A DNA stretch of 64,000 bases from a virus, in the IMG/VR virus record IMGVR_UViG_3300014348_000112, positions 16,820 through 80,819 of that record; one strand, 5' to 3'. How positions within the stretch are numbered: position 1 is the stretch's first letter; each line of letters starts with the position of its first letter. Under the pieces are notes generated by a model. That model was not told where the DNA came from. It did no database searches and saw only the letters and a program-made list of their open reading frames with translations. The translations under genes and the position numbers were made by a program. Shown here one piece after another: positions 1 through 64,000 of this stretch.

Positions 1-1308
1 CGGCACAAACTACGCAATCAAGCTGACTACGACTCCACCCCCGGCCAACTCGGCGCCATGCCTGCCGGCTCTCACGACGCCGTAGTCTCCTCACCCCCCT
101 ACGCCCAGGCCCGCATCGACGGCCACGGCGACGAGGGCGCGTCGGGGCTGCGTGCGCAGGACGGCAGCTACCTGCGCGGCCCGGACGGCTGGCAGCAGCG
201 CAAGGCAATGGGCGGGCGCTACGGCGATAGCGACGGGAACCTGGCCAATCTGCCGGCAGGGGAGCTGGCCGATGGGGTGGTGTCAAGCCCGCCCTACGCG
301 GAGACGGAGATCACCGGACGCCGCAACTTCGCCTCGCCGGCCAACCCCGGCGGCCAGGACGCCAACATCAACACCGCCGACCGGCAAGACGGCTACGGCA
401 GCACGCCGGGCAACCTGGGCGCGCTACGGGCCGGCGATTGGGATGCGGCCATCTCGTCGCCGCCCTACGCGGAGACCATCAACCAGACCGATGGCGCCAA
501 CGACGCCCAGGCCCGCGTGCAGCGCAAGGCCGCGGCCGGCGTAGACGTGACGCAACCGATCAACGTCGGCGGCCCCAACAGCGTCCTGAACCAGCCGCAA
601 AACTACGGCAGCACGCCGGGCAACCTGGGCGCGCTACGGGCCGGCGATTGGGATGCGACCATCTCGTCGCCGCCCTACGCGGACGGCGCGCAGCACACAG
701 GCGGCGAGACCCGCATGACCAGCGGGCAAGGCGGTCCGATCCAGTTCGTGGCCTACGGCTCATCGCCCGGCCAACTTGCCGACCTGCCAGCCGGCGACTT
801 CGACGCCTCGGTGGCCTCGCCGCCCTACGAGCAGCGCACCGTCCACGGCCAGGCCGGCGTGACACGGGAAGGCTTTGCTGACCCGGCGCGCGTCGGCAAA
901 ACAAGCGCTGCGCTGGTGTTGGACGACTACGGCGCCGACCCGGACAACCTGGGCAACAACACTGGCGAGACGTTCTGGTCTGCCGCGCGCACGATCCTGG
1001 AGGAGACCTTCGCCATCCTGAAGCCGGGCGGCTATGCAGCGTGGATCACTGGCGATTTTGTCCGCGACAAGAAGCGCGTCCTTTTCGGCGAACAGTGGCT
1101 GGCGCTGTGCGAGGCCGTCGGCTTCGAGCCGGTGCTGTGGGCGGTGGCCTGGAAGGCCGAGACGCACGGCCACCAGCTCGGCATCTTCGGAGAGCCGGTC
1201 GAGCTGAGGACCTCAAAAGTTTCGTTCTTTCGCCGGCTGGCCAACCGCAACAACCCGGACGCGGCGATTGAGAACGAGGATGTCCTGTTTGTTCGCAAGC
1301 CTTTATAG
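1..1308 (+). CDS. Amino-(N4C/N6A)-type DNA methyltransferase-like protein with five repeated SPPY motifs; 5'-truncated by the window
   Basis: Frame 1 is open from base 1 (RHKLRNQADYDSTPGQLGAMPAG...). Five (S/A)SPPY motif-IV units, then a typical post-motif-IV core (ILEETFAILKPGGYAAWITGD...EDVLFVRK). SAM-binding motif I is not visible. Confidence 0.72.
   Translation, partial: RHKLRNQADYDSTPGQLGAMPAGSHDAVVSSPPYAQARIDGHGDEGASGLRAQDGSYLRGPDGWQQRKAMGGRYGDSDGNLANLPAGELADGVVSSPPYAETEITGRRNFASPANPGGQDANINTADRQDGYGSTPGNLGALRAGDWDAAISSPPYAETINQTDGANDAQARVQRKAAAGVDVTQPINVGGPNSVLNQPQNYGSTPGNLGALRAGDWDATISSPPYADGAQHTGGETRMTSGQGGPIQFVAYGSSPGQLADLPAGDFDASVASPPYEQRTVHGQAGVTREGFADPARVGKTSAALVLDDYGADPDNLGNNTGETFWSAARTILEETFAILKPGGYAAWITGDFVRDKKRVLFGEQWLALCEAVGFEPVLWAVAWKAETHGHQLGIFGEPVELRTSKVSFFRRLANRNNPDAAIENEDVLFVRKPL
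393..683 (+). repeat. 81-bp intragenic direct repeat (393-473 / 603-683, 1 mismatch)
   Basis: ctacggcagcacgccgggcaacctgggcgcgctacgggccggcgattgggatgcg(g/a)ccatctcgtcgccgccctacgcgga occurs twice, 210 bp apart. Confidence 0.95.
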
Positions 1309-1360
1309 CCCGCAGCGACCAACACGGCCAAATCGCCGGTCGAGCAAGCCGCTACAGTAG

Positions 1361-1396
1361 CCCCCAGGGACGCCAGGACGGCCCAGGAGCGATTTT
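1361..1396 (+). repeat. 36-bp dispersed intergenic element, copy 1 (copy 2 inverted at 18797-18832)
   Basis: cccccagggacgccaggacg(g/a)cccaggagcgatttt, 35/36 identical to the reverse complement of 18797-18832. Confidence 0.9.
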
Positions 1397-1479
1397 ACCG
1401 CCATTTCGTGTGTATCCATCCAGCAGATCGCCAGAACGCCCATTCTGGCCCCGCTACAGCCAACCGAAAGGACCGCACC

Positions 1480-1716
1480 GTGACCACTGAAGCCCAACTG
1501 CGACTCGCCATTCGCCTGCGCGACGGCGGCGCCGCCCTCTACGACCTGGCCTACCTGGCCAGCCACAGCAGCATCCACCCCGACTATGGCCGGATCGCCT
1601 TCCGCATGAACGCCGAGGGCTGGGCCAGGCGCTCCGGCGACGAGGTAGTGGCCGAAGCTGCGGCCCGCTTCGCTGCGGAGCAGGCCGCGCTCGGTGCGAT
1701 GGACGGGCAGCCATGA
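1480..1716 (+). CDS. Hypothetical protein
   Basis: GTG start after an AAAGGA RBS; stop overlaps the next start. Confidence 0.6.
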   Translation: MTTEAQLRLAIRLRDGGAALYDLAYLASHSSIHPDYGRIAFRMNAEGWARRSGDEVVAEAAARFAAEQAALGAMDGQP

Positions 1717-2252
1717 CCACCATCATCGTCCGCCATCGCACCGACAAGCAGCCCACCGAGAGGCCCTACCTGCGGCGCTTCCAGCGCATCAGCTGCGCCA
1801 AGACGTACGGCTACCGCCCGCTCTGGTCGGCAGAGCGCGAACACGCGGCGGAGTTGGAGGCGCCAGCGGCCCGCGCGCTGCTGGCCTGGCTGCGCTCCTC
1901 CAAGTTCGGAGCCGGCTACGAGTACGAGTCGCCCGGCCTAGCCGAAGCGCCCGCCATCTCCCCGCGCGAACGGGAGATTACCCGCCGGCAACACCTGGTG
2001 CTGGAGGCGCTGGCTCAGTGGAGCGAGATCAACTCCGGCGCGCTGGCTGACCAGACCGGGCTGCCCCGCCGCGAGATCAGAACCATCTTGACCTACCTGA
2101 AAGACACCGGCGCAGCCGAGCGCGACGGCGATCTGTGGCACGGCCAATGGCGCGCCACGAAGTACGGCTACTGGCTGGTGGCACGCCGCCGGCTGGTGGC
2201 GCAGATCGCCGGCCGGCCCGGCTGGGTGGTGCAGGAGGCTCCCCGTGTTTGA
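1713..2252 (+). CDS. Hypothetical protein with a C-terminal winged-helix-like segment
   Basis: ATGA coupling; LVLEALAQWSEINSGALADQTGLPRREIRTILTYLKDTG resembles a wHTH. Confidence 0.6.
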   Translation: MTTIIVRHRTDKQPTERPYLRRFQRISCAKTYGYRPLWSAEREHAAELEAPAARALLAWLRSSKFGAGYEYESPGLAEAPAISPREREITRRQHLVLEALAQWSEINSGALADQTGLPRREIRTILTYLKDTGAAERDGDLWHGQWRATKYGYWLVARRRLVAQIAGRPGWVVQEAPRV

Positions 2253-2619
2253 GCACTGGCGCATGGCCCTCTTCGTGGCCGGCATGATCGTTCTGGCTCC
2301 CCTGCTCGCGCTGGGCCTGCTGCGGCTCGCGCACTTCCTGGCCATCAACGCCCTGGCCCGCCTCACTATGCGGCCTGGCGTGCGTTACGAGGGCTGGCGT
2401 TGGCGCCGGGTGCGCGCCTACGTCATCGACCGGGACCACGGCAAGTGCGTGCGCTGCGGCCGGCGCTACCGGCTGATGCACGTCCACCACCGGCTCCCCG
2501 TGGCGCGCGGCGGGTCGCACCAGACGTGGAACCTGGAGACGCGCTGCTACGAGTGCCACCGGGATGAGCACGCGTGGATGCCCGAAACTGGCCCATCAAA
2601 TAGCTTGACAATCCGGTGA
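2245..2619 (+). CDS. HNH endonuclease with an N-terminal hydrophobic (TM-like) segment
   Basis: RDHGKCVRCG...HVHHRLPVARGGSHQTWNLETRCYECH is a canonical HNH/Zn pattern. Confidence 0.85.
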   Translation: MFEHWRMALFVAGMIVLAPLLALGLLRLAHFLAINALARLTMRPGVRYEGWRWRRVRAYVIDRDHGKCVRCGRRYRLMHVHHRLPVARGGSHQTWNLETRCYECHRDEHAWMPETGPSNSLTIR

Positions 2620-2633
2620 TAATAGGTTATAAT
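2605..2633 (+). promoter_or_regulatory. Consensus sigma70-type promoter with CGGTGAT direct repeats
   Basis: TTGACA (2605-2610), 17-bp spacer, TATAAT (2628-2633); CGGTGAT at 2614-2620 and 2634-2640; ATG at 2644. Confidence 0.85.
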
Positions 2634-2643
2634 CGGTGATGCC

Positions 2644-2874
2644 ATGACAAATAGAAACCACCCCCCTGTCACACTCTCTATTCGGATGCCGCGCAACGTC
2701 TACGACGCCGTGGCCGCGCGGGCGCAGGCCGAGGATCGCTCGCTGAACTACGTGATCAACACGACTCTGGGCGCAGCGCTTGCCGGAGCAGGTGGACGAC
2801 CTGCTGAGACAACGAACGGTTCTCTTGCCGCGCCAGCTCAGCCAGCGCCTGGTGCAGATCGGCCGGCATCCTGA
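2644..2874 (+). CDS. Arc/MetJ-type ribbon-helix-helix DNA-binding protein
   Basis: VTLSIRMPRNVYDAVAARAQAEDRSLNYVINTTL matches the Arc RHH pattern. Confidence 0.75.
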   Translation: MTNRNHPPVTLSIRMPRNVYDAVAARAQAEDRSLNYVINTTLGAALAGAGGRPAETTNGSLAAPAQPAPGADRPAS

Positions 2875-2923
2875 CGCTCATCGTCACGGTCTCTTGAGAC
2901 TGGTCGAGTTTGGGTCTGGACAT
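2756..2923 (-). CDS. Arc-type ribbon-helix-helix protein, antisense to and overlapping the previous gene
   Basis: MSRPKLDQSQETVTMSVRMPADLHQALAELARQENRSLSQQVVHLLRQAL matches the Arc RHH pattern. Confidence 0.75.
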   Translation of the reverse strand: MSRPKLDQSQETVTMSVRMPADLHQALAELARQENRSLSQQVVHLLRQALRPESC

Positions 2924-2967
2924 AGCCCAAGTATAGCACCAAAACGGTGCGCGCACAAGAGTTTTTT

Positions 2968-3816
2968 ATGACGACTTACAAAATCGCCGTCAACCGTCAC
3001 CCCCTCGACCGAAAACTACCCCACGGCGACCCGTTCTGGCCGACCTTCAACGCGTCGTTTCAGAACCTGGAGCTGGAGCCGTTCGACCTGGGCCGGATGA
3101 TCTACGACGGCCACGCCATTACCACCTGGCACGGCAACAACTGGCGCCACTCCAAGAACTTCCTGCTCGGCCAGCACCTGGGGCTGGACTTCGACACCGA
3201 GGACAAGCGCAGCGCGCTGGCCACGCTGATGGCCGACAAGTTCATCGCCCGCTATGCGGCGCTGCTCTACACCACCCCCAGCCATACCCCAGAGAAACCT
3301 CGAACGCGCGTGATCTTCCTGTTGGACACCCCCATCCAGCAGGCCAAAAACTACGCCTTGGCTGCCCAGGCGCTCATCTGGTCGTTCGGCTCCGCCGACA
3401 GCGCCTGCAAAGACCCGGCCAGAAGCTGGTGGGGGTCCCTGCACTGTGAGATGGAGATACCCTACAAGGAACTGCCGCTGGATATGGTTAAGCGGCTGAT
3501 CGCCCAGCACCAGGAAGTTACGGCTAGGGAAAAGAGTAGCCGGCCGCGCGTGGCGCTAGACACGGCGGTCAACGACAAGTACATCACGGCCGCTCTGCGC
3601 AGCGAGGTGGAAGCAATGCTCGCTGCCCCCCAAGGCGCGCGCAACGCGACACTGAACCGGGCGGTCTTTAACCTGGGGCGCTTCGTCGCCAGCGGGGAAA
3701 TGTCGGAGACCGTGATCGAGGACGCGCTGGCTGATGCGGCACGCGCGGTCGGCCTGGAAGAGCAGGAGATAGTGGCCACCCTACGGAGCGCAATGAGAGC
3801 AGCGACAGGAACGTAA
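2968..3816 (+). CDS. AEP-like primase/polymerase with a C-terminal PriCT-like helical domain
   Basis: LGLDFD and YTTPSHTPEKPRTRVIF motifs; C-terminal GARNATLNRAVFNLGRFV; next to replication genes. Confidence 0.68.
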   Translation: MTTYKIAVNRHPLDRKLPHGDPFWPTFNASFQNLELEPFDLGRMIYDGHAITTWHGNNWRHSKNFLLGQHLGLDFDTEDKRSALATLMADKFIARYAALLYTTPSHTPEKPRTRVIFLLDTPIQQAKNYALAAQALIWSFGSADSACKDPARSWWGSLHCEMEIPYKELPLDMVKRLIAQHQEVTAREKSSRPRVALDTAVNDKYITAALRSEVEAMLAAPQGARNATLNRAVFNLGRFVASGEMSETVIEDALADAARAVGLEEQEIVATLRSAMRAATGT

Positions 3817-3818
3817 CT

Positions 3819-4022
3819 ATGCCAACCATCACGCACCACGAAGACGGGCTAGAACTGTTCGTCAACCAACTTGGCACCATCTCGCTCCAGCAATACGAGC
3901 CGGCGCTGGGGATGACCATGACCGTCTGTATCCGACCGGAACACGTCGAAGCAGTGCGTCAGCACCTTGCTGACCTGAGCGCCGAAGCGCAGCAGTTTGT
4001 CGCAGAGGAAACACCGCGATGA
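3819..4022 (+). CDS. Hypothetical protein
   Basis: Tightly packed between its neighbours, with ATGA overlap downstream. Confidence 0.6.
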   Translation: MPTITHHEDGLELFVNQLGTISLQQYEPALGMTMTVCIRPEHVEAVRQHLADLSAEAQQFVAEETPR

Positions 4023-4438
4023 GTGTCAAGCTAATGTCCGCCATCTGGGACAACGACGATCCCAACTTATACGGTGATGGCTTGCTGACCATGCTGGTTT
4101 TGGCAGACAACACTCAGGACGACGGAGCGTGCGAGGTAGCAATAAAGCGCCTCGACCGCCGCTTGCGGCTGACGCGCGCCGACACAATCAGCATCTTGCT
4201 GATGCTTGAAAAGATGGGCTACGTGACCATCGGGTGTGTAAACGATTTTTCTTTTACAGGAACCGTTAACGTCTTTGCCGACGACAAGCGCTGCGCAAAG
4301 TGCGGTACGGGATTTCACCTGACGATTGATCATGTCACGCCGAAATCATGGGGCGGCTCCGATGAACCAGGCAACTTGCAATGGCTGTGCCGGTCATGCA
4401 ACAGCAGCAAAGGCAATCGCCACGCCACGAGGTATTAG
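4019..4438 (+). CDS. HTH-like plus HNH endonuclease fusion
   Basis: C-terminal CAKCG...TIDHVTPKSWGGSDEPGNLQWLCRSCNSSKG; the N-terminus resembles phage replication HTH domains. Confidence 0.8.
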   Translation: MSVKLMSAIWDNDDPNLYGDGLLTMLVLADNTQDDGACEVAIKRLDRRLRLTRADTISILLMLEKMGYVTIGCVNDFSFTGTVNVFADDKRCAKCGTGFHLTIDHVTPKSWGGSDEPGNLQWLCRSCNSSKGNRHATRY

Positions 4439-5341
4439 ATGACCCGCAGAATGCTCGATAGCGCAATCTGGAAAAACGAGAAGTTCGCAGTCATGCCCCC
4501 GATGGCGAGACTGCTTGCTATCGGCATAATCAACCACGCCGACGACCAGGGACGGGGAAAAGCGCACCCGGTTTATCTGCGTTCGCAAATCTTCCCCTTC
4601 GACGACGTGACAGCCGGACAAGTAGCCGACTGGCTAGATATGGTTGCGGGGAACGAAACGATCCTGATCTACCAAGCGGACGGCAAGGACTATTACCAAA
4701 TCCTGAACTGGTGGACCTACCAGTCACACCAGTACGCCATGCCGTCGCAGTATCCCAAACCCCCCGGCTGGCGGGACCGAATCCGCAAGACATTCACCAG
4801 GGGCGTAATAGTCACCTGCAACTGGATCACAGCGGACGGCAAACGTTCACCTGATACGTGCGATGAGCAAGGACTTGCTATTCAGGTGAAGGATCAGGTG
4901 AAGGATCAGGTGAAGGTACAAGGTGAAGGATCGGGTGAAGGTACAAGTTCAAGTATAAGTTTAAGTATAAGATCATCTTCTAAAGACGCCGCTGAAAACG
5001 CTTTGATCGACCCGGAACTTGCGCAAGCGCTGACTCGCTGGAAAGAAATCTTTACCGGCACGCCCCACGAAGCCACCCCGCCGATTGCGATGCTGCCTAA
5101 GTGGCTAGCCTACGGTGGCGTGAACGTTTTGTGCTACATGATCGACAAGGCCAAGGACAAGTCAAACCCTACCGGGTATCTCTACACAACTTACGATAAC
5201 TGGCGCCAAGACGGCGAGGTGGCGCCCTACGTGCAAAAGGCCGTCGCAAATGGAAAGAACCCGGCGCCTACGAAACTCGAAGTCACTCACTTCATTCATC
5301 CTATCACTGGAGAAATTACGCCGGTGCCAGAAAAAGCATAA
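4439..5341 (+). CDS. Phage replication initiator (replisome organiser-like)
   Basis: N-terminal RLLAIGIINHADDQGRG...LRSQIFPFD pattern, internal iterons, directly upstream of the helicase (lambda O/P-like arrangement). Confidence 0.72.
   Translation: MTRRMLDSAIWKNEKFAVMPPMARLLAIGIINHADDQGRGKAHPVYLRSQIFPFDDVTAGQVADWLDMVAGNETILIYQADGKDYYQILNWWTYQSHQYAMPSQYPKPPGWRDRIRKTFTRGVIVTCNWITADGKRSPDTCDEQGLAIQVKDQVKDQVKVQGEGSGEGTSSSISLSIRSSSKDAAENALIDPELAQALTRWKEIFTGTPHEATPPIAMLPKWLAYGGVNVLCYMIDKAKDKSNPTGYLYTTYDNWRQDGEVAPYVQKAVANGKNPAPTKLEVTHFIHPITGEITPVPEKA
4883..4972 (+). repeat. Iteron-like repeats plus AT-rich tract; candidate replication origin
   Basis: Five 12-13 bp units with core GGTGAAGG (4883-4943), followed by two AAGTATAAG copies in an AT-rich stretch. 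Confidence 0.68.
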
Positions 5342-5410
5342 TTACAACAGCGTCTTGCCGCAAACGGTGGCAAGTTCTCGCCCTCCCCAAAGGGTATCCC
5401 GGAGCATTTA

Positions 5411-6469
5411 ATGAATCCCGACGTTGCGCAATTTGAAGCCCTTGGCAAGGAACTCCTGCGCCGCTGTCTCGCCGAGGAGGAGCCGGCCGACCTGCACGCT
5501 TGGGCGACACAGGCGCTGGCCCACATCGGCGGCACGACCGACGCCAGCGCGGTCTTGCGCTGGAAAGACAGCTTCACCTATTACGAGGAACTCTTGCGCC
5601 AGCGCGCCGCAATGGCCCTCCTGCCGCCTGATCAGCGCCGGCAGATCGACTGGCCCTGGGCCTCCTGGAACCGGCTGATCAGTCCCATGAAGCCGGGGAT
5701 GCTGGCCAGCATCTCTGCCCCGGACGGCGAGGGTAAGACCATCGTGGTTGAGTGCCTGGCAGAACATTGGGCGGCGCGCGGCCACCGGGTTGCCTTTGTC
5801 CACTACGAGTTGAACCGCGAACTGATGATGGATCGGCGCACCGCGCGCCATACGTCCATCGTTGTGCGAATGCTTGAGTCTGGTATGCTCACGCCAGAGC
5901 AAGAGGCAATTATTCAGGCCGTGCGCCCCCGACTTGAGGCGTGGGAGGGCGAGATCAACTACGTCCACACCCCCGGCTGGACGATGGAGCAGACTGTCGC
6001 CGAGCTACGCAGGCTGCGCGAGGAGGGCTTGTGCGACGTGGTGGTCATCGACTACCTGGAGAAAGCATTTGCCAGCGCGCGCCAACTCAAGATGTACGGC
6101 GCCAACTACTGGCTGCGTGAGGCCGACAACGTAGAGATGCTCAAGAGTTTCGCCGAGAGCGCCAAATTGCCGGTCATCATGGTGACGCAACTAAACAAGG
6201 CCGGCAAGACCATCGAGGCGGCCAAGATGGATCGCAGTGACATCGGTGGTTCCGGCGAGAAGTCCACCAAAGCAAATCTGGTGGTGCTACTGAAGCGCGA
6301 GACGAACGCCGACGGCAGCCGGTCCAACGTCGTCCGGGTGCGCATTGACAAGAACACAATGGGCGCGGACGGCGCCTTCGTGCAGTACATGCAGCCGGAG
6401 TTCTTCCGGCTGGCCGACATCCACGAGGCAGGCAACAACAACAATGGACGATCTCATACAGCGAATTGA
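5411..6469 (+). CDS. DnaB-like replicative helicase (SF4)
   Basis: Walker A ISAPDGEGKT, Walker B VVVIDYL, IMVTQLNK and VRIDKN motifs. Confidence 0.85.
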   Translation: MNPDVAQFEALGKELLRRCLAEEEPADLHAWATQALAHIGGTTDASAVLRWKDSFTYYEELLRQRAAMALLPPDQRRQIDWPWASWNRLISPMKPGMLASISAPDGEGKTIVVECLAEHWAARGHRVAFVHYELNRELMMDRRTARHTSIVVRMLESGMLTPEQEAIIQAVRPRLEAWEGEINYVHTPGWTMEQTVAELRRLREEGLCDVVVIDYLEKAFASARQLKMYGANYWLREADNVEMLKSFAESAKLPVIMVTQLNKAGKTIEAAKMDRSDIGGSGEKSTKANLVVLLKRETNADGSRSNVVRVRIDKNTMGADGAFVQYMQPEFFRLADIHEAGNNNNGRSHTAN

Positions 6470-6626
6470 TGAACTGGAACAGACCCTGGCGCAGATCGCC
6501 GGCTGCGCGGCTCACCAGCAGCAGCCGCACCGCCGGCTGGCCGCCATCCACCGCTGGGCCACGAACGCGCTGCTGCCTGAGCCAGAGCACAGCATGGGCC
6601 TGGTGGTCGAGGAGTTTGACGCATGA
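6444..6626 (+). CDS. Hypothetical protein (MDDLIQRIDELEQ...)
   Basis: Internal ATG of the track ORF; coiled-coil-like start; overlaps the next ATG. Confidence 0.5.
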   Translation: MDDLIQRIDELEQTLAQIAGCAAHQQQPHRRLAAIHRWATNALLPEPEHSMGLVVEEFDA

Positions 6627-6799
6627 CCCCAAACCAGAAGCAAGGCCGCTTCGACTTCCTGCTCGCCCTGCCACACCTGTGGCCAGAGCAGGTCGAAGAG
6701 CTGCGGCAACTCAGCGTCGAGCTGGGCCGGGCAGCGCGCTTCTACCAGCTCGACCTCAACAACCAGCCGGCCGCCTGGCTGGAGGCCAACCATGACTGA
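6623..6799 (+). CDS. Hypothetical protein, 58 aa (MTPNQKQGRFDFLLALPHLW...), not in the ORF track
   Basis: Hand-translated; ATGA coupling upstream; fills the gap between neighbours. Confidence 0.5.
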   Translation: MTPNQKQGRFDFLLALPHLWPEQVEELRQLSVELGRAARFYQLDLNNQPAAWLEANHD

Positions 6800-7049
6800 G
6801 ACCGAGCGCCTCCTACTCCTCGTCGCCATCGGCTTCGCCCTGGGCTACGCCACCGGCCGGATGATCCCCGTCCTCTGGGCCACCCGCCTGCGCTGGACCA
6901 TCCAGGATCACACGCCCCGCCGCTGCGCCGAGTGCGGCCGCTGGTGCTGGACCGGCGACACGGAGCGCGCCCGCCACAAGCTCGCCGGCTGGGTGCGCGT
7001 CTGCCGGCGCTGCTACGCCGAGCACTACAAGCCGTTCAGCAAGGAATAG
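6792..7049 (+). CDS. Small protein with a TM segment and Cys pairs (CAECG...CRRC)
   Basis: GGAGG RBS; hydrophobic N-terminus; two CxxC pairs. Confidence 0.6.
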   Translation: MTETERLLLLVAIGFALGYATGRMIPVLWATRLRWTIQDHTPRRCAECGRWCWTGDTERARHKLAGWVRVCRRCYAEHYKPFSKE

Positions 7050-7051
7050 TT

Positions 7052-7171
7052 ATGTCAAAAAGCGAGGTGATCAAACTTGTCCAAGAAATCAAGGCCACTA
7101 AAGACCCGCAAACCTTGCGTGAGCTGCGCAAGCGCCTCATCAAGGCGGTCGCGCTCACGCCCAAACGCTAA
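7052..7171 (+). CDS. Small hypothetical protein, 39 aa (MSKSEVIKLVQEIK...)
   Basis: AAGGA RBS; amphipathic helix. Confidence 0.45.
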   Translation: MSKSEVIKLVQEIKATKDPQTLRELRKRLIKAVALTPKR

Positions 7172-7703
7172 CAGCCACGACGCGCACCGCGCCGAGTACG
7201 TCGCCGCCGGCTGGCGCGTCGTTGACATCGACGCCCCTGTGGCGCCTGAGCCGGCCGCGCCCGACGCCCGACCGCTCACCCTCCTCCTGGCCGGCGCGCT
7301 CCTCCTGGCGGCGCTGACCGTGCTGCTGGTCGGCGGCTCCCTGGCCTGGCTGGACGCCGAGGCACAAGGACAGCCAACTGTTTACCGCGCGCTGCTCACC
7401 TGCCCAGAGAACCGCATCATCGTCAACGACGAGACGCCCCATACCTACTGGCGCGCGGTCTACACTGGCCGGCCACCCACCGATCCAGCCTGCAACTGGG
7501 GATGCGTCTGCTTCACCGGCTGGGGCCTGCTGCCGGCTGGCGGCAGTTGGTGGGTGCCGATGTACCAGGACGATGGCGCTGTTGTGCGCCGCAACCTCTC
7601 CGTTGAAGTCATGGAGGCCGGCAACGCGCCGCTAGTCGTGGCGGTGTGGCCGGCGCGCCCCTGTGGCAGCTCGGTGTGGCTGCCGGCAGTGGAGCGCTAC
7701 TGA
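7077..7703 (+). CDS. Hypothetical membrane-anchored protein (start uncertain)
   Basis: One strong TM stretch (LTLLLAGALLLAALTVLLVGGSLAWL); stop overlaps the next ATG. Confidence 0.5.
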   Translation: MSKKSRPLKTRKPCVSCASASSRRSRSRPNANSHDAHRAEYVAAGWRVVDIDAPVAPEPAAPDARPLTLLLAGALLLAALTVLLVGGSLAWLDAEAQGQPTVYRALLTCPENRIIVNDETPHTYWRAVYTGRPPTDPACNWGCVCFTGWGLLPAGGSWWVPMYQDDGAVVRRNLSVEVMEAGNAPLVVAVWPARPCGSSVWLPAVERY

Positions 7704-7903
7704 TGACCATCTCCAACGCCCTGGCTGTTTGGGGCCGGCAACTGGAGGCCGCCGGCTACCGCGACGTACAGCCGCGCGTGCTGGTCGTCACGCAAGGCCC
7801 CAACCCGCTGCCTGTCCTGCTGATCGACGCCGCCCTGAGCGATGCCGAGGCCGAGCAGGTGCTGCTGGCCGCGCTGGCCGTGCTCAAGAAGGGAGACGGT
7901 TGA
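7703..7903 (+). CDS. Hypothetical protein
   Basis: TGATG coupling on both sides. Confidence 0.55.
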   Translation: MTISNALAVWGRQLEAAGYRDVQPRVLVVTQGPNPLPVLLIDAALSDAEAEQVLLAALAVLKKGDG

Positions 7904-8586
7904 TGATCAAGCTGACCCACGCTTCGCGCGGCTCCGAGTTGTACCAAGTCGTTTCTGATTACGTGCGCGAGCGCCACTACCTGCACACCATGCCCGATCC
8001 GCGGGCAACGCCTGAGACGTTTATTGTTTGGTTGCCGTCCGGCCTGGCCGGCGTCCTGGTCTTCAGCCGCCCGGAGGCCACCCGCTGCGCTGATTGGTAC
8101 GGCAGTGTTGACGATGCAGCCGCCGGCCGCTGCGACTCCACGCGCTGGCAGGTTCTCAACCTGGCCCGCGTTTGGATCGCGCCGCGCTACCAGGCCGGTG
8201 GGGAATTGTATGAGCCTGCGCATGTACCCGGCTACACCGACCGGCGCGGTCGCTTCCGCTCAACGCTGGCCAGCGCAATTCTGCGCACCGCCATCGACCA
8301 CATCGGCTATGAGTACCTGCTTTTGCGCCCGCCCTGCTTTCTGGAGGAGCCGTACCGCATCCGTTGGCTGCTGTCCTACTGCGACACTCGCCTGCATCGC
8401 GGCGTGATTTATGCCGCTGCCGGCTTTGAACTTTACAAGACCAACCCCAAAGGCATCCAGACCTGGCGCATTCGCCTGCCCGACCTAACTGCTCAGCAGG
8501 ATGCCGCCATTCGCCTGGCCGCTGAGCGCCACCCCCGGTCTATCGCCTACCGCGGCCAGCGCGCGCAGATGGCGCTAGGAATCTGA
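7903..8586 (+). CDS. Mom-like (GNAT-fold) DNA modification enzyme
   Basis: VRERHYLH, LNLARVWI and LLSYCDTRLHRGVIYAAAGF resemble the Mom-family HY / RLW / SYAD...H.G.IY.A motifs. Confidence 0.62.
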   Translation: MIKLTHASRGSELYQVVSDYVRERHYLHTMPDPRATPETFIVWLPSGLAGVLVFSRPEATRCADWYGSVDDAAAGRCDSTRWQVLNLARVWIAPRYQAGGELYEPAHVPGYTDRRGRFRSTLASAILRTAIDHIGYEYLLLRPPCFLEEPYRIRWLLSYCDTRLHRGVIYAAAGFELYKTNPKGIQTWRIRLPDLTAQQDAAIRLAAERHPRSIAYRGQRAQMALGI

Positions 8587-8880
8587 TTGCGTGGCCAGCT
8601 CTATGATGCGCTTCACTACCGCCCGCCATTGCTCCGGCACTGCATCCAGGTCTAGCGGCCGGCCCGGATCATCGGTTATCCCGTACAGAAAATCGGTAGT
8701 CGTCTCGCAGGCCAGAGCGATAGCCGGGGCATATTTGCCCAGCCCCTGGCGGCCTGTCTCGATGTCGGAGATGGTTATGGGCCGGTGGCTGAGGCCGACC
8801 CGCTCGGCGAGCTGAACCTGCGTCAGGCCGGCCCGCTCTCGGACAATCCGAACCCGCTGGGCGGTGATAGGTAGCGACAT
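8575..8880 (-). CDS. XRE/cI-like HTH repressor
   Basis: RVRIVRERAGLTQVQLAERVGLSHRPITISDIETGR; divergent from the early operon. Confidence 0.85.
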   Translation of the reverse strand: MSLPITAQRVRIVRERAGLTQVQLAERVGLSHRPITISDIETGRQGLGKYAPAIALACETTTDFLYGITDDPGRPLDLDAVPEQWRAVVKRIIELATQSDS

Positions 8881-8904
8881 TTTCAACTTCCTGTAAGTCG
8901 GGAC

Positions 8905-8934
8905 TTGACAAGATAGCGTTTTGGGTGTATTATA
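8905..8934. promoter_or_regulatory. Overlapping divergent promoters (immunity switch)
   Basis: Rightward TTGACA (8905-8910), 17 bp, TATTAT (8928-8933). A leftward TG-N-TATAAT extended -10 lies on the - strand over 8929-8937. Confidence 0.72.
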
Positions 8935-8953
8935 CCAACAACGGCAAACGAAA

Positions 8954-8986
8954 GCCCCGGCAGGTGTTAGCAGCACCTCCAGGGGC
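8954..8986 (+). promoter_or_regulatory. Bulged hairpin in the early 5' leader
   Basis: gcccc-gg-c-aggtg [ttagcag] cacct-cc-a-ggggc, between the promoter and the RBS of the gene at 9009. Confidence 0.5.
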
Positions 8987-9008
8987 GTGATCGCAACAGG
9001 AGTGCGAT

Positions 9009-9281
9009 ATGACCAGTCTATCAGAAAACCGTAGTTCTGTCAATGAGCAATTTCAACCCGGCGCCCCGGTCTTCCTTCGCCGCCCCCAGCCTCGCCAGTT
9101 CAGCCAGGCCGGGCGCGTTGTCGCGGCCTGGGACACTGGCATCAGCGCCGCCGGCATCGTGGCCTGCATCACCAGCGCGGCCGGCCAGATGTTCGTCCGG
9201 GTCACGCCCGACCCCGCCGCCGGCTTTGGCGAATTTGCATTTTTTGCGCATGAACTGCGATTGGTCGAGGTGGTGCAATGA
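9009..9281 (+). CDS. Hypothetical early protein
   Basis: AGGAG RBS; first gene after the promoter. Confidence 0.6.
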   Translation: MTSLSENRSSVNEQFQPGAPVFLRRPQPRQFSQAGRVVAAWDTGISAAGIVACITSAAGQMFVRVTPDPAAGFGEFAFFAHELRLVEVVQ

Positions 9282-9571
9282 CCTCCGATGAGTTCACCAC
9301 TTTACAGCGGGCGCGCGCCGAGCAGTACGCCCCAGCCGAAGCGGTTTCCGAGCAAGAGTTTGTCAGCCTGGCCGGCTGCTACCCCATCGACGTACTGCGC
9401 CTGGCCAGCGTGCGCTACTCGCCGGCGCGCGGCCGCAACCACGAACAGGTGCTGGCGCGCTTCACCGCCTTTCTGGAGAACGAGCACGTCAACCGGGGCG
9501 ACGACTTCCGGCTGGCCCTTGGCCACATCGAGGCCACATACCGCTGGATGGTCGAGCGAGGGTTGCAATGA
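9278..9571 (+). CDS. Hypothetical protein
   Basis: GAGGT RBS, ATGA coupling. Confidence 0.65.
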   Translation: MTSDEFTTLQRARAEQYAPAEAVSEQEFVSLAGCYPIDVLRLASVRYSPARGRNHEQVLARFTAFLENEHVNRGDDFRLALGHIEATYRWMVERGLQ

Positions 9572-10068
9572 GCCGCTACCGCCCGCCCGCCAAAGAGGAC
9601 CCGAACGCCTGGATGCTGGCCGACATCGACAAGTACCTGGCGCCGACCGACCCGCACAGCGCCAGCTACGTCCCGCAGTCCCGCTACCTGGGCGGTGACT
9701 ACCGGCAGATCAAGGCCGCCGAGCTGGACCGCTTCCCCGGCCGCGTCACCCGCATCGACCTGGTGACGACTGAGCACGGACCAGTCAAGCGTTGCTGGCG
9801 GGCCGGCTGGATGCCCGGCGACAAGGCGCTGACCCAGGACGTGGGTCGGCTGGCTGCCGGCTGGACCGTCGAGAGCGCTGCCGACAAGCTGGTCGCCGAC
9901 GGCTGGACCGTCCGGCGTTGGCCCGGCGGCGCCAGAGCCTGGCGCATCGCCGCCCGTCCGGTGCGCACTGGAGAATGGGCTGCTCGCTTTCGCGACCGCC
10001 TGCTGGCCAACCCGCCGGCAGAGCTGGCTGGACGGGTAGGCAGCTTCGACAAGTACCTGGGTTTGTAA
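9568..10068 (+). CDS. Hypothetical protein
   Basis: ATGA coupling; GC3-rich codon pattern. Confidence 0.65.
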   Translation: MSRYRPPAKEDPNAWMLADIDKYLAPTDPHSASYVPQSRYLGGDYRQIKAAELDRFPGRVTRIDLVTTEHGPVKRCWRAGWMPGDKALTQDVGRLAAGWTVESAADKLVADGWTVRRWPGGARAWRIAARPVRTGEWAARFRDRLLANPPAELAGRVGSFDKYLGL

Positions 10069-10089
10069 ATCCGCAAATTTTGCGGATTT
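10067..10089. promoter_or_regulatory. 23-bp palindrome AAATCCGCAAA-T-TTTGCGGATTT (operator-like), copy 1 of 5
   Basis: Perfect 11-bp inverted repeat ending 10 bp before an AAGGAG RBS. Confidence 0.7.
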
Positions 10090-10113
10090 GCCCACCGACA
10101 AGGAGACCCACCC

Positions 10114-11013
10114 ATGACTACCGACAACGCCCCAGACTGGGCATTCCTGGCCCAAACGATAGCCAGTATTGACGTTTCGCTCAAGACCATTGCCGACTAC
10201 GTGCAGCTCTTGCACATCGAGAAGACCGGCGAGAAAACCTGGGAAGTTCAGCGCTTCGTCGTCGGAGCAGACGGAGAGGACCAGCCGTGCGTGTGGCTCT
10301 ACGCGACGCACCCCGGCATCGAGTTCGCCGTCACCCGCATCTACCACGAGCGCATTGCCGACCTGCCCCTGACCATACCCGCCAACGCCAAGGTCTGGGA
10401 TGGCGAGGTAGCACCTAGCGCAGAGGCCGCCGCCAAGAAGGGCTACTTCTACGTGGCGCCGGCACCGTTCACTATTAGCCTTATGCCGACCGGCAAGAAG
10501 ACCGACGCCGGCCAGGACATCCGCCGCTTCAGCCGGGTTCTCTCGGTAGGAGAGCCTTCCCGCAACCCGGCCGGCAAGGCACCGGCGCAGCCGGCCAGCA
10601 ACCGGGCCGCCAAGGATGAAGAGGACGCGGCGCACGCCGCGTACCTGGCCGGCCAGCGCCCGCCGGCCCCTCCTGCCACCAGCGAGGAACCTTCGCCTTG
10701 GTCCGCTGAGGCCGAGTTCGAGCATCTCCCCTCTGCCGCGCAAGCCCCGGCCCAGGCCCACGCGCTGGCCCAGGCTGCTGCCAGTCGGCCCGCACCGACC
10801 CCCGCCGGCGAGTTGCCCTTCAAGGACCAAGGGACCGCTGTCAAGTGGGCGGTCGGTTTTGCCCACTACCAGAAAAAGGACGGTAGCCCTGACTTCCCGC
10901 ACGCAGTAGGATCGCACGCAGATTTGTGCAAGCGACTGGGCTGCAACGACAAGGCCCTGGACCGCTGGGGCCAGGCGTGGCTGAAACACGTCCAGGAGCG
11001 CGCCGGTAACTAA
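10114..11013 (+). CDS. Hypothetical protein with a Pro/Ala-rich linker
   Basis: AAGGAG RBS; long ORF with coding-like bias. Confidence 0.75.
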   Translation: MTTDNAPDWAFLAQTIASIDVSLKTIADYVQLLHIEKTGEKTWEVQRFVVGADGEDQPCVWLYATHPGIEFAVTRIYHERIADLPLTIPANAKVWDGEVAPSAEAAAKKGYFYVAPAPFTISLMPTGKKTDAGQDIRRFSRVLSVGEPSRNPAGKAPAQPASNRAAKDEEDAAHAAYLAGQRPPAPPATSEEPSPWSAEAEFEHLPSAAQAPAQAHALAQAAASRPAPTPAGELPFKDQGTAVKWAVGFAHYQKKDGSPDFPHAVGSHADLCKRLGCNDKALDRWGQAWLKHVQERAGN

Positions 11014-11018
11014 CACCC

Positions 11019-11135
11019 CACCGCTGCCCCGTTCGTGACGCCGTGCCGACACAGCACGTAGCAAACGGGCCGACCCGTAGCCGGAAACAAGCCCCGGCCT
11101 GTCGTAAGACAGCATCAAGCGGCTGGGCGGCGGTG
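11019..11135 (+). ncRNA. Candidate structured RNA / 5' leader (multibranch)
   Basis: 11-bp closing stem (11019-11029 / 11125-11135) enclosing four 5-bp hairpins, one capped by GTAA; abuts an RBS. Confidence 0.35.
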
Positions 11136-11148
11136 AGAAGGAGATGAA

Positions 11149-11457
11149 ATGATGGATAGCATAACAAAAATGGTCGGCGTAATCGAGACAGCGCTGCTAA
11201 ACATCGAGGAGATCACTCAGCCATCACCGATTGATATGCTCTACGCTTTGCAGGATCGCCTCGAAGCTGCCCGCGCAGAAGTTGAGGAGGTTCATCGATA
11301 CCTCGATGAGTGCTTCGTCAACGACCCCGACGAGGGACGCGCCGTGCCGCTGATTGATCGAGTGGTGCTACTGGTGAGCCAGATCGCCAGGGACAACGGC
11401 GAAGCGGCGTCATTGGCTATGCCTGAAACTGGCATAGAAAAAACGGAGATGTCGTGA
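11149..11457 (+). CDS. Hypothetical protein
   Basis: AAGGAG RBS. Confidence 0.65.
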   Translation: MMDSITKMVGVIETALLNIEEITQPSPIDMLYALQDRLEAARAEVEEVHRYLDECFVNDPDEGRAVPLIDRVVLLVSQIARDNGEAASLAMPETGIEKTEMS

Positions 11458-11723
11458 TGATTGTTACGCTGGAAACAGACAATGGTCCCGTTACGATGGA
11501 TGCCGTCTGCATCAGTCGCTGCGTGCAGCGCAACGGCAGAACCCCCGCTGGCCTACTGACAACCGTGATTGAGGTTTGGCGTGATGCAAGTGGTCAGGAA
11601 TGGGAGTACACAGAGAACTTCATTCAACCGCCAATGCCGTTTGCGTTTTTGGCGCTGATCGAGAAATCTTCACGAGCGCAGGATGCGCAGCACGAAACGG
11701 CGATTGTCGAGGTGTTGCGGTGA
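11454..11723 (+). CDS. Hypothetical protein
   Basis: GGAG RBS, GTGA overlap. Confidence 0.6.
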   Translation: MMIVTLETDNGPVTMDAVCISRCVQRNGRTPAGLLTTVIEVWRDASGQEWEYTENFIQPPMPFAFLALIEKSSRAQDAQHETAIVEVLR

Positions 11724-12106
11724 CTACGAAACCACGACTCGTACATTTCGCGTTGGCTGCCTTGGTACTGCTGTCCATGTGCGGCGCATCAATGGCCATC
11801 GGGTATATCGCTGACATTGGGCATGGTCGCATCAGCCCTGGCGAAATCGAGCGCATCGTCGAGGAACTGGAGCCAGCGGCTGATGGTTCGCAAGTCGTTG
11901 TCCAGATTGCCACTGGAATTGGCATCAAACAGGATGCCCAGCCGGCTATGACTGTCACCAGTACGCGCACTACCGTGGAGCGGGCTGAACCTGTCAAAAA
12001 CAACTGGCTGCTAGCGCTGGCTACGGCGCTGGCGTGTTTGATGGTGCTGGCCGGCGTGGCGGCGGCTAACAGTCTACCAGATTGGCCGTTTGGCGGCAGG
12101 AAGTAA
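11720..12106 (+). CDS. Membrane protein with two TM segments
   Basis: GTG start overlapping the upstream stop; hydrophobic N- and C-terminal helices. Confidence 0.6.
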   Translation: MTTKPRLVHFALAALVLLSMCGASMAIGYIADIGHGRISPGEIERIVEELEPAADGSQVVVQIATGIGIKQDAQPAMTVTSTRTTVERAEPVKNNWLLALATALACLMVLAGVAAANSLPDWPFGGRK

Positions 12107-12169
12107 CGCCATAACCAGCATCTGCTTCAACACCGCCGCACCTGACAGCTGGAGAGCAGGAAGATTTCG

Positions 12170-13795
12170 GTGAAACGACTGGCCCTCCCCTTGACAATAG
12201 TCGCCGCCGGTTTGGCCGCGGCTTTTGTCGTAGGAAGTCTCGAACTCGTTGACCGCATCGACAGAGCGGTTGACCGGCGCTTCGGCGACTGGCTCTACGT
12301 AGCCGTCGTCGTGGTGCTGTTTGTCGCGTTCGCCGTCGTCGTCCTGAGCATCGCCGCAGCCGTTGCCGGTCGCGCGCTGGCCTGGTCTCGCCAAATCTCC
12401 CCCAACCGGCACGGCCTGTTTGCAATCTTCTTCCACCGCGGCCAGCCGCTCAATTTCAACGAGCCGGGCGCGCAATCCCTGTCGGCCCTATCGGCCCACA
12501 AGCGCCCCACCGCGCCGCTGGCCCAGCGCGTCATCGAGGCCAACTACCGCCTGCAACGGCCGGCCAACCTGCCTGAGCTGGCGCCCCCGCCTGACGCCCC
12601 GCCAGAGATCGACTACGCCGCGTCGCTGCCGCGCGAGGTCTCACTCTACTCGGCCCCCCTGCCGCGCGAGTTGTCGCTGCCGGTCGGTGTGGACGCCGCC
12701 GGCCGTCAGGTGGCCATCCCGCTGCGCAACCTGGGCAACGTTCTGATCGGCGGCCGGCCCGGCGGCGGCAAGTCCGAGCTGCTGGCCGGTTTCGTCGCCG
12801 GCCTGGCCCGCCAGGACGCCACCGGCGTGCGCGTCCAGATCGCCGTGGCCGACATGAAGCTGGTCTCGTTCGGGAACATTCCGCCCGACCTGTCGCTGCT
12901 GCGCTGGCCGGTCGCGGTGGACATGGCGCCGGCGCAGGAGTTGATCGAGCAGGTGCTGGAGGAAGTGCGCCGGCGCTACGCCCTGCTCCAGCAAGCCGGC
13001 GTGCGCTCCCTGGACGGCTACATCCAGCGCACCGGCGAGCCGCTGCCCCACCTAGTGACGATCATCGACGAGATTGCCGACCTGAGCGCGTCGCGCATCA
13101 GCCGGGCCTCGTTTGTGGAGGTCGCCAGCGAGATCGCCCGCAAGGGTCGCGCCGCCGGCGTCACCCTGGTCATGGCCACCCAGCGCCCCTCCTCCGACAC
13201 GCTGCCGGCCGACCTGCGCAACCTGGAAGGCGTGGCCGTCGCGTTCGCCGTCGAGCGCCCAGAGGACAGCCGCCTGATCCTGGGCCGGCGCGGCGCGGAG
13301 ATGCTGCCCGCCATCCCCGGCCGCTGCCTGGTGCGCATGGAGCGCGCCGTCGTCGCGCAAGCCTACCTGGCCGGCCTGGACGAAGCCGGCGGCCACTCCT
13401 CCTTCGACGCCTTCCTGGCCGGCCTGCCGCGCGCCGATGCGGTGCTGACGCCTGTACCGGCCCGTACCAGCATACCGATGCCCGCGCCGGCCCCGATACC
13501 GGCCCAAAACACGCCCAGCGCCGGTATACCGGCGTCTGTACCGCCGTTTCGTACCGATGAGCCAGAGGCTCCCTACACGCCGGAGCAGATCGCTCACATC
13601 GTCCGGTTGTATCGCGAGAGCGTCTCTGATCGTTACCCGAAAGGCAGCCTGAAGGCAGTTCAGCGGGCCATCTACCCCGACCAAGCGACTGGCGGCCACT
13701 GGTGGTATCGCATTCGCGATACAGTGCGCGAGGCGGGATATGACACCGCCCTGCCCACCACTCCCCGCCGGCACCGGCGCGTCGCGCGACAGTAG
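12170..13795 (+). CDS. FtsK/SpoIIIE-family ATPase with an N-terminal membrane anchor
   Basis: Walker A GGRPGGGKS, Walker B LVTIIDEIADL, RKGRAAGVTLVMATQRP; two N-terminal TM segments. Confidence 0.88.
   Translation: MKRLALPLTIVAAGLAAAFVVGSLELVDRIDRAVDRRFGDWLYVAVVVVLFVAFAVVVLSIAAAVAGRALAWSRQISPNRHGLFAIFFHRGQPLNFNEPGAQSLSALSAHKRPTAPLAQRVIEANYRLQRPANLPELAPPPDAPPEIDYAASLPREVSLYSAPLPRELSLPVGVDAAGRQVAIPLRNLGNVLIGGRPGGGKSELLAGFVAGLARQDATGVRVQIAVADMKLVSFGNIPPDLSLLRWPVAVDMAPAQELIEQVLEEVRRRYALLQQAGVRSLDGYIQRTGEPLPHLVTIIDEIADLSASRISRASFVEVASEIARKGRAAGVTLVMATQRPSSDTLPADLRNLEGVAVAFAVERPEDSRLILGRRGAEMLPAIPGRCLVRMERAVVAQAYLAGLDEAGGHSSFDAFLAGLPRADAVLTPVPARTSIPMPAPAPIPAQNTPSAGIPASVPPFRTDEPEAPYTPEQIAHIVRLYRESVSDRYPKGSLKAVQRAIYPDQATGGHWWYRIRDTVREAGYDTALPTTPRRHRRVARQ
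13713..13793 (+). repeat. 81-bp exact duplication of the FtsK-like gene 3' end (second copy 15605-15685)
   Basis: ttcgcgatacagtgcgcgaggcggg...gtcgcgcgacagt is identical at both loci. Confidence 0.95.
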
Positions 13796-14193
13796 CCGCG
13801 CCGCCCTGGACAGCCCTCCTCGCCGCGCGCCAGGCCGTTGACCGTTGGCAGGAGGAGTTGCAGCGCATCTATCCAGTCGTGCAGCGCTGGGACGTGCTGT
13901 ACTACCGCAAGCACCCCTGCCACATCCTGCGCGCCAGCCGGCGCGATCCGCTGGCCTTTGACTACACCGGCATGGACGAGTCCAAGGTCATCGCACAGGC
14001 TGCGCGTATCGAGGACTATGCCGTGCTGGGCGATTTCTGCATGGGCCAGGGGCTGGTCGGCTTGGCCGCCTGGGATGCCGGCAACCCCTTTGTTGGCACG
14101 GAACTCAACCCGCGCCGCCTGGCCGTGCTGTTGCAGAAGCTGGCAAAACGAGGCGCACCCGTTGGGCACGAATCGGTCGATGTTGATACTTGA
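13744..14193 (+). pseudogene. C-terminal fragment of a SAM-dependent methyltransferase (may be a short TTG-start gene from 13858)
   Basis: DFCMGQGLVGLAA...FVGTELNPRRLA is motif-I/II-like. The frame is open upstream only to a TGA at 13741, and no catalytic (D/N/S)PP(Y/W) motif is present. Confidence 0.5.
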
Positions 14194-14218
14194 CAAGTTT
14201 TGATTATAGGTGTATAAT
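14190..14218 (+). promoter_or_regulatory. Consensus sigma70 promoter with extended -10
   Basis: TTGACA (14190-14195), 17 bp, TATAAT (14213-14218). Confidence 0.88.
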
Positions 14219-14279
14219 ACTCTTGACGGTAGAGATTAAACACCCACCGGGCCACGGCCCACAGCACAAGGAGAACATC

Positions 14280-14531
14280 ATGGAAGCGCACTCGATCAAG
14301 GCAATAGCGGAATATCTAGTTACTACGCAGTCTTCGGTTGAGGAAGCCATGCACGACTTTTGGAGTATTGACTTTTTGAATGACGTGAAGTTGGTATTTG
14401 GCCGGCACGCCGGTCAATACCTGAGCACGGTGCCGGGAAGATACCAAACGTGGATAGCCGACGAGGTTGCAAAATGGCTCTCTACGCACTCTGTGCATGG
14501 AGTGTCAATGAAGGTCAAGATCAACGTCTAG
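14280..14531 (+). CDS. Hypothetical protein (MEAHSIKAIAEY...)
   Basis: AAGGAG RBS directly downstream of the promoter. Confidence 0.7.
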   Translation: MEAHSIKAIAEYLVTTQSSVEEAMHDFWSIDFLNDVKLVFGRHAGQYLSTVPGRYQTWIADEVAKWLSTHSVHGVSMKVKINV

Positions 14532-14589
14532 CACCCCACCCACCGGGCCGGGACTGACACCGGCCCACAGCAACAAGGAGCACAAGATC

Positions 14590-14895
14590 ATGTTCAAGAA
14601 GTTGTCGATGCGGCGTGAGCGAGAGTTCGCGGCGAACAAGGACACGTTCGCGACGCCTTCTAACCAGTACGCGGAATGCCGCGGGGTAGTCCCGTGGCAA
14701 GTTGACATCTTTGTAAAGTTGGCCGTGCGGCTGCGCGGCCACAAAAAGATTGCCGTTTTTCTTCTAGAAATGGCTTGGTTGTCCGCGTGGGTCATCGGCC
14801 CGCCAGAGGATACGAAGGAGTGGCGCTCGCGCCACCCGATGACCATCCCCCGTCCGCTGGCCTGGGTCGTTTTCCGTGTAGGCAAAGGGACGTAG
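14590..14895 (+). CDS. Hypothetical protein
   Basis: AAGGAG RBS inside the boundary repeat. Confidence 0.65.
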   Translation: MFKKLSMRREREFAANKDTFATPSNQYAECRGVVPWQVDIFVKLAVRLRGHKKIAVFLLEMAWLSAWVIGPPEDTKEWRSRHPMTIPRPLAWVVFRVGKGT

Positions 14896-15061
14896 CCGGT
14901 TCGCAACAGCTAACCCCCCACCCACCGGGCCGGCTCTGCGCAAGCATCTGACTGGTCTGAGCGCCGAGCCAAGGCATTGGCTCGGCGCCGAAGCGACTGG
15001 GCGCAGCCCGATTGGGTGTTAGGCCCTGAAGGGCAGAAGCGTTACTAGAAGGAGATGAACC

Positions 15062-15556
15062 ATGAAGGCAATTATTATCGGCAGACACGCCGGAGAAGTT
15101 CCCGGCATTGAAGTTTTCGAGACCCGCGCCGTGACCTTCCCCGCCACGGCAACGGAGTGCCGTCCTGTCATTGAAAATCTGATCGCAGAGGCAAAAGCGC
15201 AGGGCGCTGCTGTCCTGTTCCAGAACACGCCCGGCCAAGTAGCCGTGGCGCTGGCGCAGATCGCCGTCAATCATGCATCACATTATCATGCGCTCTCTAT
15301 GGAACCGCCGCCGATGGGTGTTGGCGTCGTCATCTCCGTCCCCGGCCCGCGACCGGGAAAGGTGTCGGCCATTTTCACGCTAGACGATCCCATGACGCTG
15401 GATCAGGCCAGCGCGCACATGATTGCAACTGCACAGGGCATTGCGCGGTTCGCTAACCCCCGCGCCGTAGTTGTCTCCGAAGAGCCGGGCACCGTTACTG
15501 TCTCCGTGGATGGCCCGCCGATGCCATTCGAGTTCAGCCACATCGAGTGGCTGTAG
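15062..15556 (+). CDS. Hypothetical protein
   Basis: AAGGAG RBS. Confidence 0.7.
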   Translation: MKAIIIGRHAGEVPGIEVFETRAVTFPATATECRPVIENLIAEAKAQGAAVLFQNTPGQVAVALAQIAVNHASHYHALSMEPPPMGVGVVISVPGPRPGKVSAIFTLDDPMTLDQASAHMIATAQGIARFANPRAVVVSEEPGTVTVSVDGPPMPFEFSHIEWL

Positions 15557-15786
15557 CCCACCATCCACCGAGCCGGGACTGCCACCGGCCAGATCGTCAC
15601 CCGCTTCGCGATACAGTGCGCGAGGCGGGATATGACACCGCCCTGCCCACCACTCCCCGCCGGCACCGGCGCGTCGCGCGACAGTGAAGGAAACAACCAT
15701 GCAAAAACAACTCGCTAACTTCCTGGTGGCCGGCGCCGCTGCGCTACCGGGAAAACGAGGCGGCGTGAATCGGTCAGTATTGATAC

Positions 15787-15815
15787 TTGACAAGATTTGA
15801 TTTTGGGTGTATAAT
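15787..15815 (+). promoter_or_regulatory. Consensus sigma70 promoter, duplicate of the 14190 promoter module
   Basis: TTGACA (15787-15792), 17 bp, TATAAT (15810-15815); 15780-15872 matches 14183-14275 at 89/93 bases. Confidence 0.88.
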
Positions 15816-15878
15816 ACTCTTGAAGGTAGAGATTAAACACCCACCGGGCCACGGCCCACAGCACAAGGAGAAACGACC

Positions 15879-16103
15879 ATGGACTTTTGGAACGACGACA
15901 ACGACACCACAGCCTGCGATATCTGCGGGGCCGACACCGGCGACAACATCGGCCAAGGTAGCTACAACGAAGTCACCCAGATGCACAGCTTCTACCTCTG
16001 CCCCACCTGCGCCGCAGCCGAAGCGAAGCGCCAGACCGAGGAAGACGCCGAGAACCAGCGCCGCATTGCAAACTCCATCGCAATGCACATGACGATGGAC
16101 TGA
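15879..16103 (+). CDS. Small Zn-ribbon-like protein (CDIC...CPTC)
   Basis: AAGGAG RBS; two CxxC pairs. Confidence 0.7.
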   Translation: MDFWNDDNDTTACDICGADTGDNIGQGSYNEVTQMHSFYLCPTCAAAEAKRQTEEDAENQRRIANSIAMHMTMD

Positions 16104-16171
16104 CACCACCGACACCCCACCCACGCACCGGGCCGGGACTGACACCGGCTCGCAGCAACAAGGAGAGGACC

Positions 16172-16453
16172 ATGGACAAGTCGCATTTCCGTATTATGAA
16201 CACCGTGTTTTACGGTGAAAACTACATCAACCTGGACAAGGAGGCAAGGCCCATGTCTAAATTTGAGGTCGAGGTAAACGGGAAAGTTCACCGCTTCATG
16301 TTCGCCCCCTCCACCGACGATCCGGCGGAGGGGGCAACCTTGGTTGGTGTACGATACGCAGGAAGCGTGGACGTGCACCAGCTCTCGCCATCGAAGCACG
16401 CAGAGCCTGCGGCGTGGGATGCCGCCGCAGCGCATTACGGGCTGAAGAGATAG
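16172..16453 (+). CDS. Hypothetical protein
   Basis: AAGGAG RBS inside the boundary repeat. Confidence 0.6.
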   Translation: MDKSHFRIMNTVFYGENYINLDKEARPMSKFEVEVNGKVHRFMFAPSTDDPAEGATLVGVRYAGSVDVHQLSPSKHAEPAAWDAAAAHYGLKR

Positions 16454-16707
16454 CCACCGGGCCGGGACTGCCACCGGCCAGATCGTCACCCGCAAGAGCC
16501 AGCCGCTACGCCGTGGGCCTGGTCCACAAGCAGACCGGCAAGCTGGTCAACGTCAAGTTCACCGCTGGCGCTCCAACGCCCGACTGGCGCGGCGTAGCCA
16601 CCACGGTGCGCAAAGGCTACGGCATCAGCCAGAATGACGCCGACCGCTGGACCGCCGAGGCGCTGGCCGAGCGGGAGAAGTGGAACGTCGAGGTGGTCAA
16701 GCTGTAG
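16414..16707 (+). CDS. Hypothetical protein; 5' end uncertain, possibly decapitated at the repeat
   Basis: Only the part after 16494 looks protein-like (YAVGLVHKQTGKLVNVKF...); no RBS after the repeat. Confidence 0.4.
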   Translation: MGCRRSALRAEEIATGPGLPPARSSPARASRYAVGLVHKQTGKLVNVKFTAGAPTPDWRGVATTVRKGYGISQNDADRWTAEALAEREKWNVEVVKL

Positions 16708-16714
16708 GAGTATG

Positions 16715-16751
16715 GCCCGCCAAATCCGCAAATTTTGCGGATTTGGCGGGC
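16715..16751. promoter_or_regulatory. Operator-like palindrome, copy 2, extended to 18-bp arms
   Basis: gcccgccaaatccgcaaa-t-tttgcggatttggcgggc, immediately before an AAGGAG RBS. Confidence 0.72.
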
Positions 16752-16765
16752 AAGGAGATGACGCC

Positions 16766-17053
16766 ATGTATCGCATCTACATCAAAGCAAACGACGCACC
16801 CACTGACCGCAAGCACCTGGTGGTGAAAGATTACCACTACCAGTACAGCGCCAACACGGTCAAATACGCGTGGCACTTGGCCGACATACTGGTCGATAAC
16901 TTCAACGTCCGCAGCATCAAGAGCGGCAGCGCCGACCGGGCCAGCCTGATGCCCAGAGCGCGGCGAGACGTGGCGCTATCCAAGCTCGTCCCGGCGTCTC
17001 CGCACCTGATCGGCCACGCAGGAGACCGAACAATCGTCGTGGAGAGGATTTGA
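16766..17053 (+). CDS. Hypothetical protein (MYRIYIKAND...)
   Basis: AAGGAG RBS. Confidence 0.65.
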   Translation: MYRIYIKANDAPTDRKHLVVKDYHYQYSANTVKYAWHLADILVDNFNVRSIKSGSADRASLMPRARRDVALSKLVPASPHLIGHAGDRTIVVERI

Positions 17054-17292
17054 TGAGCACAAAAGACAAGATCGCAGCAATCCTTCGTACAGCCGCCGCC
17101 GAACTCGAAGCCCTGGCGCCAGAAGGCGCAGGCGAGAGCATGGCGCTGATGGACGAAATCGGCTATGACTACCAGAGCGTTCTGGACGAGGACGAGAATT
17201 TTCAAAACAGCCAACTGCAACGGCTAGGCCGCAATCGCTTCAATTGGTTGGTCAACGCGGCCTTGAGCGAGCTTGACAATTTTAGGCCATGA
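17053..17292 (+). CDS. Hypothetical protein
   Basis: GGAGAGG RBS, TGATG coupling. Confidence 0.65.
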   Translation: MSTKDKIAAILRTAAAELEALAPEGAGESMALMDEIGYDYQSVLDEDENFQNSQLQRLGRNRFNWLVNAALSELDNFRP

Positions 17293-17483
17293 AACGTACC
17301 TGCAACGGATGCAAGGCATTGATCCAGGGAGAAAACCCGCCGACTTGTCTTCTGGGCTACGCTCAAGTCTACAGCTACCCAAGTCACGAGGAGCACTACG
17401 TCCGGCCAGCCGGCCCGGAAAACTGCCCTAAACCTACCACCTACTCCGATTTGCTATTCTGGCAAAGACAGCCAGGTCACTGA
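17289..17483 (+). CDS. Small Cys-containing protein (CNGC...C...C)
   Basis: ATGA coupling; four Cys residues. Confidence 0.6.
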   Translation: MKRTCNGCKALIQGENPPTCLLGYAQVYSYPSHEEHYVRPAGPENCPKPTTYSDLLFWQRQPGH

Positions 17484-17701
17484 ACCCCAGGAAGCCCGCC
17501 ACGAGTAAGCGAACATACAGCTATCGCTGGTGCTATGTCTGTGGGTGTGATGTCAGCGCGGCGGGTGCTGCGTGGGCTGCGCACTGCAAGATGCACGTCA
17601 AAGAAGGCAAGATGGTTGCGCTCCCGTACTATCACCGCACGCGATATGAACCAGCGCCAGGAGTGCCCATCATACCACCGCAAAAACGTCAACCAGCCTA
17701 G
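17480..17701 (+). CDS. Possible C2H2-like Zn-finger protein with a CTG start (not in the ORF track)
   Basis: Hand-translated ...RWCYVCGCDVSAAGAAWAAHCKMHVKEGK...; the only usable start is a CTG overlapping the upstream TGA. Confidence 0.4.
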   Translation: MNPRKPATSKRTYSYRWCYVCGCDVSAAGAAWAAHCKMHVKEGKMVALPYYHRTRYEPAPGVPIIPPQKRQPA

Positions 17702-17752
17702 CCCTTTCCTCACCGGGCGCGGCGGTGTCCCGGCCCCTGACGACCGCCGATC

Positions 17753-17775
17753 AAATCCGCAAATTTTGCGACTTT
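17753..17775. promoter_or_regulatory. Operator-like palindrome, copy 3 (2 mismatches)
   Basis: aaatccgcaaattttgcgacttt, followed by AAGGAGG and ATG-TAA. Confidence 0.6.
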
Positions 17776-17820
17776 ACCAACCAAGGAGGCCCGCCATGTA
17801 ACGCCCACCGTTCCACCGCA

Positions 17821-17855
17821 CAAAAGCCCCGGCTTGTGTCGAGCCGGGGCTTTTG
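17821..17855. terminator. Bidirectional rho-independent terminator
   Basis: caaaagccccggct [tgtgtcg] agccggggcttttg, where the + and - operons converge. Confidence 0.9.
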
Positions 17856-17907
17856 CTTGGAGTGGGATCACGCTCCCTTCTGGCCTCGCTTACGCCTGGC
17901 CAAGCGC

Positions 17908-18093
17908 TTACACCGAGGGCAGCGCCGCATCTGGCGCCGCCTGAGCCAGTTGGTTGTTCTCAGTTCGCATCTCCTCCAAAGCCGCCAGCAGATCGTCCAG
18001 CGCGGCCAGCATGTCGGTCAGCGTCCTCGCGTCCAACGGCAACGCCAGCAGGGCCGCGCGAAAAGCCCGGCCGGCAACCACAGCCTTGCGCAT
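17908..18093 (-). CDS. Small coiled-coil protein
   Basis: Abuts the upstream stop (TAAATG); last gene before the terminator. Confidence 0.55.
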   Translation of the reverse strand: MRKAVVAGRAFRAALLALPLDARTLTDMLAALDDLLAALEEMRTENNQLAQAAPDAALPSV

Positions 18094-18768
18094 TTACCAC
18101 CACCATCCTGCCGCGTCCAGCAACTGGGTCCGGGGTATCTTCTTGTCGATCATCGAGAACTGCTTCTGCTTCTGCTGCCGGAGCATCACCGCCGAGTCGT
18201 GCGGGCTGCGCTGGAGCCGGTGCAGGTGCAGGGCGTGGTAGCGCAGACCCGGCGGCGCGTCCCAGTAGAAGAAGTTGCGCGGATCGTTGAACACCACCGG
18301 CGCCTCGAAGGGGTAGTCGCCGGCCCACGCCACGCCGGCCGGCATCACCGCCGCGCGGCTGAACAGGTCGTCTAGCTCCCAATACTCGCCCGTCGCCTCG
18401 TCCTGGTCGATGGTCAACATAGCCGTGAAGCCGAGCTGCCGGCCTTCCGGCATCGGGTTGGCCGCGATCTGCGCCAGCGCCGCCGGGTGGTACAGCTCGT
18501 CGCCGTCCACTTGCATGATCCACTGGCGGCCCAGCTCTAGCGCGCGCCGTCCCAGGGTGCGCCGGGCCTGGCCCAACTGCGGCGCGCCCAGCGGCCCCAA
18601 CTCCAGCAGCTCCACGCCGGCCACCGACCGGGCCACGTCTCTGGTCGCGTCGGTCGAGCCGGTGTCGCCGACGATGGCTATCCCAAATTGGGATACCAAG
18701 GGCCGCAGCACCCGCTCCAGCCAAATCTCCTCGTTCTTGACAAGCACCACGGGGGCTAAATCAACCAT
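18094..18768 (-). CDS. Glycosyltransferase family 2-like protein
   Basis: VLVKNEE...GDTGSTDATRDV...WIMQVDGDELY (DxD) GT-A pattern. Confidence 0.8.
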   Translation of the reverse strand: MVDLAPVVLVKNEEIWLERVLRPLVSQFGIAIVGDTGSTDATRDVARSVAGVELLELGPLGAPQLGQARRTLGRRALELGRQWIMQVDGDELYHPAALAQIAANPMPEGRQLGFTAMLTIDQDEATGEYWELDDLFSRAAVMPAGVAWAGDYPFEAPVVFNDPRNFFYWDAPPGLRYHALHLHRLQRSPHDSAVMLRQQKQKQFSMIDKKIPRTQLLDAAGWWW

Positions 18769-18796
18769 CGTGTATATTTCCTCGTGTTCTGAGTGC

Positions 18797-18832
18797 AAAA
18801 TCGCTCCTGGGTCGTCCTGGCGTCCCTGGGGG
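18797..18832 (-). repeat. 36-bp dispersed intergenic element, copy 2
   Basis: Reverse complement of 1361-1396 with 1 mismatch. Confidence 0.9.
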
Positions 18833-18839
18833 CAATCTG

Positions 18840-18870
18840 TAGGGGCTTGAATGCCGCATTCAACCCCCTA
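18840..18870. repeat. Palindrome TAGGGG-C-TTGAATGC-C-GCATTCAA-C-CCCCTA (related copy at 46998-47028)
   Basis: 8-bp inner arms and 6-bp outer arms. Confidence 0.8.
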
Positions 18871-19341
18871 CTTCCCGCATTCCTCGATTACCACCGGGCC
18901 GACCGTGTAGGCGTCCTCGCGGCCGTTGACCGAAACGTGGTCCAGCCAGTACACGCCCGCCGGCAAGTCCGGGATCAGCCGCCGCGCCGTCGTGCGCACC
19001 TCCACCGGCCGCACCAGCGGCAGCTCGTAGCTTCTGGCCGTGGTTTGCAGCGTCACGCCGTCCGCCTCCCGCCGCCACGCCTCGACGACGTGGGCAATCG
19101 ACGGCAGTTCGTGCGCCAGCACCAGCACCTCCACCGGAAAGCGCATCTCCTCGCCGGGACAATACGCCGCCTTGTCCGGCGCGTAGATCGCTGAGCCGTA
19201 CTCAACTACCACCGGCCGGCTTTGCACGTCCAGCAGGATTGCATACAGCAGCAGCGCCACCGCCGCCATCATCGTCACGATCAGCAGCCCCACCCCGCGC
19301 CGCGTCGTCCACAGAGTGCGGGCAATTGTTACCGGGGTCAT
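18868..19341 (-). CDS. Membrane-anchored protein with a beta-rich extracellular domain
   Basis: N-terminal TM GVGLLIVTMMAAVALLLYAILL; ATGA coupling. Confidence 0.7.
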   Translation of the reverse strand: MTPVTIARTLWTTRRGVGLLIVTMMAAVALLLYAILLDVQSRPVVVEYGSAIYAPDKAAYCPGEEMRFPVEVLVLAHELPSIAHVVEAWRREADGVTLQTTARSYELPLVRPVEVRTTARRLIPDLPAGVYWLDHVSVNGREDAYTVGPVVIEECGK

Positions 19342-20255
19342 CGTGATCTCTCCATCGTCACCGCCGCCATGCGCAGGCACAGCACGGCCAGCAACAACAG
19401 CACCGCCTCGAACATCGTGCCCATCCACCAGGGCGTGAAGAGCACGGTGCGCGTCTGGAGGATGAAGAGCAGGCTCGCGCCGAAGAACAGCACCGTCGCC
19501 GCGCACCAGCGCCAGAACCACACCTGCCAGGGCGGATTGATGCGCCGCTCCAACGCGCTGACCCTGCCGTCCAGGCCCAGGAAACGATCCTCCAGCTCGT
19601 TCAGCGTCGCGTGGCACTCGTGGATGATGCGCAGCGCCTCCTGCGGGTGGCCGGCGTTGACCGCGTCCTGAAGCTGGCGCACTTGCGCGCCCAGCTCGTT
19701 GGTCGCCGACTTGCTGTCCGGCATGAACAACTGCGGCGCGGCCCGGTTGCTGGTGTCGCTCACGCCGATGGCGGCCAGGCCGATGCGGTGCGCCGCGCGC
19801 ACCGTCTCGCCGCCCAGCAGCGCGTGCAGCAGCGCCACGTCGTAATCGACCGCCGCCGTGTCTGAGATGCCGCTGGCCATCGCCACGAGCTGGATGCCTT
19901 CAGCCGGCAGCACGTCGGCGAAACTCTCCCAGCCGGCCCGCTGCCCGCTGTCGCACACGCTCAGGATCACCAGCGTGGCGCCGCTGGTCTTGATCTCGCT
20001 GGCCAGCCAGTGCGGCTCGACATCCTTGCCGCCTGGCAGCAGCAGCCGGCCGTTTTTGCCGTGGCCGCTCCACAGCACCACGTCGTAGTTGCCGCGCCGC
20101 AGCCGGTTCTGCACCCGCTCAGGCGTTACAAGCGGCCCGGTCAGTGGCTCCACAGTCAGCCCCTCCACGTCGCCCAGGCGCGTCAGCTCTGAGGTCTGCG
20201 CCAGCGCCGGCAGCCCGGCGATCTCCGGCGCAATGACCAGCGCGGAGAGCGTCAT
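19338..20255 (-). CDS. CHAT/caspase-like domain protein with a coiled coil and two C-terminal TM segments
   Basis: YDVVLWSGHG and LVILSVCDSG give the caspase-fold His/Cys dyad contexts. Confidence 0.72.
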   Translation of the reverse strand: MTLSALVIAPEIAGLPALAQTSELTRLGDVEGLTVEPLTGPLVTPERVQNRLRRGNYDVVLWSGHGKNGRLLLPGGKDVEPHWLASEIKTSGATLVILSVCDSGQRAGWESFADVLPAEGIQLVAMASGISDTAAVDYDVALLHALLGGETVRAAHRIGLAAIGVSDTSNRAAPQLFMPDSKSATNELGAQVRQLQDAVNAGHPQEALRIIHECHATLNELEDRFLGLDGRVSALERRINPPWQVWFWRWCAATVLFFGASLLFILQTRTVLFTPWWMGTMFEAVLLLLAVLCLRMAAVTMERSR

Positions 20256-20518
20256 AGACCCCTCTCGCGCCAGTAGCGCCGCATACTGCCCCAGATCATC
20301 GGGCTGCCGCACGCCACGAAGACCAGCAGCGCCAGCACGAACGTGCGCAGGTCCGTCAGCAGCAGCAGGCCCACCAGCGCAATGCCCACGCCGCCCACCA
20401 CCAGCCAGGCCGTCACGCCGTGGGCGCGCGGCAGTTGCGCCTGCACGTACTCGACCAGCTCGTTGTACAGCAAGCCGGCGACGAACATCAGCGCCAGCAC
20501 CAACCAGACAGGGATCAT
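20252..20518 (-). CDS. Small multi-TM protein, holin-like
   Basis: 88 aa, three hydrophobic segments, basic C-terminus (MRRYWRERGL), located after the tail genes. Confidence 0.55.
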   Translation of the reverse strand: MIPVWLVLALMFVAGLLYNELVEYVQAQLPRAHGVTAWLVVGGVGIALVGLLLLTDLRTFVLALLVFVACGSPMIWGSMRRYWRERGL

Positions 20519-20529
20519 CAATGTCGCTC

Positions 20530-23500
20530 CTATGGCGATGGGGTCAGCGTTGGAGTCGGGGCCGCCGCCCAGTAGGAATTGCCCAGGCCCATCGTGGGCC
20601 AGCGCTGCTCGATCCACGTCGGCGCGCCGTCGTACAGCCGCGCCAGGCAGTGGTCGGGATTGACCAGCTGCCAGGATAGCGTATCGACCGCCGTCCAGGG
20701 CGTTGTGTTGCCGTTGAACAGCGTCACCTCGCCGCGCTGGTTGGAGAGCGTCACGCCGTCCAGCTCCTGGTAGAACACCAACCGCTCGCCTGCGTCCAGT
20801 GTCCCGTTCAGCCGCACGCAACGATCCCGGCCGCACAGGCGCCAGCCGGTCACGTCCGTCGTGGCCCGCGCCAGCAGCTCGGTCGCGTTATCGTTGCCCA
20901 GCGTCCCGTCTGGGAACAGGTCGATGCCCTGCATGTTCGGGCAAATCTCGTTCAGCATCACCGCCGGCATGGACGATACCACCGTCGGCGTGGCCGTTGC
21001 GGTCGGCGTTCGTGTTGGCGTCGCGGTGGCGGTCCCGGTGGGCGCGCTGGTCGCCGTCGGCGTGCTCGTTGCCCCACCCGGCGTGTTGGACGGCACGACC
21101 GTCGGCGTTCGGGTTGGGGTAGGCGTCAATGTCGGCGTGTTGGTCGGGGTGGGCGTGGGCGTGCTCGAAGCCAGCGGCGTGGCCGTGGGGGAGGCCGTCC
21201 AGGTCGCGGTCGGCGTGCTGCCGGCGGCGCTGGCCGAAACGAGCAGGCTGGGCAGGTTGCCCGTCGAGTTGTTCTGCGTGTTGAGGTAATAATCGACGTT
21301 GCAGTACCCTGACGGGTTGGGCGTGCAGACCGGCTGTAGCTTGATGTTGAGACCCTGGTACGTCATCAGGTTGGTCACGTCGAAGGTCAGGCGCGAGCCT
21401 ACATCGGCGCTCGTGATCGGCACCGGCGTCCCGCATGTCCCCACGTCGTTGGCCCCGTAGGCGCCCGGCGTCTGCCAGGCTGAGCCGGCGGCGTAGCTGT
21501 TCCAGGTCGCGCCCGCCTCCGTCCAGGCCCGCTTGATCTGGCAGGGGATGACGTACATCGTCGCCGGCCCGCCGCTGTTGACGTAATAAGACAAGCCGGC
21601 AAAGCCGAAGGCCACGTCGGTGGGGAAGGTCAGGTCAACGTCCACCAGCCCCTGCTTGGCCGTGCTGGGCGCGTAGGTCGGCATCGGCGTGTTGCGCAGC
21701 GTCCCCGCCGACAGGTTGACGTACTGGTTGAAACCGTAGTTCGTGTCGCTCACCTGGCTGTTGATGTACGTGTCCTGCCAGTTATTGTTCGGCACAACGG
21801 TCTGCGCCCAGACGCTGCCGGCCGTCGGGGTGGCCGTCGGCGCAGCCGCGGTCGGCGTGGGCGGCGTGCCAGGCGTCCATGTGGGCGTGGGTGTGGGCGC
21901 GCCAGGATAGGTTGCGTCAACTTCCAGCTTCACCTTCTGAATGATCAGATTGCCGCCGCTGGTGCCGTCTCGCAGGTAGATGTCGCTCGCGCCGACCAGC
22001 GAGTTGGTGAGCGAGCAGGAAAGCTCAGTCTGCACCGTGACCCACTGCCCGGTGTTGGTCTTCGTAATCTCTGCGCTATCTGCTGAGCAACCGACTGTGA
22101 AGGAGGCCGTCCCCACGTCGGCATAGGTGGTGTAGACCTGCACCAGCGAAGAGCCGTAGAAGAAGTCGTCGCTGACCCGGAAATACATATAAGGGTTGCC
22201 TGCCGTGGTCTTGCGGGCGTAGCGATTGCGCGGGTCGCACGATGGCACGCTTTGCAGATCCTGGCCTGCACACGCGATTTGCGGGATGGCGTCGTAGGCC
22301 GGGGCCGTGACGCTGCCCGCAATCGCCGGCAGCGTGCTGGCCGGCAGGTTGCACGACTGGTTGGCCGGCCTCGACCCTTGCGTCATCACAAGCTCCAGGC
22401 CGCGCTCGAAGTTGCCGCACTTGGGCCGCCACGCAAACTGGCTCTCGCGCTGGTAGGAGACCACAAAGGGTAGCTCGTTGTCCTGTTTGTCGCCTAACTC
22501 CATGAATTCGGTCATGATCTCGGCCACCTGGGTGTTGGTGTACGGTACCCGGTAGGAGTAGATCGACCCCGGCACAGGCTCGAAATTGACCTTGAGGATG
22601 CTGATCCGGTTGGCGATGGCGTTGGCGACCGACCAGTACAACTGCTCTTCCAGATTGGTCTGGTTGGGCACTGGAGGGTTGTTGGGCGGGTTGGAGTTGC
22701 CGTAAGCCCAGCTATCCTGCGCCTCGGCCAGGCCGAAGCTCTCCGTCCCCATCAGTGGGAAGCCGTCATACTGGCCGTAGCGCCCGTTGGGCCAGTAGGA
22801 GTACCAGTCGTCGCCGTCGTCCAGCAGCTTGTTGTGGCTGATCCCCGCGCCGTTGGCGATGGCGTACCCGTTGATGCTCTCACGCACCCACGGTTCAAAA
22901 CTGTAGTTGGCCGTCATGACGACGAGGCGCTGCGTCGCGCCGGCTGCGGTAAACGCGTCCACCCATACGTCGATCACCGCCCTGATCGTCGCATCCCAGA
23001 TGCGCGCGCCGTCGTTGGTGGTGCAGCCCGTCGCCGCCGTGCAGATCGAGCCGGCGGCAAAGCCCAGGTGCGCCAGGTCGCCGGCATCTGCGTCCGTGTT
23101 CATCTGCGCCAGGTGGAAGACGTTCTCCTCGCTAACGGTGATGCCCAGCTCGCCAAAACGGCCAAAAGGTATCTCGACCCAATCCACGAGCCGACCCTGC
23201 GGGTCTTCTGAGAAATGCACAGCCGCCTCGCTAGCAAAGTCCTCCATCCACGCCAGATACTCAGCGCCCCAGAAGCGGGGGACGCGGTGATAGTCCGCGC
23301 CGCTGCCAAAAATCTTGTAGTAATAGACGCCCTCGTCGGCTGCCTCCAGATAGTCCGACGGCAGCCACACGTAGTCGTTGGGCGCCCACGTCCCGATCCC
23401 CCAGGAGATTGACGTAAAGCCCACGCCGATGTCGAAGCCGAACGTGTTCTTGGTTCGGTCGGCCCAGTTGTCGAAGCGGCCCCAACTGAACACCCCGGCT

Positions 23501-23739
23501 GTGGGGTTGATCTCGTTCATCTCGATGCGGTCAAAGCTGCCGGTCTTGAACTGCGCGTAGGAGGCTCCGTTGCTTGGCCGGTAGTCCTCGAACTCGTAGA
23601 AGCCAGCCGGCGCGCCTTCTGCCATGATCGAGACGCCATCCATTTTAGGCGGGATGGTATCGTCCGGCTCGCTCGCGCAGCGCGCCAGCAGCGCCACCGC
23701 CAGCAGCGCCAGCAGCAAAACAGGCAGCTTTCGTCTCAC
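20530..23739 (-). CDS. Large exported protein: glycoside-hydrolase-like N-terminal domain, DNRLRE-like domain, Pro/Thr linkers, lamin-tail-like C-terminus
   Basis: Signal peptide with Cys21; [21 protein letters not shown] resembles GH42/GH35-type starts; [15 protein letters not shown]; PTPT repeats; VMLNEICPN. Confidence 0.62.
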
Positions 23740-23924
23740 AATCCGCCTCCTATCGGCAGGTTCTTCAGCACCTCGATCAACTGCGCCACCTGCCGCCAGC
23801 GCATCGGCGCCACCATGATTTTACCCGTCTCGTCCGCCCACACCAGCGGCTGCACCCTGACCTGCTCAGGCGCTGTAGCCTCCGGCGCGCCGGTCTCATC
23901 TGTCGTCGTGTCTGTCTTCTTCAT
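23736..23924 (-). CDS. Small hypothetical protein
   Basis: GAGAGG RBS; stop overlaps the next GTG. Confidence 0.6.
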   Translation of the reverse strand: MKKTDTTTDETGAPEATAPEQVRVQPLVWADETGKIMVAPMRWRQVAQLIEVLKNLPIGGGL

Positions 23925-23935
23925 CGTTCTGCCTC

Positions 23936-26404
23936 TCATGCAGTGCTCTTGATAGCCCAGTTCGCGCCCAGCCGTCGAATCGTCACAGTCTGGTACTGAG
24001 CCGTCAGAATGTAGGACGCCGCGCCGTTGATGGTTGCCGCGCCGTCCGGCTCAATCGCAACCTCGTTCGCGCCGCTGTCGCTCTTGTGGAACGTATATTC
24101 CCAATTGCGTGGCTTGGAGGTTGCGGCTGGTAGATTGATCGTGATCTTGCCGCTCGTCGCGTCGCAGGTATAGAAACGCACGTTGCCGGCCGTCATGCCG
24201 CTGTCGCTGCTGTCCACCGCTTCCCAGCCGGTAGCATCGCCAGCCAGCGCAACCGGCACCCAATAGCCTCCATACCATATGTACACGCCAGCGCCAGCCC
24301 CCGGTTCGTAGGTGCCGTTGCTATGCAGCAGCCCGCCGTTCTGGATCGTCCCTCCTGGTATGGTTGCGGCAGTGTAGGGCATCGGGTAGATGATCTCGGC
24401 GCTCAGGTCAATGCGCGTGTGTGTGAACGGCGCCGTACCTTCCGCTCGATAGGCCCACAGGTCGATGTACGTCATTTGCTGGTTGGCCGTGTCGTAGCCG
24501 CCCACCGCGCGCACGCGGGCACTGGCCTGGTAGTCGCCCAGCGCGCTCAGCATGGCGCGCGCCCGCTTGCCGGTCAGCGGCTGCGCTTGCAGCAGCAGGA
24601 TGTGCTCCTCCGGCGTGCCGCCGTTGTTGATCGCGCTGATCCGGTGGCTAGAGTGATCGTCCGTGGGGCTGGTCCAGAAGGAAACCATCCGGCTCTCGCC
24701 GTACTCCTCGCCTGTCACCTCTGGGTCCTCCGACTCTGGGGTGAAGAACTGCAACCCCTCGGTCGTGTCCAGCCGGATCGCGCCGCTCGGAGACGCCAGC
24801 ATAGCCGTCCTGATGGCCCAGCCGCCCACACTCCCCTCGCCGGTGTAGACTTGGCCGGTGAAATGGCCGTCGCCGTTGTAGTCCAGGTAAACCACCGGCG
24901 TATCGCCGTTGAACAGGCCCACCCTGCCCAGCGCGCCGCGCTCGGTGCGAAAGTTGCGAAAGTCCGGGTCGCCGCGCATCATCGTGCCGGCCAGCCAGGT
25001 CTTCCACACGCCCGACCCTGGCCGGTTCTCCAGCGTCAGCGGCCCCCAGGCGTCCACCGCCGACAGGTATTGCGCGCCCAGCCCGTCCACCGAGTAGCCG
25101 GCTATGCCGCGGCTGGTGATCACGCCCCGCCGCTGTGGGTCGTCCGGGTCGGTGATGACGAACTGCCCGTCGCTCTCGAAAATCAGCGTCCCCTTGACCA
25201 CCGCCGACTCCATGATGACCGTGCCATCCATGATCAGCACGCCCGTCTCGTCGTCGTAGCTGACCGAGTTTGCCTGCGGTGGGGGGTTGCCGATGTAGGC
25301 ATGGACCCCGCCCGTCTCGGTATTGCGCAGCACCGCCTTGGCCACGCCGGCCTCGTTGCGCAGCGCAAACGTCGCCCGGTTGTTCACTTCGCCCAAGTCT
25401 ATCCTGGCGCCCATCGCGTCGCCGATAGTGAACAGGTCTCGCAGATAGCTGTGCTCTGGCGTGATCTCGATAATCGGGCTGGCCCCACGGTACACCCCCC
25501 AGCGCTCGTTTGTCCCGTCGAAGGTGTTGTGAACGCCCTCCAGCGGGCCGAAGTCGTAGTCGCCGGCCAGCCGCTCGTTTTCGTCCTTGCCAAAAATGCG
25601 CACGCGGTCTTTGCCGTCGGAATCAGCCACAACGATGTTTGTGTTGCGCAGCAGCAACTCCTCGCGCGTGGCCGAATACATCACATACGTGTCATAGTTG
25701 CTCAGGTCGCCGAACGCCATGCCAAACTCGTCCGTCGTCACGCCGGCCACCCCGTTCAGGTTGCCCAGACGGAAAACGCGCTCTTGTCTGGTGGGCGGGC
25801 TGTCGGTCCAGTAGGCCGCGGTCATGTTCGGCGCGGCGTTCGAGTTGGCGTGCCGGTTGTCAATCGAGATGTAGCCGATCTCGGTCAGGCCGTTGATCAG
25901 CGTCGATACGGCCCACCCCGTCACCAGGCCGGCCGGGCTGGTAAATACCCGCCGCGTCACCGGGTAGCGATAGCACACGCCCCCGCCGGGGCACGAGACC
26001 ACCGTCGCTGCCGCCGTCACCCGCATGAACTCGATCTGGCCGGCCGTGTCGCTCACCGCCGCCTGCTCGCCCACCGCAAAGATGTCATCGGCCACGGTGA
26101 TGAGTGTGCCGGTCGCGGTGAGCGCCGCGGTCAGGTGCGTTGAGTGGGTGAAAACCGTCCAGCCCGTGCGGGCGATGGTATCGGCCGCTTGCAAGTTGCC
26201 TATCGAAGACAGGGCAAGCTCCACGTCCTCTCCCAGCTCCTGCAACGCGTTCTCGACCTCCAGCGCGTCGAAATAGGCGCCGGTATCCACAATGGGTACA
26301 TCGACCGCCATTACCAGGCGCGACGAGGCGTGTACGCCAGGAGACGCCACTGCGGGGCTGGTGGGGATGCTATCAATGCGGCGGCGAAGATCAGCTTTTG
26401 GCAC
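23936..26404 (-). CDS. Minor tail protein / tail fibre-spike
   Basis: 822 aa, beta/Gly-rich, downstream of the tape measure; C-terminal DATSGKITINLPAA...IEPDGAATING resembles tail-tip domains. Confidence 0.72.
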   Translation of the reverse strand: MPKADLRRRIDSIPTSPAVASPGVHASSRLVMAVDVPIVDTGAYFDALEVENALQELGEDVELALSSIGNLQAADTIARTGWTVFTHSTHLTAALTATGTLITVADDIFAVGEQAAVSDTAGQIEFMRVTAAATVVSCPGGGVCYRYPVTRRVFTSPAGLVTGWAVSTLINGLTEIGYISIDNRHANSNAAPNMTAAYWTDSPPTRQERVFRLGNLNGVAGVTTDEFGMAFGDLSNYDTYVMYSATREELLLRNTNIVVADSDGKDRVRIFGKDENERLAGDYDFGPLEGVHNTFDGTNERWGVYRGASPIIEITPEHSYLRDLFTIGDAMGARIDLGEVNNRATFALRNEAGVAKAVLRNTETGGVHAYIGNPPPQANSVSYDDETGVLIMDGTVIMESAVVKGTLIFESDGQFVITDPDDPQRRGVITSRGIAGYSVDGLGAQYLSAVDAWGPLTLENRPGSGVWKTWLAGTMMRGDPDFRNFRTERGALGRVGLFNGDTPVVYLDYNGDGHFTGQVYTGEGSVGGWAIRTAMLASPSGAIRLDTTEGLQFFTPESEDPEVTGEEYGESRMVSFWTSPTDDHSSHRISAINNGGTPEEHILLLQAQPLTGKRARAMLSALGDYQASARVRAVGGYDTANQQMTYIDLWAYRAEGTAPFTHTRIDLSAEIIYPMPYTAATIPGGTIQNGGLLHSNGTYEPGAGAGVYIWYGGYWVPVALAGDATGWEAVDSSDSGMTAGNVRFYTCDATSGKITINLPAATSKPRNWEYTFHKSDSGANEVAIEPDGAATINGAASYILTAQYQTVTIRRLGANWAIKSTA

Positions 26405-27747
26405 TACGCCTCCTCATCCTCGATGGCATAAAGCGCTTCGCGTAGATGGTATTGGGTGCCCGGCCACAAGCCCTCGACGCTCTCCAGGTCTAACGCCAGC
26501 CAGCGCTCCGAGGCGTCCGGCATTCCCACGGTTTGCTCCTCGCCGCGGTTGTCGAAGACCAGCGTCACGTTGCGCCCGGCGTCGTTGCGGTAGTGCAGGT
26601 AGCGGTGCCGGCGCACGCCGTACAAGTCGGTGAAAATCGCTCCTGTGCTGGCCTCGCCCTCAGCCGTCACTGGGTTGATGTAGGCGGTCGTCGTCGCGCC
26701 TAGCGCCTCTAGGTTGTCCTTGATGGTTACAATCTGGCGGGTGCCGGGGCCAGGGTTGGCGTTGCCCCACGCGTAGTCACCGTGTTGCCAGGTCTCGAAG
26801 TTGGTCCAACCTGGCAGGGTCTCGACGGGCGCCGGAGCCTCATACAAATAGTCTAGCCGCAGCGAAACGACATCATCCTCTGTGGTGCTGCCCTGCGACG
26901 TGACGGTCAGCACGTACTCCTCGCCCGGCGTGAGCGTGCCAGGATATGTGTCGAGATCGACCAACCCCGACCACTCGCCGTTGTCAACCGACTGGTCGAA
27001 ATCCAGCCCTGGGCCGGCGGTGGTAGGCCGGCCAGTGCGCCGGTGCAGAATGCCCGTGCCGTTGATGCCGATGAAGGTCGAGACCCAGGGGTCGCCGCCG
27101 TCGTCGGCGGGGTGGTAGGGCGCCACCTGGAAGAAGCTGTAGGCCAGGTAGCGGCAGCGGTGGATCATCGTGCCGGCAAATTTGGTCTCCAAGTGTAGCG
27201 CGCCGGGGTTGGCTGGCCTGGCGCGCACTACCGGGAAGGTGGCCTGCGGTACGAGTAGCCTGTCTTCCAGTGCGACGGCGTAGGTGGACAGGGCTTGCCA
27301 CTGCGCCGCGCTCGGCGTTGTCCCGTCGGCGAAGCTGGCCAGCAGGGGACCAGCGATGGCCGCCTGGCTCTGGCACAGCTTGTTCACCCGCAGCGCGCCA
27401 GTGCCATCCTTGATCGAAACCTCGTAGAACTCGTTGACCGTCAGGCCCAGCGCAGTCAGGTTGAGGGTGCCGCTGTAGTTGCCGGCGCTGTTGAATGTCG
27501 CCCTCACGCTGTTGTTGACATACAGCCGCCAGGGGAACGTCCCGCCGCCCAGGGTAATGTCGTAGTCCAGGCTGTTGACTTTGTGGCGAAACGCGCCGTT
27601 GAACGGCTTGTCCACAAAGGCGCATCCAGGGATGGGCATCTGGTAGCCGAAGAAGGTGTCGCGCACGCCGTGAACGTAGCGTTGCAGTCCGTTGACGTGA
27701 AACGTTGCGCTGAGCACCTGGCCAGCGGTGAAAGTGGGTGCTGCCAT
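26404..27747 (-). CDS. Minor tail / baseplate protein
   Basis: Position in the tail module; MAAPTFTAGQVLSA start typical of tail proteins. Confidence 0.68.
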   Translation of the reverse strand: MAAPTFTAGQVLSATFHVNGLQRYVHGVRDTFFGYQMPIPGCAFVDKPFNGAFRHKVNSLDYDITLGGGTFPWRLYVNNSVRATFNSAGNYSGTLNLTALGLTVNEFYEVSIKDGTGALRVNKLCQSQAAIAGPLLASFADGTTPSAAQWQALSTYAVALEDRLLVPQATFPVVRARPANPGALHLETKFAGTMIHRCRYLAYSFFQVAPYHPADDGGDPWVSTFIGINGTGILHRRTGRPTTAGPGLDFDQSVDNGEWSGLVDLDTYPGTLTPGEEYVLTVTSQGSTTEDDVVSLRLDYLYEAPAPVETLPGWTNFETWQHGDYAWGNANPGPGTRQIVTIKDNLEALGATTTAYINPVTAEGEASTGAIFTDLYGVRRHRYLHYRNDAGRNVTLVFDNRGEEQTVGMPDASERWLALDLESVEGLWPGTQYHLREALYAIEDEEA

Positions 27748-27748
27748 A

Positions 27749-29347
27749 TTAGTACCAAAGCCTCCCGCGATCCGCGCCAGGCCCATCGCCCAACTCGGAC
27801 GTACCAATGATGAAGTAGTCGTCGTGCTCGCTCAGGTCGCCCAGCTCCATCAGACGCAGCGTTTGAATGTAGCCGCCGCCGCCCTCGTCGCCCCAGGTGA
27901 TGCCCACCACCAGCGCCTCGACCGGCGCCTGGCTGCCCTGGGTGCGGGTGTCCACGAAGCGCACCAGGTCGCCCAGCTCCAACTGCGGGATGCCCCACAC
28001 TTGGCGCAGCGTCCAGATCGGGCGCACCTGCCGGCAGCGCACGGCCAGCAGCTCGGCCAGCGCCGACCCCTGGGCCTTGGACTGCACGTAGATGTTGCCT
28101 TGCACCCGCTCGGACCAGGGTCCCTGGCCGGCCAGCGTGTTGGAGCGCAGCGTCCGCTGCCACGGGAACGGCAGCGGCGCAGGCGTGACGGTGACGGTGA
28201 TCTCCTCGCTGGGTCCGCCCACCAGCGGCTGGCCGCGCAGCCGCAAATAGGTCAGGCGCGCGGCCTGCGTCGCGTCGTTGTTGACGGCCTGCACCTCGAC
28301 GGCCTGGCCGTAGCTGTTGAGCAGGGTGATGGCCACGTTGTCGGTCACGTCGGCGCCGCCGGCGCTGGTGGCGTGGTAGTCGTTGTAGGGGTCTTCGGCG
28401 TCCGGCGCATATATCTCGATGGCGGCATAGTTGAAGCGCGCCTCCCAGGTGTCGGTCTCGCCTGGCATCAGCACGCGCAGCTCGTCCAGCGTGTACAGGT
28501 CGGTGTCCACCCCCTCGAAGCGCGGCGACCACTCGACCGTCACCTCGGTGGCTAACTGGCGCGCGTCGGTGTCCGGCTCGGACAGGGTGTAGCCGTCCTC
28601 CGCAAAGTCCCACACCACGGCCTGGCCGATGAAGTGCAGCGGATTCCAGTAGCGCAGGATGCCGCGCTGATCGAAGAGAGCCATGCCGCCATCGGCCTCG
28701 GCGGTCGTCCAAATCTCATCGACCGCGCCTTCCTTGTCCATCCAGACGAACGGGATGGGCAGCACGCCAACCTCCAGGCTCATCTCGCCGGCGGCGATGC
28801 CGGCCTCGTCGGCCACGGTCCCGATCCACTGGTGCGGCAGTTGGTCGCGCGAGACGGGCAGGCTAAGCCGGTTCTGCATATAAATCCAGCCCCAATCCCG
28901 CACCTGGAAAGAGACGACAAATTGCGCGGTCTCCTTCCAGCCGGACACCGCGCCGGTAAAGACACAGACGTACTCCGCCCCGTTGGCGGTGATGTAGCCG
29001 CGCCAGATGCGCACCGGCACGCCGATGGGGCCGGCTGGGCTGTTGGCCTGGCCGATGTGGGCATAGAGCGCGCTGGCCGGGTTTTGCCAGGAGAAGCGCC
29101 CCTCCCGGTTCCACAGGTCCAGCCGGCCGCTGCCCACCGAGCCGGCGGCAATCAGGCGCTCGCCGGGCGGGTTGATGGCCAGTTGCACCCGGTCAGCCTT
29201 GACCCACTGCGACTCGTTAGTCCAGCCGGTCGCGCCGCGCGCGTCGCCGATCTCGCCTGAGCGATCCCAGGAGAACTCGACGTACAGACAGGGGCGCTGG
29301 CCGTAGGCGGAACAGGCGGCGGTCAGTTGGGATGAAACGGTCTGCAT
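27749..29347 (-). CDS. Tail hub / baseplate (Tal-like) protein
   Basis: Second gene after the tape measure; VFTGAV...QVRDW and LELGDLV patterns. Confidence 0.68.
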   Translation of the reverse strand: MQTVSSQLTAACSAYGQRPCLYVEFSWDRSGEIGDARGATGWTNESQWVKADRVQLAINPPGERLIAAGSVGSGRLDLWNREGRFSWQNPASALYAHIGQANSPAGPIGVPVRIWRGYITANGAEYVCVFTGAVSGWKETAQFVVSFQVRDWGWIYMQNRLSLPVSRDQLPHQWIGTVADEAGIAAGEMSLEVGVLPIPFVWMDKEGAVDEIWTTAEADGGMALFDQRGILRYWNPLHFIGQAVVWDFAEDGYTLSEPDTDARQLATEVTVEWSPRFEGVDTDLYTLDELRVLMPGETDTWEARFNYAAIEIYAPDAEDPYNDYHATSAGGADVTDNVAITLLNSYGQAVEVQAVNNDATQAARLTYLRLRGQPLVGGPSEEITVTVTPAPLPFPWQRTLRSNTLAGQGPWSERVQGNIYVQSKAQGSALAELLAVRCRQVRPIWTLRQVWGIPQLELGDLVRFVDTRTQGSQAPVEALVVGITWGDEGGGGYIQTLRLMELGDLSEHDDYFIIGTSELGDGPGADRGRLWY

Positions 29348-29716
29348 CTATGCCTCGACGACGGTGAAGGAAACGTTGTAAAGCACGCGGCTTTGGTGCG
29401 GATCGTACCAGTGCGCCTCAGCCCAGCTCGCCAGATCTACAAACGCGGTGAGGGTCAGGCCGTTGGGGAAGACGATAGTGGTCGATGTGGCGATATAGCC
29501 GCCGTAAGCTGCCCAGACGGTAGCGCGCTCGGCTGCGGTCAGGCCCTTCCAGACCACGCGCACGCGCCACTTGTTGGCGACGTGCTGCACCCGATAGGTG
29601 GCGTCGGCGGTGCGGCCCGACACGCCAATCGGGAAATACTCCATCTGGATGCCGTCGTCCTGCGCCGGCAGCGGCATCGGCTGGCTGTTGAAGGTGAACG
29701 TGTAGCTGGCCGTCAT
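29348..29716 (-). CDS. Distal-tail-like protein
   Basis: 122 aa, immediately after the tape measure, ATGA coupling. Confidence 0.62.
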   Translation of the reverse strand: MTASYTFTFNSQPMPLPAQDDGIQMEYFPIGVSGRTADATYRVQHVANKWRVRVVWKGLTAAERATVWAAYGGYIATSTTIVFPNGLTLTAFVDLASWAEAHWYDPHQSRVLYNVSFTVVEA

Positions 29717-32700
29717 GGTAGTGAGCCGCCTCCGCTCTGGTTGAGGATGGCCGCCACTTCGGGCGCGACCAGCTCCGCGATACGCCGGCGGGCCTGGCCG
29801 GCGTTGGTCTCCATCGCCGTCAGAAAAGCCGCACCGACGGTGTTGCCCATCGACGTGCCGATGGTCTCGAAGACTGCCGCCTGGCCGGCGAAGTCCGTAG
29901 ACCAACTGGCGGCCACGCTGCCGGCGATGTTGGTAGTCAGCAGGTAGGTCTCTGCGCCTTCCTCAACTAACTCAATCGCCCGTGCGCCGGCCAGTTGCAG
30001 GTCGGTGGCAGCCTCCTCGACTTTCACCAACTCGCCGGCGTCGATTGGCGCGATGCCGGAAGGCGAGTCGGCGGGGTCAAAGACATCTTCTGGATTGACG
30101 CCTGGCTTGACCGGGATTACCAGGGACGGCGAGTCGTACTCGGTCAGCCAGTCCTTGACCAGCGTGTCGGGCGAGAAGTCCTCGATCATCTTTAGCATGG
30201 TGGGCAAGCTGATCTCGCCGACTTGCGAGACGACATTTTCGTTAGCGTTCTCTTCGGCCTTGAAGAGCGCCTCGAAGGTCAGCCTTGGCTCGCCCATGCC
30301 CAGCGCTTCCTCGACCTGCTTGCGCCGGTCCTCCTCGGAGCCGGACAGCAAGCCGCGCGCGTCCAGCTCAGAGAGGGCCACGTCCAGGGTGTACTCCCTG
30401 GCGGCCTCCCGGTCGAGTTGGGCCTGGAAATTGGCGGCGAAGGCGTCCCAGTCGATCAAGTCGGCCCGCTCCAGGTTGCGCACAGAGGCGGAGGCGTTGG
30501 TCGCCCAGGATTTCAGCGCCGCTTCGCTGCCGGCCAGCACGTCGGGCGGTATCTCCAGGATAGCCGCCCAGTCCGGGTGGGCTTGCAACTCGGCAAAGCC
30601 GCGCGCCGCCACCGCGTCCAGCCGGCGAGCCGCCTCCAACGGCGCGTCCTCGTAGGTGCCGGCCAGCGTGTCGGCGAAGTCCTGCGCCGTGACGGTGGCC
30701 CCCTCCATCAGCGCGCTTTCAATCTTGCTGCGCAGCTCGCCCACGCTCAGGCCGATGTCCTCGAAGGCGCTCTTGGCCGACTGCGCCACCTGGGTGAAGG
30801 CCGGGTCGGCCTTGTTGACCATATCGGTCAGGAAGGCGGTGAAGTCGTCGGCGGCCACCTGCTGACCCAACTTCGAGTCGTCAGCAATGGTGGTCCAATA
30901 CTGCGCATTCTCTTTGATGGCGGTGTCGTAGAACTTCTTGGCTGTGTCGGCGTCGTACAGCCGGCCAATGCGTCGCGCCAAGCCCTCGATGGTGCTCTCG
31001 ATGCCCGACTGGATATTGAGCGCCACGTCGATGCTGATCGGGTCCAGGGCAGCCGAACGCAGCCGGGCGATGGCGGCGGCCAGCGAGTCGGCCGGCCCAA
31101 TCTGCGCCAGCATCTCCGGCGACATGACGCCCAGCGAAGCCACGAAGTCGCCGATCTCGGCGTCGGCCCCGTCAAAGGCCGTCACCAGGAAGCGCACGCG
31201 ATCCTCCAGGACAGGAATCGCAGCCGCGGAGGCCATTACCTGCACCTGGTTGGCGGCCAGCGTGTCAGCCGTCGCTTGTAGCTCCTGGTTGGCGCTGGCA
31301 AGCCGCGGGTTGAGCGCGGCCCAGGCGTCGCCCCACTCCCGCAGCCGGTTCACGTCCATCGTGGCCGTGATGTCGGGCATCTCCGGCAGGGCTTGCAGCG
31401 CACCCTCGCCCTGGAGGATGGCGGTCAGGAACTGCTGCTGCACCGCCGCCAGGCCCGTCGCCTGCTCGCGCGCATCGGCCAACGCAGCGGCAAAGCCCTG
31501 CGCCACGATCACGGCCTGGCTCTGCTCCCAGCGGGTCAGCATGGCTTGCAGCTCAGCGTTAGCCTCGGCGGTTGCAGGGGAGAGCGCCTCCATCTCGTTG
31601 CCCCAGGCCCGCATCTTCTCCACGTCCAGGTTGGCCGACATATCCGGCATCTCTGCCACGGACGCGCCCGACTCGGCGGCCCGGATAAACCCCTCCATCT
31701 CGGCAATGGCGCCGGCAAACTGGCCCTCCAGCGCGTTGACGCCGATGATCCCCTCGCGCGCTTTAGCCAGGGCAGCGGCAAAAGTGGTGGTGGCGTCGGC
31801 GGCCTTCTGGGTGTCGGCCGCGCCGGCCCGGAAGGCGTCAAATGCTCTCAGCTCTGGATTGGCAGCTTGGCGCTTCCACTCCTCCCCTGCCTCGGTCGCG
31901 CCTGCCAGCCCCTCGGCGATGGCTTTTATGCCGGCGACGTACTCATCAGTAGTGACCGCCGTCCTGCGCAATTCCGTGAAAGCGTCGCTTGCGGCCTTGG
32001 CTTGCACAACCAGCGCAAAGCCCGCCTTTATCTCACCGGCGGCCAGCAACTCGTCGACCAGGCCCTCGGCTGCCTTACGCGTTGCTTCAAGTTCATTAAT
32101 CGCCGCCATCTGGCGCGCGGAGTCACTGAAGGCGTTGCCGAAGGCGCCGATGCCGTCTAGGATGCCCTGGAAGAGCTTCCCTTCTGCTACCGCCTTGGCC
32201 AGCTCATCCTTGACGCTGGCGATGGCTGTTGGCAACTCTGCTAAGCGCTCTTCAACGGTGGCGCTCTCCAGCCCCAGCTCGCGCATCATCGGCACCGCAG
32301 CGGCAATGGCGGCGTCGGCGGCGATCATTTGCTTCTCGGTCTTGCTCAGGCTGCCCACCAGCCGGCCGTTGGCCTCGGCCCACGCCTCGTTGGCGGCGGT
32401 CAGGTTGACAAAGACGCCCTGCGCGTGTAATCCGGCCTCGTCCAGGGCCAACACCGATTGCGTGATGCCCTGGAAGGCCGCGGCCGTCTCGCGCCCGGTC
32501 AGTTGGGCAGACGCCCTGGCCGCGTCGTAAAGCTGCGGTAGCTTTTCCGCCACCTCCTCGGCGCCGCGCAGGATCAACTGGTTGGCCTGTTTCATCAGCT
32601 CGCCGGCGGTCACAGCGCCGCGCGATGCCTCCTCCAGGCCGGCCAACAACTCGCTTGAGTCGATGCCGCGCGCGCCGGACAGCGCCCGGAAGCTGCGCTC

Positions 32701-33240
32701 GACCAGCAGCAACTCCTCGCCCAACATACCCTGGCTTTTGATGAAGTTGAAGACCGCCCCTGTGACCGTAGCCACAGCGCCGGCCACTCCCAGCGCCGCC
32801 TTGCCGTACTTGAGCAGCGAGCTGTAGGCCTCTATGCCCTTAGCGGCCGCGCCGCCCAGGCTGCCTTTCAAGCCTTCGACTGCCTCCTGCGCGCCGGCCA
32901 GGAAGTCGGTCTCGACGGCGGACAGTTGTTCGCCGCCGGCCAACTTCTCTTGGAGCCGGTCAACTTCTTTTTGCAGCTCGGCCAGTTGAGCGTCGGCCTC
33001 GTCGGTGTCCACCTCGGCGCGCAAGCCGGCCAACGCCTCTTGAAGTTTTTCGACTTCGGCCAGTTGGCTCTCGATGACCTGCTTGATGGCCTCTTCGGCA
33101 GCCGACGTGTCCGCCGACGGGGACAGGCCGATCTCGTCCAGGGCGCGCTCGGCCTCGCTGGCGCGCTTCTCCAGCGCGTCGAACGTGTCGTCGAAGTCTC
33201 CGTCGATTACGATCCGACCGCCAATGTCAAAGGCGCTCAT
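29713..33240 (-). CDS. Tape measure protein
   Basis: 1175 aa, Ala-rich helical, directly after the chaperone frameshift pair. Confidence 0.9.
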   Translation of the reverse strand: MSAFDIGGRIVIDGDFDDTFDALEKRASEAERALDEIGLSPSADTSAAEEAIKQVIESQLAEVEKLQEALAGLRAEVDTDEADAQLAELQKEVDRLQEKLAGGEQLSAVETDFLAGAQEAVEGLKGSLGGAAAKGIEAYSSLLKYGKAALGVAGAVATVTGAVFNFIKSQGMLGEELLLVERSFRALSGARGIDSSELLAGLEEASRGAVTAGELMKQANQLILRGAEEVAEKLPQLYDAARASAQLTGRETAAAFQGITQSVLALDEAGLHAQGVFVNLTAANEAWAEANGRLVGSLSKTEKQMIAADAAIAAAVPMMRELGLESATVEERLAELPTAIASVKDELAKAVAEGKLFQGILDGIGAFGNAFSDSARQMAAINELEATRKAAEGLVDELLAAGEIKAGFALVVQAKAASDAFTELRRTAVTTDEYVAGIKAIAEGLAGATEAGEEWKRQAANPELRAFDAFRAGAADTQKAADATTTFAAALAKAREGIIGVNALEGQFAGAIAEMEGFIRAAESGASVAEMPDMSANLDVEKMRAWGNEMEALSPATAEANAELQAMLTRWEQSQAVIVAQGFAAALADAREQATGLAAVQQQFLTAILQGEGALQALPEMPDITATMDVNRLREWGDAWAALNPRLASANQELQATADTLAANQVQVMASAAAIPVLEDRVRFLVTAFDGADAEIGDFVASLGVMSPEMLAQIGPADSLAAAIARLRSAALDPISIDVALNIQSGIESTIEGLARRIGRLYDADTAKKFYDTAIKENAQYWTTIADDSKLGQQVAADDFTAFLTDMVNKADPAFTQVAQSAKSAFEDIGLSVGELRSKIESALMEGATVTAQDFADTLAGTYEDAPLEAARRLDAVAARGFAELQAHPDWAAILEIPPDVLAGSEAALKSWATNASASVRNLERADLIDWDAFAANFQAQLDREAAREYTLDVALSELDARGLLSGSEEDRRKQVEEALGMGEPRLTFEALFKAEENANENVVSQVGEISLPTMLKMIEDFSPDTLVKDWLTEYDSPSLVIPVKPGVNPEDVFDPADSPSGIAPIDAGELVKVEEAATDLQLAGARAIELVEEGAETYLLTTNIAGSVAASWSTDFAGQAAVFETIGTSMGNTVGAAFLTAMETNAGQARRRIAELVAPEVAAILNQSGGGSLP

Positions 33241-33500
33241 GGGTCAACCTTTTTCGATAGCTCTTCCATCGTGTGCCTGGGTATGCGCGGCTGCTTGCGC
33301 ATCGGGATCGCGCCCGGCTTCATGGGCTTGCCTGGCTGGTAGTCGATCTTGCCGCCCGGCCGTTTCTCGCTGGCCAGCGCTGTGGCTGCCACCTGCACCT
33401 GCGCCGCTGTCATGGTGGCAGCCGGGAAAGGCCACGGCCATTGCCCGTAGCGCTCCGCTAAGCGGGCCTTCGCCCGCGTAGCCGATCCCACGAGAAAGGG
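33237..33500 (-). CDS. -1 frameshift extension of the tail assembly chaperone (gpGT-like)
   Basis: Slippery heptamer C CCT TTC at 33500-33494; the -1 frame continues LVGSATRAK... to the tape-measure start. Confidence 0.8.
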   Translation of the reverse strand, partial: PFLVGSATRAKARLAERYGQWPWPFPAATMTAAQVQVAATALASEKRPGGKIDYQPGKPMKPGAIPMRKQPRIPRHTMEELSKKVDP

Positions 33501-34039
33501 GCCTGGCGCACCTGCCCCAGCACCGTCCAGATGGCCGGCCGCGCGCCGTCTTTCACGCGCAAAGGGAGCCGCTCCCACTGCTGGGCGAAGTCGGCCGCGC
33601 GCAGGTCTAACACCGGCTTGCCGTGCTCGTCCTGCAACAGGCGCTGCGTCAGGTAGCGGTCGCGCGCCAGCAAGGCCCGCTCGCCGGCCAACTCGTCGGC
33701 CAGGGTGCGCTTGTCCAGCGTGCGCTGAAGGGAGGCGATGCGGTCCAGCAGCGCGTCTTTCTCGGCGGAGCCGTCCTCGGCCTCCCGAAAACGCTTGTCG
33801 GCGTCCTTGATCATCGACTCGTACATCTCGCGCTCTTGCTGGGAGCACGGCTCGTCCTTCATCGCTTGGAGGGCAGGGTCGGCCAGCCAGCGCCGGCGCA
33901 TCAGCCGCTCCATCGCGATGGCGTCGTCGTATTCCTCGGTCGTTGGCGGTCGGACGAGGAAGGTGGCGCCGTCCACAGTGAACGGCGCGCCCTTCCCGTC
34001 CAGGATTTCCGCCAGGGTGGTGTCCTGGGGGTCATCCAT
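33458..34039 (-). CDS. Tail assembly chaperone (gpG-like)
   Basis: Between the tail tube and tape measure genes, with a slippery site near its 3' end. Confidence 0.8.
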   Translation of the reverse strand: MDDPQDTTLAEILDGKGAPFTVDGATFLVRPPTTEEYDDAIAMERLMRRRWLADPALQAMKDEPCSQQEREMYESMIKDADKRFREAEDGSAEKDALLDRIASLQRTLDKRTLADELAGERALLARDRYLTQRLLQDEHGKPVLDLRAADFAQQWERLPLRVKDGARPAIWTVLGQVRQAPFSWDRLRGRRPA

Positions 34040-34041
34040 GC

Positions 34042-34551
34042 TTACACCCCCGCGCCGGGAATGATGTAGTACGCCACCGCCGCGCCCGAAAGCTCGGCAA
34101 TGCGCACGTCGCCATCCGCGTCCAGCGGGATCGACAGGTTAAACGGCTTGAACTCGTTGATGTACTCGGTGAAGAGTATCGCCGCTGCCGTGGTGATCCC
34201 GTCGAAGTTGACGATCTTCAGGTCGGCCTTGACGGTCGGGTCGAGCTGAATGACCTCGGTGCCTACCCAGCCGCCGCCAGGGCGAACGTTGCCCAGGAAG
34301 CGGCCCAGCTCCTCGATGTCGTCCTCGACGTAGACGTTGAGGGTGATGTCGGTCGTGACCTGGCCGGCGACCCGGAGCTTGTTCTTGTCGCCGATCCGGT
34401 TGTACTCCTGCACGTCCGCGGCCTGCGCCGGGCTGGCCACGCGCCCCTGGTCGATCAGGGTCCAGGCGGCCTCGCCGGGGAACTTGTGATAGAGCAGGCT
34501 CAGGAACTGCTGGCGCACGTCCAGAGAGGCGTTGAAGTTGTCTCTTGTCAT
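34042..34551 (-). CDS. Major tail (tube) protein
   Basis: Synteny and size (169 aa); beta-rich. Confidence 0.72.
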   Translation of the reverse strand: MTRDNFNASLDVRQQFLSLLYHKFPGEAAWTLIDQGRVASPAQAADVQEYNRIGDKNKLRVAGQVTTDITLNVYVEDDIEELGRFLGNVRPGGGWVGTEVIQLDPTVKADLKIVNFDGITTAAAILFTEYINEFKPFNLSIPLDADGDVRIAELSGAAVAYYIIPGAGV

Positions 34552-34557
34552 CGGAGA

Positions 34558-34965
34558 TTACTCCTGATGTGGGAATGTGACCGTCAAGTACCAGGCGAAG
34601 CCGTGATCCTCCTGGGCGGTGCCGGTCTGGTTTTGATGCCGCTGGCCGTCGCTGAATGCGCAGTCCACGCGGCTGCCGTTGGCCTCGAAGGAGGCCACGG
34701 TTTGTTGCAGCGCCAGCACCGCATCCAGCATTCCCGTCAAGCCCGGCGCCTCGTTCTGTGCGAACACGTAGAGGCGCAGACCCAGCGTTTGCCGCGCGGC
34801 GCGCTGCCCGATTCGGTTGCCGGCCGGGGCCAGCGTCGCTATTTCCAAAGCTGCGATTGGCGGCTCCAGCGCCGGGCGCGCCCAGTTCGGAAACGCTCGA
34901 ACTACTTGAGTTGCCAGGGCGGTCGCAGTCGCTTGGACAAGGTAAGAGTAGATTTCGGTGATCAT
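34558..34965 (-). CDS. Tail terminator-like protein
   Basis: Synteny upstream of the tail tube gene; 135 aa. Confidence 0.6.
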   Translation of the reverse strand: MITEIYSYLVQATATALATQVVRAFPNWARPALEPPIAALEIATLAPAGNRIGQRAARQTLGLRLYVFAQNEAPGLTGMLDAVLALQQTVASFEANGSRVDCAFSDGQRHQNQTGTAQEDHGFAWYLTVTFPHQE

Positions 34966-35666
34966 TTCACCACCAGTCGGACGGTGGGCCGGCGCGCCTT
35001 GGCGGCGGATGGCCTCTTGGTCGGCGGACGGGAGCTGAGAATGCTGCGAACCTCAGTCATCGCGCGCGCCGAGACAGCAAAGTTGTTACCATGCGTCCCG
35101 CCAGTAACGCCATTAAGGATGGCGGCCGCCACCTTCTTTGCCGTCCTTAGATCGTACTTCTTTCCAAGAAGCACGTTGGTGCTGTTTCTGTAGCCGCCGC
35201 CGCTTGAGAATTTGTGCTCGATGCCCCACTCCGGAGAGCTTTCGTGCTTGATTATGGTTAAGTTCACTCGTTTTCCGTACTCTCCGCGCGCCGCTTCTAT
35301 CTCGGTAAAATGTCCGTAGCTCGCTTGCTTTCCAAATTCAACAGCGCCTGTGACCTCAAAGTTTGGTTCGCTGCCTTCTAGTGTGTCGTACCCGATTTCA
35401 GCGCTTTGCCCGCCGCCGGCCGCGCTCGTATCGTCAACCCACTGACCGCCGTCGGGGCTGCCTTTGGGTGCGCGCGGTTGGCTGGGGTTGTAGCCTTTCT
35501 CAACCACCAGCCGCACCACCGGCCGGCGCGCCTTCTTAGCCGCCTGCCTGGGCAGATGCTTGTCGGCCACGTAGCCGGGGACCTCCTGCTCTTTGTTGAG
35601 CTGGACGGCAATCAGCCAGTCGGCGTCTTCGTCGGTCTCGATCCATACTCTTGGCTCGTCGCTCAT
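34962..35666 (-). CDS. Tag-bearing protein: DADWL partner peptide, PSQPR tag, unknown domain
   Basis: ETDEDADWLIAVQL at the N-terminus; VEKGYNPSQPRAPKGSPDGGQW; the KARRPxVRLVV motif occurs twice. Confidence 0.75.
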   Translation of the reverse strand: MSDEPRVWIETDEDADWLIAVQLNKEQEVPGYVADKHLPRQAAKKARRPVVRLVVEKGYNPSQPRAPKGSPDGGQWVDDTSAAGGGQSAEIGYDTLEGSEPNFEVTGAVEFGKQASYGHFTEIEAARGEYGKRVNLTIIKHESSPEWGIEHKFSSGGGYRNSTNVLLGKKYDLRTAKKVAAAILNGVTGGTHGNNFAVSARAMTEVRSILSSRPPTKRPSAAKARRPTVRLVVK

Positions 35667-36895
35667 TTGCGCACCCTCGTGATTTCTAGCTCGCGACCAA
35701 CCAGGCCGTCGCCCAGCAGGATGACCTCCTCCTCGTTCAGGCAGCCGTAGCCGGTCGAGGCGTGGGCGAAGGCATACTTGACCGGCACCTTGACGGCGTA
35801 GACCAGGCCGACTTGCTTGTAGGCAGGTATAGCAAAGCCTCTGGCAGTTTCATAAGACAGGCTCCAGGAACTCAGCGGCCTGGGGCTGATCTTGATTTTT
35901 TGGCCAGCTTTTGCGTCGCCCCATTCGTAATCCTCTTTCTTAACGCCGCGGTACAGTACGATCTCGTCATCGGGACCTAAGCCCTTTTCTTTGAAAAACT
36001 CCTGAGTGCGGCGGTAGACAGAGTTGTAGGCGGCGCGGATGTTTCGCGCGCCTTCCTTTGCGTTTTCCGGGTACATCCGCCTGGTGTCTCTTACGGCGCT
36101 CATGCCCGTAGTGACCTGGATGTGCGCAGCGTCCTTTGACGAGAACCGTTCGAGCGCTTCTACCTGCATCACGTCTTGCCAACTGCCGTGGTCGTTGCTG
36201 GTGTTAGCCCAAGCTCGTTGAATTTCGTGTGCTAAGTCGGCGTCTAGCCCATCACGAGTCAGTGCTGTTTCGCCGGCAGTTTTCACGTCTTCTCTTTGTT
36301 GCTTGTGTGCCGCATTGTCTGGACTGTATCCATGCGGAAACGTCAACAAAGCGCGCTCGCGCTCAGAGTAGTAATCGTTGATGATTTGCGGCGAAAGCGG
36401 CGTTCGTCTCGCCTCTAGCCTGTCCACCCAGCCCATGCTTGGCATCGCCTCTTTGAGCTGGTCAGAAATCTCCTGCTCGCGCACCGCATCCAGAAACTCC
36501 TGGTTCTCAAAAGGAGCCGCTGGGTCAAATTCCTCAAGCGTGATGATGCCCGTTTCTCCCTGCACAGCCTGGATAACAATGCGTCCGACGCGCTCGCCAT
36601 CTTTGGTGTAATCAGCCAAAACGGTGAAGGTAACAGCGTCGCTCCACTCGCCGCTCCAGCCTCTGGTCCAACTGATCATCACCTCGGCGTCGTACCCTTG
36701 CACAGCGAGGGCTTGTTTGAGGCGCTCTACGTTGCCGCCGGCCGCGCCAAAGGTGTCCAGGCGGTCGATGTCCTCTTGGTGCGTCCCGCTGCGAAACTGG
36801 ACGTTGCTGGCAGAACCGCCGGCCGTGCTCGTATCATCCACCCACTGCCCGCCGTCCGGACTGCCCTTGGGTGCGCGCGGTTGGCTGGGGTTGTA
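35413..36895 (-). repeat. ~80-bp near-identical tag-encoding repeat (35413-35492 / 36816-36895)
   Basis: Both copies encode YNPSQPRAPKGSPDGGQWVDDTSxAGG. Confidence 0.9.
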
Positions 36896-36937
36896 CTTCT
36901 TCTCAGTTACCGAGATGCGGGAGACGATGATCTTCAC
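35663..36937 (-). CDS. Tag-bearing ADP-ribosyltransferase-like (R-S-E) protein
   Basis: TEKKYNPSQPR tag; LYRG...PRPLSSWS...YGCLNEEEVIL. GTG start at 36937 with a GGAG RBS is preferred over the track start at 37024. Confidence 0.75.
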   Translation of the reverse strand: MKIIVSRISVTEKKYNPSQPRAPKGSPDGGQWVDDTSTAGGSASNVQFRSGTHQEDIDRLDTFGAAGGNVERLKQALAVQGYDAEVMISWTRGWSGEWSDAVTFTVLADYTKDGERVGRIVIQAVQGETGIITLEEFDPAAPFENQEFLDAVREQEISDQLKEAMPSMGWVDRLEARRTPLSPQIINDYYSERERALLTFPHGYSPDNAAHKQQREDVKTAGETALTRDGLDADLAHEIQRAWANTSNDHGSWQDVMQVEALERFSSKDAAHIQVTTGMSAVRDTRRMYPENAKEGARNIRAAYNSVYRRTQEFFKEKGLGPDDEIVLYRGVKKEDYEWGDAKAGQKIKISPRPLSSWSLSYETARGFAIPAYKQVGLVYAVKVPVKYAFAHASTGYGCLNEEEVILLGDGLVGRELEITRVRK

Positions 36938-36939
36938 GG

Positions 36940-37383
36940 TCAGCTTCTCCGTTCCAGGCGCACGCGCGCCCAAACGTCGCCCGTCCCGCTTGGCTCGACG
37001 GCGGGAGACGAAACGTTGAACCACAAGCCGCCGAGCTTGATGGCGAACGCCTCTTGCACCGTCGCCACATCGGCGGACAAAACGTACAACTCCAGCGAAC
37101 CGGCCGGCGCGACACCGGCGGCGACCATCGTGCGCAGGTCGTCCGAGCTTTGCAACGGCACGATGTAGATCACCTCGCCGACAAAGTACCCGCTCGCCTC
37201 GAACGCGTCCAGGTCGTTCAGCACCGCGCCGCTGCCCGTCAGGATGCCGTCGCGCGACGCGTCAAACGCGTAGCCGGCCGGCAGCGACCAGTCGGCCAGC
37301 GGCGGGACTACGCTCATCGTTGGCTTGCCATAACGCAACCAAGCCCGGCGAAAAATTGCCTTGACCTTGAACGACAGGCTCAT
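36940..37383 (-). CDS. Head-closure / head-tail adaptor-like protein
   Basis: Synteny; 147 aa; ends VWARVRLERRS. Confidence 0.55.
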   Translation of the reverse strand: MSLSFKVKAIFRRAWLRYGKPTMSVVPPLADWSLPAGYAFDASRDGILTGSGAVLNDLDAFEASGYFVGEVIYIVPLQSSDDLRTMVAAGVAPAGSLELYVLSADVATVQEAFAIKLGGLWFNVSSPAVEPSGTGDVWARVRLERRS

Positions 37384-37715
37384 CGTCTCAACCTCTCGAC
37401 ACCTTCATGCGCCACCACGGCCAGGCCGCTCGCCGCCAGCACCAGCCTCAGCCAGTACACGGGGGTCAGCGGAAGCGCCAACAGCAGCGCCGCCCAAAAC
37501 GACATGCACCACACGCACGTCCACAGCTCGGCCACGGCGTTCGTCGCCACCTTCGTCGCCTCCGGCTGGCCGTCGTTGCCGCGCGTCACCACCGAGCGCA
37601 CGCCCAGGCGGTAGCGCAGCCGACTGAAGACCGCGCCGGGGCCGTCCTCGTTGACCAGCATGTACGCCAGCCGCCAGGAGGCCAGGCCCAGGATCACGAA
37701 GTCAAGCGTCGTCAC
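37380..37715 (-). CDS. DUF1360-like membrane protein
   Basis: LASWRLAYMLVNEDGP...ELWTCVWCMSFW pattern. Confidence 0.65.
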   Translation of the reverse strand: MTTLDFVILGLASWRLAYMLVNEDGPGAVFSRLRYRLGVRSVVTRGNDGQPEATKVATNAVAELWTCVWCMSFWAALLLALPLTPVYWLRLVLAASGLAVVAHEGVERLRR

Positions 37716-37917
37716 GATTAGGTTCCTTCTCGACCGCATAGGCCCACTCGCCATCGGCAAAGACGCCCACAGTCGTGACGCGCTGGCGGCGGGAGGCATC
37801 GGCGCCGCTGTAGCTCAGCACCAGCGCGCCGTCGTCCAGCGCGAAGGTGTTGGCCTCCACGTTCTCCAGCGGCTCCAGCTCGCCGATGGCGTTGCGGAAG
37901 TAGACCTGGATGGTCAT
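37702..37917 (-). CDS. Hypothetical protein
   Basis: ATGA coupling. Confidence 0.6.
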   Translation of the reverse strand: MTIQVYFRNAIGELEPLENVEANTFALDDGALVLSYSGADASRRQRVTTVGVFADGEWAYAVEKEPNRDDA

Positions 37918-38117
37918 GGGCCGGCCTCGTTTCTTGCCTCGAACTGGATGCCGTGGTCGCCAGGGTAGGGCTGGCGGTGGTCGTTGTCGCCCAGCCAGAT
38001 CGGGGCCGGGATGCCGTCAGGGAAGGCCGCGCAGAAGGGCGCCGCGCCCTCGGCAACGTGCCGGCAGAAGGTGCAGACCGGGCTGAACGGAACCCGCATG
38101 AGATCGTCAAGAATCAC
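37914..38117 (-). CDS. Small Cys/His protein downstream of the JAB cassette (candidate partner)
   Basis: CTFCRH...CAAFPDGIP...HRQPYPGDHGIQFE; overlaps the JAB gene stop. Confidence 0.68.
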   Translation of the reverse strand: MILDDLMRVPFSPVCTFCRHVAEGAAPFCAAFPDGIPAPIWLGDNDHRQPYPGDHGIQFEARNEAGP

Positions 38118-38928
38118 GGTGCGCCTCTCTTGTGTAGGTGAACGGGCAGGCGGCGCCCAGGCGGTCTTCGATTGAGACCCAGACCTCGTGCCAGAAGCGG
38201 TCGTTGACGTACTTGAGCGTGCTGCTGTCAGCGTAGTACGACAACTCGCTGACTTCGCCTGAGTAAACCTGGGGGAAATACCGGCGTCTCTGCTCGGTTT
38301 CCGCTTCTCTGATCATGCCGGCCAGGAGACGCCACTGGTCGTTGTCCAGCTTGCCGGACTTGTTGTGCATGATGTGGACATAATTAGCTGTCACGGCGCG
38401 TATCTCAGCCAGGCCCGTGCTAAACAGGGCCCGAGCGTCCGCTGGAGAAAGCGATGAGTCATACTGCGGGTGGTTGTGGGTCAGGGTTGCGCCAGGGAAC
38501 TGCGCAGTCTCAGAAAGAGACCAGTTAATGGAACTTGCGTCTCCTCGCTTGGTAAAAAGCAGCTTGCCGTCGGCGTTAAACACGGCGCCGATTTCCCATG
38601 TGGGAGCGAGGAGCCTTAGCTTTTTCTCAAAATTATCCAAAGCCATGTTTTCTTCAGCCTCTAAATCGGCGAGGCGCTGCAACTCTACTCGCCGTTGCCT
38701 TTGATCTTCTTCCGCCCTCCATATCGCCATCGCTTCTCTGTCATTCACCGCATTGGCGTAAGGATCGACGCTACCGCCTGCCCCATCCTTCGGCGCGAAC
38801 TGGCCGCCGCGCGGGTCGCCGGCTGGGTGGCGGTTGACGCGCGACTCGTCCCACGCCTTCTCTTGCGCGCGCCGCTCGATCCCGGCAAAGCCGAACGCAT
38901 CCCGCAGGTGGGCCAGTTGGTCGCTCAT
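38107..38928 (-). CDS. Tag-bearing JAB/MPN+ (JAMM) metallo-isopeptidase-like protein
   Basis: QEKAWDESRVNRHPAGDPRGGQF tag variant; WEIGAV...HNHPQYDSSLSPAD fits H-x-H-x7-S-x2-D. Confidence 0.75.
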   Translation of the reverse strand: MSDQLAHLRDAFGFAGIERRAQEKAWDESRVNRHPAGDPRGGQFAPKDGAGGSVDPYANAVNDREAMAIWRAEEDQRQRRVELQRLADLEAEENMALDNFEKKLRLLAPTWEIGAVFNADGKLLFTKRGDASSINWSLSETAQFPGATLTHNHPQYDSSLSPADARALFSTGLAEIRAVTANYVHIMHNKSGKLDNDQWRLLAGMIREAETEQRRRYFPQVYSGEVSELSYYADSSTLKYVNDRFWHEVWVSIEDRLGAACPFTYTREAHRDS

Positions 38929-39995
38929 TTCGCACACCACTCCTTGACCGCCTCAATCACCAGCCCCTGCTCGGCCTCGCTCATGCCGGCGAACATAGGC
39001 AGCGTCACCATGCGTCGCCACTCGCGCGCAGTCACCGGCGGCGTTGGCTGGTCGGCATAGGGCTTGTACAGGGTCAGCGGCTTGTAATGCACGCCGGCCG
39101 AGATGCCGCGCGCCAGCAGGTGGTCGATCAGGTCGTTGCGCCGCTCCGGCTCGGTGCGCACCACGAACAGGTGCCAGATGTGCTCTGCGCTCCAGGCCGG
39201 CAGCTCCAGGCCCGTCCCGTCCAGCTCAGCCATGTAGCGCAGGGCGATGGCCGTGCGCTGCTCCAGCATTTCGTCAAAGCGCTCCAGTTGTGCCAGGCCG
39301 ATGGCCGCCTGGATGTCGTTCCAGTGGCACTTGTAGCCGATCTCCTCGATGCAGTAGTCCCGGCCGTAGCGGTTCTGGCTGCGCTGCCAGGTGTCTCGGT
39401 CGATGCCGCACCACCTGAGCGCCCGCAGCCGGCTGGCCAGGGTCTCGTCGTCCAGCAGGATCGCGCCGCCGTCGCCCGTGGCCAGCGGCTTGACCGGGTG
39501 GAAGCTGTAGCACACGAAGTCGCCGTAGTGGTTGGGCAGCAGCGGCGCGTGGGCCGCATCCTCGATCACCGGCAGGCGCCAACTGCTCCAGGCGCTAGTG
39601 GCCGGCAGGCCGGCGTAGTCCACCGGCACGATGGCCTTGGTGGCGGGCGTGATGACCTGGGCCACGTCCTCCGGGTCCAGGCACAGCGTCACCGGGTCTA
39701 CGTCAGCGAAGACCGGCCGCGCGCCGGTGTAGGAGACGACCAGGGCGGTCGAGACGAAGGTCAGCGCCGGCACGATCACGTCGTCGCCCGGCCCCACCCC
39801 GCAGGCCAGCAGGCTCAGGTGCAGGGCCGCCGTGGCGCTGTTGACCGTGACGCAGTGGGCATAGCCGGTGCGGCGCGCCAGCTCAGCCTCGAACTCGGCG
39901 CAGCGGGGGCCGTTGCCCCACCAGCCGCTGTTAAGCACGTCCAAAACCGCAAAATTTGCGGATTCGCTGGTGGATGGTTGTAGAAGTGGGATCAC
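38925..39995 (-). CDS. DegT/DnrJ/EryC1/StrS-family PLP sugar aminotransferase
   Basis: GTG start after GGAGG; VNSATAALHL, VIEDAAH, YSFHPVKPLATGDGG. Confidence 0.92.
   Translation of the reverse strand: MIPLLQPSTSESANFAVLDVLNSGWWGNGPRCAEFEAELARRTGYAHCVTVNSATAALHLSLLACGVGPGDDVIVPALTFVSTALVVSYTGARPVFADVDPVTLCLDPEDVAQVITPATKAIVPVDYAGLPATSAWSSWRLPVIEDAAHAPLLPNHYGDFVCYSFHPVKPLATGDGGAILLDDETLASRLRALRWCGIDRDTWQRSQNRYGRDYCIEEIGYKCHWNDIQAAIGLAQLERFDEMLEQRTAIALRYMAELDGTGLELPAWSAEHIWHLFVVRTEPERRNDLIDHLLARGISAGVHYKPLTLYKPYADQPTPPVTAREWRRMVTLPMFAGMSEAEQGLVIEAVKEWCAK
39943..39965. promoter_or_regulatory. Operator-like palindrome, copy 4, inside the first DegT codons (copy 5 at 41631-41653)
   Basis: The - strand reads (g/a)aatccgcaaattttgcggtttt and encodes SANFAVL. 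Confidence 0.6.
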
Positions 39996-40171
39996 GCCGG
40001 CCTCCTGCGCAAGATAGCGGCGATGGGCTTGGCTTCTTTGGCTTCCACCGGACGCGGCGTACCTAGCAAGAAAGCGTCGGCGGGTATGCCGTCCTGATCC
40101 TTGCTCTGATGCTGTAGCGCAATCAGCCAATCGGCGTTACGGTCGTCTTCTGTAATCAAAATCTCACTCAT
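39992..40171 (-). CDS. 59-aa NADWL partner peptide downstream of ART (not in the ORF track)
   Basis: Hand-translated MSEILITEDDRNADWLIALQHQSKDQDGIPADAFLLG...PIAAILRRRPA; overlaps both the ART stop and the DegT start. Confidence 0.65.
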   Translation of the reverse strand: MSEILITEDDRNADWLIALQHQSKDQDGIPADAFLLGTPRPVEAKEAKPIAAILRRRPA

Positions 40172-41366
40172 ATCGTCTGATAACCTCCCACGGGTGGTCT
40201 GCTAACCACGAGCCGTGTACTACCGCTTCGTTTACCGCGAAAGCACCAAAGCCAGTCGTCCAATGCGAAAAAATCGCCTTGACAGGGACACGAACACCGA
40301 AAACAAGACCTACTTCGCCGTGCTTGCGGTGTAGAGCGAACTGGCTGGCTGAGTACGCGTTAGCGGAAAACGAGGACAAGGGGCGGGGCTTCACCGCTAC
40401 CTTTTCGCCTCTTACTGCGTTGCTCAAGTTCGGGTGTTCCGCTTTTGACAAGATCATGCCGCGATAGAGCACAACCTCGTCTTCGGGTTTCAGCCCTTGA
40501 GATTTGAAAAACTCTTGAGTTCGCCGATAGACAGAGTCATACGCTTTTTGCGCTTTGCTGTTCGTCTCGCGGTCTTTCTCTAGCAAAGCCGCAGCATTTG
40601 TTATGTCGTCATTGGTGCTCATGGATGCAGTTCTCTGCGCCCGATCCCATGCAACGGATTGCAGATGATCGCGTTCCTCGCCAGCCCATGCACCCCAATA
40701 GGCTTGAAACCTCCAGGCGTCGGGCGAGCCGGTGTCTTGCTTGAGAGCATTTACTCCGTCGTACCACATCCTCTCCCATTCACTTTCTGGCAAAGTTCCC
40801 GCATCAAACAGTGTCCTTTCTTGTTGCGAATAGAACGATCCATCAGCGGGGGCCAGATCGACAAAAACACCGTGCCAACCAAGAGCATCGCGGACGCTGC
40901 TTTTTGTTATGCGTCGCTCTAGGACGTTCTCAAGATTCGGTTCATCAAAGTCAGAATAGATGTACGATCCTGAAGCGTCTTCTCCTGCCTTTACAAAGCC
41001 AAGATTGTCCTTGTCTAATCGAATTTCTAGTATTCCGCCCCTGGTGCCGTCTAGATGGGAGTACCGAACAATCAGCATCGTTTTGGTTAGGTCTTCGTTT
41101 TTTGCAACTTGACCAACAGAGATTTCGGCGCTGTAGCCATCAACAGCAAAAAAGCTCAGAAAGTCGTTCGCGGTTTTAGCCTGCGCGCCAATGCCAACAC
41201 AATCCTTCCAAAGCAAAGATGCTTCGTCGTTTTTGAACACGGCTTTTGCGCCGCCACCCTCCGCCGCCCACTGCCCGCCGCGCGGGTCGCCGGCCGGCAC
41301 GCGCGGCTGATCCGGGTTGAACTTCTTCTCGGCCACCGAGACCTTGACGACGCGCAGGGTGGTCAT
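40164..41366 (-). CDS. Tag-bearing ADP-ribosyltransferase-like protein (variant catalytic loop)
   Basis: AEKKFNPDQPRVPAGDPRGGQW tag; LYRG...PRPLSSFS...FGAFAVNEAVV; AT-richer body. Confidence 0.75.
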   Translation of the reverse strand: MTTLRVVKVSVAEKKFNPDQPRVPAGDPRGGQWAAEGGGAKAVFKNDEASLLWKDCVGIGAQAKTANDFLSFFAVDGYSAEISVGQVAKNEDLTKTMLIVRYSHLDGTRGGILEIRLDKDNLGFVKAGEDASGSYIYSDFDEPNLENVLERRITKSSVRDALGWHGVFVDLAPADGSFYSQQERTLFDAGTLPESEWERMWYDGVNALKQDTGSPDAWRFQAYWGAWAGEERDHLQSVAWDRAQRTASMSTNDDITNAAALLEKDRETNSKAQKAYDSVYRRTQEFFKSQGLKPEDEVVLYRGMILSKAEHPNLSNAVRGEKVAVKPRPLSSFSANAYSASQFALHRKHGEVGLVFGVRVPVKAIFSHWTTGFGAFAVNEAVVHGSWLADHPWEVIRRYE

Positions 41367-41683
41367 TTTCGTATCACCACCGATCCGGTCTGCCCAAACA
41401 CGCCAGGCCGGCCCAGCGCCTCGCCGTACTCCTGGCAGGCGCTCAGGAACTCGCCATAGTCCAGCCAGCACTGCCAGATGCCGGTCTCCCGGTCCAGGTG
41501 CTGGTCGCCGTTGCCGAACCAGGTGGCCACGTACAGCACCTGTCGCGCCGCGCCGGCCAATTGCGCCAGCTCAGCCTCGAACTCGGCGCAGCGCGGGCCG
41601 TTGCCCCACCAGCCGCTGTTCAGCACGTCCAAAACCGCAAAATTTGCGGATTTGCTGGTGGATGGTTGGAGGAGTGGGATCAC
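41363..41683 (-). pseudogene. In-frame chimera of the DegT N-terminus and the methyltransferase C-terminus
   Basis: VIPLLQPS...AEFEAELA is joined to QLAGAARQVLYVATWFG... at the 8-bp microhomology GCGCCAGC (41563-41570). Confidence 0.75.
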
Positions 41684-41877
41684 GCCGGCCTCCTGCGCAA
41701 GATGGCGGTGATGGGCGCGTCTTTCTCGACCGGCGCCGGTGGCTTGGGTAGAAACGGCATGGTCTCCCATAGCGGGCGCAGGTCGTCCTCCGGGCCGGCT
41801 GCCTCGTCCCAGAACCATGCGTCGCTGCCGCCTACGTGGCCTTCCGGCGTGTTGATCAGCTTTTGTTCCTGAGCCAT
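41680..41877 (-). CDS. 65-aa GSDAWFW partner peptide downstream of GNAT (homologous to the MuF N-terminus)
   Basis: GSDAWFWDEAAGPEDDLRPLWETMPFLP versus GSDAWFWSAALEPEDTIRPYWETMPFLP at 59004. Confidence 0.72.
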   Translation of the reverse strand: MAQEQKLINTPEGHVGGSDAWFWDEAAGPEDDLRPLWETMPFLPKPPAPVEKDAPITAILRRRPA

Positions 41878-42698
41878 AGCTTGCCTCTCCATGATCCGTG
41901 GCCGGACTTGTCCAGCATGAACGCTTTTCCTGCCTCGTAATCGCCCGGCTTGATGTCTGGATTCTCGATGGCCGTGTGCGGCAGCTTGACACCAGGGATG
42001 CGGTAGTTGGCCACGTCCTGCGGCGTCCTGAACCGGGGCCATCCGCCGGGCGGTTGATTGATGCCGTTTCTCCTGGCCCATGACAGGAACTTACCCGAAG
42101 CCTGCCGCGCGTCGTTGTTGTCGCTGTACTGAAAGCCTTGCTTTGCCCAGGCGTAGCGCCCAATCGAGATGTCAGCCTGCAATCGGATTTGGTCAACGGT
42201 CGTTTCTTTCGTCAATATCTCGATCTGCCTCTTGTACAGGTCTTGAGCGAGACCACGGTTCTGGAACTTTTGCGCAAAAACCAGTTCATCGTCCAGGCAA
42301 AAAGCTACGTCGCGGTCAAACATGAACTCTCTTTTGCTATGGCCGATTCTTTCTTTTGTGGCCGGGTCTGTCCATTTCGTTTCAATCGAGAGAGTGTTGT
42401 AATCCCGGTTTCTGCCAATGGTGATGCTCGTGTCATAGCCGGGAAGCGAAAGCATCCTTTTGATGTGGTCTTTGGTCATACCGAAACGTTGAAGTTCGTT
42501 GTCCTCATAACCCTGAGCAAAGTCCTTGACCTTGACCGTCACCTTGCCCTGGGGATGGCCAACAGGCGCAGACTCGCTACCTGCGCCACCCTCCGCCGCC
42601 CACTGGCCGCCCTGCGGGTCGCCGGCCGGCACGCGCGGCTGGTCGGGGTTGAACTTCTTCTCGGCCACCGAGACCTTGACGACGCGCAGGGTGGTCAT
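41856..42698 (-). CDS. Tag-bearing GNAT-like acetyltransferase protein
   Basis: AEKKFNPDQPR tag; KFQNRGLAQDLY...IRLQADISIGRYAWAKQGFQY. Confidence 0.68.
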   Translation of the reverse strand: MTTLRVVKVSVAEKKFNPDQPRVPAGDPQGGQWAAEGGAGSESAPVGHPQGKVTVKVKDFAQGYEDNELQRFGMTKDHIKRMLSLPGYDTSITIGRNRDYNTLSIETKWTDPATKERIGHSKREFMFDRDVAFCLDDELVFAQKFQNRGLAQDLYKRQIEILTKETTVDQIRLQADISIGRYAWAKQGFQYSDNNDARQASGKFLSWARRNGINQPPGGWPRFRTPQDVANYRIPGVKLPHTAIENPDIKPGDYEAGKAFMLDKSGHGSWRGKLWLRNKS

Positions 42699-43426
42699 TT
42701 TCGTATCACCACCGATCCGGTCTGCCCAAACACGCCAGGCCGGCCCAGCGCCTCGCCGTACTCCTGGCAGGCGCTCAGGAACTCGCCATAGTCCAGCCAG
42801 CACTGCCAGATGCCGGTCTCCCGGTCCAGGTACTGGTCGCCGTTGCCGAACCAGGTGGCCACGTACAGCATTCGCCGCGCCGCGCCGCGCCGGCCAATTG
42901 CGCCAGCGCCGGCCGCCAATCGGCAAGGTGCTGCAAGACCTGGAAACACAGCACGTTGTCGGCGCTGGCCGGCTCCAGGGCCAGGATGTCCAGCGCAGTG
43001 AACGCCACGCCGGGGTAGTTGGCCCGCGCCAGCGCCAGCATCTCCAGCGACGAGTCGCCGCCGCGATAGGCCCGGCCATCCAGCAGGCCGGCGTCCCGCA
43101 GTGCGCCGTACATGCGCCCGGACCCGCAGCCCGCCTCCAGCACGTCGCCCGGCGCTAGGTGAGGGCGCAGGTCGTCGCACAGCGCGCCACGATGCGGTGA
43201 TGTTCGCCGTCCCCAGCACCAGCGCCTCGTCGTTGGCGTCGCCGCCGTAGGTGTTGTCACCGCTGATGGCCAGCCCGTCGATCTTGCGCAGCTCGTCCAG
43301 ATAGCCGGCGCGCGCCGCGGTCAGTCGCGTCTCCAGGTCGTCCACACTGGTCTGGAGCGCCAGCCCGTCCTGGACCTCAGCCGCCGTTAGGTCGTCTTCA
43401 GTCTCGTACCAGTTGATGGACGCCAC
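42695..43426 (-). pseudogene. Class I SAM methyltransferase disrupted by two compensating frameshifts
   Basis: VLEAGCGSG / GGDSSLEML / VLCFQVLQHL lie in a different frame from both the N-terminus and the C-terminus; extra CGCGG unit at about 42865-42892. Confidence 0.7.
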
Positions 43427-43428
43427 GG

Positions 43429-44046
43429 TCACGCTCCCTTCACCACCACGTAGCGCACGGCCATGCCCGGCTCCAGCGCGATTTCCTGGTAGCCCAGCAC
43501 CTCGCCGCACTCGGCCAGGCCCTGCTCCATCGCCTGCAAGCTCACCACCTGGCCGTTGATCAGCTCGGCCGGTCTGCCGTACAGCACCGAGAACAGGTAA
43601 GCGCGCGCCGGCCACTTCTCGACGATGGCCTTCAGCAGCGCCATCGGGGCGTGATAGTGCCGGCTGGTGTCGATGCTCAGCAGCACGTCAGGCCGTTTCG
43701 CTTTGGTGTAGGGCGCGCCGGCGAAGATGTCCCGCTGTTCGATGGTCACGCCCTCCTCGCCGCCGTAGGTAGCGACGGCCTCGGCCAGCAGGCGCTCGCT
43801 GATGTCGTATCCGGCGTAGCTGGTAAACTTGGGCAGGTACTCGCGCACCACCGGCACGTAGCGCGCCGGGCCGCAGCCCAGGTCCACAACGCGCTTGGCG
43901 TCGCCGCAGAACATAGCCAGCAGGCCGCAGGCCGTCGTTTCCTCGATCTGCTTGGCGTTGCCCTGCTTCCACAGGTCGATCAGGTTCTGGCTGCCAACGT
44001 CGGTCGTCCACTCCTGGTAAGCCAGGTCATAGGGTTGAATGGTCAA
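43429..44046 (-). CDS. Class I SAM-dependent methyltransferase (small-molecule/sugar type)
   Basis: RVVDLGCGPARY, YAGYDISERLL. Confidence 0.85.
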   Translation of the reverse strand: MTIQPYDLAYQEWTTDVGSQNLIDLWKQGNAKQIEETTACGLLAMFCGDAKRVVDLGCGPARYVPVVREYLPKFTSYAGYDISERLLAEAVATYGGEEGVTIEQRDIFAGAPYTKAKRPDVLLSIDTSRHYHAPMALLKAIVEKWPARAYLFSVLYGRPAELINGQVVSLQAMEQGLAECGEVLGYQEIALEPGMAVRYVVVKGA

Positions 44047-44993
44047 GATAGCAACTCCTCATACAGCGCCTTGTAGGTTGGCGCCACGATCTGCCAAAGG
44101 TGCCGGCGTTCGATCAACCGCCGGCCAGCCGGCCCCAGCGCCGCTTTGTTCGCCAGCGCCCGGTCCAGCGCATCAGCCAGGCCGCGCACGTCGCCCGGCT
44201 CGACCAGCAAGGCCACATCTCCGGAGATGTCCGCTACGCCGCCCCAGCGGTAGCCGATCACCGGCACGCCCTGGTACAGCGCTTCCATGTGGCCCAAGCC
44301 GCTGGACTCGCAGAACGTCGCCAGGTACACGTCGCTTTCGGCCAGCAGGGCCTGCATTTGCGGGTACGGCAGCCGGCCCACGCAGCGCACGTTCAACGGC
44401 AGTTCGTAGCCCAGCCATCTCTCGATCTGCGCCGCTTCGGCGGTCAGCACCACAACGGCCTCCGGCCGCATCCTGGCCAGCTTCGCTGCCGGCGCAGGAT
44501 CGCGCAACACGTCGATGGCGTTCTTGTTCCAGATCACGACGGGCCGGTCTTCAGCCTTCAGTCGCGCACGCCAGTAGCCGGTCGGCTCGATGCCGCCCTC
44601 GTCCAGGTCGATAGCTTGGTCGATCCAGCGCGCCTGGACGCCGGCCAGTCGCTCGACCTCGCGCACCATGTAGCCGCTGTTGACCACAACGACGCGAGCC
44701 TGCTGGATGGCTTGCCGCATTACGTCGTTCTGCTCACGCCACCAGCCGGGCGCGTCTTCCGGGTAGAGATGCACCGGCCAGATGTAGTCGATGGTCTGCA
44801 CGTCGGTATCGGGCAGGCAGTCCACCCCCACCACATGCACCAGGTCCGCTTGCGCCCGGTCAGCCACTGTCTCCACGCCCAGGCGCGCCAGGTACTTGGC
44901 GCGCGAGAGCGTGGAGTGGTTAGGGCCGCCAGGGGAAGACGCAAAGCCGGCCTGAGCAGTGGCCAGCGGTGGGTAGGTCCAGATGCGCATCAC
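44043..44993 (-). CDS. Glycosyltransferase family 4 (GT-B)
   Basis: SDVYLATFCESSGLGHMEALYQGVPVIGYRWGG (E-x7-E). Confidence 0.88.
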   Translation of the reverse strand: MMRIWTYPPLATAQAGFASSPGGPNHSTLSRAKYLARLGVETVADRAQADLVHVVGVDCLPDTDVQTIDYIWPVHLYPEDAPGWWREQNDVMRQAIQQARVVVVNSGYMVREVERLAGVQARWIDQAIDLDEGGIEPTGYWRARLKAEDRPVVIWNKNAIDVLRDPAPAAKLARMRPEAVVVLTAEAAQIERWLGYELPLNVRCVGRLPYPQMQALLAESDVYLATFCESSGLGHMEALYQGVPVIGYRWGGVADISGDVALLVEPGDVRGLADALDRALANKAALGPAGRRLIERRHLWQIVAPTYKALYEELLS

Positions 44994-45085
44994 TCAGAGC
45001 CTCGCCACAAACTCACCGGCGCCGGCTGGCGCAGCACCTTGCGCCGCAGCCAGTAGCGCCACTGCCAGGCCGTCCAGTGTCTCAT
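44990..45085 (-). CDS. 31-aa Trp/Arg-rich peptide (not in the ORF track)
   Basis: MRHWTAWQWRYWLRRKVLRQPAPVSLWRGSE; start and stop overlap both neighbours. Confidence 0.35.
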   Translation of the reverse strand: MRHWTAWQWRYWLRRKVLRQPAPVSLWRGSE

Positions 45086-45459
45086 TGGGGTGCCCTCAGA
45101 TTGGGATAGCGCATGGAGGGCCAGTTGATGGTCGCTTCTCCGTAATTCTCACCGATTTGCACGGCCCCGATCACGTCGTATGGGCGAGTAGCAGCTTTTA
45201 CCGCATCTTCTTCAGTGAAGAATACGCCCATGATTTCGACTCCGTCTTCGTAGCCGGCGATTTCGCCTTCTGGCATCCTGATCGTTAGCCATACCTGGGA
45301 AATTTGATCCAGTACGTCGCCGCACACGGCTACCATGAGCCGGCCATTGGCCGTGCTGGGATCAAAGGCCCGCGTCTCTTTGCGCGTCTCGTAGCCGAAC
45401 TCTGGCGCGCGACGCTCATAGATTTCGTGGAACAGCGTAGCCAGTTCTAGTGCTTTCAT
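45082..45459 (-). CDS. Hypothetical protein
   Basis: ATGA coupling; AT-richer than its neighbours. Confidence 0.65.
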   Translation of the reverse strand: MKALELATLFHEIYERRAPEFGYETRKETRAFDPSTANGRLMVAVCGDVLDQISQVWLTIRMPEGEIAGYEDGVEIMGVFFTEEDAVKAATRPYDVIGAVQIGENYGEATINWPSMRYPNLRAPQ

Positions 45460-48191
45460 GCGGGCACCACCTGGAAGGTACTCGTCATGGTCGCGAACCA
45501 GTCTGCATCGTCGCGCATGACCTTCTTCAGCGGGTCGGCCAGGCCAAAGCGGTACATCATGCCGCTGGGCGCCTTGAAGGTCTGCGACCCCACCGAGCCG
45601 CCCACGTAGCGCACCAGCACCAGGGCGTCAGCCCCGTTGGTGGGCATAGCCGCCGCGTTGATCGCGCTCCTCGTTTCTTGGACGCGCGGCGCAGCCGGGA
45701 TGGCCGCCGCGCCTCGCTTGCTGCCACAACATGCCATGCTAAACTCTCCTCGATAGATGGCCGGGTGCAGGCGCCGGATAGTCTCCTGCAAGGCCGGCTT
45801 GTTGTCGTTGGCCGTGTGCCGCATCTGGTTGGCCGAGTGTTGGCGATACCAGAAGAGCGGCTCCGGCACCCGCACGCCGCAGATGCCGATCTCGCCCAGG
45901 GCGATGACAAACTCCCAATCCTCCCAGCCGCCCATCCTGCTCATCACCGGCTTGTAGCCGCCGACTTGCAGCCAGGCGTCGCGGGCGTAAAGGATGGTGC
46001 AGGCGTGGGTGATGCGGTTGAGCAGGTTAGCAAACACGTAGTCCTCTGCCGCCAGCTCCTGCTCCTTGTCGTCGGCCGGCCACCACAGCACCGAGTCGCT
46101 GTAGGCGTAGTGGCGCGGGTTCTGCTGGATGGCCGAAAGGGTCTTTTCCAGGAAGGCCGGCGCCAGCTTGTCGTCGGCGTCCAGCGGCACGATCCAGGTT
46201 CCGCGCGCCTGGTCGATGCCGGCGTTGCGCGCGGCCGCCAGCCCCAGGTTGCGGTCGTTGGTCACGAGGCGGACCAGGCCAGCCGGATAGCTGTCCACGA
46301 TCTCGCCGATGGCCGTGGCCTCCGCCGGCTCGTTGCCGTCGTCTACCACCACCACCTCCAGGTCGGGCCAGCTCTGCGCCAGCGCGCTGTTGATGGCGGT
46401 CTTGAGGAAGCGGCTGTGCTTGTAGCACGGGATCACCACCGAGGCCAGCGGCGGGTAGATGTCCCGATGGTGGCTGTTGACGATGGCCCGCAGGCGTTGG
46501 ATGTGGGGCTGCGACTCGTGGTCCCGGCCCTCCTGCCACAGCTTGCGATACCAGAACAGCGCGCCCGGTATGCGCCGGCCGTGCCAGCCCAGCTTCCCCA
46601 TGTTCAGCCACAGCTCGTAATCCTCCCACGAGGGGTTGATGTCCTTGTAGCCGCCGGCCCGCTGAAAGGCGGTGCGCCGGAACAGGTTGCAGCAGGGGAT
46701 GAAGTTGCCGTGCGTCAACCGCTCAAACTCGTACTCACTGGCCAGCACCGTCCCCTGCCAATAGCCGCTGTCAGGCCGCATCCCAAAGGCCATCATGTCG
46801 GAGTACGCGATGCCCAGGCCGGGGTCGGCGTCCAGCGCGGCGCTCAGGCGGGAGAGGAACAGCGGGTCGATGCGGTCGTCGGCGTCCAGACAGCAGATGT
46901 ACTGCCCCTGGCTGGCGGCGATGCCGTTGTTGCGCGCGGTCGCCACCCCGGCATTCTCTTGCGCAATGACCCGCACCGGCACGCCGTCCACTACCTGCAA
47001 GGGCTTAAATGCCGCATTCAACCCCTTGCTCTTGACGTTTTGCATTCCCAACGCGCCCGCAATGGCCTGTAGGGAGGCGTCCTTGGAGCCGTCGTCCACC
47101 ACCACCAGCTCATAGGCCGGCGCCTGGCGCTGGCGCAGCACGCTCTTGATGGCCTCGCCGACGTAGGCCGCTTTGTTGTAGCACGGAATCACCACCGAGA
47201 CCTTGGGCCGGCCCGGCGCGCGCTCCCTCTCCCGCTCCTCCAGCGCCCGCTCGTAGACGGCCAGGAGGCGTTCTACGGCATGATCCAGGGTAAACATACG
47301 CTCGACGCGCTCACGCCCTTCCTGGCCCATCCTGGCGGCGCTGGAGAGCACTGTATCGAGTTTCTCGACCAGCCGGCCCATGTCGCCCGGCTTTACCAGC
47401 GCGCCGCAGGCGTCGGTGACGGTCTCGGCCGTGCCGCCGTGGCGATAGCCCAGGATAGGCTTTTGCAGGGCCATTGCCTCCAGCACCTGGATGGCGTGGT
47501 TTTCCTGCACCGTCGCCAGGTACACGTCGCAGTCGGCCAGCGCAGCCTGCATGTGGCGGAAGGGCTGCGGCCCGATCAGGTGCATGTTCTTGGGCGCGTG
47601 CGGGATCGCGCCTTTCTGCAATAGCGCAACCACGGCGATGTCGGGCCGGCGCAGGGCCAGCTCAATGGCCGGCGTTGGGTCCAGCACGTCCGACAGGCCC
47701 GTCTTGCCCCACAGCACCAGCGGCGTCTCGGCGGTGATGCGCAGGGCCGCCCGCAAATGCCCCGTGGGCACGTTCTCCCACTCAGCCAGATCAACGCCGT
47801 TGTAGATCACCCAGGTGTCGCCGGTGGTCTCCTTGGCGCGCGGGTCGCCGGCCGGGTAGCGGCCCACCAGCCGGCCCCACTGCTCCGCCGTCCACTGCGA
47901 GACGGCCACTACCTGGCGGGCCTGGCGCAGGTTGTCGAAGATGGCCTTGTTGGCGTCGATCTGCCACTGCGCCATCTTGGCTTTCAACGGGTACACGCCG
48001 TGGTTAGTATATATGTCAACCTGTGGCGCGCGATCCATCGCGTGGCAATGCACCAGCGCCTCGCCGTCCGGCTGCGCGACAATCTCCCAGCCGCGTTGCT
48101 CCAGGGCCTGGGCCAGCTTGTTGACGTGGATCATCACCCCGCCGGCGCCGTTGGCGTTGGGGGCGGGGAGGAGGCAGACGCTTCTTGTCAT
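45456..48191 (-). CDS. Tri-domain glycosyltransferase (GT4 + GT2 + GT2)
   Basis: QENHAIQVLEAMALQKPI (GT4), then two SVVIPCY...VVVDDG...(C/P)LDADD GT2 domains. Confidence 0.9.
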   Translation of the reverse strand: MTRSVCLLPAPNANGAGGVMIHVNKLAQALEQRGWEIVAQPDGEALVHCHAMDRAPQVDIYTNHGVYPLKAKMAQWQIDANKAIFDNLRQARQVVAVSQWTAEQWGRLVGRYPAGDPRAKETTGDTWVIYNGVDLAEWENVPTGHLRAALRITAETPLVLWGKTGLSDVLDPTPAIELALRRPDIAVVALLQKGAIPHAPKNMHLIGPQPFRHMQAALADCDVYLATVQENHAIQVLEAMALQKPILGYRHGGTAETVTDACGALVKPGDMGRLVEKLDTVLSSAARMGQEGRERVERMFTLDHAVERLLAVYERALEERERERAPGRPKVSVVIPCYNKAAYVGEAIKSVLRQRQAPAYELVVVDDGSKDASLQAIAGALGMQNVKSKGLNAAFKPLQVVDGVPVRVIAQENAGVATARNNGIAASQGQYICCLDADDRIDPLFLSRLSAALDADPGLGIAYSDMMAFGMRPDSGYWQGTVLASEYEFERLTHGNFIPCCNLFRRTAFQRAGGYKDINPSWEDYELWLNMGKLGWHGRRIPGALFWYRKLWQEGRDHESQPHIQRLRAIVNSHHRDIYPPLASVVIPCYKHSRFLKTAINSALAQSWPDLEVVVVDDGNEPAEATAIGEIVDSYPAGLVRLVTNDRNLGLAAARNAGIDQARGTWIVPLDADDKLAPAFLEKTLSAIQQNPRHYAYSDSVLWWPADDKEQELAAEDYVFANLLNRITHACTILYARDAWLQVGGYKPVMSRMGGWEDWEFVIALGEIGICGVRVPEPLFWYRQHSANQMRHTANDNKPALQETIRRLHPAIYRGEFSMACCGSKRGAAAIPAAPRVQETRSAINAAAMPTNGADALVLVRYVGGSVGSQTFKAPSGMMYRFGLADPLKKVMRDDADWFATMTSTFQVVPA
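46998..47028. repeat. Second copy of the TT(G/A)AATGC-C-GCATTCAA palindrome, inside the GT2 coding region
   Basis: caaggg-c-ttaaatgc-c-gcattcaa-c-cccttg. Confidence 0.75.
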
Positions 48192-48538
48192 TCGCCGCCG
48201 CCGCCTACGGTCTCGTAGGAGAACACGATGCTCGTCACCATGACCACAGACCCCACGGCCGGCGCCGTGGTAAACTCCTGGGTAAAGACCGCCAGCCCGT
48301 CGGTGACGACGATCTCGCCCCAGACGGCTGTACCGATGACGTACATCGTCATGGTGAGCAGTGAGTCCGGGTCGCCCTCTGACACCGGCGCTTGCAGGGC
48401 CAGGGCGGTTGCAATGTCGTTCCAGACAGCCGCCGCGTCTGTCCAGTCGCCTACCACCGTCACGCGCGGAAAGGCGCTTGCGGCTGCGACTGCTGCCGCT
48501 GCGTTGGTCTCTGCCTCGTACCAGCCAATTGTCGTCAT
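48188..48538 (-). CDS. Hypothetical (probably virion) protein
   Basis: GAGG RBS; ATGA overlap with the GT gene. Confidence 0.6.
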   Translation of the reverse strand: MTTIGWYEAETNAAAAVAAASAFPRVTVVGDWTDAAAVWNDIATALALQAPVSEGDPDSLLTMTMYVIGTAVWGEIVVTDGLAVFTQEFTTAPAVGSVVMVTSIVFSYETVGGGGE

Positions 48539-48546
48539 AGCTGCCT

Positions 48547-49458
48547 CTAGGGTTGCCACTTGATGGCGTACTGGCGCACGGTTGCGCCGCCCAGCGCGTC
48601 CTGCCAGCCGCCCTGGGTCGAGCCTTGCCGCCGGCTGTAGGAGTAGGCGCCGCCGAAGCTCTCCGATTGCAAGTTGCCGTCGCCCACGCCGGCCTGCAAG
48701 CCGAACGCCTCCAGCAGCATGGTGGATAGCGAACGGGGCGCCCGCCCCCAGCCCATCGGCACGTAGGCCACGGCGATGTTGCCAGGGTAGCTGTTAGACC
48801 AGCGGCCGCGCGGGTGTCGGCAGTAGGAGTCGGACAGGCAGTCGCAGCACTTGCGGGTCAGCCAGTTCTCGCCGGCAATTGCCCAGTAGCTGCTGGTCAG
48901 GCTGGTGGCGTTCTCGGTCACAGCCGTCACGCTTTGCAGGGGCAGCGGCAGAAACAGGTGCGTCGTGCCGCCGCCGGAGAGCTGCACCCACAAGGCGCTC
49001 AGGCACAGCACCGCCCGGTCTTCGTAGTCCGCGCCGATGATCGTGGCTGCCAGGGTCTTCAGGTAGGTGCTGGGCGTCGAGGGGTTGACCTGCGGCAGCA
49101 GCTCCAGGCTGTAGTCCTGGCCGGCGCCGTTGACCGCTGCAACCAGCGCGCCCAGGGTGGCGTAGTCGGCAAAGGCGTAGCCGTCGCCGCCCACCGTCAG
49201 CGTGTCCTCGGTCACGATCAACGTGTCAGCCGCCGTGGAGGAGGCGATCAGCGCCCGCCCGAAGGTGTGGCCCAGGGCGTCTTCCAGGGTGGCCACGAGT
49301 TGGTCGATGCGGCGCGTGATCTGGCTGTCAGTCATCTCGGCCACATCGTCGCCGAAGGCCGCGCGTACGTCGGCTACGGTCAGGTAGGAGATGCACGGCG
49401 CTCCGACCGCGGCCGGCGTCGCGATGGTACCAGTGCCAGTTCCGGTGGTGGTGGTCAC
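48547..49458 (-). CDS. Head-tail connector-like protein (extended)
   Basis: YLTVADVRAAFG start and LQSESFGGAYSYS end, typical of SPP1 gp15 / HK97 gp6-type connectors. Confidence 0.65.
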   Translation of the reverse strand: MTTTTGTGTGTIATPAAVGAPCISYLTVADVRAAFGDDVAEMTDSQITRRIDQLVATLEDALGHTFGRALIASSTAADTLIVTEDTLTVGGDGYAFADYATLGALVAAVNGAGQDYSLELLPQVNPSTPSTYLKTLAATIIGADYEDRAVLCLSALWVQLSGGGTTHLFLPLPLQSVTAVTENATSLTSSYWAIAGENWLTRKCCDCLSDSYCRHPRGRWSNSYPGNIAVAYVPMGWGRAPRSLSTMLLEAFGLQAGVGDGNLQSESFGGAYSYSRRQGSTQGGWQDALGGATVRQYAIKWQP

Positions 49459-49476
49459 GGTTTCCTCGTCGCAAAT

Positions 49477-50634
49477 CTACGGAATAGTTTCATTGTCTGG
49501 ATTTACAAAGCTAACGCCGACCTTGGTTCTGTGCAGGTAATAGGTGCCCGGCTCCTTCAGGTGCAGCCGGACCTTGCCGTAGTTGTCCGTGATGCCGTAG
49601 TCCACGATGGTCGTCATGGCCTCGTCACTGAACGCCTGCACCAGCGCGTCGCGGATTGGCGTCGTGCCGTCGGTGGTCAGGGTGTAGATGAAGATGTCGT
49701 CGAGCTGGTCTACGGTGTCTTGGATGTCGCCAAGTTGCATGTCGAGGTTAGCCGCGGCCAACCCGACCGCCGCGCGCACGCCGGCAGCGTCCAAACCTCC
49801 GCCCGCCGCTGCTGCGTCCAGGATCACGTCCAGCCGGCCGCCGTTGGCCCAGTCGGTCTGGAGTTCGTTGCTGTCTGCCAGGATCGCCTGCGCCGTAGCC
49901 TCCAGCGCCAGCGTCGCCAGTTGCGTGTCCAGGTTGGCTGCGGCCACGGCAATGGCAGCCGGCAGCGTCGTCCCCGTGTCCTCCAGGATCGCCGCCAACT
50001 CAGCCATCGCGCTACCAGCAGCCGCCGCGCCAGACGGAGCCAACAGCAGCGCGTCGGCGATGTCCTGCGCATCTGGAACAGCAGTCGTAACCTGTGCAAC
50101 CCCAGAACTGGTCAGCCCGACCATCAAGCCAGTAGCGCCGTATATCGCATTGGGCAGAGGTGATACTAACTGCAGCGCAGGCTGATACCCGCGAGAGTCG
50201 AGAGTGATCTTGCCGAATGTGACCGCGTCCTGCGTTCCGTACAGTACGACCCGCACATTGCCGTTCGCGTCCGCCGGTGCCACCGCAACACCCTGTTGCA
50301 TTGTCACATTAACAGCAGGGGTGCCTACCCGCAACGTGATGCCAACCGAATACCACTCCGCCCCGGCCGCGTCCACGCAGTTGACCGTGATAGACCCACC
50401 CTCCCCGGCTGCGGTCGTCTCAGCCGCGCTCAACACAAACTCGATCTGCGTCCCGCCCGTGGGCTTGACGGTCGGCGTGTTGTCCAGCGCCTCGAACGCC
50501 CCGCCGTTGACCGAGATCGTGAAGTCTGCCGCGGCAATCGTCGGACTGCTTTTCCACAGGCCCGCGTTGGCCTGATCTTCCAGGCCGGGCAGGTAGAACG
50601 TGAACGTGCTGCCGGGTATCGGGTGGAAGCTCAT
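49477..50634 (-). CDS. Hypothetical virion-associated protein with AANLDxQL repeats
   Basis: GGAG RBS; in the head module. Confidence 0.65.
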   Translation of the reverse strand: MSFHPIPGSTFTFYLPGLEDQANAGLWKSSPTIAAADFTISVNGGAFEALDNTPTVKPTGGTQIEFVLSAAETTAAGEGGSITVNCVDAAGAEWYSVGITLRVGTPAVNVTMQQGVAVAPADANGNVRVVLYGTQDAVTFGKITLDSRGYQPALQLVSPLPNAIYGATGLMVGLTSSGVAQVTTAVPDAQDIADALLLAPSGAAAAGSAMAELAAILEDTGTTLPAAIAVAAANLDTQLATLALEATAQAILADSNELQTDWANGGRLDVILDAAAAGGGLDAAGVRAAVGLAAANLDMQLGDIQDTVDQLDDIFIYTLTTDGTTPIRDALVQAFSDEAMTTIVDYGITDNYGKVRLHLKEPGTYYLHRTKVGVSFVNPDNETIP

Positions 50635-50643
50635 GATCTACTC

Positions 50644-50916
50644 CTAGCCCAAACGCCCTTGAAGCTGCGTCAGAAACGCGGCATTGATCTCTACCGTCGC
50701 GCTGCCCCAGAGGTTGTACACCGCCTCGGCGTCCGTCACGCTCACGCCCAACTTCGTTGCCAGCGCGGCCCAATCCCCGCCCAGCGCGACCTGATCCATG
50801 ATAGCTTTCACGTCGCTGAACCTGTCTTGCAGCGTCTCAAGCTGGTCGATAGCGCTCCGTACGTCCGCGCTGAGCCTGCTCGCGGTGCCAGTGATCTCAA
50901 TGTGTGCTGTTGCCAT
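50644..50916 (-). CDS. Hypothetical protein
   Basis: GGAG RBS. Confidence 0.65.
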   Translation of the reverse strand: MATAHIEITGTASRLSADVRSAIDQLETLQDRFSDVKAIMDQVALGGDWAALATKLGVSVTDAEAVYNLWGSATVEINAAFLTQLQGRLG

Positions 50917-50934
50917 GTGTTATGTCTCCTATGT

Positions 50935-51687
50935 CTAGAGTGCGGCCATCGCCGCTGATACCGTCGCCACCTGCGGCGCAGTGAGAGTGTCAGAGTAGAC
51001 AACTAGCGCCGCGATTGTTCCGCCGTTCATTGTGCCGCGCAAACCGCCCGGCATAGTACCCGTCCAGGCCGAAAGCACGTACATCTGAATAGTCGCTCCT
51101 GCTGTTGCCAGGGGTCCGGTGCCATCAGACGCGCCATTGCGGTAGAGATTGTTCGCCGCCATGCCCACTACACCCGTTGAGATACGCGGCGCTACGAGCG
51201 TTGTACCAGCGGGGCCGGTGCGGTATTCGCAGTGGTCTGTAGCGGGATAGTAGGGGCGCACTTCAAAATGATTTGCCGCCACCACGCCGAACAGTCGTTC
51301 ATTGCTGTTCACCGAAGCAAAACGACACAGGATCGTATAGGTCCGCGCGTCGATCAACAGCGGTAAAACGAGATAGGCCGAGCCGTTACCGAGCCAGCCG
51401 CCAGCCGCCAGGGTGGGCGCGACACCTGGCGCTACATCGTAGGTGCCGGGATTGGCTAGATTGACATACGATGCCGCCAGCGAGGCCGCGCCTTTGGGCT
51501 GGAATGCCGCAACGCACGTTTTACCCGTCACCAGCCACCAATCGGCCGCAGCCGATGCAACCGCCCGCCGCGACACGCTCACGCCGATGCCCGGCACGTG
51601 CACCACGCGCTGACCAGGCCGCAGCACCATGATCGTGCGCAGGCGGGATAGCCAGTCAAGACGGGGGAGGAGGGTTGTCGCTGTCAT
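50935..51687 (-). CDS. Beta-rich (LamG/ConA-like) head decoration candidate
   Basis: AAGGA RBS; ...LYRNG...GTIAALVVYSDTLTAPQV C-terminal pattern. Confidence 0.5.
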   Translation of the reverse strand: MTATTLLPRLDWLSRLRTIMVLRPGQRVVHVPGIGVSVSRRAVASAAADWWLVTGKTCVAAFQPKGAASLAASYVNLANPGTYDVAPGVAPTLAAGGWLGNGSAYLVLPLLIDARTYTILCRFASVNSNERLFGVVAANHFEVRPYYPATDHCEYRTGPAGTTLVAPRISTGVVGMAANNLYRNGASDGTGPLATAGATIQMYVLSAWTGTMPGGLRGTMNGGTIAALVVYSDTLTAPQVATVSAAMAAL

Positions 51688-51721
51688 GGTTCCTTCTGCT
51701 AACGTCTCAATTTTGAAGGCT

Positions 51722-52594
51722 CTATAACCGAGCCTGCAACTCTTTCCAATGCCGGCCCAGCGGTGTCAGCCGCATGGTCTTGGCCTTGTCCGGGTCTACT
51801 TCGCACAACGCACAATTGCGCCATAGTCCGTAGTCCCAGGCTGCGAACCAGAACACGCCCATCACGCCATCGCGCCCGGCCGGCCCTTGCTCGCGGCCGA
51901 TTTCCAGGAGCCGCAAGCACTCATCCATAACCTCTGCCTGCTGGTCAAAAGGCTGGTTCTCGGCGCAGACCTCGGTGATGACGACCGGCTTGTCGCCGAT
52001 CCACGCCCTGCGCCATTCAGCGACCAGCGCGCTCCACGTCGCCTGTAGCATAGCCCGGTCGGTCGAGTGGTAGAGGTGGACGCCGTGCATGGACGGCGAA
52101 CCAATGCCGGCACGCCGCAAGAGCCGCAGGAACTCACGCCACCAGTCGCGCCCGTGCGCATAGAGAGCCGAGTCGCGGTCTACATAGTTGATGCTGGCGT
52201 TCGGGCCGCACCAGTTCATGTCAACGTCCATCTCGCGTGCCAAGTTGATAAATGTCAGCGCCAGGTCACGACCCTTTGCCGGCGTGATGTCGTCTTGTTC
52301 GCTGACGTGGCCCTCGTTCAGGAACAGCCACGTCTCGCCGTTGGGGTGATTGTAGAGGCGTTCTCGCACCCCTGGGGCGACAACCCCGTCCAGATGCCAA
52401 CTACGCACCGTCGGGACGTAGCCCGGCCACTGCACAGGCTCCGTGCAGTAGTAGTCCATCCACCTATCGGGCGCCAACAACTCTAGCGCCTGCTGTGTCC
52501 TCCACAGCATCGCCGGGTCCGGTTCCCAAGGCAGGCAGACGTTCCAACCATATGGAGTTTGCATAAGTTTGCTCTGCTGGCCGGCGGCAGCCAT
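51722..52594 (-). CDS. Putative glycoside hydrolase (clan GH-A-like catalytic core)
   Basis: WLFLNEG (acid/base), HGVHLY, VVITEV (nucleophile), GVFWF. Confidence 0.65.
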   Translation of the reverse strand: MAAAGQQSKLMQTPYGWNVCLPWEPDPAMLWRTQQALELLAPDRWMDYYCTEPVQWPGYVPTVRSWHLDGVVAPGVRERLYNHPNGETWLFLNEGHVSEQDDITPAKGRDLALTFINLAREMDVDMNWCGPNASINYVDRDSALYAHGRDWWREFLRLLRRAGIGSPSMHGVHLYHSTDRAMLQATWSALVAEWRRAWIGDKPVVITEVCAENQPFDQQAEVMDECLRLLEIGREQGPAGRDGVMGVFWFAAWDYGLWRNCALCEVDPDKAKTMRLTPLGRHWKELQARL

Positions 52595-52624
52595 CCACCG
52601 CCGGCCAGGTCACACACGTCGATC

Positions 52625-54040
52625 CTACCGCGACGGCGATACCGTCAGGTAGTCCTCCGGGCAGAACGCCGAGCTGATGTACTGCTCAGCGAAGTAGCTG
52701 GAGGTCATGTCAGGAACCATCGGGCTGAGCGGCCCGCGGCAAGCCACGTCCTGGATGCGCGCCTGCGCCCAGGGCGCCGAGCACCAGATGTTCGGGCGGA
52801 ACACGACCGTCGGCTGCACGCACTCGTTGTCGGTCTTCCAGTACCACAGGAAGCGACCGCCGTCCGTGGCCTTGTAGTGAGCGCCGCCGGAGACCTCGGC
52901 AAAGCGATTGGCCGGCTTGCTCATGTCGATGTACTGGCCGCGCATGATCGGCACCGCGCCGTTGCCCAGGTTGCGGGTCAGAACGTAGATGTCGCCGGTG
53001 AAGCCGTCGGCCGCCTGGCCGACCGCCTGCCAGTCGTAGCTGATGATCGGGATAGGGGTGCTATCCACGTAGATTTGGCCGTCGCCGAACGCGCCGCCGT
53101 TGAGGGTGTCCCGGTAAGCGCGCGCCTCCAGGGTGTTCAGGTTGGCTTCGGTGTACTGGCCGCCGGGGCAAACGCTCCAGCAGGTGAAGGCGTCCAGCAG
53201 GCAGTAGCGCAGGTGGTTGGGCAGCATGATCACCATGTCGCCGGGGGCCACACGGCCATTGCCCGACCAGGCGATCTTTTGGCGAATGCGGCGCACGATG
53301 GAGATGATGTAGTCGATCAGGTTGTGGGTGCCGTTCAGCTTGTGGCTGAAGTCGTTGTCATCCCAATCGACCACGATGCTGTCCATCGCCGAGCAGCGCA
53401 CACCGTTGGTCACATTGACGTAGCCGGTGTTGATCAGGCGCTCCAGCCCCTCGAACTGGCCGGTGGTGCTGGAGTTGCCGGTGATCACCATGCGCTTCAG
53501 GTCATCGTAGACGACGCGGCCGGCCAGCACGCTGGACCACACCAGGTCGTCGTCGATCTGCTGGCCGTTGAGGGTGTAGACCGGCTGCTCGGCCCACAAC
53601 TTGCGGTTGTTCTCGGTCAGGTCGCGGGTCGGTCCCTTGCGGGCCAGGCGTCCCTTGTCGGGCAGCAGAATCTCGCAGGTGCCGAAGTCCACGCCGTCGG
53701 CGTCGTCGCAGGCCGCTTTCTCGCCGGTGGTGTAGACGCCATCGCTCTTGTCCGGCCCAGTCCAGGAGAGCAGCTTGACGAACTGCCGGCAGTCGTCGTT
53801 CGGCTGCCAGCCCATCCAGGCCAGGAACGGCTCGTCCGTCATGGTCAGGGAGAAGAGGGCGTTGTCGCTCTGGTCGGTGAACAGCCCGCAACAGCCGGTC
53901 AGGCTGCCCAGGCTGCTCAGGGTCAGGCTTGCCTCTTTGGGCCGCACGCCCATGTACGGCCGCATCGGGTAGGGGCCGGTCTGTCCGCTGACGGCCGTCA
54001 GGGCCTGGATCAGCATATTCAAGTCAACATTACTTGCCAT
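52625..54040 (-). CDS. Major capsid protein
   Basis: Follows the protease/scaffold; GGAG RBS; 471 aa; strongly GC3-biased; GQFEGLERLI pattern. Confidence 0.78.
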   Translation of the reverse strand: MASNVDLNMLIQALTAVSGQTGPYPMRPYMGVRPKEASLTLSSLGSLTGCCGLFTDQSDNALFSLTMTDEPFLAWMGWQPNDDCRQFVKLLSWTGPDKSDGVYTTGEKAACDDADGVDFGTCEILLPDKGRLARKGPTRDLTENNRKLWAEQPVYTLNGQQIDDDLVWSSVLAGRVVYDDLKRMVITGNSSTTGQFEGLERLINTGYVNVTNGVRCSAMDSIVVDWDDNDFSHKLNGTHNLIDYIISIVRRIRQKIAWSGNGRVAPGDMVIMLPNHLRYCLLDAFTCWSVCPGGQYTEANLNTLEARAYRDTLNGGAFGDGQIYVDSTPIPIISYDWQAVGQAADGFTGDIYVLTRNLGNGAVPIMRGQYIDMSKPANRFAEVSGGAHYKATDGGRFLWYWKTDNECVQPTVVFRPNIWCSAPWAQARIQDVACRGPLSPMVPDMTSSYFAEQYISSAFCPEDYLTVSPSR

Positions 54041-54087
54041 CGTAGGTTCTCCTGTGCGCTCAGGATGCGCACGAAGGTGTGGGTTGG

Positions 54088-56268
54088 CTATTCGTGGACG
54101 ACGCGCTTGAGACGCGCCAGCCAGTCATCGGCCATCGGATCGTCGCCGGCCTTGGCCTCTACAGCCTCTTTCGACTTCGTGGCCCGGTACTCGTCGCCGG
54201 CTTGGAGGCGACGCACGGTCGCGCGGGGCAGGTTGGCTACCTTCTCAGCGACCTTGGCCTCGTCGGACTGCTTCATGGCCTGCACGTCCTGCGCGTTCTT
54301 CTCGACGACGGTGCGCAGGGATTTCACATCGTCGAGAGCGGCCTTGAGCGCAGCGGCGATCTGGTCGAGCTGCCCCTGGATGGCGCCGGCGGCCTTCTCG
54401 GCCACCGCATTCAGCGCATCCTCGGTCAGCACCAGCTCGTACTCGCCGCCGTCCAACGAAGGCGCCTTAGCGGCCTTCTCCATGTCTTCCTCGTCGTCCT
54501 CTTCGTCGGCCGGGACGACCTCATCGACCGGGGCCTCGTCGTCCGGGGTGGCGGCTTCGGTGGTCTCTTCGTCTTCGTCCTCGCCATCCTCCGGCTTAGC
54601 AGACGCCTTGGCCCGCACGCCTGCCTGCTTCAGCATCTCGGCGTTGGAGTCGAGCTGGTCCAGAATTGTCACGGCCAAGTCTATGCCCAGCACGGTCTCC
54701 AACTCCTCACGCTTTTCCTGGCTGATTTTCGCCATCTTGCTTACCTCCGAGAGTTGTAGAGCCGACCACGGGAAAGCCGCCCGCTCCCTGCGCATCAGGC
54801 TCCGTTCCAAAATCGCACCAGGCGGGGTGTACACCCCGTCGGGCGAGCGATTCGCATAGAGAAACTTGATCGAGGCCCCCGTCTCTTTGGCGTGGGCCTT
54901 GTAGTAGCTGGCCGCGCGCCGGCCGGCTGGCGTGTCGTCGAAGGTGCCGCTCTCCAGCAGGAAGCCCGGCTCTCCCACGACGGCCTGGTAGTCGCACTCG
55001 CCGATCTTGGCGCCAGGGATGTGGAAAATCAGCAGCGGCCCGCGCTGCCGACTCTTGTCGGCCACGGCCACGGCTGAGCGCAGGAACTCGGTGCTGACGA
55101 CTTCCTTGTCGCGATCCTCAAAGCCGCCGCTGGAGATCAGCACCCAGCGGGTCTTGCCGTCCGGCTGGTCGAAGGCTTTGAAGGAGACCAGGGTGGGCAG
55201 GTCGGCGGCTTTCTCCTCGTCTTCCCACAAGTCAGCTTCGCCCAGCCTTTCAGAAACATAGCTTACATCGCCCACGTCGCCCCAGTCGGGTGCCTTGATG
55301 GACTCGTATTTCTTGACGCGCTTGCCGATGCTCTTCAGCAAGCGATCAAAATCCGTCCTGTAGCGACGGTATGCTTCCGGCGCGGTCTCGCCTTTCCGGA
55401 CAGCCGTATCGTACCCCTCGTACGCGTCATCGTTTGCCAGGGGAGCCTCAACGTCGGCCAGCTTACTTGTGACATGAGAAATGTCGCCCACGTGAGCCCA
55501 GTCGGGGTCAGATACATCCTGACTTAGTTTGTCGGAAATCTTCTCTATCATGGCCTGAGCCGACCGGAGCCGCGCTGGCATCGTCTTGGCAGCAGAGTCG
55601 CCAGGGTCGCCCAAAACGCCTTTAGGTGGCTTGACGGGTCCAGCTATGATTTTGCCGGCCGGGCCGTCTCCCTTCTTGCCGCCACCCTCGCCGGCTCCGT
55701 CCTTGGGCGCGAACTGGCCGCCGCGCGGGTCGCCCTCTGGGTGACGTTCTACCATCGACTCGTCAAAGCGCCGCTTCTCGACCGCCTCGCCGGCCTCGCC
55801 ATCCTTCCACGCCTTGACCGCCTCGTCGCCGTACACGGCCCGCAGCCGGCCCAGGAAGTCGGCCCGGTCTGTGTCCGCGTCTTTCTCCTCGACGTTGGCG
55901 TACAGCGCGGCCTGGTAGGCCAGCGCGTCCTTGCGGTCGGGGTAGCACTTCATCTTGCCGGCCAGGCTGCCGTCGTCGTTCATTTGGTAGACGCAGTGCT
56001 GGCCATCCTCTTCAACCACTTTCCACGGCATGATTGCCTCCTGCGCCGGCTCCTGACCGCCCCACACCTGGTTGATGCCAGGCGGCTCGTCTTGCTCTTT
56101 GTGGGCCAGGGACGCCCTGACCGCTTTCCATGCCGCCCGGTAGGCGGTCTTCTCGTCGTCGCTGCCGGCGCCGTTGAACACGTCAACCCACTGCTGGCGC
56201 AGGGGCTTGGCCATGCGGCGCACGGCCGGCGGCAGGTCCTTGTCGTTGGGGCCGATGAAGGCAGCCAT
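54088..56268 (-). CDS. ChaB-like + tag + prohead protease-like + acidic scaffold fusion
   Basis: DLPPAVRR...WVDVFN...AYRAAWKAV (ChaB-like); VEKRRFDESMVERHPEGDPRGGQF; WVLISSGGFEDRDKEVVS...HIPG; acidic coiled-coil C-terminus before the capsid gene. Confidence 0.68.
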   Translation of the reverse strand: MAAFIGPNDKDLPPAVRRMAKPLRQQWVDVFNGAGSDDEKTAYRAAWKAVRASLAHKEQDEPPGINQVWGGQEPAQEAIMPWKVVEEDGQHCVYQMNDDGSLAGKMKCYPDRKDALAYQAALYANVEEKDADTDRADFLGRLRAVYGDEAVKAWKDGEAGEAVEKRRFDESMVERHPEGDPRGGQFAPKDGAGEGGGKKGDGPAGKIIAGPVKPPKGVLGDPGDSAAKTMPARLRSAQAMIEKISDKLSQDVSDPDWAHVGDISHVTSKLADVEAPLANDDAYEGYDTAVRKGETAPEAYRRYRTDFDRLLKSIGKRVKKYESIKAPDWGDVGDVSYVSERLGEADLWEDEEKAADLPTLVSFKAFDQPDGKTRWVLISSGGFEDRDKEVVSTEFLRSAVAVADKSRQRGPLLIFHIPGAKIGECDYQAVVGEPGFLLESGTFDDTPAGRRAASYYKAHAKETGASIKFLYANRSPDGVYTPPGAILERSLMRRERAAFPWSALQLSEVSKMAKISQEKREELETVLGIDLAVTILDQLDSNAEMLKQAGVRAKASAKPEDGEDEDEETTEAATPDDEAPVDEVVPADEEDDEEDMEKAAKAPSLDGGEYELVLTEDALNAVAEKAAGAIQGQLDQIAAALKAALDDVKSLRTVVEKNAQDVQAMKQSDEAKVAEKVANLPRATVRRLQAGDEYRATKSKEAVEAKAGDDPMADDWLARLKRVVHE

Positions 56269-56864
56269 CAGCGGTTGGCCTCCGCCATGCGGCTGGCCAT
56301 GTTGCTCAGCATCTGCTCGACGCGCGCCCGGAAGTAGGCGTCGGTCTCTGGCGCCGTGAAGGCCCGCTCCATGAAGTGCCAGGGCTTGATGCCCCGCACT
56401 GAACCGGCAAAGTTCATGTACACGTCGCGCTTCGGCTCAGCCTGCGCCTTGCCCCTGCGGTAGCGCACGCCGGAGGCGATGCGCCGGCCACCCGGTCCCA
56501 TCTGCTGGCCGGTCGAGCGCCAGGCCAGCGCCTTGGCATTCTTGGGCCGGATGCGGTCGTGCGGGTCAGGCACGCCGATGGCGCTCTCGTGGTAGATGCC
56601 GGTGCCGTACTCAACCCAGCGCGCGTAGTGCTTGTTGGTGCCGACCTCGATCCAGGAGTAGCTGGCGCCGGGCTGCTTGACCGGCCCGACGGCAATCGAG
56701 CGCCCCAGTGTGCCGGTACGGCCAGAGACGCCCTCGCGCGGCGGGTACTGGGCCGCCTTGGCCTGGACGAACTTGCCCACGTCCTCCAGCGCGGCCTTGC
56801 GCTCGGCGCGCATGGTGCGGTAGACGGCCGGGAAGTTGATGCGCTTGGTCGCAACGTAGGCCAT
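56268..56864 (-). CDS. HK97 gp10-like neck/tail-completion protein
   Basis: RTGTLGRSI...VGTNKHYARWVEYGTG. Confidence 0.78.
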   Translation of the reverse strand: MAYVATKRINFPAVYRTMRAERKAALEDVGKFVQAKAAQYPPREGVSGRTGTLGRSIAVGPVKQPGASYSWIEVGTNKHYARWVEYGTGIYHESAIGVPDPHDRIRPKNAKALAWRSTGQQMGPGGRRIASGVRYRRGKAQAEPKRDVYMNFAGSVRGIKPWHFMERAFTAPETDAYFRARVEQMLSNMASRMAEANR

Positions 56865-57097
56865 TAGTAGATTGCCTCCGGGTCGAAGGCCGTCTCTTGG
56901 TAGGAGAGCACTTGGCCGCCGAACGCCTCAGCCGCCGCGCGGGCCGCGTTCAAGTCCGGATTGGGGTCAGAGCCGGCCGGCCCGTTTGGGTCCAGACGCG
57001 CGTTCAGCATGGTCTCGGTCAGCGGGTTGGCCGGGCAAGACCAGCGGTAGCCGTCTATGGTGGCAGTGTCGCCCAGGATGGTGATCGTCGCCGGCAT
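56864..57097 (-). CDS. 77-aa protein downstream of the MuF toxin-like domain (candidate immunity protein)
   Basis: GAGGAG RBS 2 bp after the MuF stop. Confidence 0.65.
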   Translation of the reverse strand: MPATITILGDTATIDGYRWSCPANPLTETMLNARLDPNGPAGSDPNPDLNAARAAAEAFGGQVLSYQETAFDPEAIY

Positions 57098-57099
57098 AG

Positions 57100-59004
57100 C
57101 TAACTCCTCATCAACTTCCAGATCAGGTCGAAGTGGTCAGGGTCATCGTTGGCAAACTTGGCTGGAATGTAGCGCATGGCCTCGATGCCCATCGAAACCA
57201 CTTCGGTAGCAGTAATCTGAGTACCTTTGCCACCGTAATAGACTTTGCCTACATAGGGGTCGTAGAAGGAATCAGGGATGGCAATTTCGTCATCGGCATA
57301 GCCGCTGTCCGGTCGAAGGTTGCGCAAAAAAGCACCCGATGAGTTAATAGTGCGCCGGCGATAGAAGGCGACCGCCTCGTCCAACGCGCCAGTCGCTGTT
57401 TCCTCGAAATGATGACCCAGCTCGTGAACGATTTGCGAACTGGCAAACGCGCCCTTGATCGACGCTTCTGCTTGGTCTAGACGATCAGCAGAGAAATAGG
57501 CAGCACGTCCGGTCGTGCCAGGTAAAATCAGCACCTTGCCTGCTGCCTTGCTGCCAACTAGCCGGTTAAACTCGGCGAAACCCTGAGTGATAGCTTCGCG
57601 CTGTCTATCTGTAATCGCGTCGCTGAACTCTGGCGTCACCGTGCCAGGCGTCTTGGCCCACAACAGACTTAACTGGTCATCAACAAACTTGGAATGAAGA
57701 TCATTCTCGGCGCGATACATGGCTTCGATGCGCCGCCTCATACCGTCAATGACTTGTTCGCTTTCCTCGGTCCCTGCTACACCGTCGGCCAGTTGCTTGC
57801 TAAAGGTCTGACTTGCTTCTTCGACAAGCCGATCCTTTTCAGCAGTGAGCCGGGCCAGATCGTCAGCGTGGCGCTTCTTGATCTCCGCCAGCTTCGCCCG
57901 CACCTCCGGCCCAGTCATGGCCTGTCCCGTGCTGCCGGCTGGGCTGCTGCCGGCGCCTTCGGGCGCCCACTGGCCGCCGCGTTCGTCGCCGGCCGGGTAG
58001 CGCGGCTGGTCGGGGTTGTAGCGCTTCTCGACCTCGCCCGGCATGGTGGGCAACGGGTAGGGCCGGGTGCGAGCTTCTAGCTCAGCGGGGTTCGCATTCA
58101 GCCAGCACCTACACGCGGGATGCGATGGCGGCTTGTAGTAGCGCCCGTTTTCCGGGTTCAGAATGCCGGTCGTCAGGTTGCCCACCTGATTATGTAGAGG
58201 CCGGCAGACCTTACATACCCTTTCATCCCGTGCAGTCTGCCAGGTGAAAGTTTGCAGCCCTGCCGCCTTCAGGCCGGCCATGCGGGCTTCCGCGTAGACG
58301 CGCGTCGTCTCGGTCTGGGCGATGACGCGCGGCCGGTCTACCAAGTTCGGATAGGGGTTGGTGGGCACCAGCCGCCACACCTTCTCGGTCAGCTCCTCGA
58401 AGTCCTGGTCGCTGGCGATCCAGCGGCTGATGGTGCGCCCCAGCATAGTCTGGGTGGAGGCGTTGATCCTCGTCACCAGGTCGTAGCGGTACTTCATCGC
58501 CCACTGCTCGGCGGCCCGGTCCCAGATGTCCCAGGACAGCTCGACGCCCAGGTCGGCCAGTTGCACCCAGATCGACTTCTTGGCCGTGCCGATCACGCCA
58601 TCCAGCACTGGCGTCAGCCCAGCCCACAGCCGGCCCTGCTCCTGGCCCCAGTCGAGGCCGATGGTGATGGCGATCTGCCGGCGTATCTTGCGGGCCTCCT
58701 CCAGTGCCTTGCGGTTAGCGCGCAACTGCCGGCGCAGCCGCACCCACTGGCCGGCGAAGAACAGGAACATGGCAGCCTGGATCAGCTTCTCGCTGTCGCG
58801 CCGCTCTTCGTCCAGCGGGTCGTCGGCGAAGGTGGTCTCCTCTTTGGCGGCCACGCGCGCCACCTGCGCCGGCCGGGGCAGGAAGGGCATGGTCTCCCAG
58901 TAGGGGCGGATAGTGTCTTCCGGCTCCAGCGCGGCCGACCAGAACCAGGCATCGCTGCCGGTCAGCTTCTGGCCGTGGCGCGCGTCTATCACTTTTTGAG
59001 CCAT
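57100..59004 (-). CDS. MuF / SPP1 gp7-like head morphogenesis protein with a tag and a C-terminal HExxH metallopeptidase-like domain
   Basis: IAQTETTR...WQTARDERVCKVCRPL...HPACRC (MuF); VEKRYNPDQPRYPAGDERGGQW; IVHELGHHFE...TEVVSMGIE. Confidence 0.85.
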   Translation of the reverse strand: MAQKVIDARHGQKLTGSDAWFWSAALEPEDTIRPYWETMPFLPRPAQVARVAAKEETTFADDPLDEERRDSEKLIQAAMFLFFAGQWVRLRRQLRANRKALEEARKIRRQIAITIGLDWGQEQGRLWAGLTPVLDGVIGTAKKSIWVQLADLGVELSWDIWDRAAEQWAMKYRYDLVTRINASTQTMLGRTISRWIASDQDFEELTEKVWRLVPTNPYPNLVDRPRVIAQTETTRVYAEARMAGLKAAGLQTFTWQTARDERVCKVCRPLHNQVGNLTTGILNPENGRYYKPPSHPACRCWLNANPAELEARTRPYPLPTMPGEVEKRYNPDQPRYPAGDERGGQWAPEGAGSSPAGSTGQAMTGPEVRAKLAEIKKRHADDLARLTAEKDRLVEEASQTFSKQLADGVAGTEESEQVIDGMRRRIEAMYRAENDLHSKFVDDQLSLLWAKTPGTVTPEFSDAITDRQREAITQGFAEFNRLVGSKAAGKVLILPGTTGRAAYFSADRLDQAEASIKGAFASSQIVHELGHHFEETATGALDEAVAFYRRRTINSSGAFLRNLRPDSGYADDEIAIPDSFYDPYVGKVYYGGKGTQITATEVVSMGIEAMRYIPAKFANDDPDHFDLIWKLMRS

Positions 59005-59975
59005 AGCACTCCGCTCCAGTCGCCGTGGCCGAATTGGTCCAGCATGAACGCCTTGCCGACCTCGTACTCGCCGCTCTTCACTTCGTCGTTGGCAATGTCC
59101 CGGTGGGAGACCTTGACGCCCGGCAGCTTGAAATTGGCGAACTCCTGCGGCGAAGTGAAGTCAGGCAGGTCGGGCAAGCTGCCGGCCTCCACGCCCAGGC
59201 GCGTCAGATAGCGCCGAAACTGGCGGTTGTAGACACCGACCTCTTCAGGCCGGTAATACTGAAAGCCCTTCTTGGCCCAGGCGTAGCGGCCGATGGAAAT
59301 GTCGGCAAAGAGCCGGATAGCGTCGATCTCGGTCTCTTTGGCCATGACCTCGATCTGGCGCTCGTAGAGCTTGTGGGCCAGGTCGTGATCCTGGAACTGC
59401 GGCTCGAAGATCATCTCCTCGTTGTAGCAAATCTGGTGCTGCCCCTCGTCCATGATGAGGCGCTCGGCTGTGCCCACCGGGGCGCCGCTTGTGTCAAACC
59501 ACTCGGCGCGCACAATGAAGGCCGGCTTGTGAGCGCGCGGGTTGGAGTAGAGCTGGTCGCCGGTGTAGACCTCCAACTTGGCCACGTAGCCGTCCAACTC
59601 GAACATCTGGCGCAGCTCACCCTCGTCGATGCCCAGGCCGTCCATTGCCCACCGGCAGTCGCCCTTGCCCTTCTCGCGGTAGACGATTTTGGTGGGCCGG
59701 GCCGGCTTGGCCGGCCGGAGGGCTTGCCGGGCCTCAGCGCCGCCGGCCGCCGCATCGTCGGTCCACTGGCCGCCGCGCTCGTTGCCGGCGGGGACGCGCG
59801 GCTGGTCGGGATCGAACTTGGCCGCCACCTGCCAACCGCGCGCCGCTGCCATCGCCTGCACACGCTCCAGGTCCAGCAGCAGGTCGGCCGGCAGCGCCAC
59901 GCCGTGGGCGCGCGCAAAGGCAGCCGTCGCCAGGACAGCCTGCGCCGCGCGTGCGCCTTCGGCGGGAGCGATCAT
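58989..59975 (-). CDS. Tag-bearing GNAT-like acetyltransferase protein (paralog of 41856-42698)
   Basis: AAKFDPDQPRVPAGNERGGQW; QFQDHDLAHKLY...IRLFADISIGRYAWAKKGFQY. Confidence 0.68.
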   Translation of the reverse strand: MIAPAEGARAAQAVLATAAFARAHGVALPADLLLDLERVQAMAAARGWQVAAKFDPDQPRVPAGNERGGQWTDDAAAGGAEARQALRPAKPARPTKIVYREKGKGDCRWAMDGLGIDEGELRQMFELDGYVAKLEVYTGDQLYSNPRAHKPAFIVRAEWFDTSGAPVGTAERLIMDEGQHQICYNEEMIFEPQFQDHDLAHKLYERQIEVMAKETEIDAIRLFADISIGRYAWAKKGFQYYRPEEVGVYNRQFRRYLTRLGVEAGSLPDLPDFTSPQEFANFKLPGVKVSHRDIANDEVKSGEYEVGKAFMLDQFGHGDWSGVLWLKK

Positions 59976-60158
59976 CTAGTCCTTGCCCTCCGCCTTGTCG
60001 GCGTTGGCCCAGAACTCGGCGTGCATCTCGACCCAATCGGCCTCGGTCGCGTCGCCGGTCTTGCCGCCCATCGCCCGCACCATGTTCTGAATCCAGGTCT
60101 TGTATGCCTCCAGGCTGCGGTCGGGCGGCCTGGTGATGGCGAGCTTGTTAGCACTCAA
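59976..60158 (-). CDS. 60-aa hypothetical protein (candidate partner of the upstream tagged gene)
   Basis: TTG start after GGAGG; LSANKLAITRPPDRSLEAYKTWI... Confidence 0.55.
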   Translation of the reverse strand: MSANKLAITRPPDRSLEAYKTWIQNMVRAMGGKTGDATEADWVEMHAEFWANADKAEGKD

Positions 60159-60873
60159 CGCGCACCTCCTGCATGTTCTTGATGTCCCAGTAGGCGATCT
60201 GGTCGTGTTCACAGGCCAACCGCTGAGCCTCCTCCGGCGTCTTGGCCCGGATCGACACGTCCAGCCACACAGTGTCGGTCTCGGTGTCCAGCCAGCCGCC
60301 AAAGAAGTGGTTGTCCTCGACCAGCGCGTCGTTGTTGCGGTTGACGTAGCGGCCGAAGCGCTTTTCGCTGACCTCGGCCTGCTTCATCGTCTCGCTGCGC
60401 TCCGGGTAGGGCGAGACCATGTAGCCGTCGCTGGGCGAGTAGTCATCGAAGGGCTGGTAGGAGAAGCCGCCCGACTCGACCATCAGCGAGATCAACCCGC
60501 GCGCCTCGACCTTGCTGAAGCGCCCGCGCCGGTCAGGGGAATGCACGTCGCTGGTCCACTGGCCGCCGTCCGGGCTGCCCTTGGGCGCGCGCGGCTGGTC
60601 GGGGTCGTAGCGCTTCTCGGCGCTGCCGGCCGGCGGGAAGCCGAACGTCGCGCGCAGCCGGTCAACCCAGCTCAGCGCCTTCTCGGCCTGGGTCGGCTGC
60701 TCAGCGGCCGGCTCTGGCGCAGCGCTGGCCTCAGCCGGCAGGCCGAACGCGCCGCGCAGCTTTTCCATGATCTCGGCCTCGGTAAGGGGCCGGTCAGGCA
60801 GCGACGTGGTGTTGGGGCCAGGTTCGTAGGGCGGGAGACTGTCAGGACCGTCAATGCCTTTGTATGCGGCCAT
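60148..60873 (-). CDS. Tag-bearing protein with an unknown C-terminal domain
   Basis: GGAGG RBS; AEKRYDPDQPRAPKGSPDGGQW; C-terminal GGWLD...WLDVS...AYWD. Confidence 0.75.
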   Translation of the reverse strand: MAAYKGIDGPDSLPPYEPGPNTTSLPDRPLTEAEIMEKLRGAFGLPAEASAAPEPAAEQPTQAEKALSWVDRLRATFGFPPAGSAEKRYDPDQPRAPKGSPDGGQWTSDVHSPDRRGRFSKVEARGLISLMVESGGFSYQPFDDYSPSDGYMVSPYPERSETMKQAEVSEKRFGRYVNRNNDALVEDNHFFGGWLDTETDTVWLDVSIRAKTPEEAQRLACEHDQIAYWDIKNMQEVRVEC

Positions 60874-60878
60874 ACTTA

Positions 60879-61754
60879 TTATTGCCTCCTGTAGTCGTAA
60901 CCGAGTACCATCGCAAGTTCCATGTTTATTCCGTGACTATGCTCTTTCCATGCGCTCCGTGCGCTGACTTTGCCCATCGTCACAAGTGCCTGGTATCGAG
61001 GAAATTCTTTCATTTTGATTTCATTCCACTCGTTGAAAACATACTTCTGGTCTTCCGGCATAGGATCATTCGCGTTTTTCCAAAGTGTGAGTTTCTTTGT
61101 AGAAGGACGTTTTGATGCTGTGTAAACCGCGCCGTCATGGCCAATCACCACCATGTGCAACGAAGGGGTAGACAAGAAAAGACGAATGTCAGCATCAGAA
61201 AACGACGCCGAGAACGGGTGATTATGAACACTAAGAAACGCCTTTGAGTCTTCTATGGCCCCGATGTCGCTCACACTGTCTTCGTTGCCGGTCGTATCAC
61301 TCAAAACGTTTCCGGCTGCGTCCAGCACAATTAAGCGCTCGTTGCCGGTTTTCAGTCCGTGATCCTGAGCCGCGTTAAGGGCCTGAGCCAGCGCGAAGCG
61401 GGCGTCAGGCGAAATGTCGTAGATACCTGCTTCTCCGTTGCTATTTGCGCCACCATCGCTCTCGCCACCCCCGCCGCCATGCACCGACTGCGGCGTCCCT
61501 GTGCCGGGATGGTCGCCTGGGCCGGCGTGCTTCTCCGCCTCTTCGCGCCAGTATGCGTACAGGTAGCGTCCGGCGACGTGCTGCTCGATGTAGTCAAATG
61601 CCTGGCGCAAGGACGCCTTGTCAGTGACCTGGCTCCAGTCGTACAGGGACTGCACCGCACCGTCAACAACCGCCGCATCACCAGCGACAGAGGCGGCGCC
61701 CAGGTCGCGCTCGTCACCGCTACGCTCTAGCTTGGTAAACACAATTTTCGTCAT
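60879..61754 (-). CDS. JAB/MPN-like protein with a divergent AEKHAGPGDHP linker
   Basis: GNERLIVLDAAG...SVHNHPFSASFSDADI; AT-rich C-terminal domain. Confidence 0.72.
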   Translation of the reverse strand: MTKIVFTKLERSGDERDLGAASVAGDAAVVDGAVQSLYDWSQVTDKASLRQAFDYIEQHVAGRYLYAYWREEAEKHAGPGDHPGTGTPQSVHGGGGGESDGGANSNGEAGIYDISPDARFALAQALNAAQDHGLKTGNERLIVLDAAGNVLSDTTGNEDSVSDIGAIEDSKAFLSVHNHPFSASFSDADIRLFLSTPSLHMVVIGHDGAVYTASKRPSTKKLTLWKNANDPMPEDQKYVFNEWNEIKMKEFPRYQALVTMGKVSARSAWKEHSHGINMELAMVLGYDYRRQ

Positions 61755-61764
61755 GGTCTACGCC

Positions 61765-64000
61765 TCAATAGCTCCACTCGCGGAAAAGGGGCCACGGCGC
61801 TCTCTGGGCTTGCCTCAGCGCTTCTTCTGTATCATCGTCCACTGGCGGAGCGGCGGGTGCTTCGCTGACCGCCGGCAAGGACAAAGCCGATGGCCCGTCC
61901 CACTCCCGCCAGGCTACAAGTCCGCTTTTCGTAATGCTTTGGAAGTTGCTCCAGGCGTTCTCTGGATTGACCTTTGTCTCTCCGAACTCCGGCACATCCC
62001 GAAAGGCGCCAAGGAACTCCTCTTTGGTTATGCGAGACCATCGCTCCAGCTTCTCCGGGGAGATGCGCAATTTGCCCGGTTTTCGGGCAAGCCAGTAATT
62101 CACCAGCGTGTTCCAATAAAGCTCGTTAGACTCGTTACCTTCGTTTGATGTCCAATTGGCGCCGCCGTTGTCGATGGCCCACACTCGGTCCTCGCCGACA
62201 ATCCAGTTTGCTGTGTGGCGATCATAGTTGTCGATGATAAAGTCCAGCACCACCACATCCTCTGTGGCGCGCGGCAAGATGTCCAGCGCTGTTTGGCTGC
62301 CGTACCGTGCCGTCCACTCAGCGCCAAGCGTCCCGTCAACGAACTGCTGCGCCGTGCCAAGCGCCCCCTCAAACTCCTCGTAGCGAGTAGGAGGAACACA
62401 GTCCATGCCCAGCACCTGGGCGATCTCATAGGCCGCCACTTCGGAGTTGCCGTCCTGTCCGCTTTCGCCTCTGACCGGCTTCCAAACCCAGCGCGTCCCG
62501 TTCTCGTCCTCAAGTAGGATGCTCGTGTTAATGCCGCCGCCCAGGTTCTTAACCTTGCGCGACGTGCTTGTCCTGCCACGCCGGCCGGCCTCCGGCTCCG
62601 GCGGTGGCACTGGCGGCAAGCCCATGTCTGCCCGCATAGCGTTGATGTCGCCGGTGGTGATGTCCAACTGCGCGTTGGCTGCGGCTGTAGTGCCCCCACC
62701 CTCTGGTCGCCACTGCCCGCCGCGCTCGTCGCCGGCCGGCCAGCGGGGCTGGTCGGGGTCAAAGGCTTTCTCCGCCTCCAGCAGCGCAGCCGTGGCCTGG
62801 CGCAAGCTGGCGATTAGCTCGTCGGCTTGCTGGGTGGGGAGGTTGGGCCTGGCTTGCCTGGCTTGCTTGGCCGGCGTTGGCTCAGCCGGAGCCTCTTGTC
62901 CGGCTCCCGCCTGGGCCGCGCCGCCTTCGGGTCGCCACTGCCCGCCGCGCGGGTCGCCTTCTGGCCAGCGTGGCTGGCCGGGGTCGAAGCGCTTCTCAGC
63001 GTCGCCCAAGATGAACGCGTCGCCGCGCGCCAGGTCCAGGTCGGTCGGCGTGCCAAGGCGGGCCTTCTTTTGCCGCTGAAGCTCCACCAGCCAGTTGGCG
63101 TTGTAGTCGTCCTCGACCAGGGCAAGCATAGGCGCCAAAGACGCGCTGGCTCGCCTGGCCTTCTCGCGCGTTCGGTCTTTGATCTCGACAATCTCCCACG
63201 GGGCGTCGTTCAGGTACTCGCCCAGGACGATCATCTCTTCTTCGTCGGCGCAGCCAAAGCCGGTTGACCAGTGCGAGAAAACTGCCTTGGCCGGCACGCG
63301 CACGGCAAAGGTCACGCCGTACTGGCCGGGCATCGCGTCGCCAGGGCCGAAACTCTTGGCCACCGTGTGCGACAATGAGAAGGAAGACAAAGGCCGAGGC
63401 TTAACCCGGATTTTGTCGCCCGGAAGCATGTCTTTGAGACTACCGAAGACCGGACTTGCGTCACTAATCCACATCCCGCGATAAAGAACCAAAGTGTCGT
63501 CCGGCTTGATGCGCTTGCTTTGCAGGTACTCTTGGGTGCGGCGGTAGACAGACTGGTACGCCCTCGCGCCCTCATCAAAAGTCTTGACGCTATCGTTGCC
63601 GGCCAGCGCGTCGCCGCGTCGCGCTTGCGCTGCCGTCATGCCGTCGAACCACACCAGGTCGTCTTTCTCGCCCGACTTCTCAGCCGCCACAACGTGAATC
63701 ACGTCCTGCCAGTCGCCGTTATCATGTGCACTGGTAGCCCAGGCCGTCTGGACGCGGGCTGCCTCCGCGCTGGAAACGCCATCTGCCGCCAGCGAGTTTT
63801 CGCCGCGCCACTTGATGTACTGGCGAAAACTCTCAGACGTGGCAGCTTCGGGATAGGGCAGGGAGACACCATAGCGCCGGACGAAGAACTCGTTTAACTC
63901 GTCTTTCTCCATTTGCTTGATGCGCATCCACTCTTCGTCAAAGCGCAGGCTCTTTTCCGTCATGGAGAAGGTCTCGCCGCCCGGCAACGGCGCCAGATCA
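61765..64000 (-). CDS. Multi-domain protein: ART-like + NANWL peptide + two tags + PI3K/HipA-like kinase; probably 5'-truncated
   Basis: Frame open to the window edge; LYRG...PRPLSSFS...FGCADEEEMIV; GGGINTS...VWKP...SEVAAY...DFIIDNYDRHTANW...AIDNG. Confidence 0.75.
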   Translation of the reverse strand, partial: DLAPLPGGETFSMTEKSLRFDEEWMRIKQMEKDELNEFFVRRYGVSLPYPEAATSESFRQYIKWRGENSLAADGVSSAEAARVQTAWATSAHDNGDWQDVIHVVAAEKSGEKDDLVWFDGMTAAQARRGDALAGNDSVKTFDEGARAYQSVYRRTQEYLQSKRIKPDDTLVLYRGMWISDASPVFGSLKDMLPGDKIRVKPRPLSSFSLSHTVAKSFGPGDAMPGQYGVTFAVRVPAKAVFSHWSTGFGCADEEEMIVLGEYLNDAPWEIVEIKDRTREKARRASASLAPMLALVEDDYNANWLVELQRQKKARLGTPTDLDLARGDAFILGDAEKRFDPGQPRWPEGDPRGGQWRPEGGAAQAGAGQEAPAEPTPAKQARQARPNLPTQQADELIASLRQATAALLEAEKAFDPDQPRWPAGDERGGQWRPEGGGTTAAANAQLDITTGDINAMRADMGLPPVPPPEPEAGRRGRTSTSRKVKNLGGGINTSILLEDENGTRWVWKPVRGESGQDGNSEVAAYEIAQVLGMDCVPPTRYEEFEGALGTAQQFVDGTLGAEWTARYGSQTALDILPRATEDVVVLDFIIDNYDRHTANWIVGEDRVWAIDNGGANWTSNEGNESNELYWNTLVNYWLARKPGKLRISPEKLERWSRITKEEFLGAFRDVPEFGETKVNPENAWSNFQSITKSGLVAWREWDGPSALSLPAVSEAPAAPPVDDDTEEALRQAQRAPWPLFREWSY

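Follow-up and report, generated by a model that had tools for sequence, protein, structure and literature searches.

The described amino-methyltransferases nearest in sequence to the enzyme considered here are the N4C/N6A enzymes of the beta class (PF01555), among them TTHA0409 (structures 2zie, 2zif and 2zig), M.PvuII (1boo), the rotifer enzyme N4CMT (8s9n) and M1.HpyAVI (5hek). Enzymes of this class work only as dimers, whose subunits divide the labour between them (PMC7544214), and the tetrapeptide SPPY is the usual signature of N4C methylation (PMC8885841). In CcrM, the catalytic tetrapeptide DPPY is carried by loop-2B, which continues to the base-reading residues, R44 reading the G of GANTC (PMC13092597). 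Enzymes with several specificities are known from another class, the C5 enzymes of temperate Bacillus phages such as M.SPRI, M.Phi3TI, M.Rho11sI and M.H2I (Trautner, Walter and Noyer-Weidner; refs 86-87 in PMC7544214). Each of their modules is specific for one target, and they presumably serve the phage in evading several restriction systems.

Here we describe a phage gene in which motif IV of an amino-methyltransferase is repeated in tandem, each copy being followed by a different spacer. The literature searched gave no account of a repeated motif IV in amino-methyltransferases, and the gene belongs to a large, apparently undescribed phage family of cassette-shuffling methyltransferases.

Layout of the gene

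The window (the whole 64,000-nt stretch of viral DNA that was analysed) opens inside the gene: frame +1 is open from the window edge through a TAG stop, window positions 1-1308 hold the final 435 codons, and 732 nt more lie 5' of the window (Table 1). The complete gene (L001:769-2808, within a 101-kb phage record) has a GTG start and encodes a methyltransferase of 679 aa, P0001. It sits in a replication module, with no nuclease partner found except a small HNH; a tRNA search of the window found none.

P0001 consists of one N core and one C core flanking six non-identical cassettes, each made up of a beta4-like strand, SPP[YF], a spacer of 25-45 aa and a closing YGxxPGxLG. Six exact SPP[YF] motifs with the same flanks in 679 aa (SPPF at residue 206; SPPY at 275, 340, 397, 467 and 517) are far beyond chance. 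A first-pass annotation, made from the window alone, had read the product as an amino-methyltransferase whose motif IV recurs in tandem, and the full gene bears this out, with motif X/I as well as the six SPP[YF]. The five units of about 25 aa ending in SPPY, the unrelated spacers after them and the YGADPDNLGN leading into the C core are all as that annotation had them. It had also surmised that a further unit might lie upstream, and the SPPF at residue 206 is such a unit, at the canonical place after beta3. A SAM-binding motif upstream, whose absence together with that of methylation activity was to have told against it, is present as motif I, DPFGGIGG, at residues 58-65, with HPAKAP before it.

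For the C core, phrog_12517 is a match, and there is a weak one to the beginning of PF01555. Weak Pfam matches to PEGA and Peripla_BP_4 occur inside the array; they are at or under their cut-offs and located on the repeat unit, and we take them as spurious. Tandem Repeats Finder, run on window positions 1-3000, reported no repeats, as unrelated spacers keep the units apart.

Table 1. Features of the P0001 gene (window positions, except where residues of P0001 or L001 positions are given)
Feature	Coordinates	Strand	Remarks
3' 1308 nt of the 679-aa methyltransferase gene (residues 245-679 + stop)	1..1308	+	stop at 1306-1308
5' 732 nt, outside the window	L001:769-1500		N core, cassette 0, most of spacer 0
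N core (motifs X/I/II/III)	residues 1-197		encoded upstream of window
Cassette 0 (beta4 + SPPF)	residues 198-209		encoded upstream of window
End of spacer 0 (residues 210-253)	1..27	+	type with 38 members; first, internal or last elsewhere
Unit 1: YDSTPGQLG closing cassette 0, short linker, beta4-like strand + SPPY opening cassette 1	28..102	+
Spacer 1, 39 aa	103..219	+	type with 37 members; sole spacer of single-cassette P0161 and P0283
Unit 2 (YGDSDGNL ... SSPPY)	220..297	+
Left copy of perfect 17-nt direct repeat CCGCCCTACGCGGAGAC	289..305	+	codes for PPYAET; edge of 171-nt cassette indel
Spacer 2, 32 aa	298..393	+	rare type, 2 members
171-nt block (spacer 2 + unit 3)	about 307-477		missing in P0004 and in contigs from two other metagenomes
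Unit 3	394..468	+	81-nt stretch 393-473 resembles unit 4
Right copy of 17-nt direct repeat CCGCCCTACGCGGAGAC	460..476	+
Spacer 3, 45 aa	469..603	+	type with 38 members; dN/dS 0.17 vs P0004
Unit 4	604..678	+
Spacer 4, 25 aa	679..753	+	type with 23 members; sole spacer of single-cassette P0133
150-nt in-frame indel	about 634-783		spacer 4 cassette missing in P0004
Unit 5 (YGSSPGQL ... ASPPY)	754..828	+
Spacer 5, 33 aa	829..927	+	type with 9 members, mostly final cassette
Terminal YGADPDNLGN	928..957	+	closes last cassette, then helix D
C core, residues 564-679	958..1305	+	helix D, ILKPGG/beta5, beta6-7 with FFRRL; pLDDT >88

Enzyme class

PF01555 scores 37.4 bits on P0001 (cut-off 26.7) and 31.7-40.6 bits on single-cassette relatives, but only its motif X/I end scores well, the motif IV-V end being weak; profile positions 160-218 fall at the protein N terminus, and positions 2-61 near the last cassette. 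A profile of the family matches TTHA0409 (2zie) at E 2e-17 in three segments of permuted order, which include SPPY and, only 5 aa after it, YEDTPGQLG; the next profile matches are to N4CMT, M1.HpyAVI, CcrM and M.PvuII. In P0001, however, motif I precedes every copy of motif IV, which is not the beta-class order as set out in PMC7544214, and the TRD that lies between motifs VIII and X in that class is absent. In the gamma class (M.TaqI-like), motif I is followed by motif IV and then by a C-terminal TRD; P0001 has the I-then-IV order, but not the domain after motif VIII. The N terminus lies about 25 aa ahead of motif X, FFRRL is followed by about 25 aa, and a single-cassette member, of 291 aa, has no extra domain. 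The C5-cytosine profile PF00145 found no match in the phage record. Going by the SPP[YF] motif, N4-cytosine is the probable target.

Cassette types, selection and exchange

At least 913 clusters (at 50% identity) match the family at E<=1e-30, and they are mostly viral, as are the nearest Atlas clusters (76-95%). Family loci number at least 133 in IMG/VR, compared with 10 in 185,579 species genomes. Among 50,697 GenBank phage records, tblastn with P0001 as query detected nothing at E<=1e-5, and that collection thus offered no isolated phage for annotation. The multi-SPP[YF] architecture is shared by homologues of P0001 and is a family-wide trait: proteins carry from 1 to 11 cassettes, most often 3 (1-10 among 279 full-length members, most often 2-3), and in the full-length set protein length is about 279 + 57n residues, where n is the number of cassettes.

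The 1093 spacers sort into at least 137 conserved types. Spacers of the same type are about 60% identical even between proteins whose cores are only 20-50% identical, although, as types were defined by similarity, the within-type figure is inflated. The six spacers of P0001 are of six different types, which elsewhere are found first, internal, last, or alone in single-cassette enzymes. Of 791 spacer pairs within one protein, just one was of the same type, as against 15.8 ± 3.9 (minimum 6) in 2000 shuffles, and for 23 of the 36 co-occurring pairs of types both orders were seen. The type of a spacer predicts the aromatic residue of the SPPx before it (mutual information 0.767 bit vs 0.124 ± 0.014 shuffled, reached by 0/2000 shuffles) but not that of the SPPx after it (0.188 vs 0.159 shuffled, 157/2000); since spacer and preceding SPPx adjoin, part of this coupling is plain physical linkage. 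The tetrapeptide xPP[YFWH] is kept by 434 internal units, with 29 variants (94% retained), and the beta4 positions of internal units are conserved equally to those of first and last units. Degenerate motifs were seen at first, internal and last places.

Purifying selection acts on the spacers, with dN/dS values of 0.17-0.36 for cassettes as against 0.12-0.19 for the cores. The first-pass annotation had allowed that the repeats might be tolerated insertions, an idea at odds with this selection and with a conservation of the spacers as great as that of the core. As had been suggested, recombination changes the number of cassettes, which are gained and lost in frame inside the conserved unit. P0001 and its relative P0004 differ by in-frame indels of 171 and 150 nt with breakpoints in that unit, the 171-nt one being bounded by perfect 17-nt direct repeats, and in two other studies related phages have contigs in which just these 171 nt are skipped. 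Also bearing on recombination is dS, at 0.21-0.29 in cassettes and 0.63-1.27 in cores. Units 3 and 4 are, as first noted, identical at 80 of 81 nt (393-473 vs 603-683, 99%); however, they flank unrelated spacers, so the recent expansion that this likeness had suggested gives way to recombination or gene conversion in the conserved handle, rather than duplication of unit plus spacer. Spare silent cassettes were sought throughout the 101-kb genome, with three units as tblastn queries and the 81-nt unit as a blastn query; all hits were to units within the gene, and thus do not support a pilin-like donor-cassette system.

Two further observations concern the metagenomic contigs. In metagenome run X1, the probable source, contigs break inside the cassette array and parts of it are uncovered, a pattern that carries no information on heterogeneity within that population; and contigs of X2 and X9 give short multi-piece matches near L001 1367-1786, which resemble other cassette orders hitting the conserved units.

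Use of the cassettes and comparison with known systems

In the AF2 model of the single-cassette P0133 (pLDDT 89.4), beta4 is confident and the spacer floppy. In the corresponding model of P0001, from which the first-pass annotation had hoped to learn which SPPY occupies the active site, both cores are confident, but the entire array, including every SPPx, falls below 50 and no internal cassette is chosen; a muddled repeat alignment may also underlie this low confidence. When the chain was split into an N core (1-197), a C core (564-679) and an internal cassette (383-455) and modelled with SAM, the score was 0.86, against 0.02 for the best of 3 controls, a mark that is reached by 58/80 solved complexes and 2/110 mismatched pairs. 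At least 59% of contacts agree among the runs, with a partner pLDDT of at least 45, and residues 392-396 are predicted to pair with 54-58 (beta1) and 589-592 (beta5). As the pieces come from one chain with a well-known fold, this result may reflect likeness only.

We suggest, with a probability of about 0.5, that P0001 is an orphan DNA amino-methyltransferase with several specificities, encoded by a tailed phage, and that each of its cassettes is able to complete the catalytic fold, contributing a recognition loop of its own. Any one cassette would insert its strand between beta1 and beta5, so that its SPPx and loop come to lie at the one active site and the others loop out; a population of enzyme molecules would then methylate several different motifs, and several restriction systems would thereby be blocked from the phage DNA. 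The conserved unit between spacers would double as a recombination handle for the gain and loss of cassettes and for their exchange between phages. The spacer is located at the place of CcrM loop-2B, and nothing else in the protein is variable or TRD-like, which makes the spacer loop the candidate target-recognition element. We infer the DNA substrate, the role of the loop in specificity and the alternate use of cassettes; the earlier idea of swapped active-site loops is in the same position, being favoured by the typing and non-redundancy of spacers, the SPPx coupling and the complementation in silico. More tentatively, the folding itself may be of alternate-frame kind, with up to eleven copies of an interior beta-strand, each with its catalytic and recognition loops, competing for one slot in a Rossmann-like core to give conformers with different DNA targets, and with phages reprogramming the enzyme as they swap cassettes by linker recombination. 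We know of no natural enzyme in which alternative interior strands insert into one Rossmann-like sheet. It also counts against our explanation that looped-out cassettes have an entropic cost and that a TRD would usually be larger than a loop of 25-45 aa.

How else might such an array be used? It is unlikely, though not fanciful, that the active site is fixed, one cassette (e.g. the first or last) being catalytic and the rest serving as accessory DNA-binding or regulatory loops, whose SPPY-like shape might be kept for, say, holding flipped bases or docking on DNA. The canonical flanks of the first SPPF (beta3 before it) and the last SPPY (helix D after it) are what such an arrangement would show, AF2 picks no internal cassette in the intact chain, and spacer type 20 is nearly always in the last cassette. 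Yet internal units match first and last ones in conservation of the strand and catalytic positions, every type keeps its own SPPx aromatic, most types are not tied to one place and also serve as the sole spacer of single-cassette enzymes, and motifs are degenerate at the first place in P0168 and at the last in P0130. We think it improbable that spare cassettes act in trans, through domain swaps that put them into the beta4 slot of an adjacent chain, the enzyme then working as an oligomer or a chain of cores. The dimers of the beta class, with their divided labour, offer a parallel, and the docking of a separate cassette fragment in the split core (again, perhaps through likeness only) is what trans use would predict; the present evidence does not distinguish it from use in cis, but single-cassette members exist, and AF2 folds them into complete monomers.

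That P0001, like Trm11, Trm14 or RlmKL, methylates amino groups of RNA (m2G-type) or of protein, with cassettes reading such substrates, is very improbable, in spite of its fold. The top structural matches are the m2G tRNA methyltransferases Trm14, TrmN and aTrm11 (Z 19.4-20.7; for Trm14, Z 20.7 and rmsd 2.4 Å over 178 aligned residues), found also by Foldseek; PF01170 scores 27.4 bits on P0001 (cut-off 22.3); and JGI labels some relatives Trm11 or RsmD. Both fold aligners, however, follow chain order and therefore favour enzymes ordered I then IV: Foldseek and VIA-align returned only class I methyltransferases of that order, the permuted beta-class DNA enzymes being unlisted, so that fold searches cannot settle DNA versus RNA as substrate. 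The best sequence matches are all to beta-class DNA methyltransferases (2zie as above, with HPAxxP and YxDTPGQLG in common), PF01170 falls below its cut-off in P0133 (15.4), P0001 gave no hit to THUMP or any other RNA-binding domain, and the shuffling of more than 100 cassette types in a phage-borne family accords with an arms race against restriction systems. That the array is a functionless disordered linker, neutrally expanding and changing in size by slippage, has hardly any probability left: low predicted order, near-identical 81-nt repeats and in-frame indels would suit it, but the selection evidence already disfavours it, in the dN/dS values, the spacer types conserved among proteins with 20-50% identical cores and almost never repeated within one of them, and the catalytic tetrapeptide retained in 94% of internal units.

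If the cassettes do act as alternate active-site modules, the more than 100 conserved loop types would amount to a catalogue in which short peptides are matched to DNA motifs, an aid to predicting and engineering methyltransferase specificity, and this would explain how a single gene lets uncultured wastewater and sediment phages escape many restriction systems.

The relation of P0001 to known systems can now be summarized. With the Trm11/Trm14/TrmN group (PF01170), it shares linear motif order, a motif IV of the [DN]PP[YF] type and the best fold matches; but in those enzymes motif IV occurs once and RNA-binding domains, THUMP or others, are present, and the likeness in sequence is weaker than that to DNA methyltransferases. 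With the beta class it has in common HPAxxP and DPFxGxG (motif X/I), GD...SPPY (III/IV), the YxDTPGQLG after SPPY, and a helix D with LxPGG. The order X-I-II-III-IV-V-VIII is nevertheless a circular permutation of the beta-class IV-VIII-TRD-X-I-III, the TRD is lacking, and the 5 residues between SPPY and YxDTPGQLG in 2zie are replaced by a typed loop of 25-45 aa in a strand-motif-loop unit that occurs 1-11 times. CcrM (6pbd) is a relative in sequence in the motif X/I region, but has a single loop, the beta-class order and an extra C-terminal DNA-binding domain, with no cassette array. The Bacillus phage C5 enzymes are alike in being phage-borne and in having one core with tandem, short, distinct and shuffleable modules, and P0001 does have such an array of exchangeable modules on one core. 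They differ in having a PC motif, where P0001 has SPP[YF], and TRDs between motifs VIII and IX; their catalytic loop is single and the TRDs alone are repeated, whereas here strand and catalytic tetrapeptide are repeated in each module, and alternate completion of the fold is therefore called for. If its cassettes are alternate active-site modules, P0001 would be to amino-methyltransferases what the multispecific enzymes are to the C5 class, but on a different and structurally unusual principle, the mutually exclusive insertion of an interior strand.

Gene and genomic setting of the array methyltransferase

The window covers positions 16820-80819 of a viral record of 101,006 bp. The frame (+1) that is open from the window edge across positions 1-1308 is the 3' part of the gene for a 679-residue methyltransferase, P0001, whose start in the whole record lies 732 nt upstream of the window, at a GTG overlapping the stop of the preceding gene; in alignment, its N terminus is in register with the starts of homologues. 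The upstream stretch contains HPAKAP...DPFGGIGG (residues 27-65), which comprises motif X and motif I, the latter binding SAM, matching the C-terminal end of Pfam N6_N4_Mtase (37.4 bits; cut-off 26.7), so the absence of a SAM motif upstream, which the first-pass annotation had named as telling against a methyltransferase, does not apply. After beta3 (LLQGDSRRL) comes the first catalytic motif, VVSSPPF (residue 206), and five further units carry SPPY at residues 275, 340, 397, 467 and 517, before YGADPDNLGN; the C-terminal core that comes next contains ILKPGG and FFRRL. The repeated SPPY units recognized in the window are therefore confirmed, and with the upstream SPPF the catalytic motifs number six. 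We use 'cassette' for a beta4-like strand, SPP[YF], a spacer of definable type and a closing YGxxPGxLG, and 'unit' for the conserved stretch between spacers. The spacers within the window (39, 32, 45, 25 and 33 aa) are mutually unrelated.

Upstream of the window, P0001 also has an insert of about 73 aa between beta2 and beta3 (residues 93-165), missing in most family members. It begins Cys-rich (C-x7-C-x2-C). In the AF2 model it forms two long helices, 105-127 and 133-152, with pLDDT about 78-90; a relative from sequencing run X2 has 275 different letters in its place.

Coordinates of features (window positions unless prefixed: G000:C1, whole record; L, individual loci)
Feature	Coordinates	Strand	Remarks
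P0001 gene	L001:769-2808		
Beta2-beta3 insert	L001:1045-1263		
171-nt insertion (P0001 vs P0004)	~307-477		spacer 2 and unit 3
Perfect 17-nt direct repeats bounding the 171-nt block	289-305 and 460-476		code PPYAET
150-nt insertion (P0001 vs P0004)	~634-783		spacer-4 cassette
HNH protein	2245-2619		
Ribbon-helix-helix genes	2644-2874; 2756-2956	+; -	one Arc-like (22.9 bits, cut-off 20.4), other RHH_5 (29 bits, cut-off 26)
Primase-like gene	2947-3816		
DnaB helicase	5411-6469		
FtsK-like ATPase	12170-13795		
Very large ORFs in a row	20530-33240	-	1069, 822, 467, 532, 1175 aa
Aminotransferase	38925-40130	-	phrog_3139, E 1e-38
911-aa protein	45456-48191	-	two glycosyltransferase-like regions
Portal or minor-head-like protein	57100-59004	-	
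Conventional PF01555 methyltransferase	G000:C1:3532-4722	-	55.2 bits
PF02384 N6_Mtase-like gene	G000:C1:88372-89490	+	34.2 bits
DUF3102 gene, P0001 phage	L098:1119-2090		about 325 aa
DUF3102 gene, phage of relative P0003	L091:1609-2598		about 325 aa

The gene lies within a replication module (HNH, primase-like, DnaB and FtsK-like genes), and two further methyltransferase genes outside the window bring the total to three in 101 kb. A search of the gene's flanks found no nuclease partner. Taken together, these features fit an anti-restriction role. The neighbourhood is conserved between the phages of P0001 and P0003, as both have a DUF3102 gene upstream of the methyltransferase; in the P0003 phage it directly precedes a small upstream ORF, and in the P0001 phage about 1 kb of uncalled DNA intervenes.

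Elsewhere, the two small ribbon-helix-helix genes are convergent, with overlapping 3' ends. The aminotransferase and glycosyltransferase-like genes, among neighbours otherwise devoid of PHROG matches, may form a sugar-modification module. The row of very large ORFs has almost no PHROG matches; the phage is distant from described phages. The record, labelled linear in IMG/VR, ends in 13 bases (GCTTGTGTGACAT) identical to its first 13, and may be a circular or circularly permuted assembly.

Distribution of the family and shuffling of its cassettes

Multiple cassettes are a trait of the family rather than a peculiarity of P0001. A word-indexed search gave more than 1,672 relatives within the near-length band alone, and an exhaustive search with a single-cassette query gave 913 clusters at 50% identity (E<=1e-30). 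Among 279 full-length members, SPP[YFW] motifs number 0 to 10 per protein (one further match has 11), most commonly 2-3, and length is approximately 279 + 57n residues for n motifs; three motifs is the most frequent count in the 106 representatives from searching without a length filter. The family is phage-borne, as viral members account for 76-95% of the nearest ESM-Atlas clusters and IMG/VR holds at least 133 loci, set against 10 loci in 185,579 prokaryotic species (one genome each), every one in a metagenome-assembled genome. No match was found among GenBank phage isolates, nor did we find a description of repeated motif IV in amino-methyltransferases in the literature searched.

The 1,093 spacers of 409 proteins, clustered by blastp-short and Louvain, fell into 137 types with at least two members and 265 singletons. 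Types are almost never repeated within a protein: one of 791 within-protein pairs of typed spacers was of the same type, compared with 15.8 +/- 3.9 in label shuffles (minimum 6 in 2000), and in a first, earlier data set the figures were 0 of 453 and 13.2. Both orders were seen for 23 of the 36 type pairs co-occurring in at least three proteins. Four of the six P0001 types occur first, internally and last in other proteins, and two stand alone in single-cassette proteins. Spacer 4 of P0001 recurs as the sole spacer of P0133, its spacer 3 comes first in P0121, and its spacer 1 comes second in P0014. What separates the close relatives P0001 to P0004 is whole cassettes, their type strings (first data set's numbering) being 4-3-50-2-6-9, 51-3-2-6-9, 10-3-x-6-9 and 51-3-2-9, respectively.

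Relative to the P0004 gene (L093), P0001 has two in-frame insertions. P0004 runs uninterrupted from ...SSPPYAET to INQT at the junction of the larger one, and this exact junction also occurs in related-phage contigs of a wastewater run from 2023 and an activated-sludge run from 2017, each from a different study; these contigs come from relatives 88-96% alike, of a different population. Synonymous divergence between the two genes is 0.21-0.29 in shared cassettes and 0.63-1.27 in the cores, which fits a cassette exchange more recent than the divergence of the cores. The first-pass annotation had read the 80/81 DNA identity of units 3 and 4 as a sign of recent expansion. Duplication of an entire repeat is not supported, because these units flank unrelated spacers; their identity reflects recombination or conversion within a conserved handle. 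No spare cassettes were found elsewhere in the phage genome.

Selection on cassettes and models of their placement

Comparison of P0001 with P0004 gives dN/dS values of 0.36 and 0.17 for two blocks of cassettes and of 0.12-0.19 for the cores, and strand positions before SPPx are as conserved in internal units as in the first and last. Spacers of the same type are about 60% identical on average, a value inflated by the definition of types by similarity, even where the protein cores are 20-50% identical. Among units located by the YG motif, 434 have xPP[YFWH] and 29 a variant; degenerate motifs turn up in the opening, internal or closing position of the array, depending on the protein (one of the lists includes some false positives), so no array position is uniquely protected. 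Spacer type is tied to the aromatic residue of the preceding SPPx (mutual information 0.767 bit, 0.124 +/- 0.014 when shuffled, reached in 0 of 2000), one type always following F (32/32) and others always Y (63/63), and does not predict the next SPPx (0.188 vs 0.159; 157 of 2000). The functional and inherited unit is thus an SPPx together with the spacer after it, although part of the coupling is plain adjacency. We put at about 0.9 the probability that this description of architecture, family, modular shuffling and selection holds.

For single-cassette P0133, AF2 (alignment A2) gave a full class I fold (pLDDT 89.4, pTM 0.87), with a confident strand (128-133) ahead of SPPY and only the spacer floppy. 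For P0001 (alignment A1) the two cores were confident, residues 202-565, including every SPPx, fell below 50, and the beta4 slot was left without any strand; the Atlas's own model is comparable (pTM 0.49). The low confidence fits competition of equivalent strands; a muddled alignment is another possible cause. When the N core (1-197), C core (564-679), an internal cassette (383-455) and SAM were modelled as four chains, the cassette scored 0.86 (best of three controls, 0.02), a mark that 58 of 80 solved complexes attained, as did 2 of 110 mismatched pairs; these counts are only rough here because the modelling relied on an alignment of our own and included a ligand. Runs shared at least 59% of contacts, with partner pLDDT at least 45; residues 392-396 were flanked on one side by 54-58 (motif I strand) and on the other by 589-592 (beta5), and the YG motif at the end of the cassette contacted the core. 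The model shows an internal cassette to be compatible with the beta4 slot, and speaks of compatibility alone, not of actual use, as the fragments come from one chain with a familiar fold.

Substrate, proposed mode of action and known enzymes

The substrate is very probably DNA. By sequence, the closest solved relative is the beta-class DNA methyltransferase TTHA0409 (2zie; E 2e-17, family profile), and the following profile matches are all DNA amino-methyltransferases (rotifer N4CMT, M1.HpyAVI, CcrM, M.PvuII). Fold searches that follow chain order instead rank tRNA m2G methyltransferases top (Trm14, Z 20.7, rmsd 2.4 A over 178 residues; TrmN; aTrm11), and PF01170 exceeds its cut-off in P0001; an RNA substrate is for these reasons kept as a minor alternative, but the same domain falls below cut-off in a single-cassette relative. 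The likelier product would be m4C, since SPP[YF] typically marks N4-cytosine enzymes (PMC8885841).

The most likely reading is that each cassette joins a catalytic strand and loop to a small recognition loop of its own, and that the array is a set of alternative modules for a single SAM-binding core, which would make the enzyme multispecific. In CcrM, the loop with DPPY runs on into base-reading residues in the major groove (loop-2B, R44; PMC13092597), and the spacers, which are the only variable part of minimal 285-300-aa enzymes, sit at the position of loop-2B, which is why a recognition loop in each cassette is proposed. We somewhat favour the spacer as the determinant of specificity; that one core uses the cassettes alternately is more tentative, at slightly less than even odds.

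The match to 2zie is split into three segments: GD...SPPY, then YEDTPGQLG with helix D and LxPGG, and finally HPAxxP...DPFxGxG. The last of these stands first in P0001, a circular permutation of the 2zie order. Just five residues separate SPPY from YxDTPGQLG in 2zie, whereas the P0001 family has a 25-45-aa insert there. Beta-class enzymes have a TRD, for which the permuted chain has no room, since it begins just before motif X and stops just after motif VIII; beta-class TRDs are also disordered without DNA (PMC7544214), and in this they resemble the floppy spacer of the P0133 model.

Follow-up and report, generated by a model that had tools for sequence, protein, structure and literature searches.

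Three paralogous ADP-ribosyltransferase (ART) domains of the R-S-E type are carried on the minus strand of a complete phage genome of 101 kb, and each of the three is followed by a short peptide with the pattern hxh(E/D)xDxxNA(D/N)WL. The peptide is fused to the enzyme in one case, is a free 59-aa gene in another and forms the N-terminus of the next gene in the third. An earlier note on this DNA had reported the same short peptide behind each ART in three gene architectures, and all three sites were found as described. Coordinates refer to the window, i.e., the whole stretch of 64,000 nucleotides that was analysed, in which the relevant features are the following:

63145..63822, minus strand: ART-A domain (R-S-ExE), from homologue alignment and an AF2 model compared with the PDB
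63004..63126, minus strand: peptide A, fused in cis, reading ..LALVEDDYNANWLVELQRQ..GDAFILG, in frame about 20 aa past the ART-A domain
62935..62964, minus strand: tag P-x-G-x3-GGQW immediately past peptide A
57100..59004, minus strand: MuF-like head protein (Pfam Phage_Mu_F, 2e-09, above cutoff) with a tag and a C-terminal metalloprotease-like domain
54679..55311, minus strand: candidate HK97-type (Peptidase_S78-like) prohead protease domain inside a 726-aa gene (54088-56268)
40164..41471, minus strand: ART-B gene, with an N-terminal tag, a middle region and the ART domain (40167-40799)
39992..40171, minus strand: peptide B, a free 59-aa gene starting MSEILITEDDRNADWLIALQ, without a tag
35663..37024, minus strand: ART-C gene, with an N-terminal tag, the ART domain (35666-36277) and an EEE catalytic loop
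35550..35666, minus strand: peptide C, which opens the next cargo gene (34962-35666) and has its core at 35589-35651
35439-35468, minus strand: tag after peptide C, which is also followed by an unknown domain

ART-A lies in a giant open frame of 1658 aa, which continues past the window edge and comprises, in order, a portal-like N-terminus, a tag, an unknown domain, a second tag, ART-A, peptide A, two further tags and a kinase-like domain. Peptide A consists of the core LALVEDDYNANWLVELQ, the segment GTPTDLDLA and the generic pre-tag element GDAFILG. The catalytic codons of ART-B are found at 40461-40463 (Arg), 40371-40376 (Ser-Ser) and 40227-40229 (Glu). The peptide B gene, preceded by a GGGAGG Shine-Dalgarno sequence, overlaps the ART-B stop by 8 nt and is translationally coupled to ART-B through this overlap, while the gene that opens with peptide C (start MSDEPRVWIETDEDADWLIAVQ) has an ATGA overlap with the ART-C gene. 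The MuF-like head protein identifies the region as a virion and cargo module. Regarding the S78-like domain, it has an Atlas features score of 0.94 and a structural TM of 0.56-0.65 to S78 clusters but no match in Pfam or PHROGs, and it can be taken, as a lead only, for a candidate enzyme of any head processing. The cargo cassettes of this phage have been shuffled by recombination, a tandem duplication junction being located near 41.5 kb, and in its GNAT cassettes the downstream peptide is a different one, GSDAWFW..WETMPFLP.

Across 37-56 homologues, R115, S146/S147 and E196 show no or almost no variation, and E194 is almost always conserved; the order Arg, Ser-Ser, (E/Q)xE of R-S-E ARTs is present in the family. 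The ExE region reads EEE in ART-A and ART-C and V-N-E in ART-B, Val standing in place of the first Glu. The H-Y-D active-site configuration is absent, the conserved residues being R, S-S and E-x-E. When the AF2 model of the ART domain (pLDDT 78.8, pTM 0.80) was compared with the PDB, the best 50 structural matches all belonged to the ART superfamily and nearly all were R-S-E enzymes, with modest Z values (Vis, Z 5.7; iota Ia, 5.1; also ART2.2, ExoS, C3, and VIP2). Pfam DRAT (PF07357) matched 22 of 56 members at E ≤ 0.1 (best E 4.9e-6), all under the gathering score; the PF03496 and polyvalent-ART models matched no member, and the ART profile, searched against PDB sequences, returned nothing but chance nanobody matches. 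The enzymes are regarded here as a DraT-like R-S-ExE family of predicted ADP-ribosyltransferases. Neither the ART domains nor the peptide genes or motif segments were matched when the cargo genes were compared with Pfam and PHROGs, where some other cargo genes had weak matches to unnamed PHROGs only. Viral and genome contigs were searched with patterns for relatives of the ARTs, none being found, and a word-indexed protein search with the ART and the peptide profiles returned the window's own proteins only.

In six frames of the whole 101-kb genome, the pattern [DE]..[ND]A[DN]W[LIV] is restricted to sites A and B, and the looser A[DN]W[LIVF][LIVW] occurs five times, three of these being sites A, B, and C. 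The cores of the three peptides share 57-62% DNA identity, with synonymous codon differences, and are about 50% identical as protein, at least as conserved as the ART domains (41-44% mutual identity). With such low DNA identity, synonymous differences and ARTs so diverged, it is the protein sequence of the peptide that has been conserved, and recent copying of DNA does not account for the three sites. The same core DNA identity and synonymous differences led us to reject conservation through a DNA- or RNA-level element. The earlier note had regarded the peptide as specific to ARTs, which holds for the core, never found behind an unrelated domain, but not for the DAF(I/L)LG half, which resembles the element preceding P-x-G-x3-GGQ(W/F) tags after non-ART domains (FAELFG, LRATFGF, LRDAFGF). 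Thus, by sequence comparison, ART specificity is limited to the first half, and the second half (DAFxLG) belongs to the generic elements that precede tags.

The linkage between motif and ART also holds well outside this phage. Among 2474 ART homologues, the 150 best (174,400 residues) contain 59 motif matches of at least 8 bits, all of them ART-linked: 57 lie 12-72 aa past the ART end and two open a small ART gene that stands behind another ART gene, none of these strong matches being behind a non-ART domain. IMG/VR was also scanned motif-first with a degenerate DNA pattern, the matches being sorted by motif-HMM score. Unrelated proteins accounted for 44 of the 72 pattern loci, many of them a tail-fibre-like ..Y(S/N)xD(F/L)(S/T)NADW(I/L/V)K.. 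family or out-of-frame matches. Among the 26 strong matches, 21 have an ART of the family directly upstream and three consist of a free 76-aa gene located after a polyvalent protein of 3245 aa that contains internal ARTs; the ART-linked loci are either fused (12/23) or at the start of the next gene (11/23). Overall, about half of the cases have the motif segment in a gene separate from the ART. Many unrelated phages display the three architectures seen here plus two more, in proteins ranging from small cargo genes up to polyvalent proteins of 7000 aa, and one polyvalent protein holds 11 copies. This co-occurrence bears out the earlier proposal that the peptide travels with the ART clade, in cis or in trans.

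The small gene right downstream of the ART travels with the ART domain rather than with its flanks, as in the gene order of toxin-immunity pairs. A related 102-kb phage harbors a C-like ART and a 60-aa peptide gene at the DegT-adjacent site that ART-B occupies here, indicating that ART and peptide move as a unit, and an unrelated ART (PF03496) in the same phage has a different small neighbour without the motif. That homologues may commonly lack the peptide, a point raised against the pairing in the earlier note, is the case in cis, where 57 of 177 internal ART homologue domains have the motif and 120 (68%) do not; yet 4 of 6 sampled polyvalent proteins whose ARTs lack a cis motif have a motif gene of 69-97 aa directly downstream. 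These downstream genes follow the classic toxin-then-immunity gene order.

It can be asked whether the peptide is a functionless hitch-hiking remnant, i.e., the start of whatever gene stood downstream when the ART cassette was copied. The recombination and duplication in the cargo region, together with the GNAT cassettes that also drag a downstream peptide, would fit such an origin. However, conservation of the core equals or exceeds that of the enzyme, synonymous changes are present, and its Trp is invariant across phages with unrelated tags and unrelated neighbours. This explanation is already contradicted by conservation across unrelated genomes and is considered extremely improbable.

The earlier note had suggested multimer modelling of ART and peptide, and its outcome agrees with a specific pairing. 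Co-folding of ART-B with the 59-aa peptide B gave an ipSAE of 0.81 (runs 0.80, 0.84, and 0.81) vs. 0.19 for the best control. In calibration, 58 of 80 solved complexes attained this mark, as did 2 of 110 mismatched pairs, figures that apply only roughly here as own unpaired alignments were used. The partner has a pLDDT of 50-52 and the runs share at least 61% of contacts. On the peptide side, the interface is formed by residues 2-23. Among the confident contacts, W15 is close to R113, G114, S143, and F154, L16 to E191, V189, and S143, and I6-E8 to the ART-B strand 134-139. The peptide is thereby predicted to bind in the catalytic cleft, its Trp-Leu pair being placed against the catalytic Arg, Ser-Ser, and Glu of ART-B. 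Cleft occupancy is predicted for the trans pair B only, while the cis position is seen in ART-A, whose model has a pLDDT of 74-83 over the motif and 55 over the preceding linker, and in the 57 homologue domains. The interface columns of motif-bearing and motif-less ARTs are alike (mean divergence 0.13 at the interface, 0.17 elsewhere), so that no co-evolution signal was found, and none would be expected if a plug targets an invariant catalytic cleft.

This prediction weighs on a further explanation, namely that ART cassettes use the motif as a signal of their own for processing or packaging, e.g., a protease site or a capsid-docking site, with no effect on catalysis. While the motif is invariably part of the linker that joins a cargo domain to the tag after it, and a candidate prohead protease is present in the phage, a free gene of 59-97 aa that holds little beyond the motif cannot serve as a linker or a cleavage site. 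The motif is missing from other cargo domains that bear the same tags, and co-folding puts the peptide on the ART with high confidence compared with controls. Such a signal therefore seems quite improbable.

As a general rule, the motif is excluded as the integral last strand of the ART fold: two thirds of the homologues have no cis copy and most PDB ART alignments stop before it, at about model residue 220, those of MTX being among the few that reach the motif region. A positive partner is another matter. The peptide could act as a lid, cofactor or chaperone needed for activity, which completes or stabilises the cleft, shapes target recognition, or keeps the ART soluble or fit for translocation. 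The predicted binding to ART-B fits this view equally, the peptide strand extends the ART sheet through I6-E8, and any removal step for the cis-fused copies is hypothetical. In addition, a close subfamily has a TDLDLA-like element after the core, an element that recalls the C-terminal cofactor-binding box of ExoS. On the other hand, the same lack of a cis motif in most homologous domains means that the fold does not need it; most PDB alignments end early; the Trp-Leu contacts sit on the catalytic residues where NAD+ must bind; and free peptides devoid of a packaging tag have no obvious route to the target cell. A positive role is thus regarded as unlikely, though less so than a mere processing signal.

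The explanation that we favor, and consider fairly probable, is that the peptide is a cognate active-site plug of the ART family, acting in cis or in trans. Phages would carry DraT-like R-S-ExE ARTs as head-packaged cargo, with the core hxh(D/E)xDxxNA(D/N)W(L/I) as cognate binding partner. A short peptide strand would pair with the ART strand leading into the Ser-Ser motif, and the next turn and helix would bring the invariant Trp, together with the residue beside it, into the NAD+ cleft, where both would press on the catalytic Arg, Ser-Ser, and Glu. NAD+ binding would be blocked and the ART would stay silent in the cell that builds the virion. In cis, the plug would be tethered by a linker of 12-87 aa; in trans, it would be a free protein of 59-97 aa or the N-terminus of the next cargo protein. 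Free peptide genes carry no packaging tag, which would fit a factor left behind in the producer cell. Under this proposal the cis-fused forms, including the 11-copy polyvalent protein, require a release step: a head protease may cut the linkers or tags, and the cargo may then unfold on ejection, so that the ART, once inside the newly infected cell, could refold free of its plug. As a counterpoint, ART-B keeps its peptide despite the loss of the first Glu of the ExE motif. Nor is the plug universal, since no nearby motif gene was found for the sampled phage P0005 or for the C-terminal ART P0032 (L010).

Some known systems bear a likeness to such a plug. In the Tre1-Tri1 pair, an R-S-E ART is neutralised by a short extension of its partner that occludes the active site (PMC8120803). 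In both cases the partner gene adjoins the toxin gene, active-site occlusion being only predicted here. Unlike the present peptides, which are 59-97 aa long or fused and have no recognisable domain, Tri1 adds a DraG-like hydrolase domain that reverses the modification; no DraG-like ADP-ribosylhydrolase domain, and no Pfam match at E ≤ 10, was found in the partners described here. Moreover, Tre1 belongs to a secretion system (type VI), whereas the ARTs here are phage virion cargo. In pierisin-1, the ART domain is followed by an autoinhibitory linker (PMC7828395). The enzymes of the pierisin-1 and MTX type are held latent, until they are processed, by a stretch of their own chain directly C-terminal to the ART, a role that the cis-fused peptide would have here, and the MTX alignments mentioned above reach the motif region. 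However, there is no sequence relation, the segment is also a separate gene in about half of the cases here, and proteolytic activation belongs to those toxins, the phage having only a candidate S78-like protease.

MuF toxin genes usually have small ORFs behind them, proposed as immunity genes protecting the producer cell (PMC5576092). The likeness lies in a small ORF immediately downstream of a head-associated toxin gene. That proposal was based on ORF size alone, whereas a conserved motif, cis/trans interchange and a predicted binding mode can be added here, and the present ARTs are not carried on MuF but belong to cargo proteins that are portal-fused and bear tags. Polyvalent proteins (Iyer et al., 2017; PMC5512222) share with the present case the occurrence of several ART copies within giant phage proteins associated with the virion. 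In contrast, that ART clade (Tox-ART-HYD2-like) is of the H-Y-D type (PMC5512222), while the family here is R-S-ExE and DraT-like. A word search of the text of PMC5512222 found no mention of the post-ART motif.

Toxin-immunity pairing and ART autoinhibition are already known, and the motif-based pairing described here would be a variant of these. Phages inject enzymes that reprogram the host, ARTs being the commonest such cargo. To our knowledge, how toxic cargo enzymes are silenced in the cell that assembles the virion has been largely unaddressed. It can be speculated, with more doubt than confidence, that the NADW motif represents a widespread, uncatalogued class of active-site plugs of about 20 residues, cis/trans interchangeable and serving as a latency switch for head-packed enzymes, and that each head-packaged effector cassette has its own cognate plug, a different peptide in the GNAT cassettes, the enzymes being silenced in assembly and armed by unfolding on ejection. 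The motif would also be of practical use for annotating an unrecognised DraT-like ART family and its partners. If the plug proposal is true, a 20-residue motif that freely switches between fused and free forms would provide a directly testable answer to how such cargo is silenced and predict the inhibitor of a given ART, and would offer a natural peptide scaffold aimed at the NAD+ cleft of R-S-E ARTs.

The virus record, whose bases 16820-80819 are the window, has 101,006 bp, is rated complete by CheckV and has a G+C content of about 65%. The minus-strand region around the ADP-ribosyltransferase (ART) genes is supported as a virion module, in which a MuF-like head protein (Pfam Phage_Mu_F, 2e-09) and an HK97-gp10-like neck protein can be found. 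Cargo genes are dispersed across it, each bearing a tag, P-x-G-x3-GGQ(W/F). Three ART-like domains and three peptides are present where the earlier note had placed them, together with other features of the module (window coordinates unless marked as genome):

61765-64000 and beyond (genome 78584-83560), minus strand: ART-A, within a 1658-aa open frame that leaves the window
40164-41471, minus strand: ART-B, then a free, translationally coupled 59-aa gene (39992-40171)
35663-37024, minus strand: ART-C, then a 234-aa cargo gene with an ATGA overlap and the motif in its first 25 residues
54679-55311, minus strand: putative S78-like (HK97-type) prohead protease domain, residues 320-530 of a 726-aa protein (gene 54088-56268)
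58989-59975 and 41856-42470, minus strand: GNAT-like cassettes, with a conserved downstream peptide at 58939-58953 and 41809-41823
35439-62964, minus strand: tag copies; two more lie past the high end of the window (genome 81242-81271 and 81941-81970) and one outside it at genome 7534-7563

The ART-A frame is in effect a portal-fused polyvalent protein, with a portal-like N-terminus (a lead, Atlas 0.96), a tag, an unknown Cys-containing domain, a tag, a pre-ART region, the ART, its peptide, two tags and a PI3/4-kinase-like domain. The S78-like assignment, suggested by Atlas features (0.94) and predicted structure (TM 0.56-0.65), is likewise a lead only; the same protein bears a tag variant (..ERHPEGDPRGGQF) and has an acidic, coiled-coil-like, scaffold-looking C-terminus. 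The long open frame at 29713-33240, for which PHROGs has no family, is read by eye only as a tape-measure protein. Two cargo proteins (60879-61754 and 38107-38940), on which Pfam is silent, display by eye a JAB/MPN-like HNHPx(6-7)SxxD signature.

The window's own ART copies matched nothing in Pfam, PHROGs or PDB sequence searches at normal thresholds. Searching 1.84 billion representatives with a profile retrieved 2474 relatives, of which 751 have E<=1e-10; many are polyvalent phage proteins of giant size, in which the domain occurs up to 11 times. The Arg in YRG, the Ser-Ser in PLSS(F/W)S and the E-x-E are invariant or near-invariant across 37-56 relatives, and 22 of 56 members give sub-threshold matches to Pfam DRAT (best 4.9e-6). 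An AF2 model of ART-A with its peptide (pLDDT 78.8, pTM 0.80) has R-S-E ARTs as almost its only PDB matches (Vis, Z 5.7; iota Ia, Z 5.1; then ART2.2, ExoS, C3 and VIP2), with modest Z values and a list uniform in kind. Because of these conserved residues, DRAT matches and uniform fold matches, the domain is accepted as a predicted DraT-like R-S-ExE ART. It differs from the H-Y-D clade, which Iyer et al. gave as the ART of polyvalent proteins (PMC5512222).

In six frames of the whole 101-kb genome, the strict form of the motif is confined to the ART sites. Identity is only 41-44% among the three ART domains and about half among the peptide cores, which vary at synonymous sites; the peptide is therefore under protein-level selection. 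That it is a neutral hitch-hiker is highly improbable. The whole peptide had been taken as an ART-specific unit, which holds for its first half, hxh(E/D)xDxxNA(D/N)WL(I/V)x(L/V)Q, but not for its second (DAFILG, DAFLLG), which matches a generic element found before tags after non-ART domains too. After the motif, a close subfamily (window 63030-63056; L006:1283-1450, a locus in another phage) has G(T/R)P(T/S)DL(D/E)L(A/S), an element that resembles the LDLA box with which ExoS binds its 14-3-3 cofactor.

Neither Pfam nor PHROGs has a family that matches the motif segments. A 20-column motif HMM, built from segments downstream of ARTs, was run over the 150 best homologues in full (174,400 residues), and all 59 matches of at least 8 bits are linked to an ART, 57 of them 12-72 aa after its end (median 36). 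The other two stand at the very start of small ART proteins (L007, L009) whose genes directly follow another ART gene; the gene behind each of these two, a LigT-type gene included, again opens with the motif. Conversely, a scan of IMG/VR with the back-translated pattern D-x-x-N-A-D-W-x-K gave 72 loci, 26 of which reach the 20-bit cut-off with the motif HMM. A DraT-like R-S-ExE ART lies directly upstream in 21 of these; in three, a free 76-aa gene stands right behind a 3245-aa polyvalent protein with internal copies of this ART; for one, the upstream DNA is too short for a judgement, and one is an unrelated tail-fibre-like protein. The co-occurrence expected in the earlier note, that the peptide travels with its ART in other genomes, is thus borne out. 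The motif is fused in frame at 12 of the 23 ART-linked loci and starts the next gene at 11. An unrelated phage protein family with a tail-fibre or receptor-binding look and no ART upstream (L018, L027, L029, L033, L056, L058, L064, L072, L080) shares ..L(L/T)xY(S/N)xD(F/L)(S/T)NADW(I/L/V)K.., a source of false positives for motif-only searches.

Among the homologues, 120 of 177 internal ART domains have no cis motif. Six polyvalent proteins of this kind were sampled by rank: four have a motif-bearing gene of 69-97 aa directly downstream, one is ambiguous and one has no such gene, and the C-terminal ART of another homologue (P0032) is also without the motif. Therefore the motif is common in this family, in cis or in trans, but not universal. 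The DegT-adjacent position of ART-B is filled, in a related phage of 102 kb (L004), by a C-like ART with a motif gene of 60 aa behind it. A second, unrelated ART of that phage (PF03496, Pfam ADPrib_exo_Tox; L004:6473-7476) precedes a different 66-aa gene, which is without the NADW motif and has a pre-tag-like ..RLAENFGFAG.. at its end.

The tag (F/Y)(N/D)PxQPRxPxGxxxGGQ(W/F) has 14 copies genome-wide, 13 in the virion-module region, each either N-terminal in a cargo protein or separating two of its domains. In L006 the motif opens the next gene and a different tag type follows; other tags at the same positions in unrelated phages are KHLPGRHDQKSH, GGxGSGNxGHxGRPGxxGGS and EKHAGPGxHPGTGTPQSVHGGG. 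Both GNAT-like cassettes are followed by a peptide other than the NADW motif, GSDAWFW..(L/I)RPxWETMPFLPxP, once as the N-terminus of MuF and once as a free ORF, which suggests that each cargo type may have its own downstream partner. Upstream of ART-B (39900-43100), the 3' end of an upstream gene, a tag-bearing start (MTTLRVVKVSVAEKKFNPDQPR..) and the opening ~45 codons of DegT are repeated, as expected if a tandem duplication had set the GNAT and ART cassettes side by side. Free motif proteins have no putative packaging tags, which fits a factor acting in the producer cell. It is improbable that the motif is an ART-specific processing or packaging signal, as a free-standing protein can be neither a linker nor a cleavage site.

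Co-folding of the ART-B domain (211 aa, 56-row alignment) with the free 59-aa peptide (31-row alignment), a check proposed in the earlier note, placed the peptide in the predicted catalytic cleft with an ipSAE of 0.81 (runs 0.80, 0.84, 0.81) vs 0.19 for the best control; in calibration, solved complexes reached the mark in 58 of 80 cases and mismatched pairs in 2 of 110, counts that apply only roughly here, custom alignments having been used. Partner pLDDT is 50-52, and at least 61% of contacts agree between runs. Confident contacts are limited to peptide residues 2-23, with none by the G(T/R)P(T/S)DL(D/E)L(A/S) element: I6-E8 would pair with strand 134-139, leading into the Ser-Ser motif, N12 would sit on 114-117, W15 on R113, G114, S143 and F154, and L16 on E191, V189 (the first ExE position) and S143. 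In R-S-E ARTs, NAD+ is bound by the very residues contacted here (roles summarised in PMC8120803). For ART-A in cis, the modelled pLDDT is 74-83 for the motif and 55 for the preceding linker, a profile consistent with docking. The motif lies outside the canonical ART core, since most solved ARTs align only to model residue ~220. A positive role, as lid, cofactor or chaperone, is the serious one of the three rivals, and an unlikely one.

The proposed logic has parallels in Tri1, in which an extension occludes the active site (PMC8120803), in the autoinhibitory linker after the ART domain of pierisin-1 (PMC7828395) and in the small ORFs, putatively for immunity, that follow MuF toxins (PMC5576092). 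By sequence and domain content the present peptides belong to none of the three: they have no hydrolase domain, are not homologous to any of them and are interchangeably fused or free.

The inhibitor or immunity role proposed in the earlier note is supported computationally. An active-site plug is favoured because the predicted contacts fall on NAD+-holding residues, the motif is outside the core, and its free forms are untagged and cannot serve as linkers. The peptide is probably such a plug, which would silence the ART during virion assembly, in cis or in trans, and would be released by head proteolysis and unfolding during ejection.

Follow-up and report, generated by a model that had tools for sequence, protein, structure and literature searches.

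What is the origin of a locus in which two different enzyme genes, each followed by a small gene of its own, lie in tandem between duplicated pieces of the same two neighbouring genes? The locus lies in a 64,000-nt stretch (the window) of a metagenome-assembled viral contig, from a phage of ~101 kb found in bioreactor or wastewater samples. An earlier note on this DNA had described a tandem order between repeated flanks, which is borne out by the repeats, the open reading frames (ORFs) and a chimeric ORF on the - strand. Reading that strand, the 3' end of a methyltransferase (MTase) gene is followed by a tag-coding segment, a GNAT-fold gene and its partner (partner 1); then come a chimera of the start of a DegT gene with the end of the MTase gene, a second tag with an ART-fold gene, its partner (partner 2) and the full DegT gene. 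The slot sits between the methyltransferase gene and the DegT aminotransferase gene inside a - strand operon, and we found no - strand terminator in 37500-45500. GC content is 47-55% in the cassettes versus 67-73% in the flanks, with steps that coincide with the repeat edges, and both cassettes appear to be low-GC imports. We conclude that the locus is a genuine tandem: one hypervariable slot holds two alternative cassettes of two genes, and each cassette encodes an enzyme with an N-terminal tag and a small partner of its own.

Two cassettes between a methyltransferase gene and an aminotransferase gene

The left flank of the slot is a class I SAM methyltransferase gene (MTase2, 42695..43260, - strand; Pfam Methyltransf_11/25/12). 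It is broken across reading frames here, with the core at 43185-42877 and the C-terminal 58 codons at 42872-42698; tblastn with the intact 192-aa MTase of a relative, L019, places the pieces in two frames, and the indels recur in contigs of X1 and X2. The right flank is a DegT/DnrJ/EryC1-type sugar aminotransferase gene (38925..39995, - strand; Pfam PF01041, E 2.8e-96).

The first cassette starts with a tagged gene for a 280-aa protein (41856..42698, - strand), whose ATG overlaps the stop codon of the MTase C-terminal frame (ATGA). The AF2 model of this protein has a pLDDT of 77.9, rising to 85-96 in the core; residues 1-48, which include the tag, are predicted to be disordered. Foldseek returned 53 PDB matches at E <= 0.001, the best 50 of which are all GNAT acetyltransferases (E ~1e-4); the matches include NatD, Naa50, RimI, SpeG and a GNAT toxin. 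TM scores to the PDB matches are merely 0.35-0.49, and a Pfam search with the GNAT and ART proteins of the window gave no match at E<0.01; hence, the GNAT protein represents a divergent family. None of 17 homologues of the gene carries a Pfam GNAT (acetyltransferase) annotation. The protein has a conserved FQNRGLA motif (Q-x-x-G-x-A-like), which agrees with the Q/R-x-x-G-x-G/A pattern of the acyl-CoA binding beta-alpha segment.

The partner 1 gene, an ORF of 70 aa (GSDAWFW...WETMPFLP; 41680..41892, - strand), overlaps the 3' end of the GNAT gene, and its final 11 codons fall within a repeat described below (repeat B). A homologue adjoins the GNAT gene of L019, and the same peptide is found at the N-terminus of MuF (58959) and in L016. 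A model of the GNAT domain in complex with partner 1 scored 0.78, versus 0.08 for the best control; the mark used for such models was reached by 58 of 80 solved complexes versus 2 of 110 mismatched pairs. Contact agreement between runs was at least 77%, with a partner pLDDT of at least 58. The modelling thus supports the view that partner 1 would bind the GNAT domain.

The second cassette starts with a tagged gene for a 400-aa protein (40164..41366, - strand), characterized by AF2, Foldseek and alignment. An R-S-E type ADP-ribosyltransferase-like domain occupies its C-terminal ~200 aa. The AF2 model has a pLDDT of 94.9, and its best Foldseek matches are ARTs: Vis toxin (3.2e-4), ExoS, ART2.2 and TreX. 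The gene has 413 homologues, and R113 (YRG), S143 (PLSSFS) and E191 are invariant across 21 of them (alignment A4). Pfam DRAT is matched by 4 of these 21 (best 5e-9) and one homologue passes the DRAT threshold; the window protein itself reaches an E of only 0.038. Model and alignment support the fold of R-S-E ADP-ribosyltransferases (DRAT / C2-C3 / Alt-like clade) with the Arg, the Ser-x-Ser and the catalytic Glu. At the E/Q-x-E loop the protein reads V-N-E, versus a family consensus of E-x-E in the homologue alignment; the catalytic Glu is kept and the first position is lost, so the acceptor, and even activity, may differ. The labels 'GNAT' and 'ART' of the earlier note are therefore backed at the level of fold, though Pfam finds neither.

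Partner 2 is an ORF of 59 aa (DDRNADWLIAL...; 39992..40171, - strand) whose ATG overlaps the ART stop codon and whose last 11 codons lie within repeat B; in L017, another relative, a homologous 60-aa gene follows an ART-type gene. We confirmed from the ORFs that both partners end in PI(T/A)AILRRRPA, as had been noticed previously. This shared ending arises because repeat B reaches ~40 nt upstream of the DegT GTG start, and hence it adds no independent evidence. We infer that each small partner binds its enzyme, as a putative inhibitor/immunity protein or as a docking peptide.

Repeats, chimera and junction

The duplicated flanks form two pairs of repeats on the - strand. Copy 1 of repeat A (A1, 42584..42907) comprises the MTase 3' end and the first ~38 codons (the tag) of the GNAT-fold gene, and copy 2 (A2, 41252..41570) the MTase 3' end and the tag of the ART-fold gene. 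The core of repeat A is 300 nt at 97% identity (41252-41551 vs 42584-42883). A1 carries a 5-nt complex indel close to its 5' end that A2, like L019, does not have; across this indel the repeat extends to 41570/42907 (324 vs 319 nt, 95.4% including gaps). Both copies of repeat B contain the DegT ribosome-binding region followed by 40 codons: in B1 (39875..40035) the first 40 of the full DegT gene, and in B2 (41563..41723) the same first 40 DegT codons. B1 and B2 are 94% identical over 161 nt and 95.5% over 154 nt, and B2 is nearly identical to the L019 sequence. Our repeat search also reproduced the original observation that repeat A (~320 bp) and repeat B (154 bp) abut at an 8-bp microhomology, the octamer GCGCCAGC (41563..41570), which occurs in both the 5' region of DegT and the 3' region of the MTase gene.

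An in-frame chimeric ORF of 106 aa (41363..41683, - strand) joins the DegT N-terminal 41 aa to the MTase C-terminal 65 aa. This DegT/MTase chimera, recognized at first reading, matches Pfam DegT at positions 5-40, at its start (E 2.2e-4), and tblastn against the L019 MTase identifies its C-terminal end as the last 65 MTase residues. At its two ends, the GTG overlaps the stop codon of partner 1 and the TGA the ART gene's ATG. The exact chimera protein is also encoded on an ENA contig (L025) and a JGI contig (L024). We conclude that the chimeric ORF is a recombination scar that preserves translational coupling.

For random pairs of MTase/DegT junctions, the probability of a microhomology of at least 8 bases is 8.7e-4; GCGCCAGC is one of 58 chance stretches of at least 8 bases common to the MTase and DegT sequences. 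The locus has a novel joint at a short identity, together with head-to-tail repetition of the flanks, and this joint is absent from single-copy L019/X3 and L017. Judged by sequence, these features fit a microhomology-mediated tandem duplication or illegitimate join.

Relatives and the origin of the tandem

Comparison of the MTase-DegT interval in related phages, a check that had been suggested for this locus, revealed both single-cassette forms. L019 and a 31-kb X3 contig from another study have an intact MTase gene (192 aa), tag-GNAT, the 70-aa partner and DegT; they carry the GNAT-type cassette alone, in flanks 96-97% identical to those of the window. The 102-kb contig L017 has MTase, a tag-ART homologue (408 aa), a 60-aa partner and DegT; it carries the ART-type cassette alone, in flanks 74-84% identical to the window. 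In two more distant relatives, L026 and L027, DegT is not preceded by a tagged gene. Partner type tracks enzyme type across the window, L019 and L017. Between relatives, GNAT is 56% identical at the aa level and 80% at the nt level (3' half only) versus 96% nt identity in the flanks, and ART is 34% identical (aa) versus 84% (nt) in the adjoining DegT flank. Since the cassettes are far more diverged than the flanks, allele replacement within conserved arms clearly occurs in this group.

The spanned junction (see below) and the single-cassette relatives support the proposal, first made from the sequence, that two alleles of one slot were joined through microhomology. We consider it likely that the tandem arose when two locus copies with different alleles underwent a single illegitimate join, mediated by microhomology. 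One parental allele would have been MTase-[tag-GNAT + partner 1]-DegT and the other MTase-[tag-ART + partner 2]-DegT, with the two copies supplied by co-infecting relatives or by units of a concatemer during replication. One illegitimate exchange at GCGCCAGC, present by chance in the DegT 5' and MTase 3' regions, would give a product that retains both cassettes and duplicates the ~320-nt repeat A and the ~160-nt repeat B. It would leave the 106-codon in-frame scar ORF, and overlaps of start and stop codons would maintain translational coupling along the array. B2 differs from the GNAT-only relative at ~2 sites and B1 differs from both at ~7, so the DegT fragment adjoining partner 1 resembles that of a GNAT-allele genome. 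At the sites in repeat A that separate the copies (three sequences compared), GNAT-only L019 matches A2, on the ART side, and not A1; hence, A1 holds derived changes and these sites lend the two-parent model no support.

Such a tandem would be metastable. Homologous recombination between A1 and A2 would delete the GNAT cassette, that between B1 and B2 would delete the ART cassette, and either deletion would restore a single-cassette form resembling that of the relatives. Loss of either cassette through repeat recombination can soundly be expected; we saw no deletion derivative in the contigs of the same sample, and contigs cannot reveal rare variants.

The order of events is unreadable from one genome, and duplication followed by replacement yields an identical map. 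Here, unequal exchange between sister copies at the 8-bp microhomology would have duplicated one cassette with its flanks, and one copy would later have been replaced by homologous recombination with another phage, in which the tag/MTase end on one side and the start of DegT on the other acted as arms. The much greater divergence of cassettes than of flanks between relatives agrees with this history. However, it requires two events. The differences between copies begin within ~20-40 nt of the junction in repeat A and span all of repeat B, a replacement tract would need to have used nearly all of the short arms, and no relative with two like cassettes was found among the homologue-bearing relatives examined. 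We regard duplication first as unlikely. Far less probable is a programmed system, in which dedicated recombination machinery, site-specific or otherwise (integron-like, shufflon-like), would insert cassettes at a particular position, with the tandem as its normal product. Such a system would suit the presence of tagged genes at several places in the genome (11 tag motifs in the window), the variation of tagged-gene content between relatives at several slots and the recurrence of the tag as a module delimiter within large proteins. However, the octamer at the junction is a chance one within two ordinary coding sequences rather than a repeated site, the duplicated flanks are gene fragments, and no notable inverted repeats flank the cassettes. 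Within 37500-45500 we saw no recombinase gene or attachment-like site, and no integron-like combination of a recurrent border site with a linked recombinase.

The earlier note had made the reality of the tandem depend on sequence spanning 41563-41570, and we detected such sequence in a Logan contig of X1, in L024 and in L025. The X1 contig (41314-41897, 584 nt, depth 5.6, k=31) holds the junction with 0 differences and > 240 nt on either side, and X1 contigs also cross both tag/cassette borders (41173-41330 and 42474-42627). L024 keeps the order of the window from partner 1 across the chimera to the end of the ART gene, differing by 6 SNPs over 1806 nt, and L025 spans the junction likewise. 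The X1 Logan contigs do not fully cover the GNAT gene body and L024 and L025 end at 41932, so only the contig of the window itself shows the full tandem from one end to the other; the window may have been assembled from X1, so the independence of X1 is at the level of reads and not of samples. That an assembler concatenated two population variants with common flanks, the alternative originally allowed for, is contradicted by these contigs and barely credible: although the window itself is metagenome-assembled, depth in the best run is low (~2-8 per contig) and the 3-6% difference between repeat copies would suit strain variants, two variants by themselves hold no B-to-A junction, an 8-bp overlap is far too short to seed a k-mer join, and L024 and L025 are two further assemblies that have the junction with SNPs of their own.

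The tag, the predicted effectors and known cassette systems

The tag is ~38 aa long (...EKK-F/Y-N-P-D-Q-P-R-x-P-x-G-x-x-x-G-G-Q-W...). A1, A2 and L019 can be aligned to the end of the tag (...AAEGG) and are unrelated beyond it, a switch at a fixed motif. In the earlier note, the tandem counted as direct evidence of cassette swapping at the tag. The join lies instead in MTase/DegT coding sequence, outside the tag, so the tandem is not direct evidence for such swapping. Indirect support comes from sequence comparison: the tag is merely the left edge of the variable segment in A1, A2 and L019, and cassettes may swap there. The ART domain and tag match hundreds of proteins of 1000-6000 aa, in each of which the tag occurs up to 7 times, and the tagged genes share a - strand gene run with MuF (58959). 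The GNAT-fold acyltransferase and the R-S-E ART-like enzyme are probably virion-delivered effectors that modify the host.

More tentatively, the tag could serve as a general 'plug' in a modular system of phage effectors, with the tandem as an exchange intermediate; we think this rather doubtful. If it were so, the tag would be a capsid-entry signal for the enzyme or the mark of a processing site, and tag DNA would be a homology arm for swapping enzyme and partner modules between phages, modules that would also pass from stand-alone genes to giant polyvalent proteins and back. In that case, the tandem would be an exchange caught halfway, with the slot 'heterozygous in cis', retained because having both effectors would be advantageous, and the in-frame scar would have been selected for keeping translation coupled. 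The tandem itself documents one route by which phage effector cassettes are acquired and exchanged.

Orphan toxin/immunity modules are known from polymorphic toxin loci (Poole et al. 2011, as far as reported in PMC5576092; polymorphic toxin loci, Zhang et al. 2012, PMC3482391). The locus shares with orphan modules of CDI and Rhs systems (CdiA-CT/CdiI, Rhs-CT/RhsI) a conserved N-proximal segment up to a short motif, then an enzymatic domain that varies and a small gene for the cognate partner, tandem alternatives with conserved upstream fragments that allow homologous exchange or loss, and a foreign base composition. Unlike those orphans, the element is a phage, and its - strand gene run also carries head genes (MuF). 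Since the start codon and the tag are complete in each module, expression of both is expected and neither would be a silent orphan. What is conserved in both genes is only the ~38-aa N-terminal tag, and a large N-terminal delivery domain (CdiA filament, Rhs/YD shell, MuF) is absent; the flanks that were duplicated are pieces of the unrelated genes on either side (MTase, DegT), joined at a microhomology scar. By analogy, the tandem works like an effector/immunity cassette array without being a member of the CDI, Rhs or MuF-toxin families. What is new here is a further variant of polymorphic effector/immunity cassette arrays.

The prototypical ART packaged in a phage head is Alt of T4. Virion genes of phages encode ART, GNAT, peptidase and kinase domains, for which packaging and injection are predicted (Iyer et al. 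2017, PMC5512222), and in some gammaproteobacterial phages GNAT and ART are adjacent within one polypeptide (PMC5512222). A small ORF, presumed to confer immunity, usually comes after a MuF toxin gene (Jamet et al. 2017, PMC5576092). Unlike in polyvalent proteins, the modules here are separate genes with their own tag and partner, within a sugar-modification cluster; compared with polyvalent and MuF effectors, packaging here is only predicted and neither enzyme reaches a Pfam family threshold.

Microhomology-mediated illegitimate recombination and tandem duplication feed phage mosaicism and the accretion of 'morons', a view associated with Hendrix, Hatfull and colleagues. Phage Rad52-like recombinases reportedly carry out relaxed homologous recombination, as Martinsohn in 2008 and De Paepe in 2014 are said to have described. 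The locus resembles such mosaics in its novel joint at a short chance identity within coding sequence, in its low-GC extra genes between conserved genes and in its direct repeats, which are substrates for later homologous deletion. Mosaic joints are usually inferred by comparing finished mosaics; here, in contrast, the scar, both alleles and both duplicated arms persist in one genome, and single-allele relatives are at hand.

A tandem of two cassettes between duplicated flanks

The window covers bases 16820-80819 of an IMG/VR contig of 101,006 bp that is classed as linear and estimated to be complete; all window genes described here are on its - strand. A direct-repeat search of positions 37500-45500 found two strong repeats. 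Repeat A (the MTase2 3' end plus the tag) is 97% identical over 300 nt (41252-41551 vs 42584-42883) and runs on past a 5-nt complex indel, up to 41570/42907; repeat B (the start region of DegT) is 94% identical over 161 nt (39875-40035 vs 41563-41723). The two abut at an octamer, GCGCCAGC (41563-41570), that is common to both parental sequences. On the - strand, MTase2 is followed by the tagged GNAT gene (41856-42698), partner 1 (41680-41892), a chimeric ORF of 106 codons (41363-41683), the tagged ART gene (40164-41366), partner 2 (39992-40171) and, last in the array, the full DegT gene (38925-39995; Pfam E 2.8e-96). The first 41 residues of the chimera are the DegT N-terminus, as identified by Pfam, and the last 65 are the MTase C-terminus. 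The repeats, the octamer junction and the gene order confirm that two cassettes lie in tandem between duplicated flanks, as the earlier note had proposed from the sequence.

Start and stop codons overlap throughout the array (ATGA, GTGA, ATGAGTGA); since the chimera is also in frame, translational coupling is kept. A terminator scan predicted no - strand terminator in the region, and a scan for sigma-70 promoters gave no more matches than chance. Both partners have the same C-terminus, PI(T/A)AILRRRPA, because repeat B takes in ~40 nt ahead of the DegT start. Each module has clean borders, running from the end of the tag to ~36 nt before the start of the next gene. GC content is 47-55% in the cassettes vs 67-73% in the flanks.

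Origin and reality of the junction

Only 8.7e-4 of all possible junctions scored between the DegT 5' region and MTase2 have at least 8 bases of microhomology, indicating that the join was microhomology-mediated rather than blunt. The repeat B copy beside partner 1 (B2) differs from a GNAT-only relative at ~2 sites, and the copy beside partner 2 (B1) differs from both at ~7 sites. These differences fit the joining, in a single step, of two genomes, one with the GNAT allele and the other with the ART allele. For repeat A, it is the copy beside the GNAT gene (A1) that carries the derived changes, the complex indel among them, and the copy beside the ART gene (A2) matches the GNAT-only relative L019 at those sites; this pattern is neutral towards a two-parent model, neither for nor against it. 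A different order of events, in which the region was first duplicated and one copy then replaced, is also conceivable. We judge the original interpretation, that two alleles of one slot were united by microhomology-mediated recombination, to be correct.

An assembler that concatenated two population variants might give a similar picture. We compared contigs from four public runs with positions 39000-44000. X1 is a bioreactor metagenome and perhaps the window's own source sample; one of its Logan contigs, of 584 nt, matches 41314-41897 with 0 differences, bridging the junction with >240 nt on each side; further X1 contigs span the tag/ART border (41173-41330) and the tag/GNAT border (42474-42627). 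A JGI contig of 1806 nt (L024) is colinear with 41932-40127, with 6 SNPs and 0 gaps, and contains partner 1, the chimera, all of the ART gene and the first part of partner 2; an ENA contig (L025) codes for an identical chimera. Joints with sides of 21-27 nt were counted as cross-matches, to the tag or to GC-rich sequence of other organisms, and runs X2-X16, which have small word shares, were left out of habitat naming and of the count of junction holders. The complete GNAT gene body is joined to the remainder of the tandem only in the window's own contig; X1 contigs leave 41898-42473, among other parts, uncovered, a gap that carried no evidential weight, and their depth (2.4-7.7) is too coarse to compare cassettes with flanks. 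We reject the assembler explanation: contigs cross 41563-41570, a B-to-A joint is absent from variants with common flanks, and a k-mer graph cannot make one from an overlap of 8 bp.

L024 and L025 share the same 5' end base (window 41932), with 2 SNPs within the first 35 nt, and the last 28 nt of L025 (3' end, window 40146) are unlike the window. That sample may hold other alleles, with branch points at the 3' end of the GNAT gene and within partner 2.

The joint of the tandem is itself ordinary illegitimate recombination; an integron-like or invertase-type mechanism was rejected because site repeats and inverted repeats are absent from 37500-45500. The suggestion that cassettes swap at the tag is supported in one sense only, in that homology between alleles stops where the tag ends; the tandem's own joint lies elsewhere.

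The slot in related phages

Comparison of the MTase-DegT interval across relatives showed that each cassette type occurs singly, and that an empty form also exists. Homologues of the GNAT protein led to five loci (L019-L023) in Logan assemblies from one wastewater series, and a 31-kb contig from run X3 has the same arrangement: an intact 192-aa MTase, a tagged GNAT (56% amino acid identity), a 70-aa partner of like type, and DegT. Their flanks are 96-97% identical to the window, and both the ART cassette and the chimera are absent from the slot. The converse case is P0018, the only distant ART homologue with genomic context (34-36% identity), encoded on L017 (102,443 bp) with synteny preserved; it directly precedes a 60-aa ART-type partner and then DegT, and there is no GNAT cassette at the slot. 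Two DegT relatives at a greater distance, L026 and L027, lack the tag entirely and have a short-chain dehydrogenase immediately ahead of DegT. Thus, the slot occurs empty, with a GNAT-type module, with an ART-type module or, in this phage, with both.

Modules are far more diverged than flanks between relatives, which, together with their low GC content, is as expected of imported, often replaced cargo. Mosaicism extends into the GNAT gene (41856-42583 vs L019 9888-10606): from ~42238 on, its 3' half has 80% DNA identity to the L019 gene, whereas no alignment is obtained for the part of the 5' half that follows the tag. A megablast search of the INPHARED phage collection with 38000-45000 gave no match, DegT-based locus searches yielded nothing in viral contigs and only relatives at 54-60% identity in metagenome contigs, and two long loci that were scanned (L011, L012) have no tags.

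Most inferences on phage mosaicism and on how anti-host effector genes turn over are drawn from end products. In this genome an exchange intermediate is preserved, with the two alleles, the two duplicated arms and the scar at the microhomology all present. Natural relatives show either single-allele state plus the empty state, so that the route by which cassettes are gained and lost can be tested directly.

Tagged enzymes, partners and neighbouring sites

Neither enzyme matched Pfam at E<0.01. PHROGs placed the GNAT gene in two families of unknown function only, and gave no match for the ART gene or the partners; exact-protein look-ups found no record of the window's GNAT protein, partner 2 or the long partner 1 ORF. 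An AlphaFold2 model of the GNAT protein (14-sequence alignment) has a core pLDDT of 85-96 and a disordered tag (residues 1-48), and its top 50 Foldseek matches in the PDB are all GNAT acetyltransferases (E about 1e-4). An exhaustive phmmer search with the ART protein gave 413 matches; Arg, Ser and Glu are invariant in the aligned C-terminal domain, this copy having V-N-E where the family has E-x-E. Pfam DRAT is matched by 4 of 21 family members (best 5e-9) and is the sole match of the ART gene itself at E <= 10 (E 0.038). The best PDB matches of the ART model (pLDDT 94.9) are ADP-ribosyltransferases: Vis (3.2e-4), ExoS, ART2.2 and Rhs TreX. A search of PDB sequences with the alignment profile returned helical-repeat matches only, which we judged spurious.

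Modelled together, partner 1 and the GNAT domain scored 0.78 (best control 0.08), a mark that 58/80 solved complexes and 2/110 mismatched pairs reached. The runs agreed on at least 77% of contacts, partner pLDDT was at least 58, and the contacts fall on the most conserved GNAT segments; the modelling supports binding of partner 1 to the GNAT domain. MuF-like proteins in the window (58959) and in locus L016 (8846 and 6346) begin with the same peptide as partner 1 (GSDAWFW...WETMPF), and there they directly follow another GNAT-type gene. Hence, partner 1 may be a docking peptide, alongside or in place of a role as inhibitor.

Among the phmmer matches of the ART protein (P0020-P0167), the tag is mostly N-terminal in proteins <500 aa (19/26); in many metagenomic proteins of 1000-2700 aa it is internal and repeated every 150-450 residues, up to 7 times. 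It thus behaves as a module delimiter, and its presence inside large proteins links the tagged genes to polyvalent proteins, which are presumably virion-delivered (Iyer et al., PMC5512222), and to MuF toxins whose genes are followed by small ORFs (PMC5576092). The tandem resembles CDI/Rhs orphan toxin/immunity arrays in having a conserved leader that ends at a motif, a variable enzyme paired with its cognate partner, and alternative modules that lie in tandem and carry homology arms. It falls outside those families because it lacks a large delivery domain and both its modules are complete genes. The tagged GNAT/ART effector-partner pairs represent an uncharacterised class, the tag and ART domain occurring in hundreds of metagenomic proteins.

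MTase2 (42695-43260, - strand) is broken relative to the intact 192-aa L019 gene by two indels, a deletion of 2 nt near 43181-43185 and a complex insertion of 5 nt near 42873-42888. The SAM-binding core is out of frame with both the N-terminal stub and the last 58 codons, and a 306-aa ORF (42695-43615) stays open because the indels net +3. Contigs from X1 and X2 carry both indels, which are therefore not errors of this assembly; the chimera retains the ancestral in-frame MTase C-terminus. Between the two MTase genes, the window has a 225-nt segment (43203-43429) whose counterpart in L019 and X3 (L019 7968-9265) is 1302 nt long and encodes a GT2 glycosyltransferase and an acetyltransferase; the sugar-modification cluster thus has another variable point here. 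Just after DegT lies a tagged gene (38107-38940) with a variant tag, ...RHPAGDPRGGQF..., that is absent from L019 (11846-12400); at the same place, L017 (12473-14420) has two tagged genes, an ADPrib_exo_Tox gene accompanied by a 66-aa ORF and a 314-aa gene that has an HExxH-like motif. The site is a second polymorphic slot adjoining that between MTase2 and DegT. L017 also has a 74-aa gene (5520-5744) between a glycosyltransferase and the first MTase, with a precomputed Pfam match to Acb5 (PF26761).
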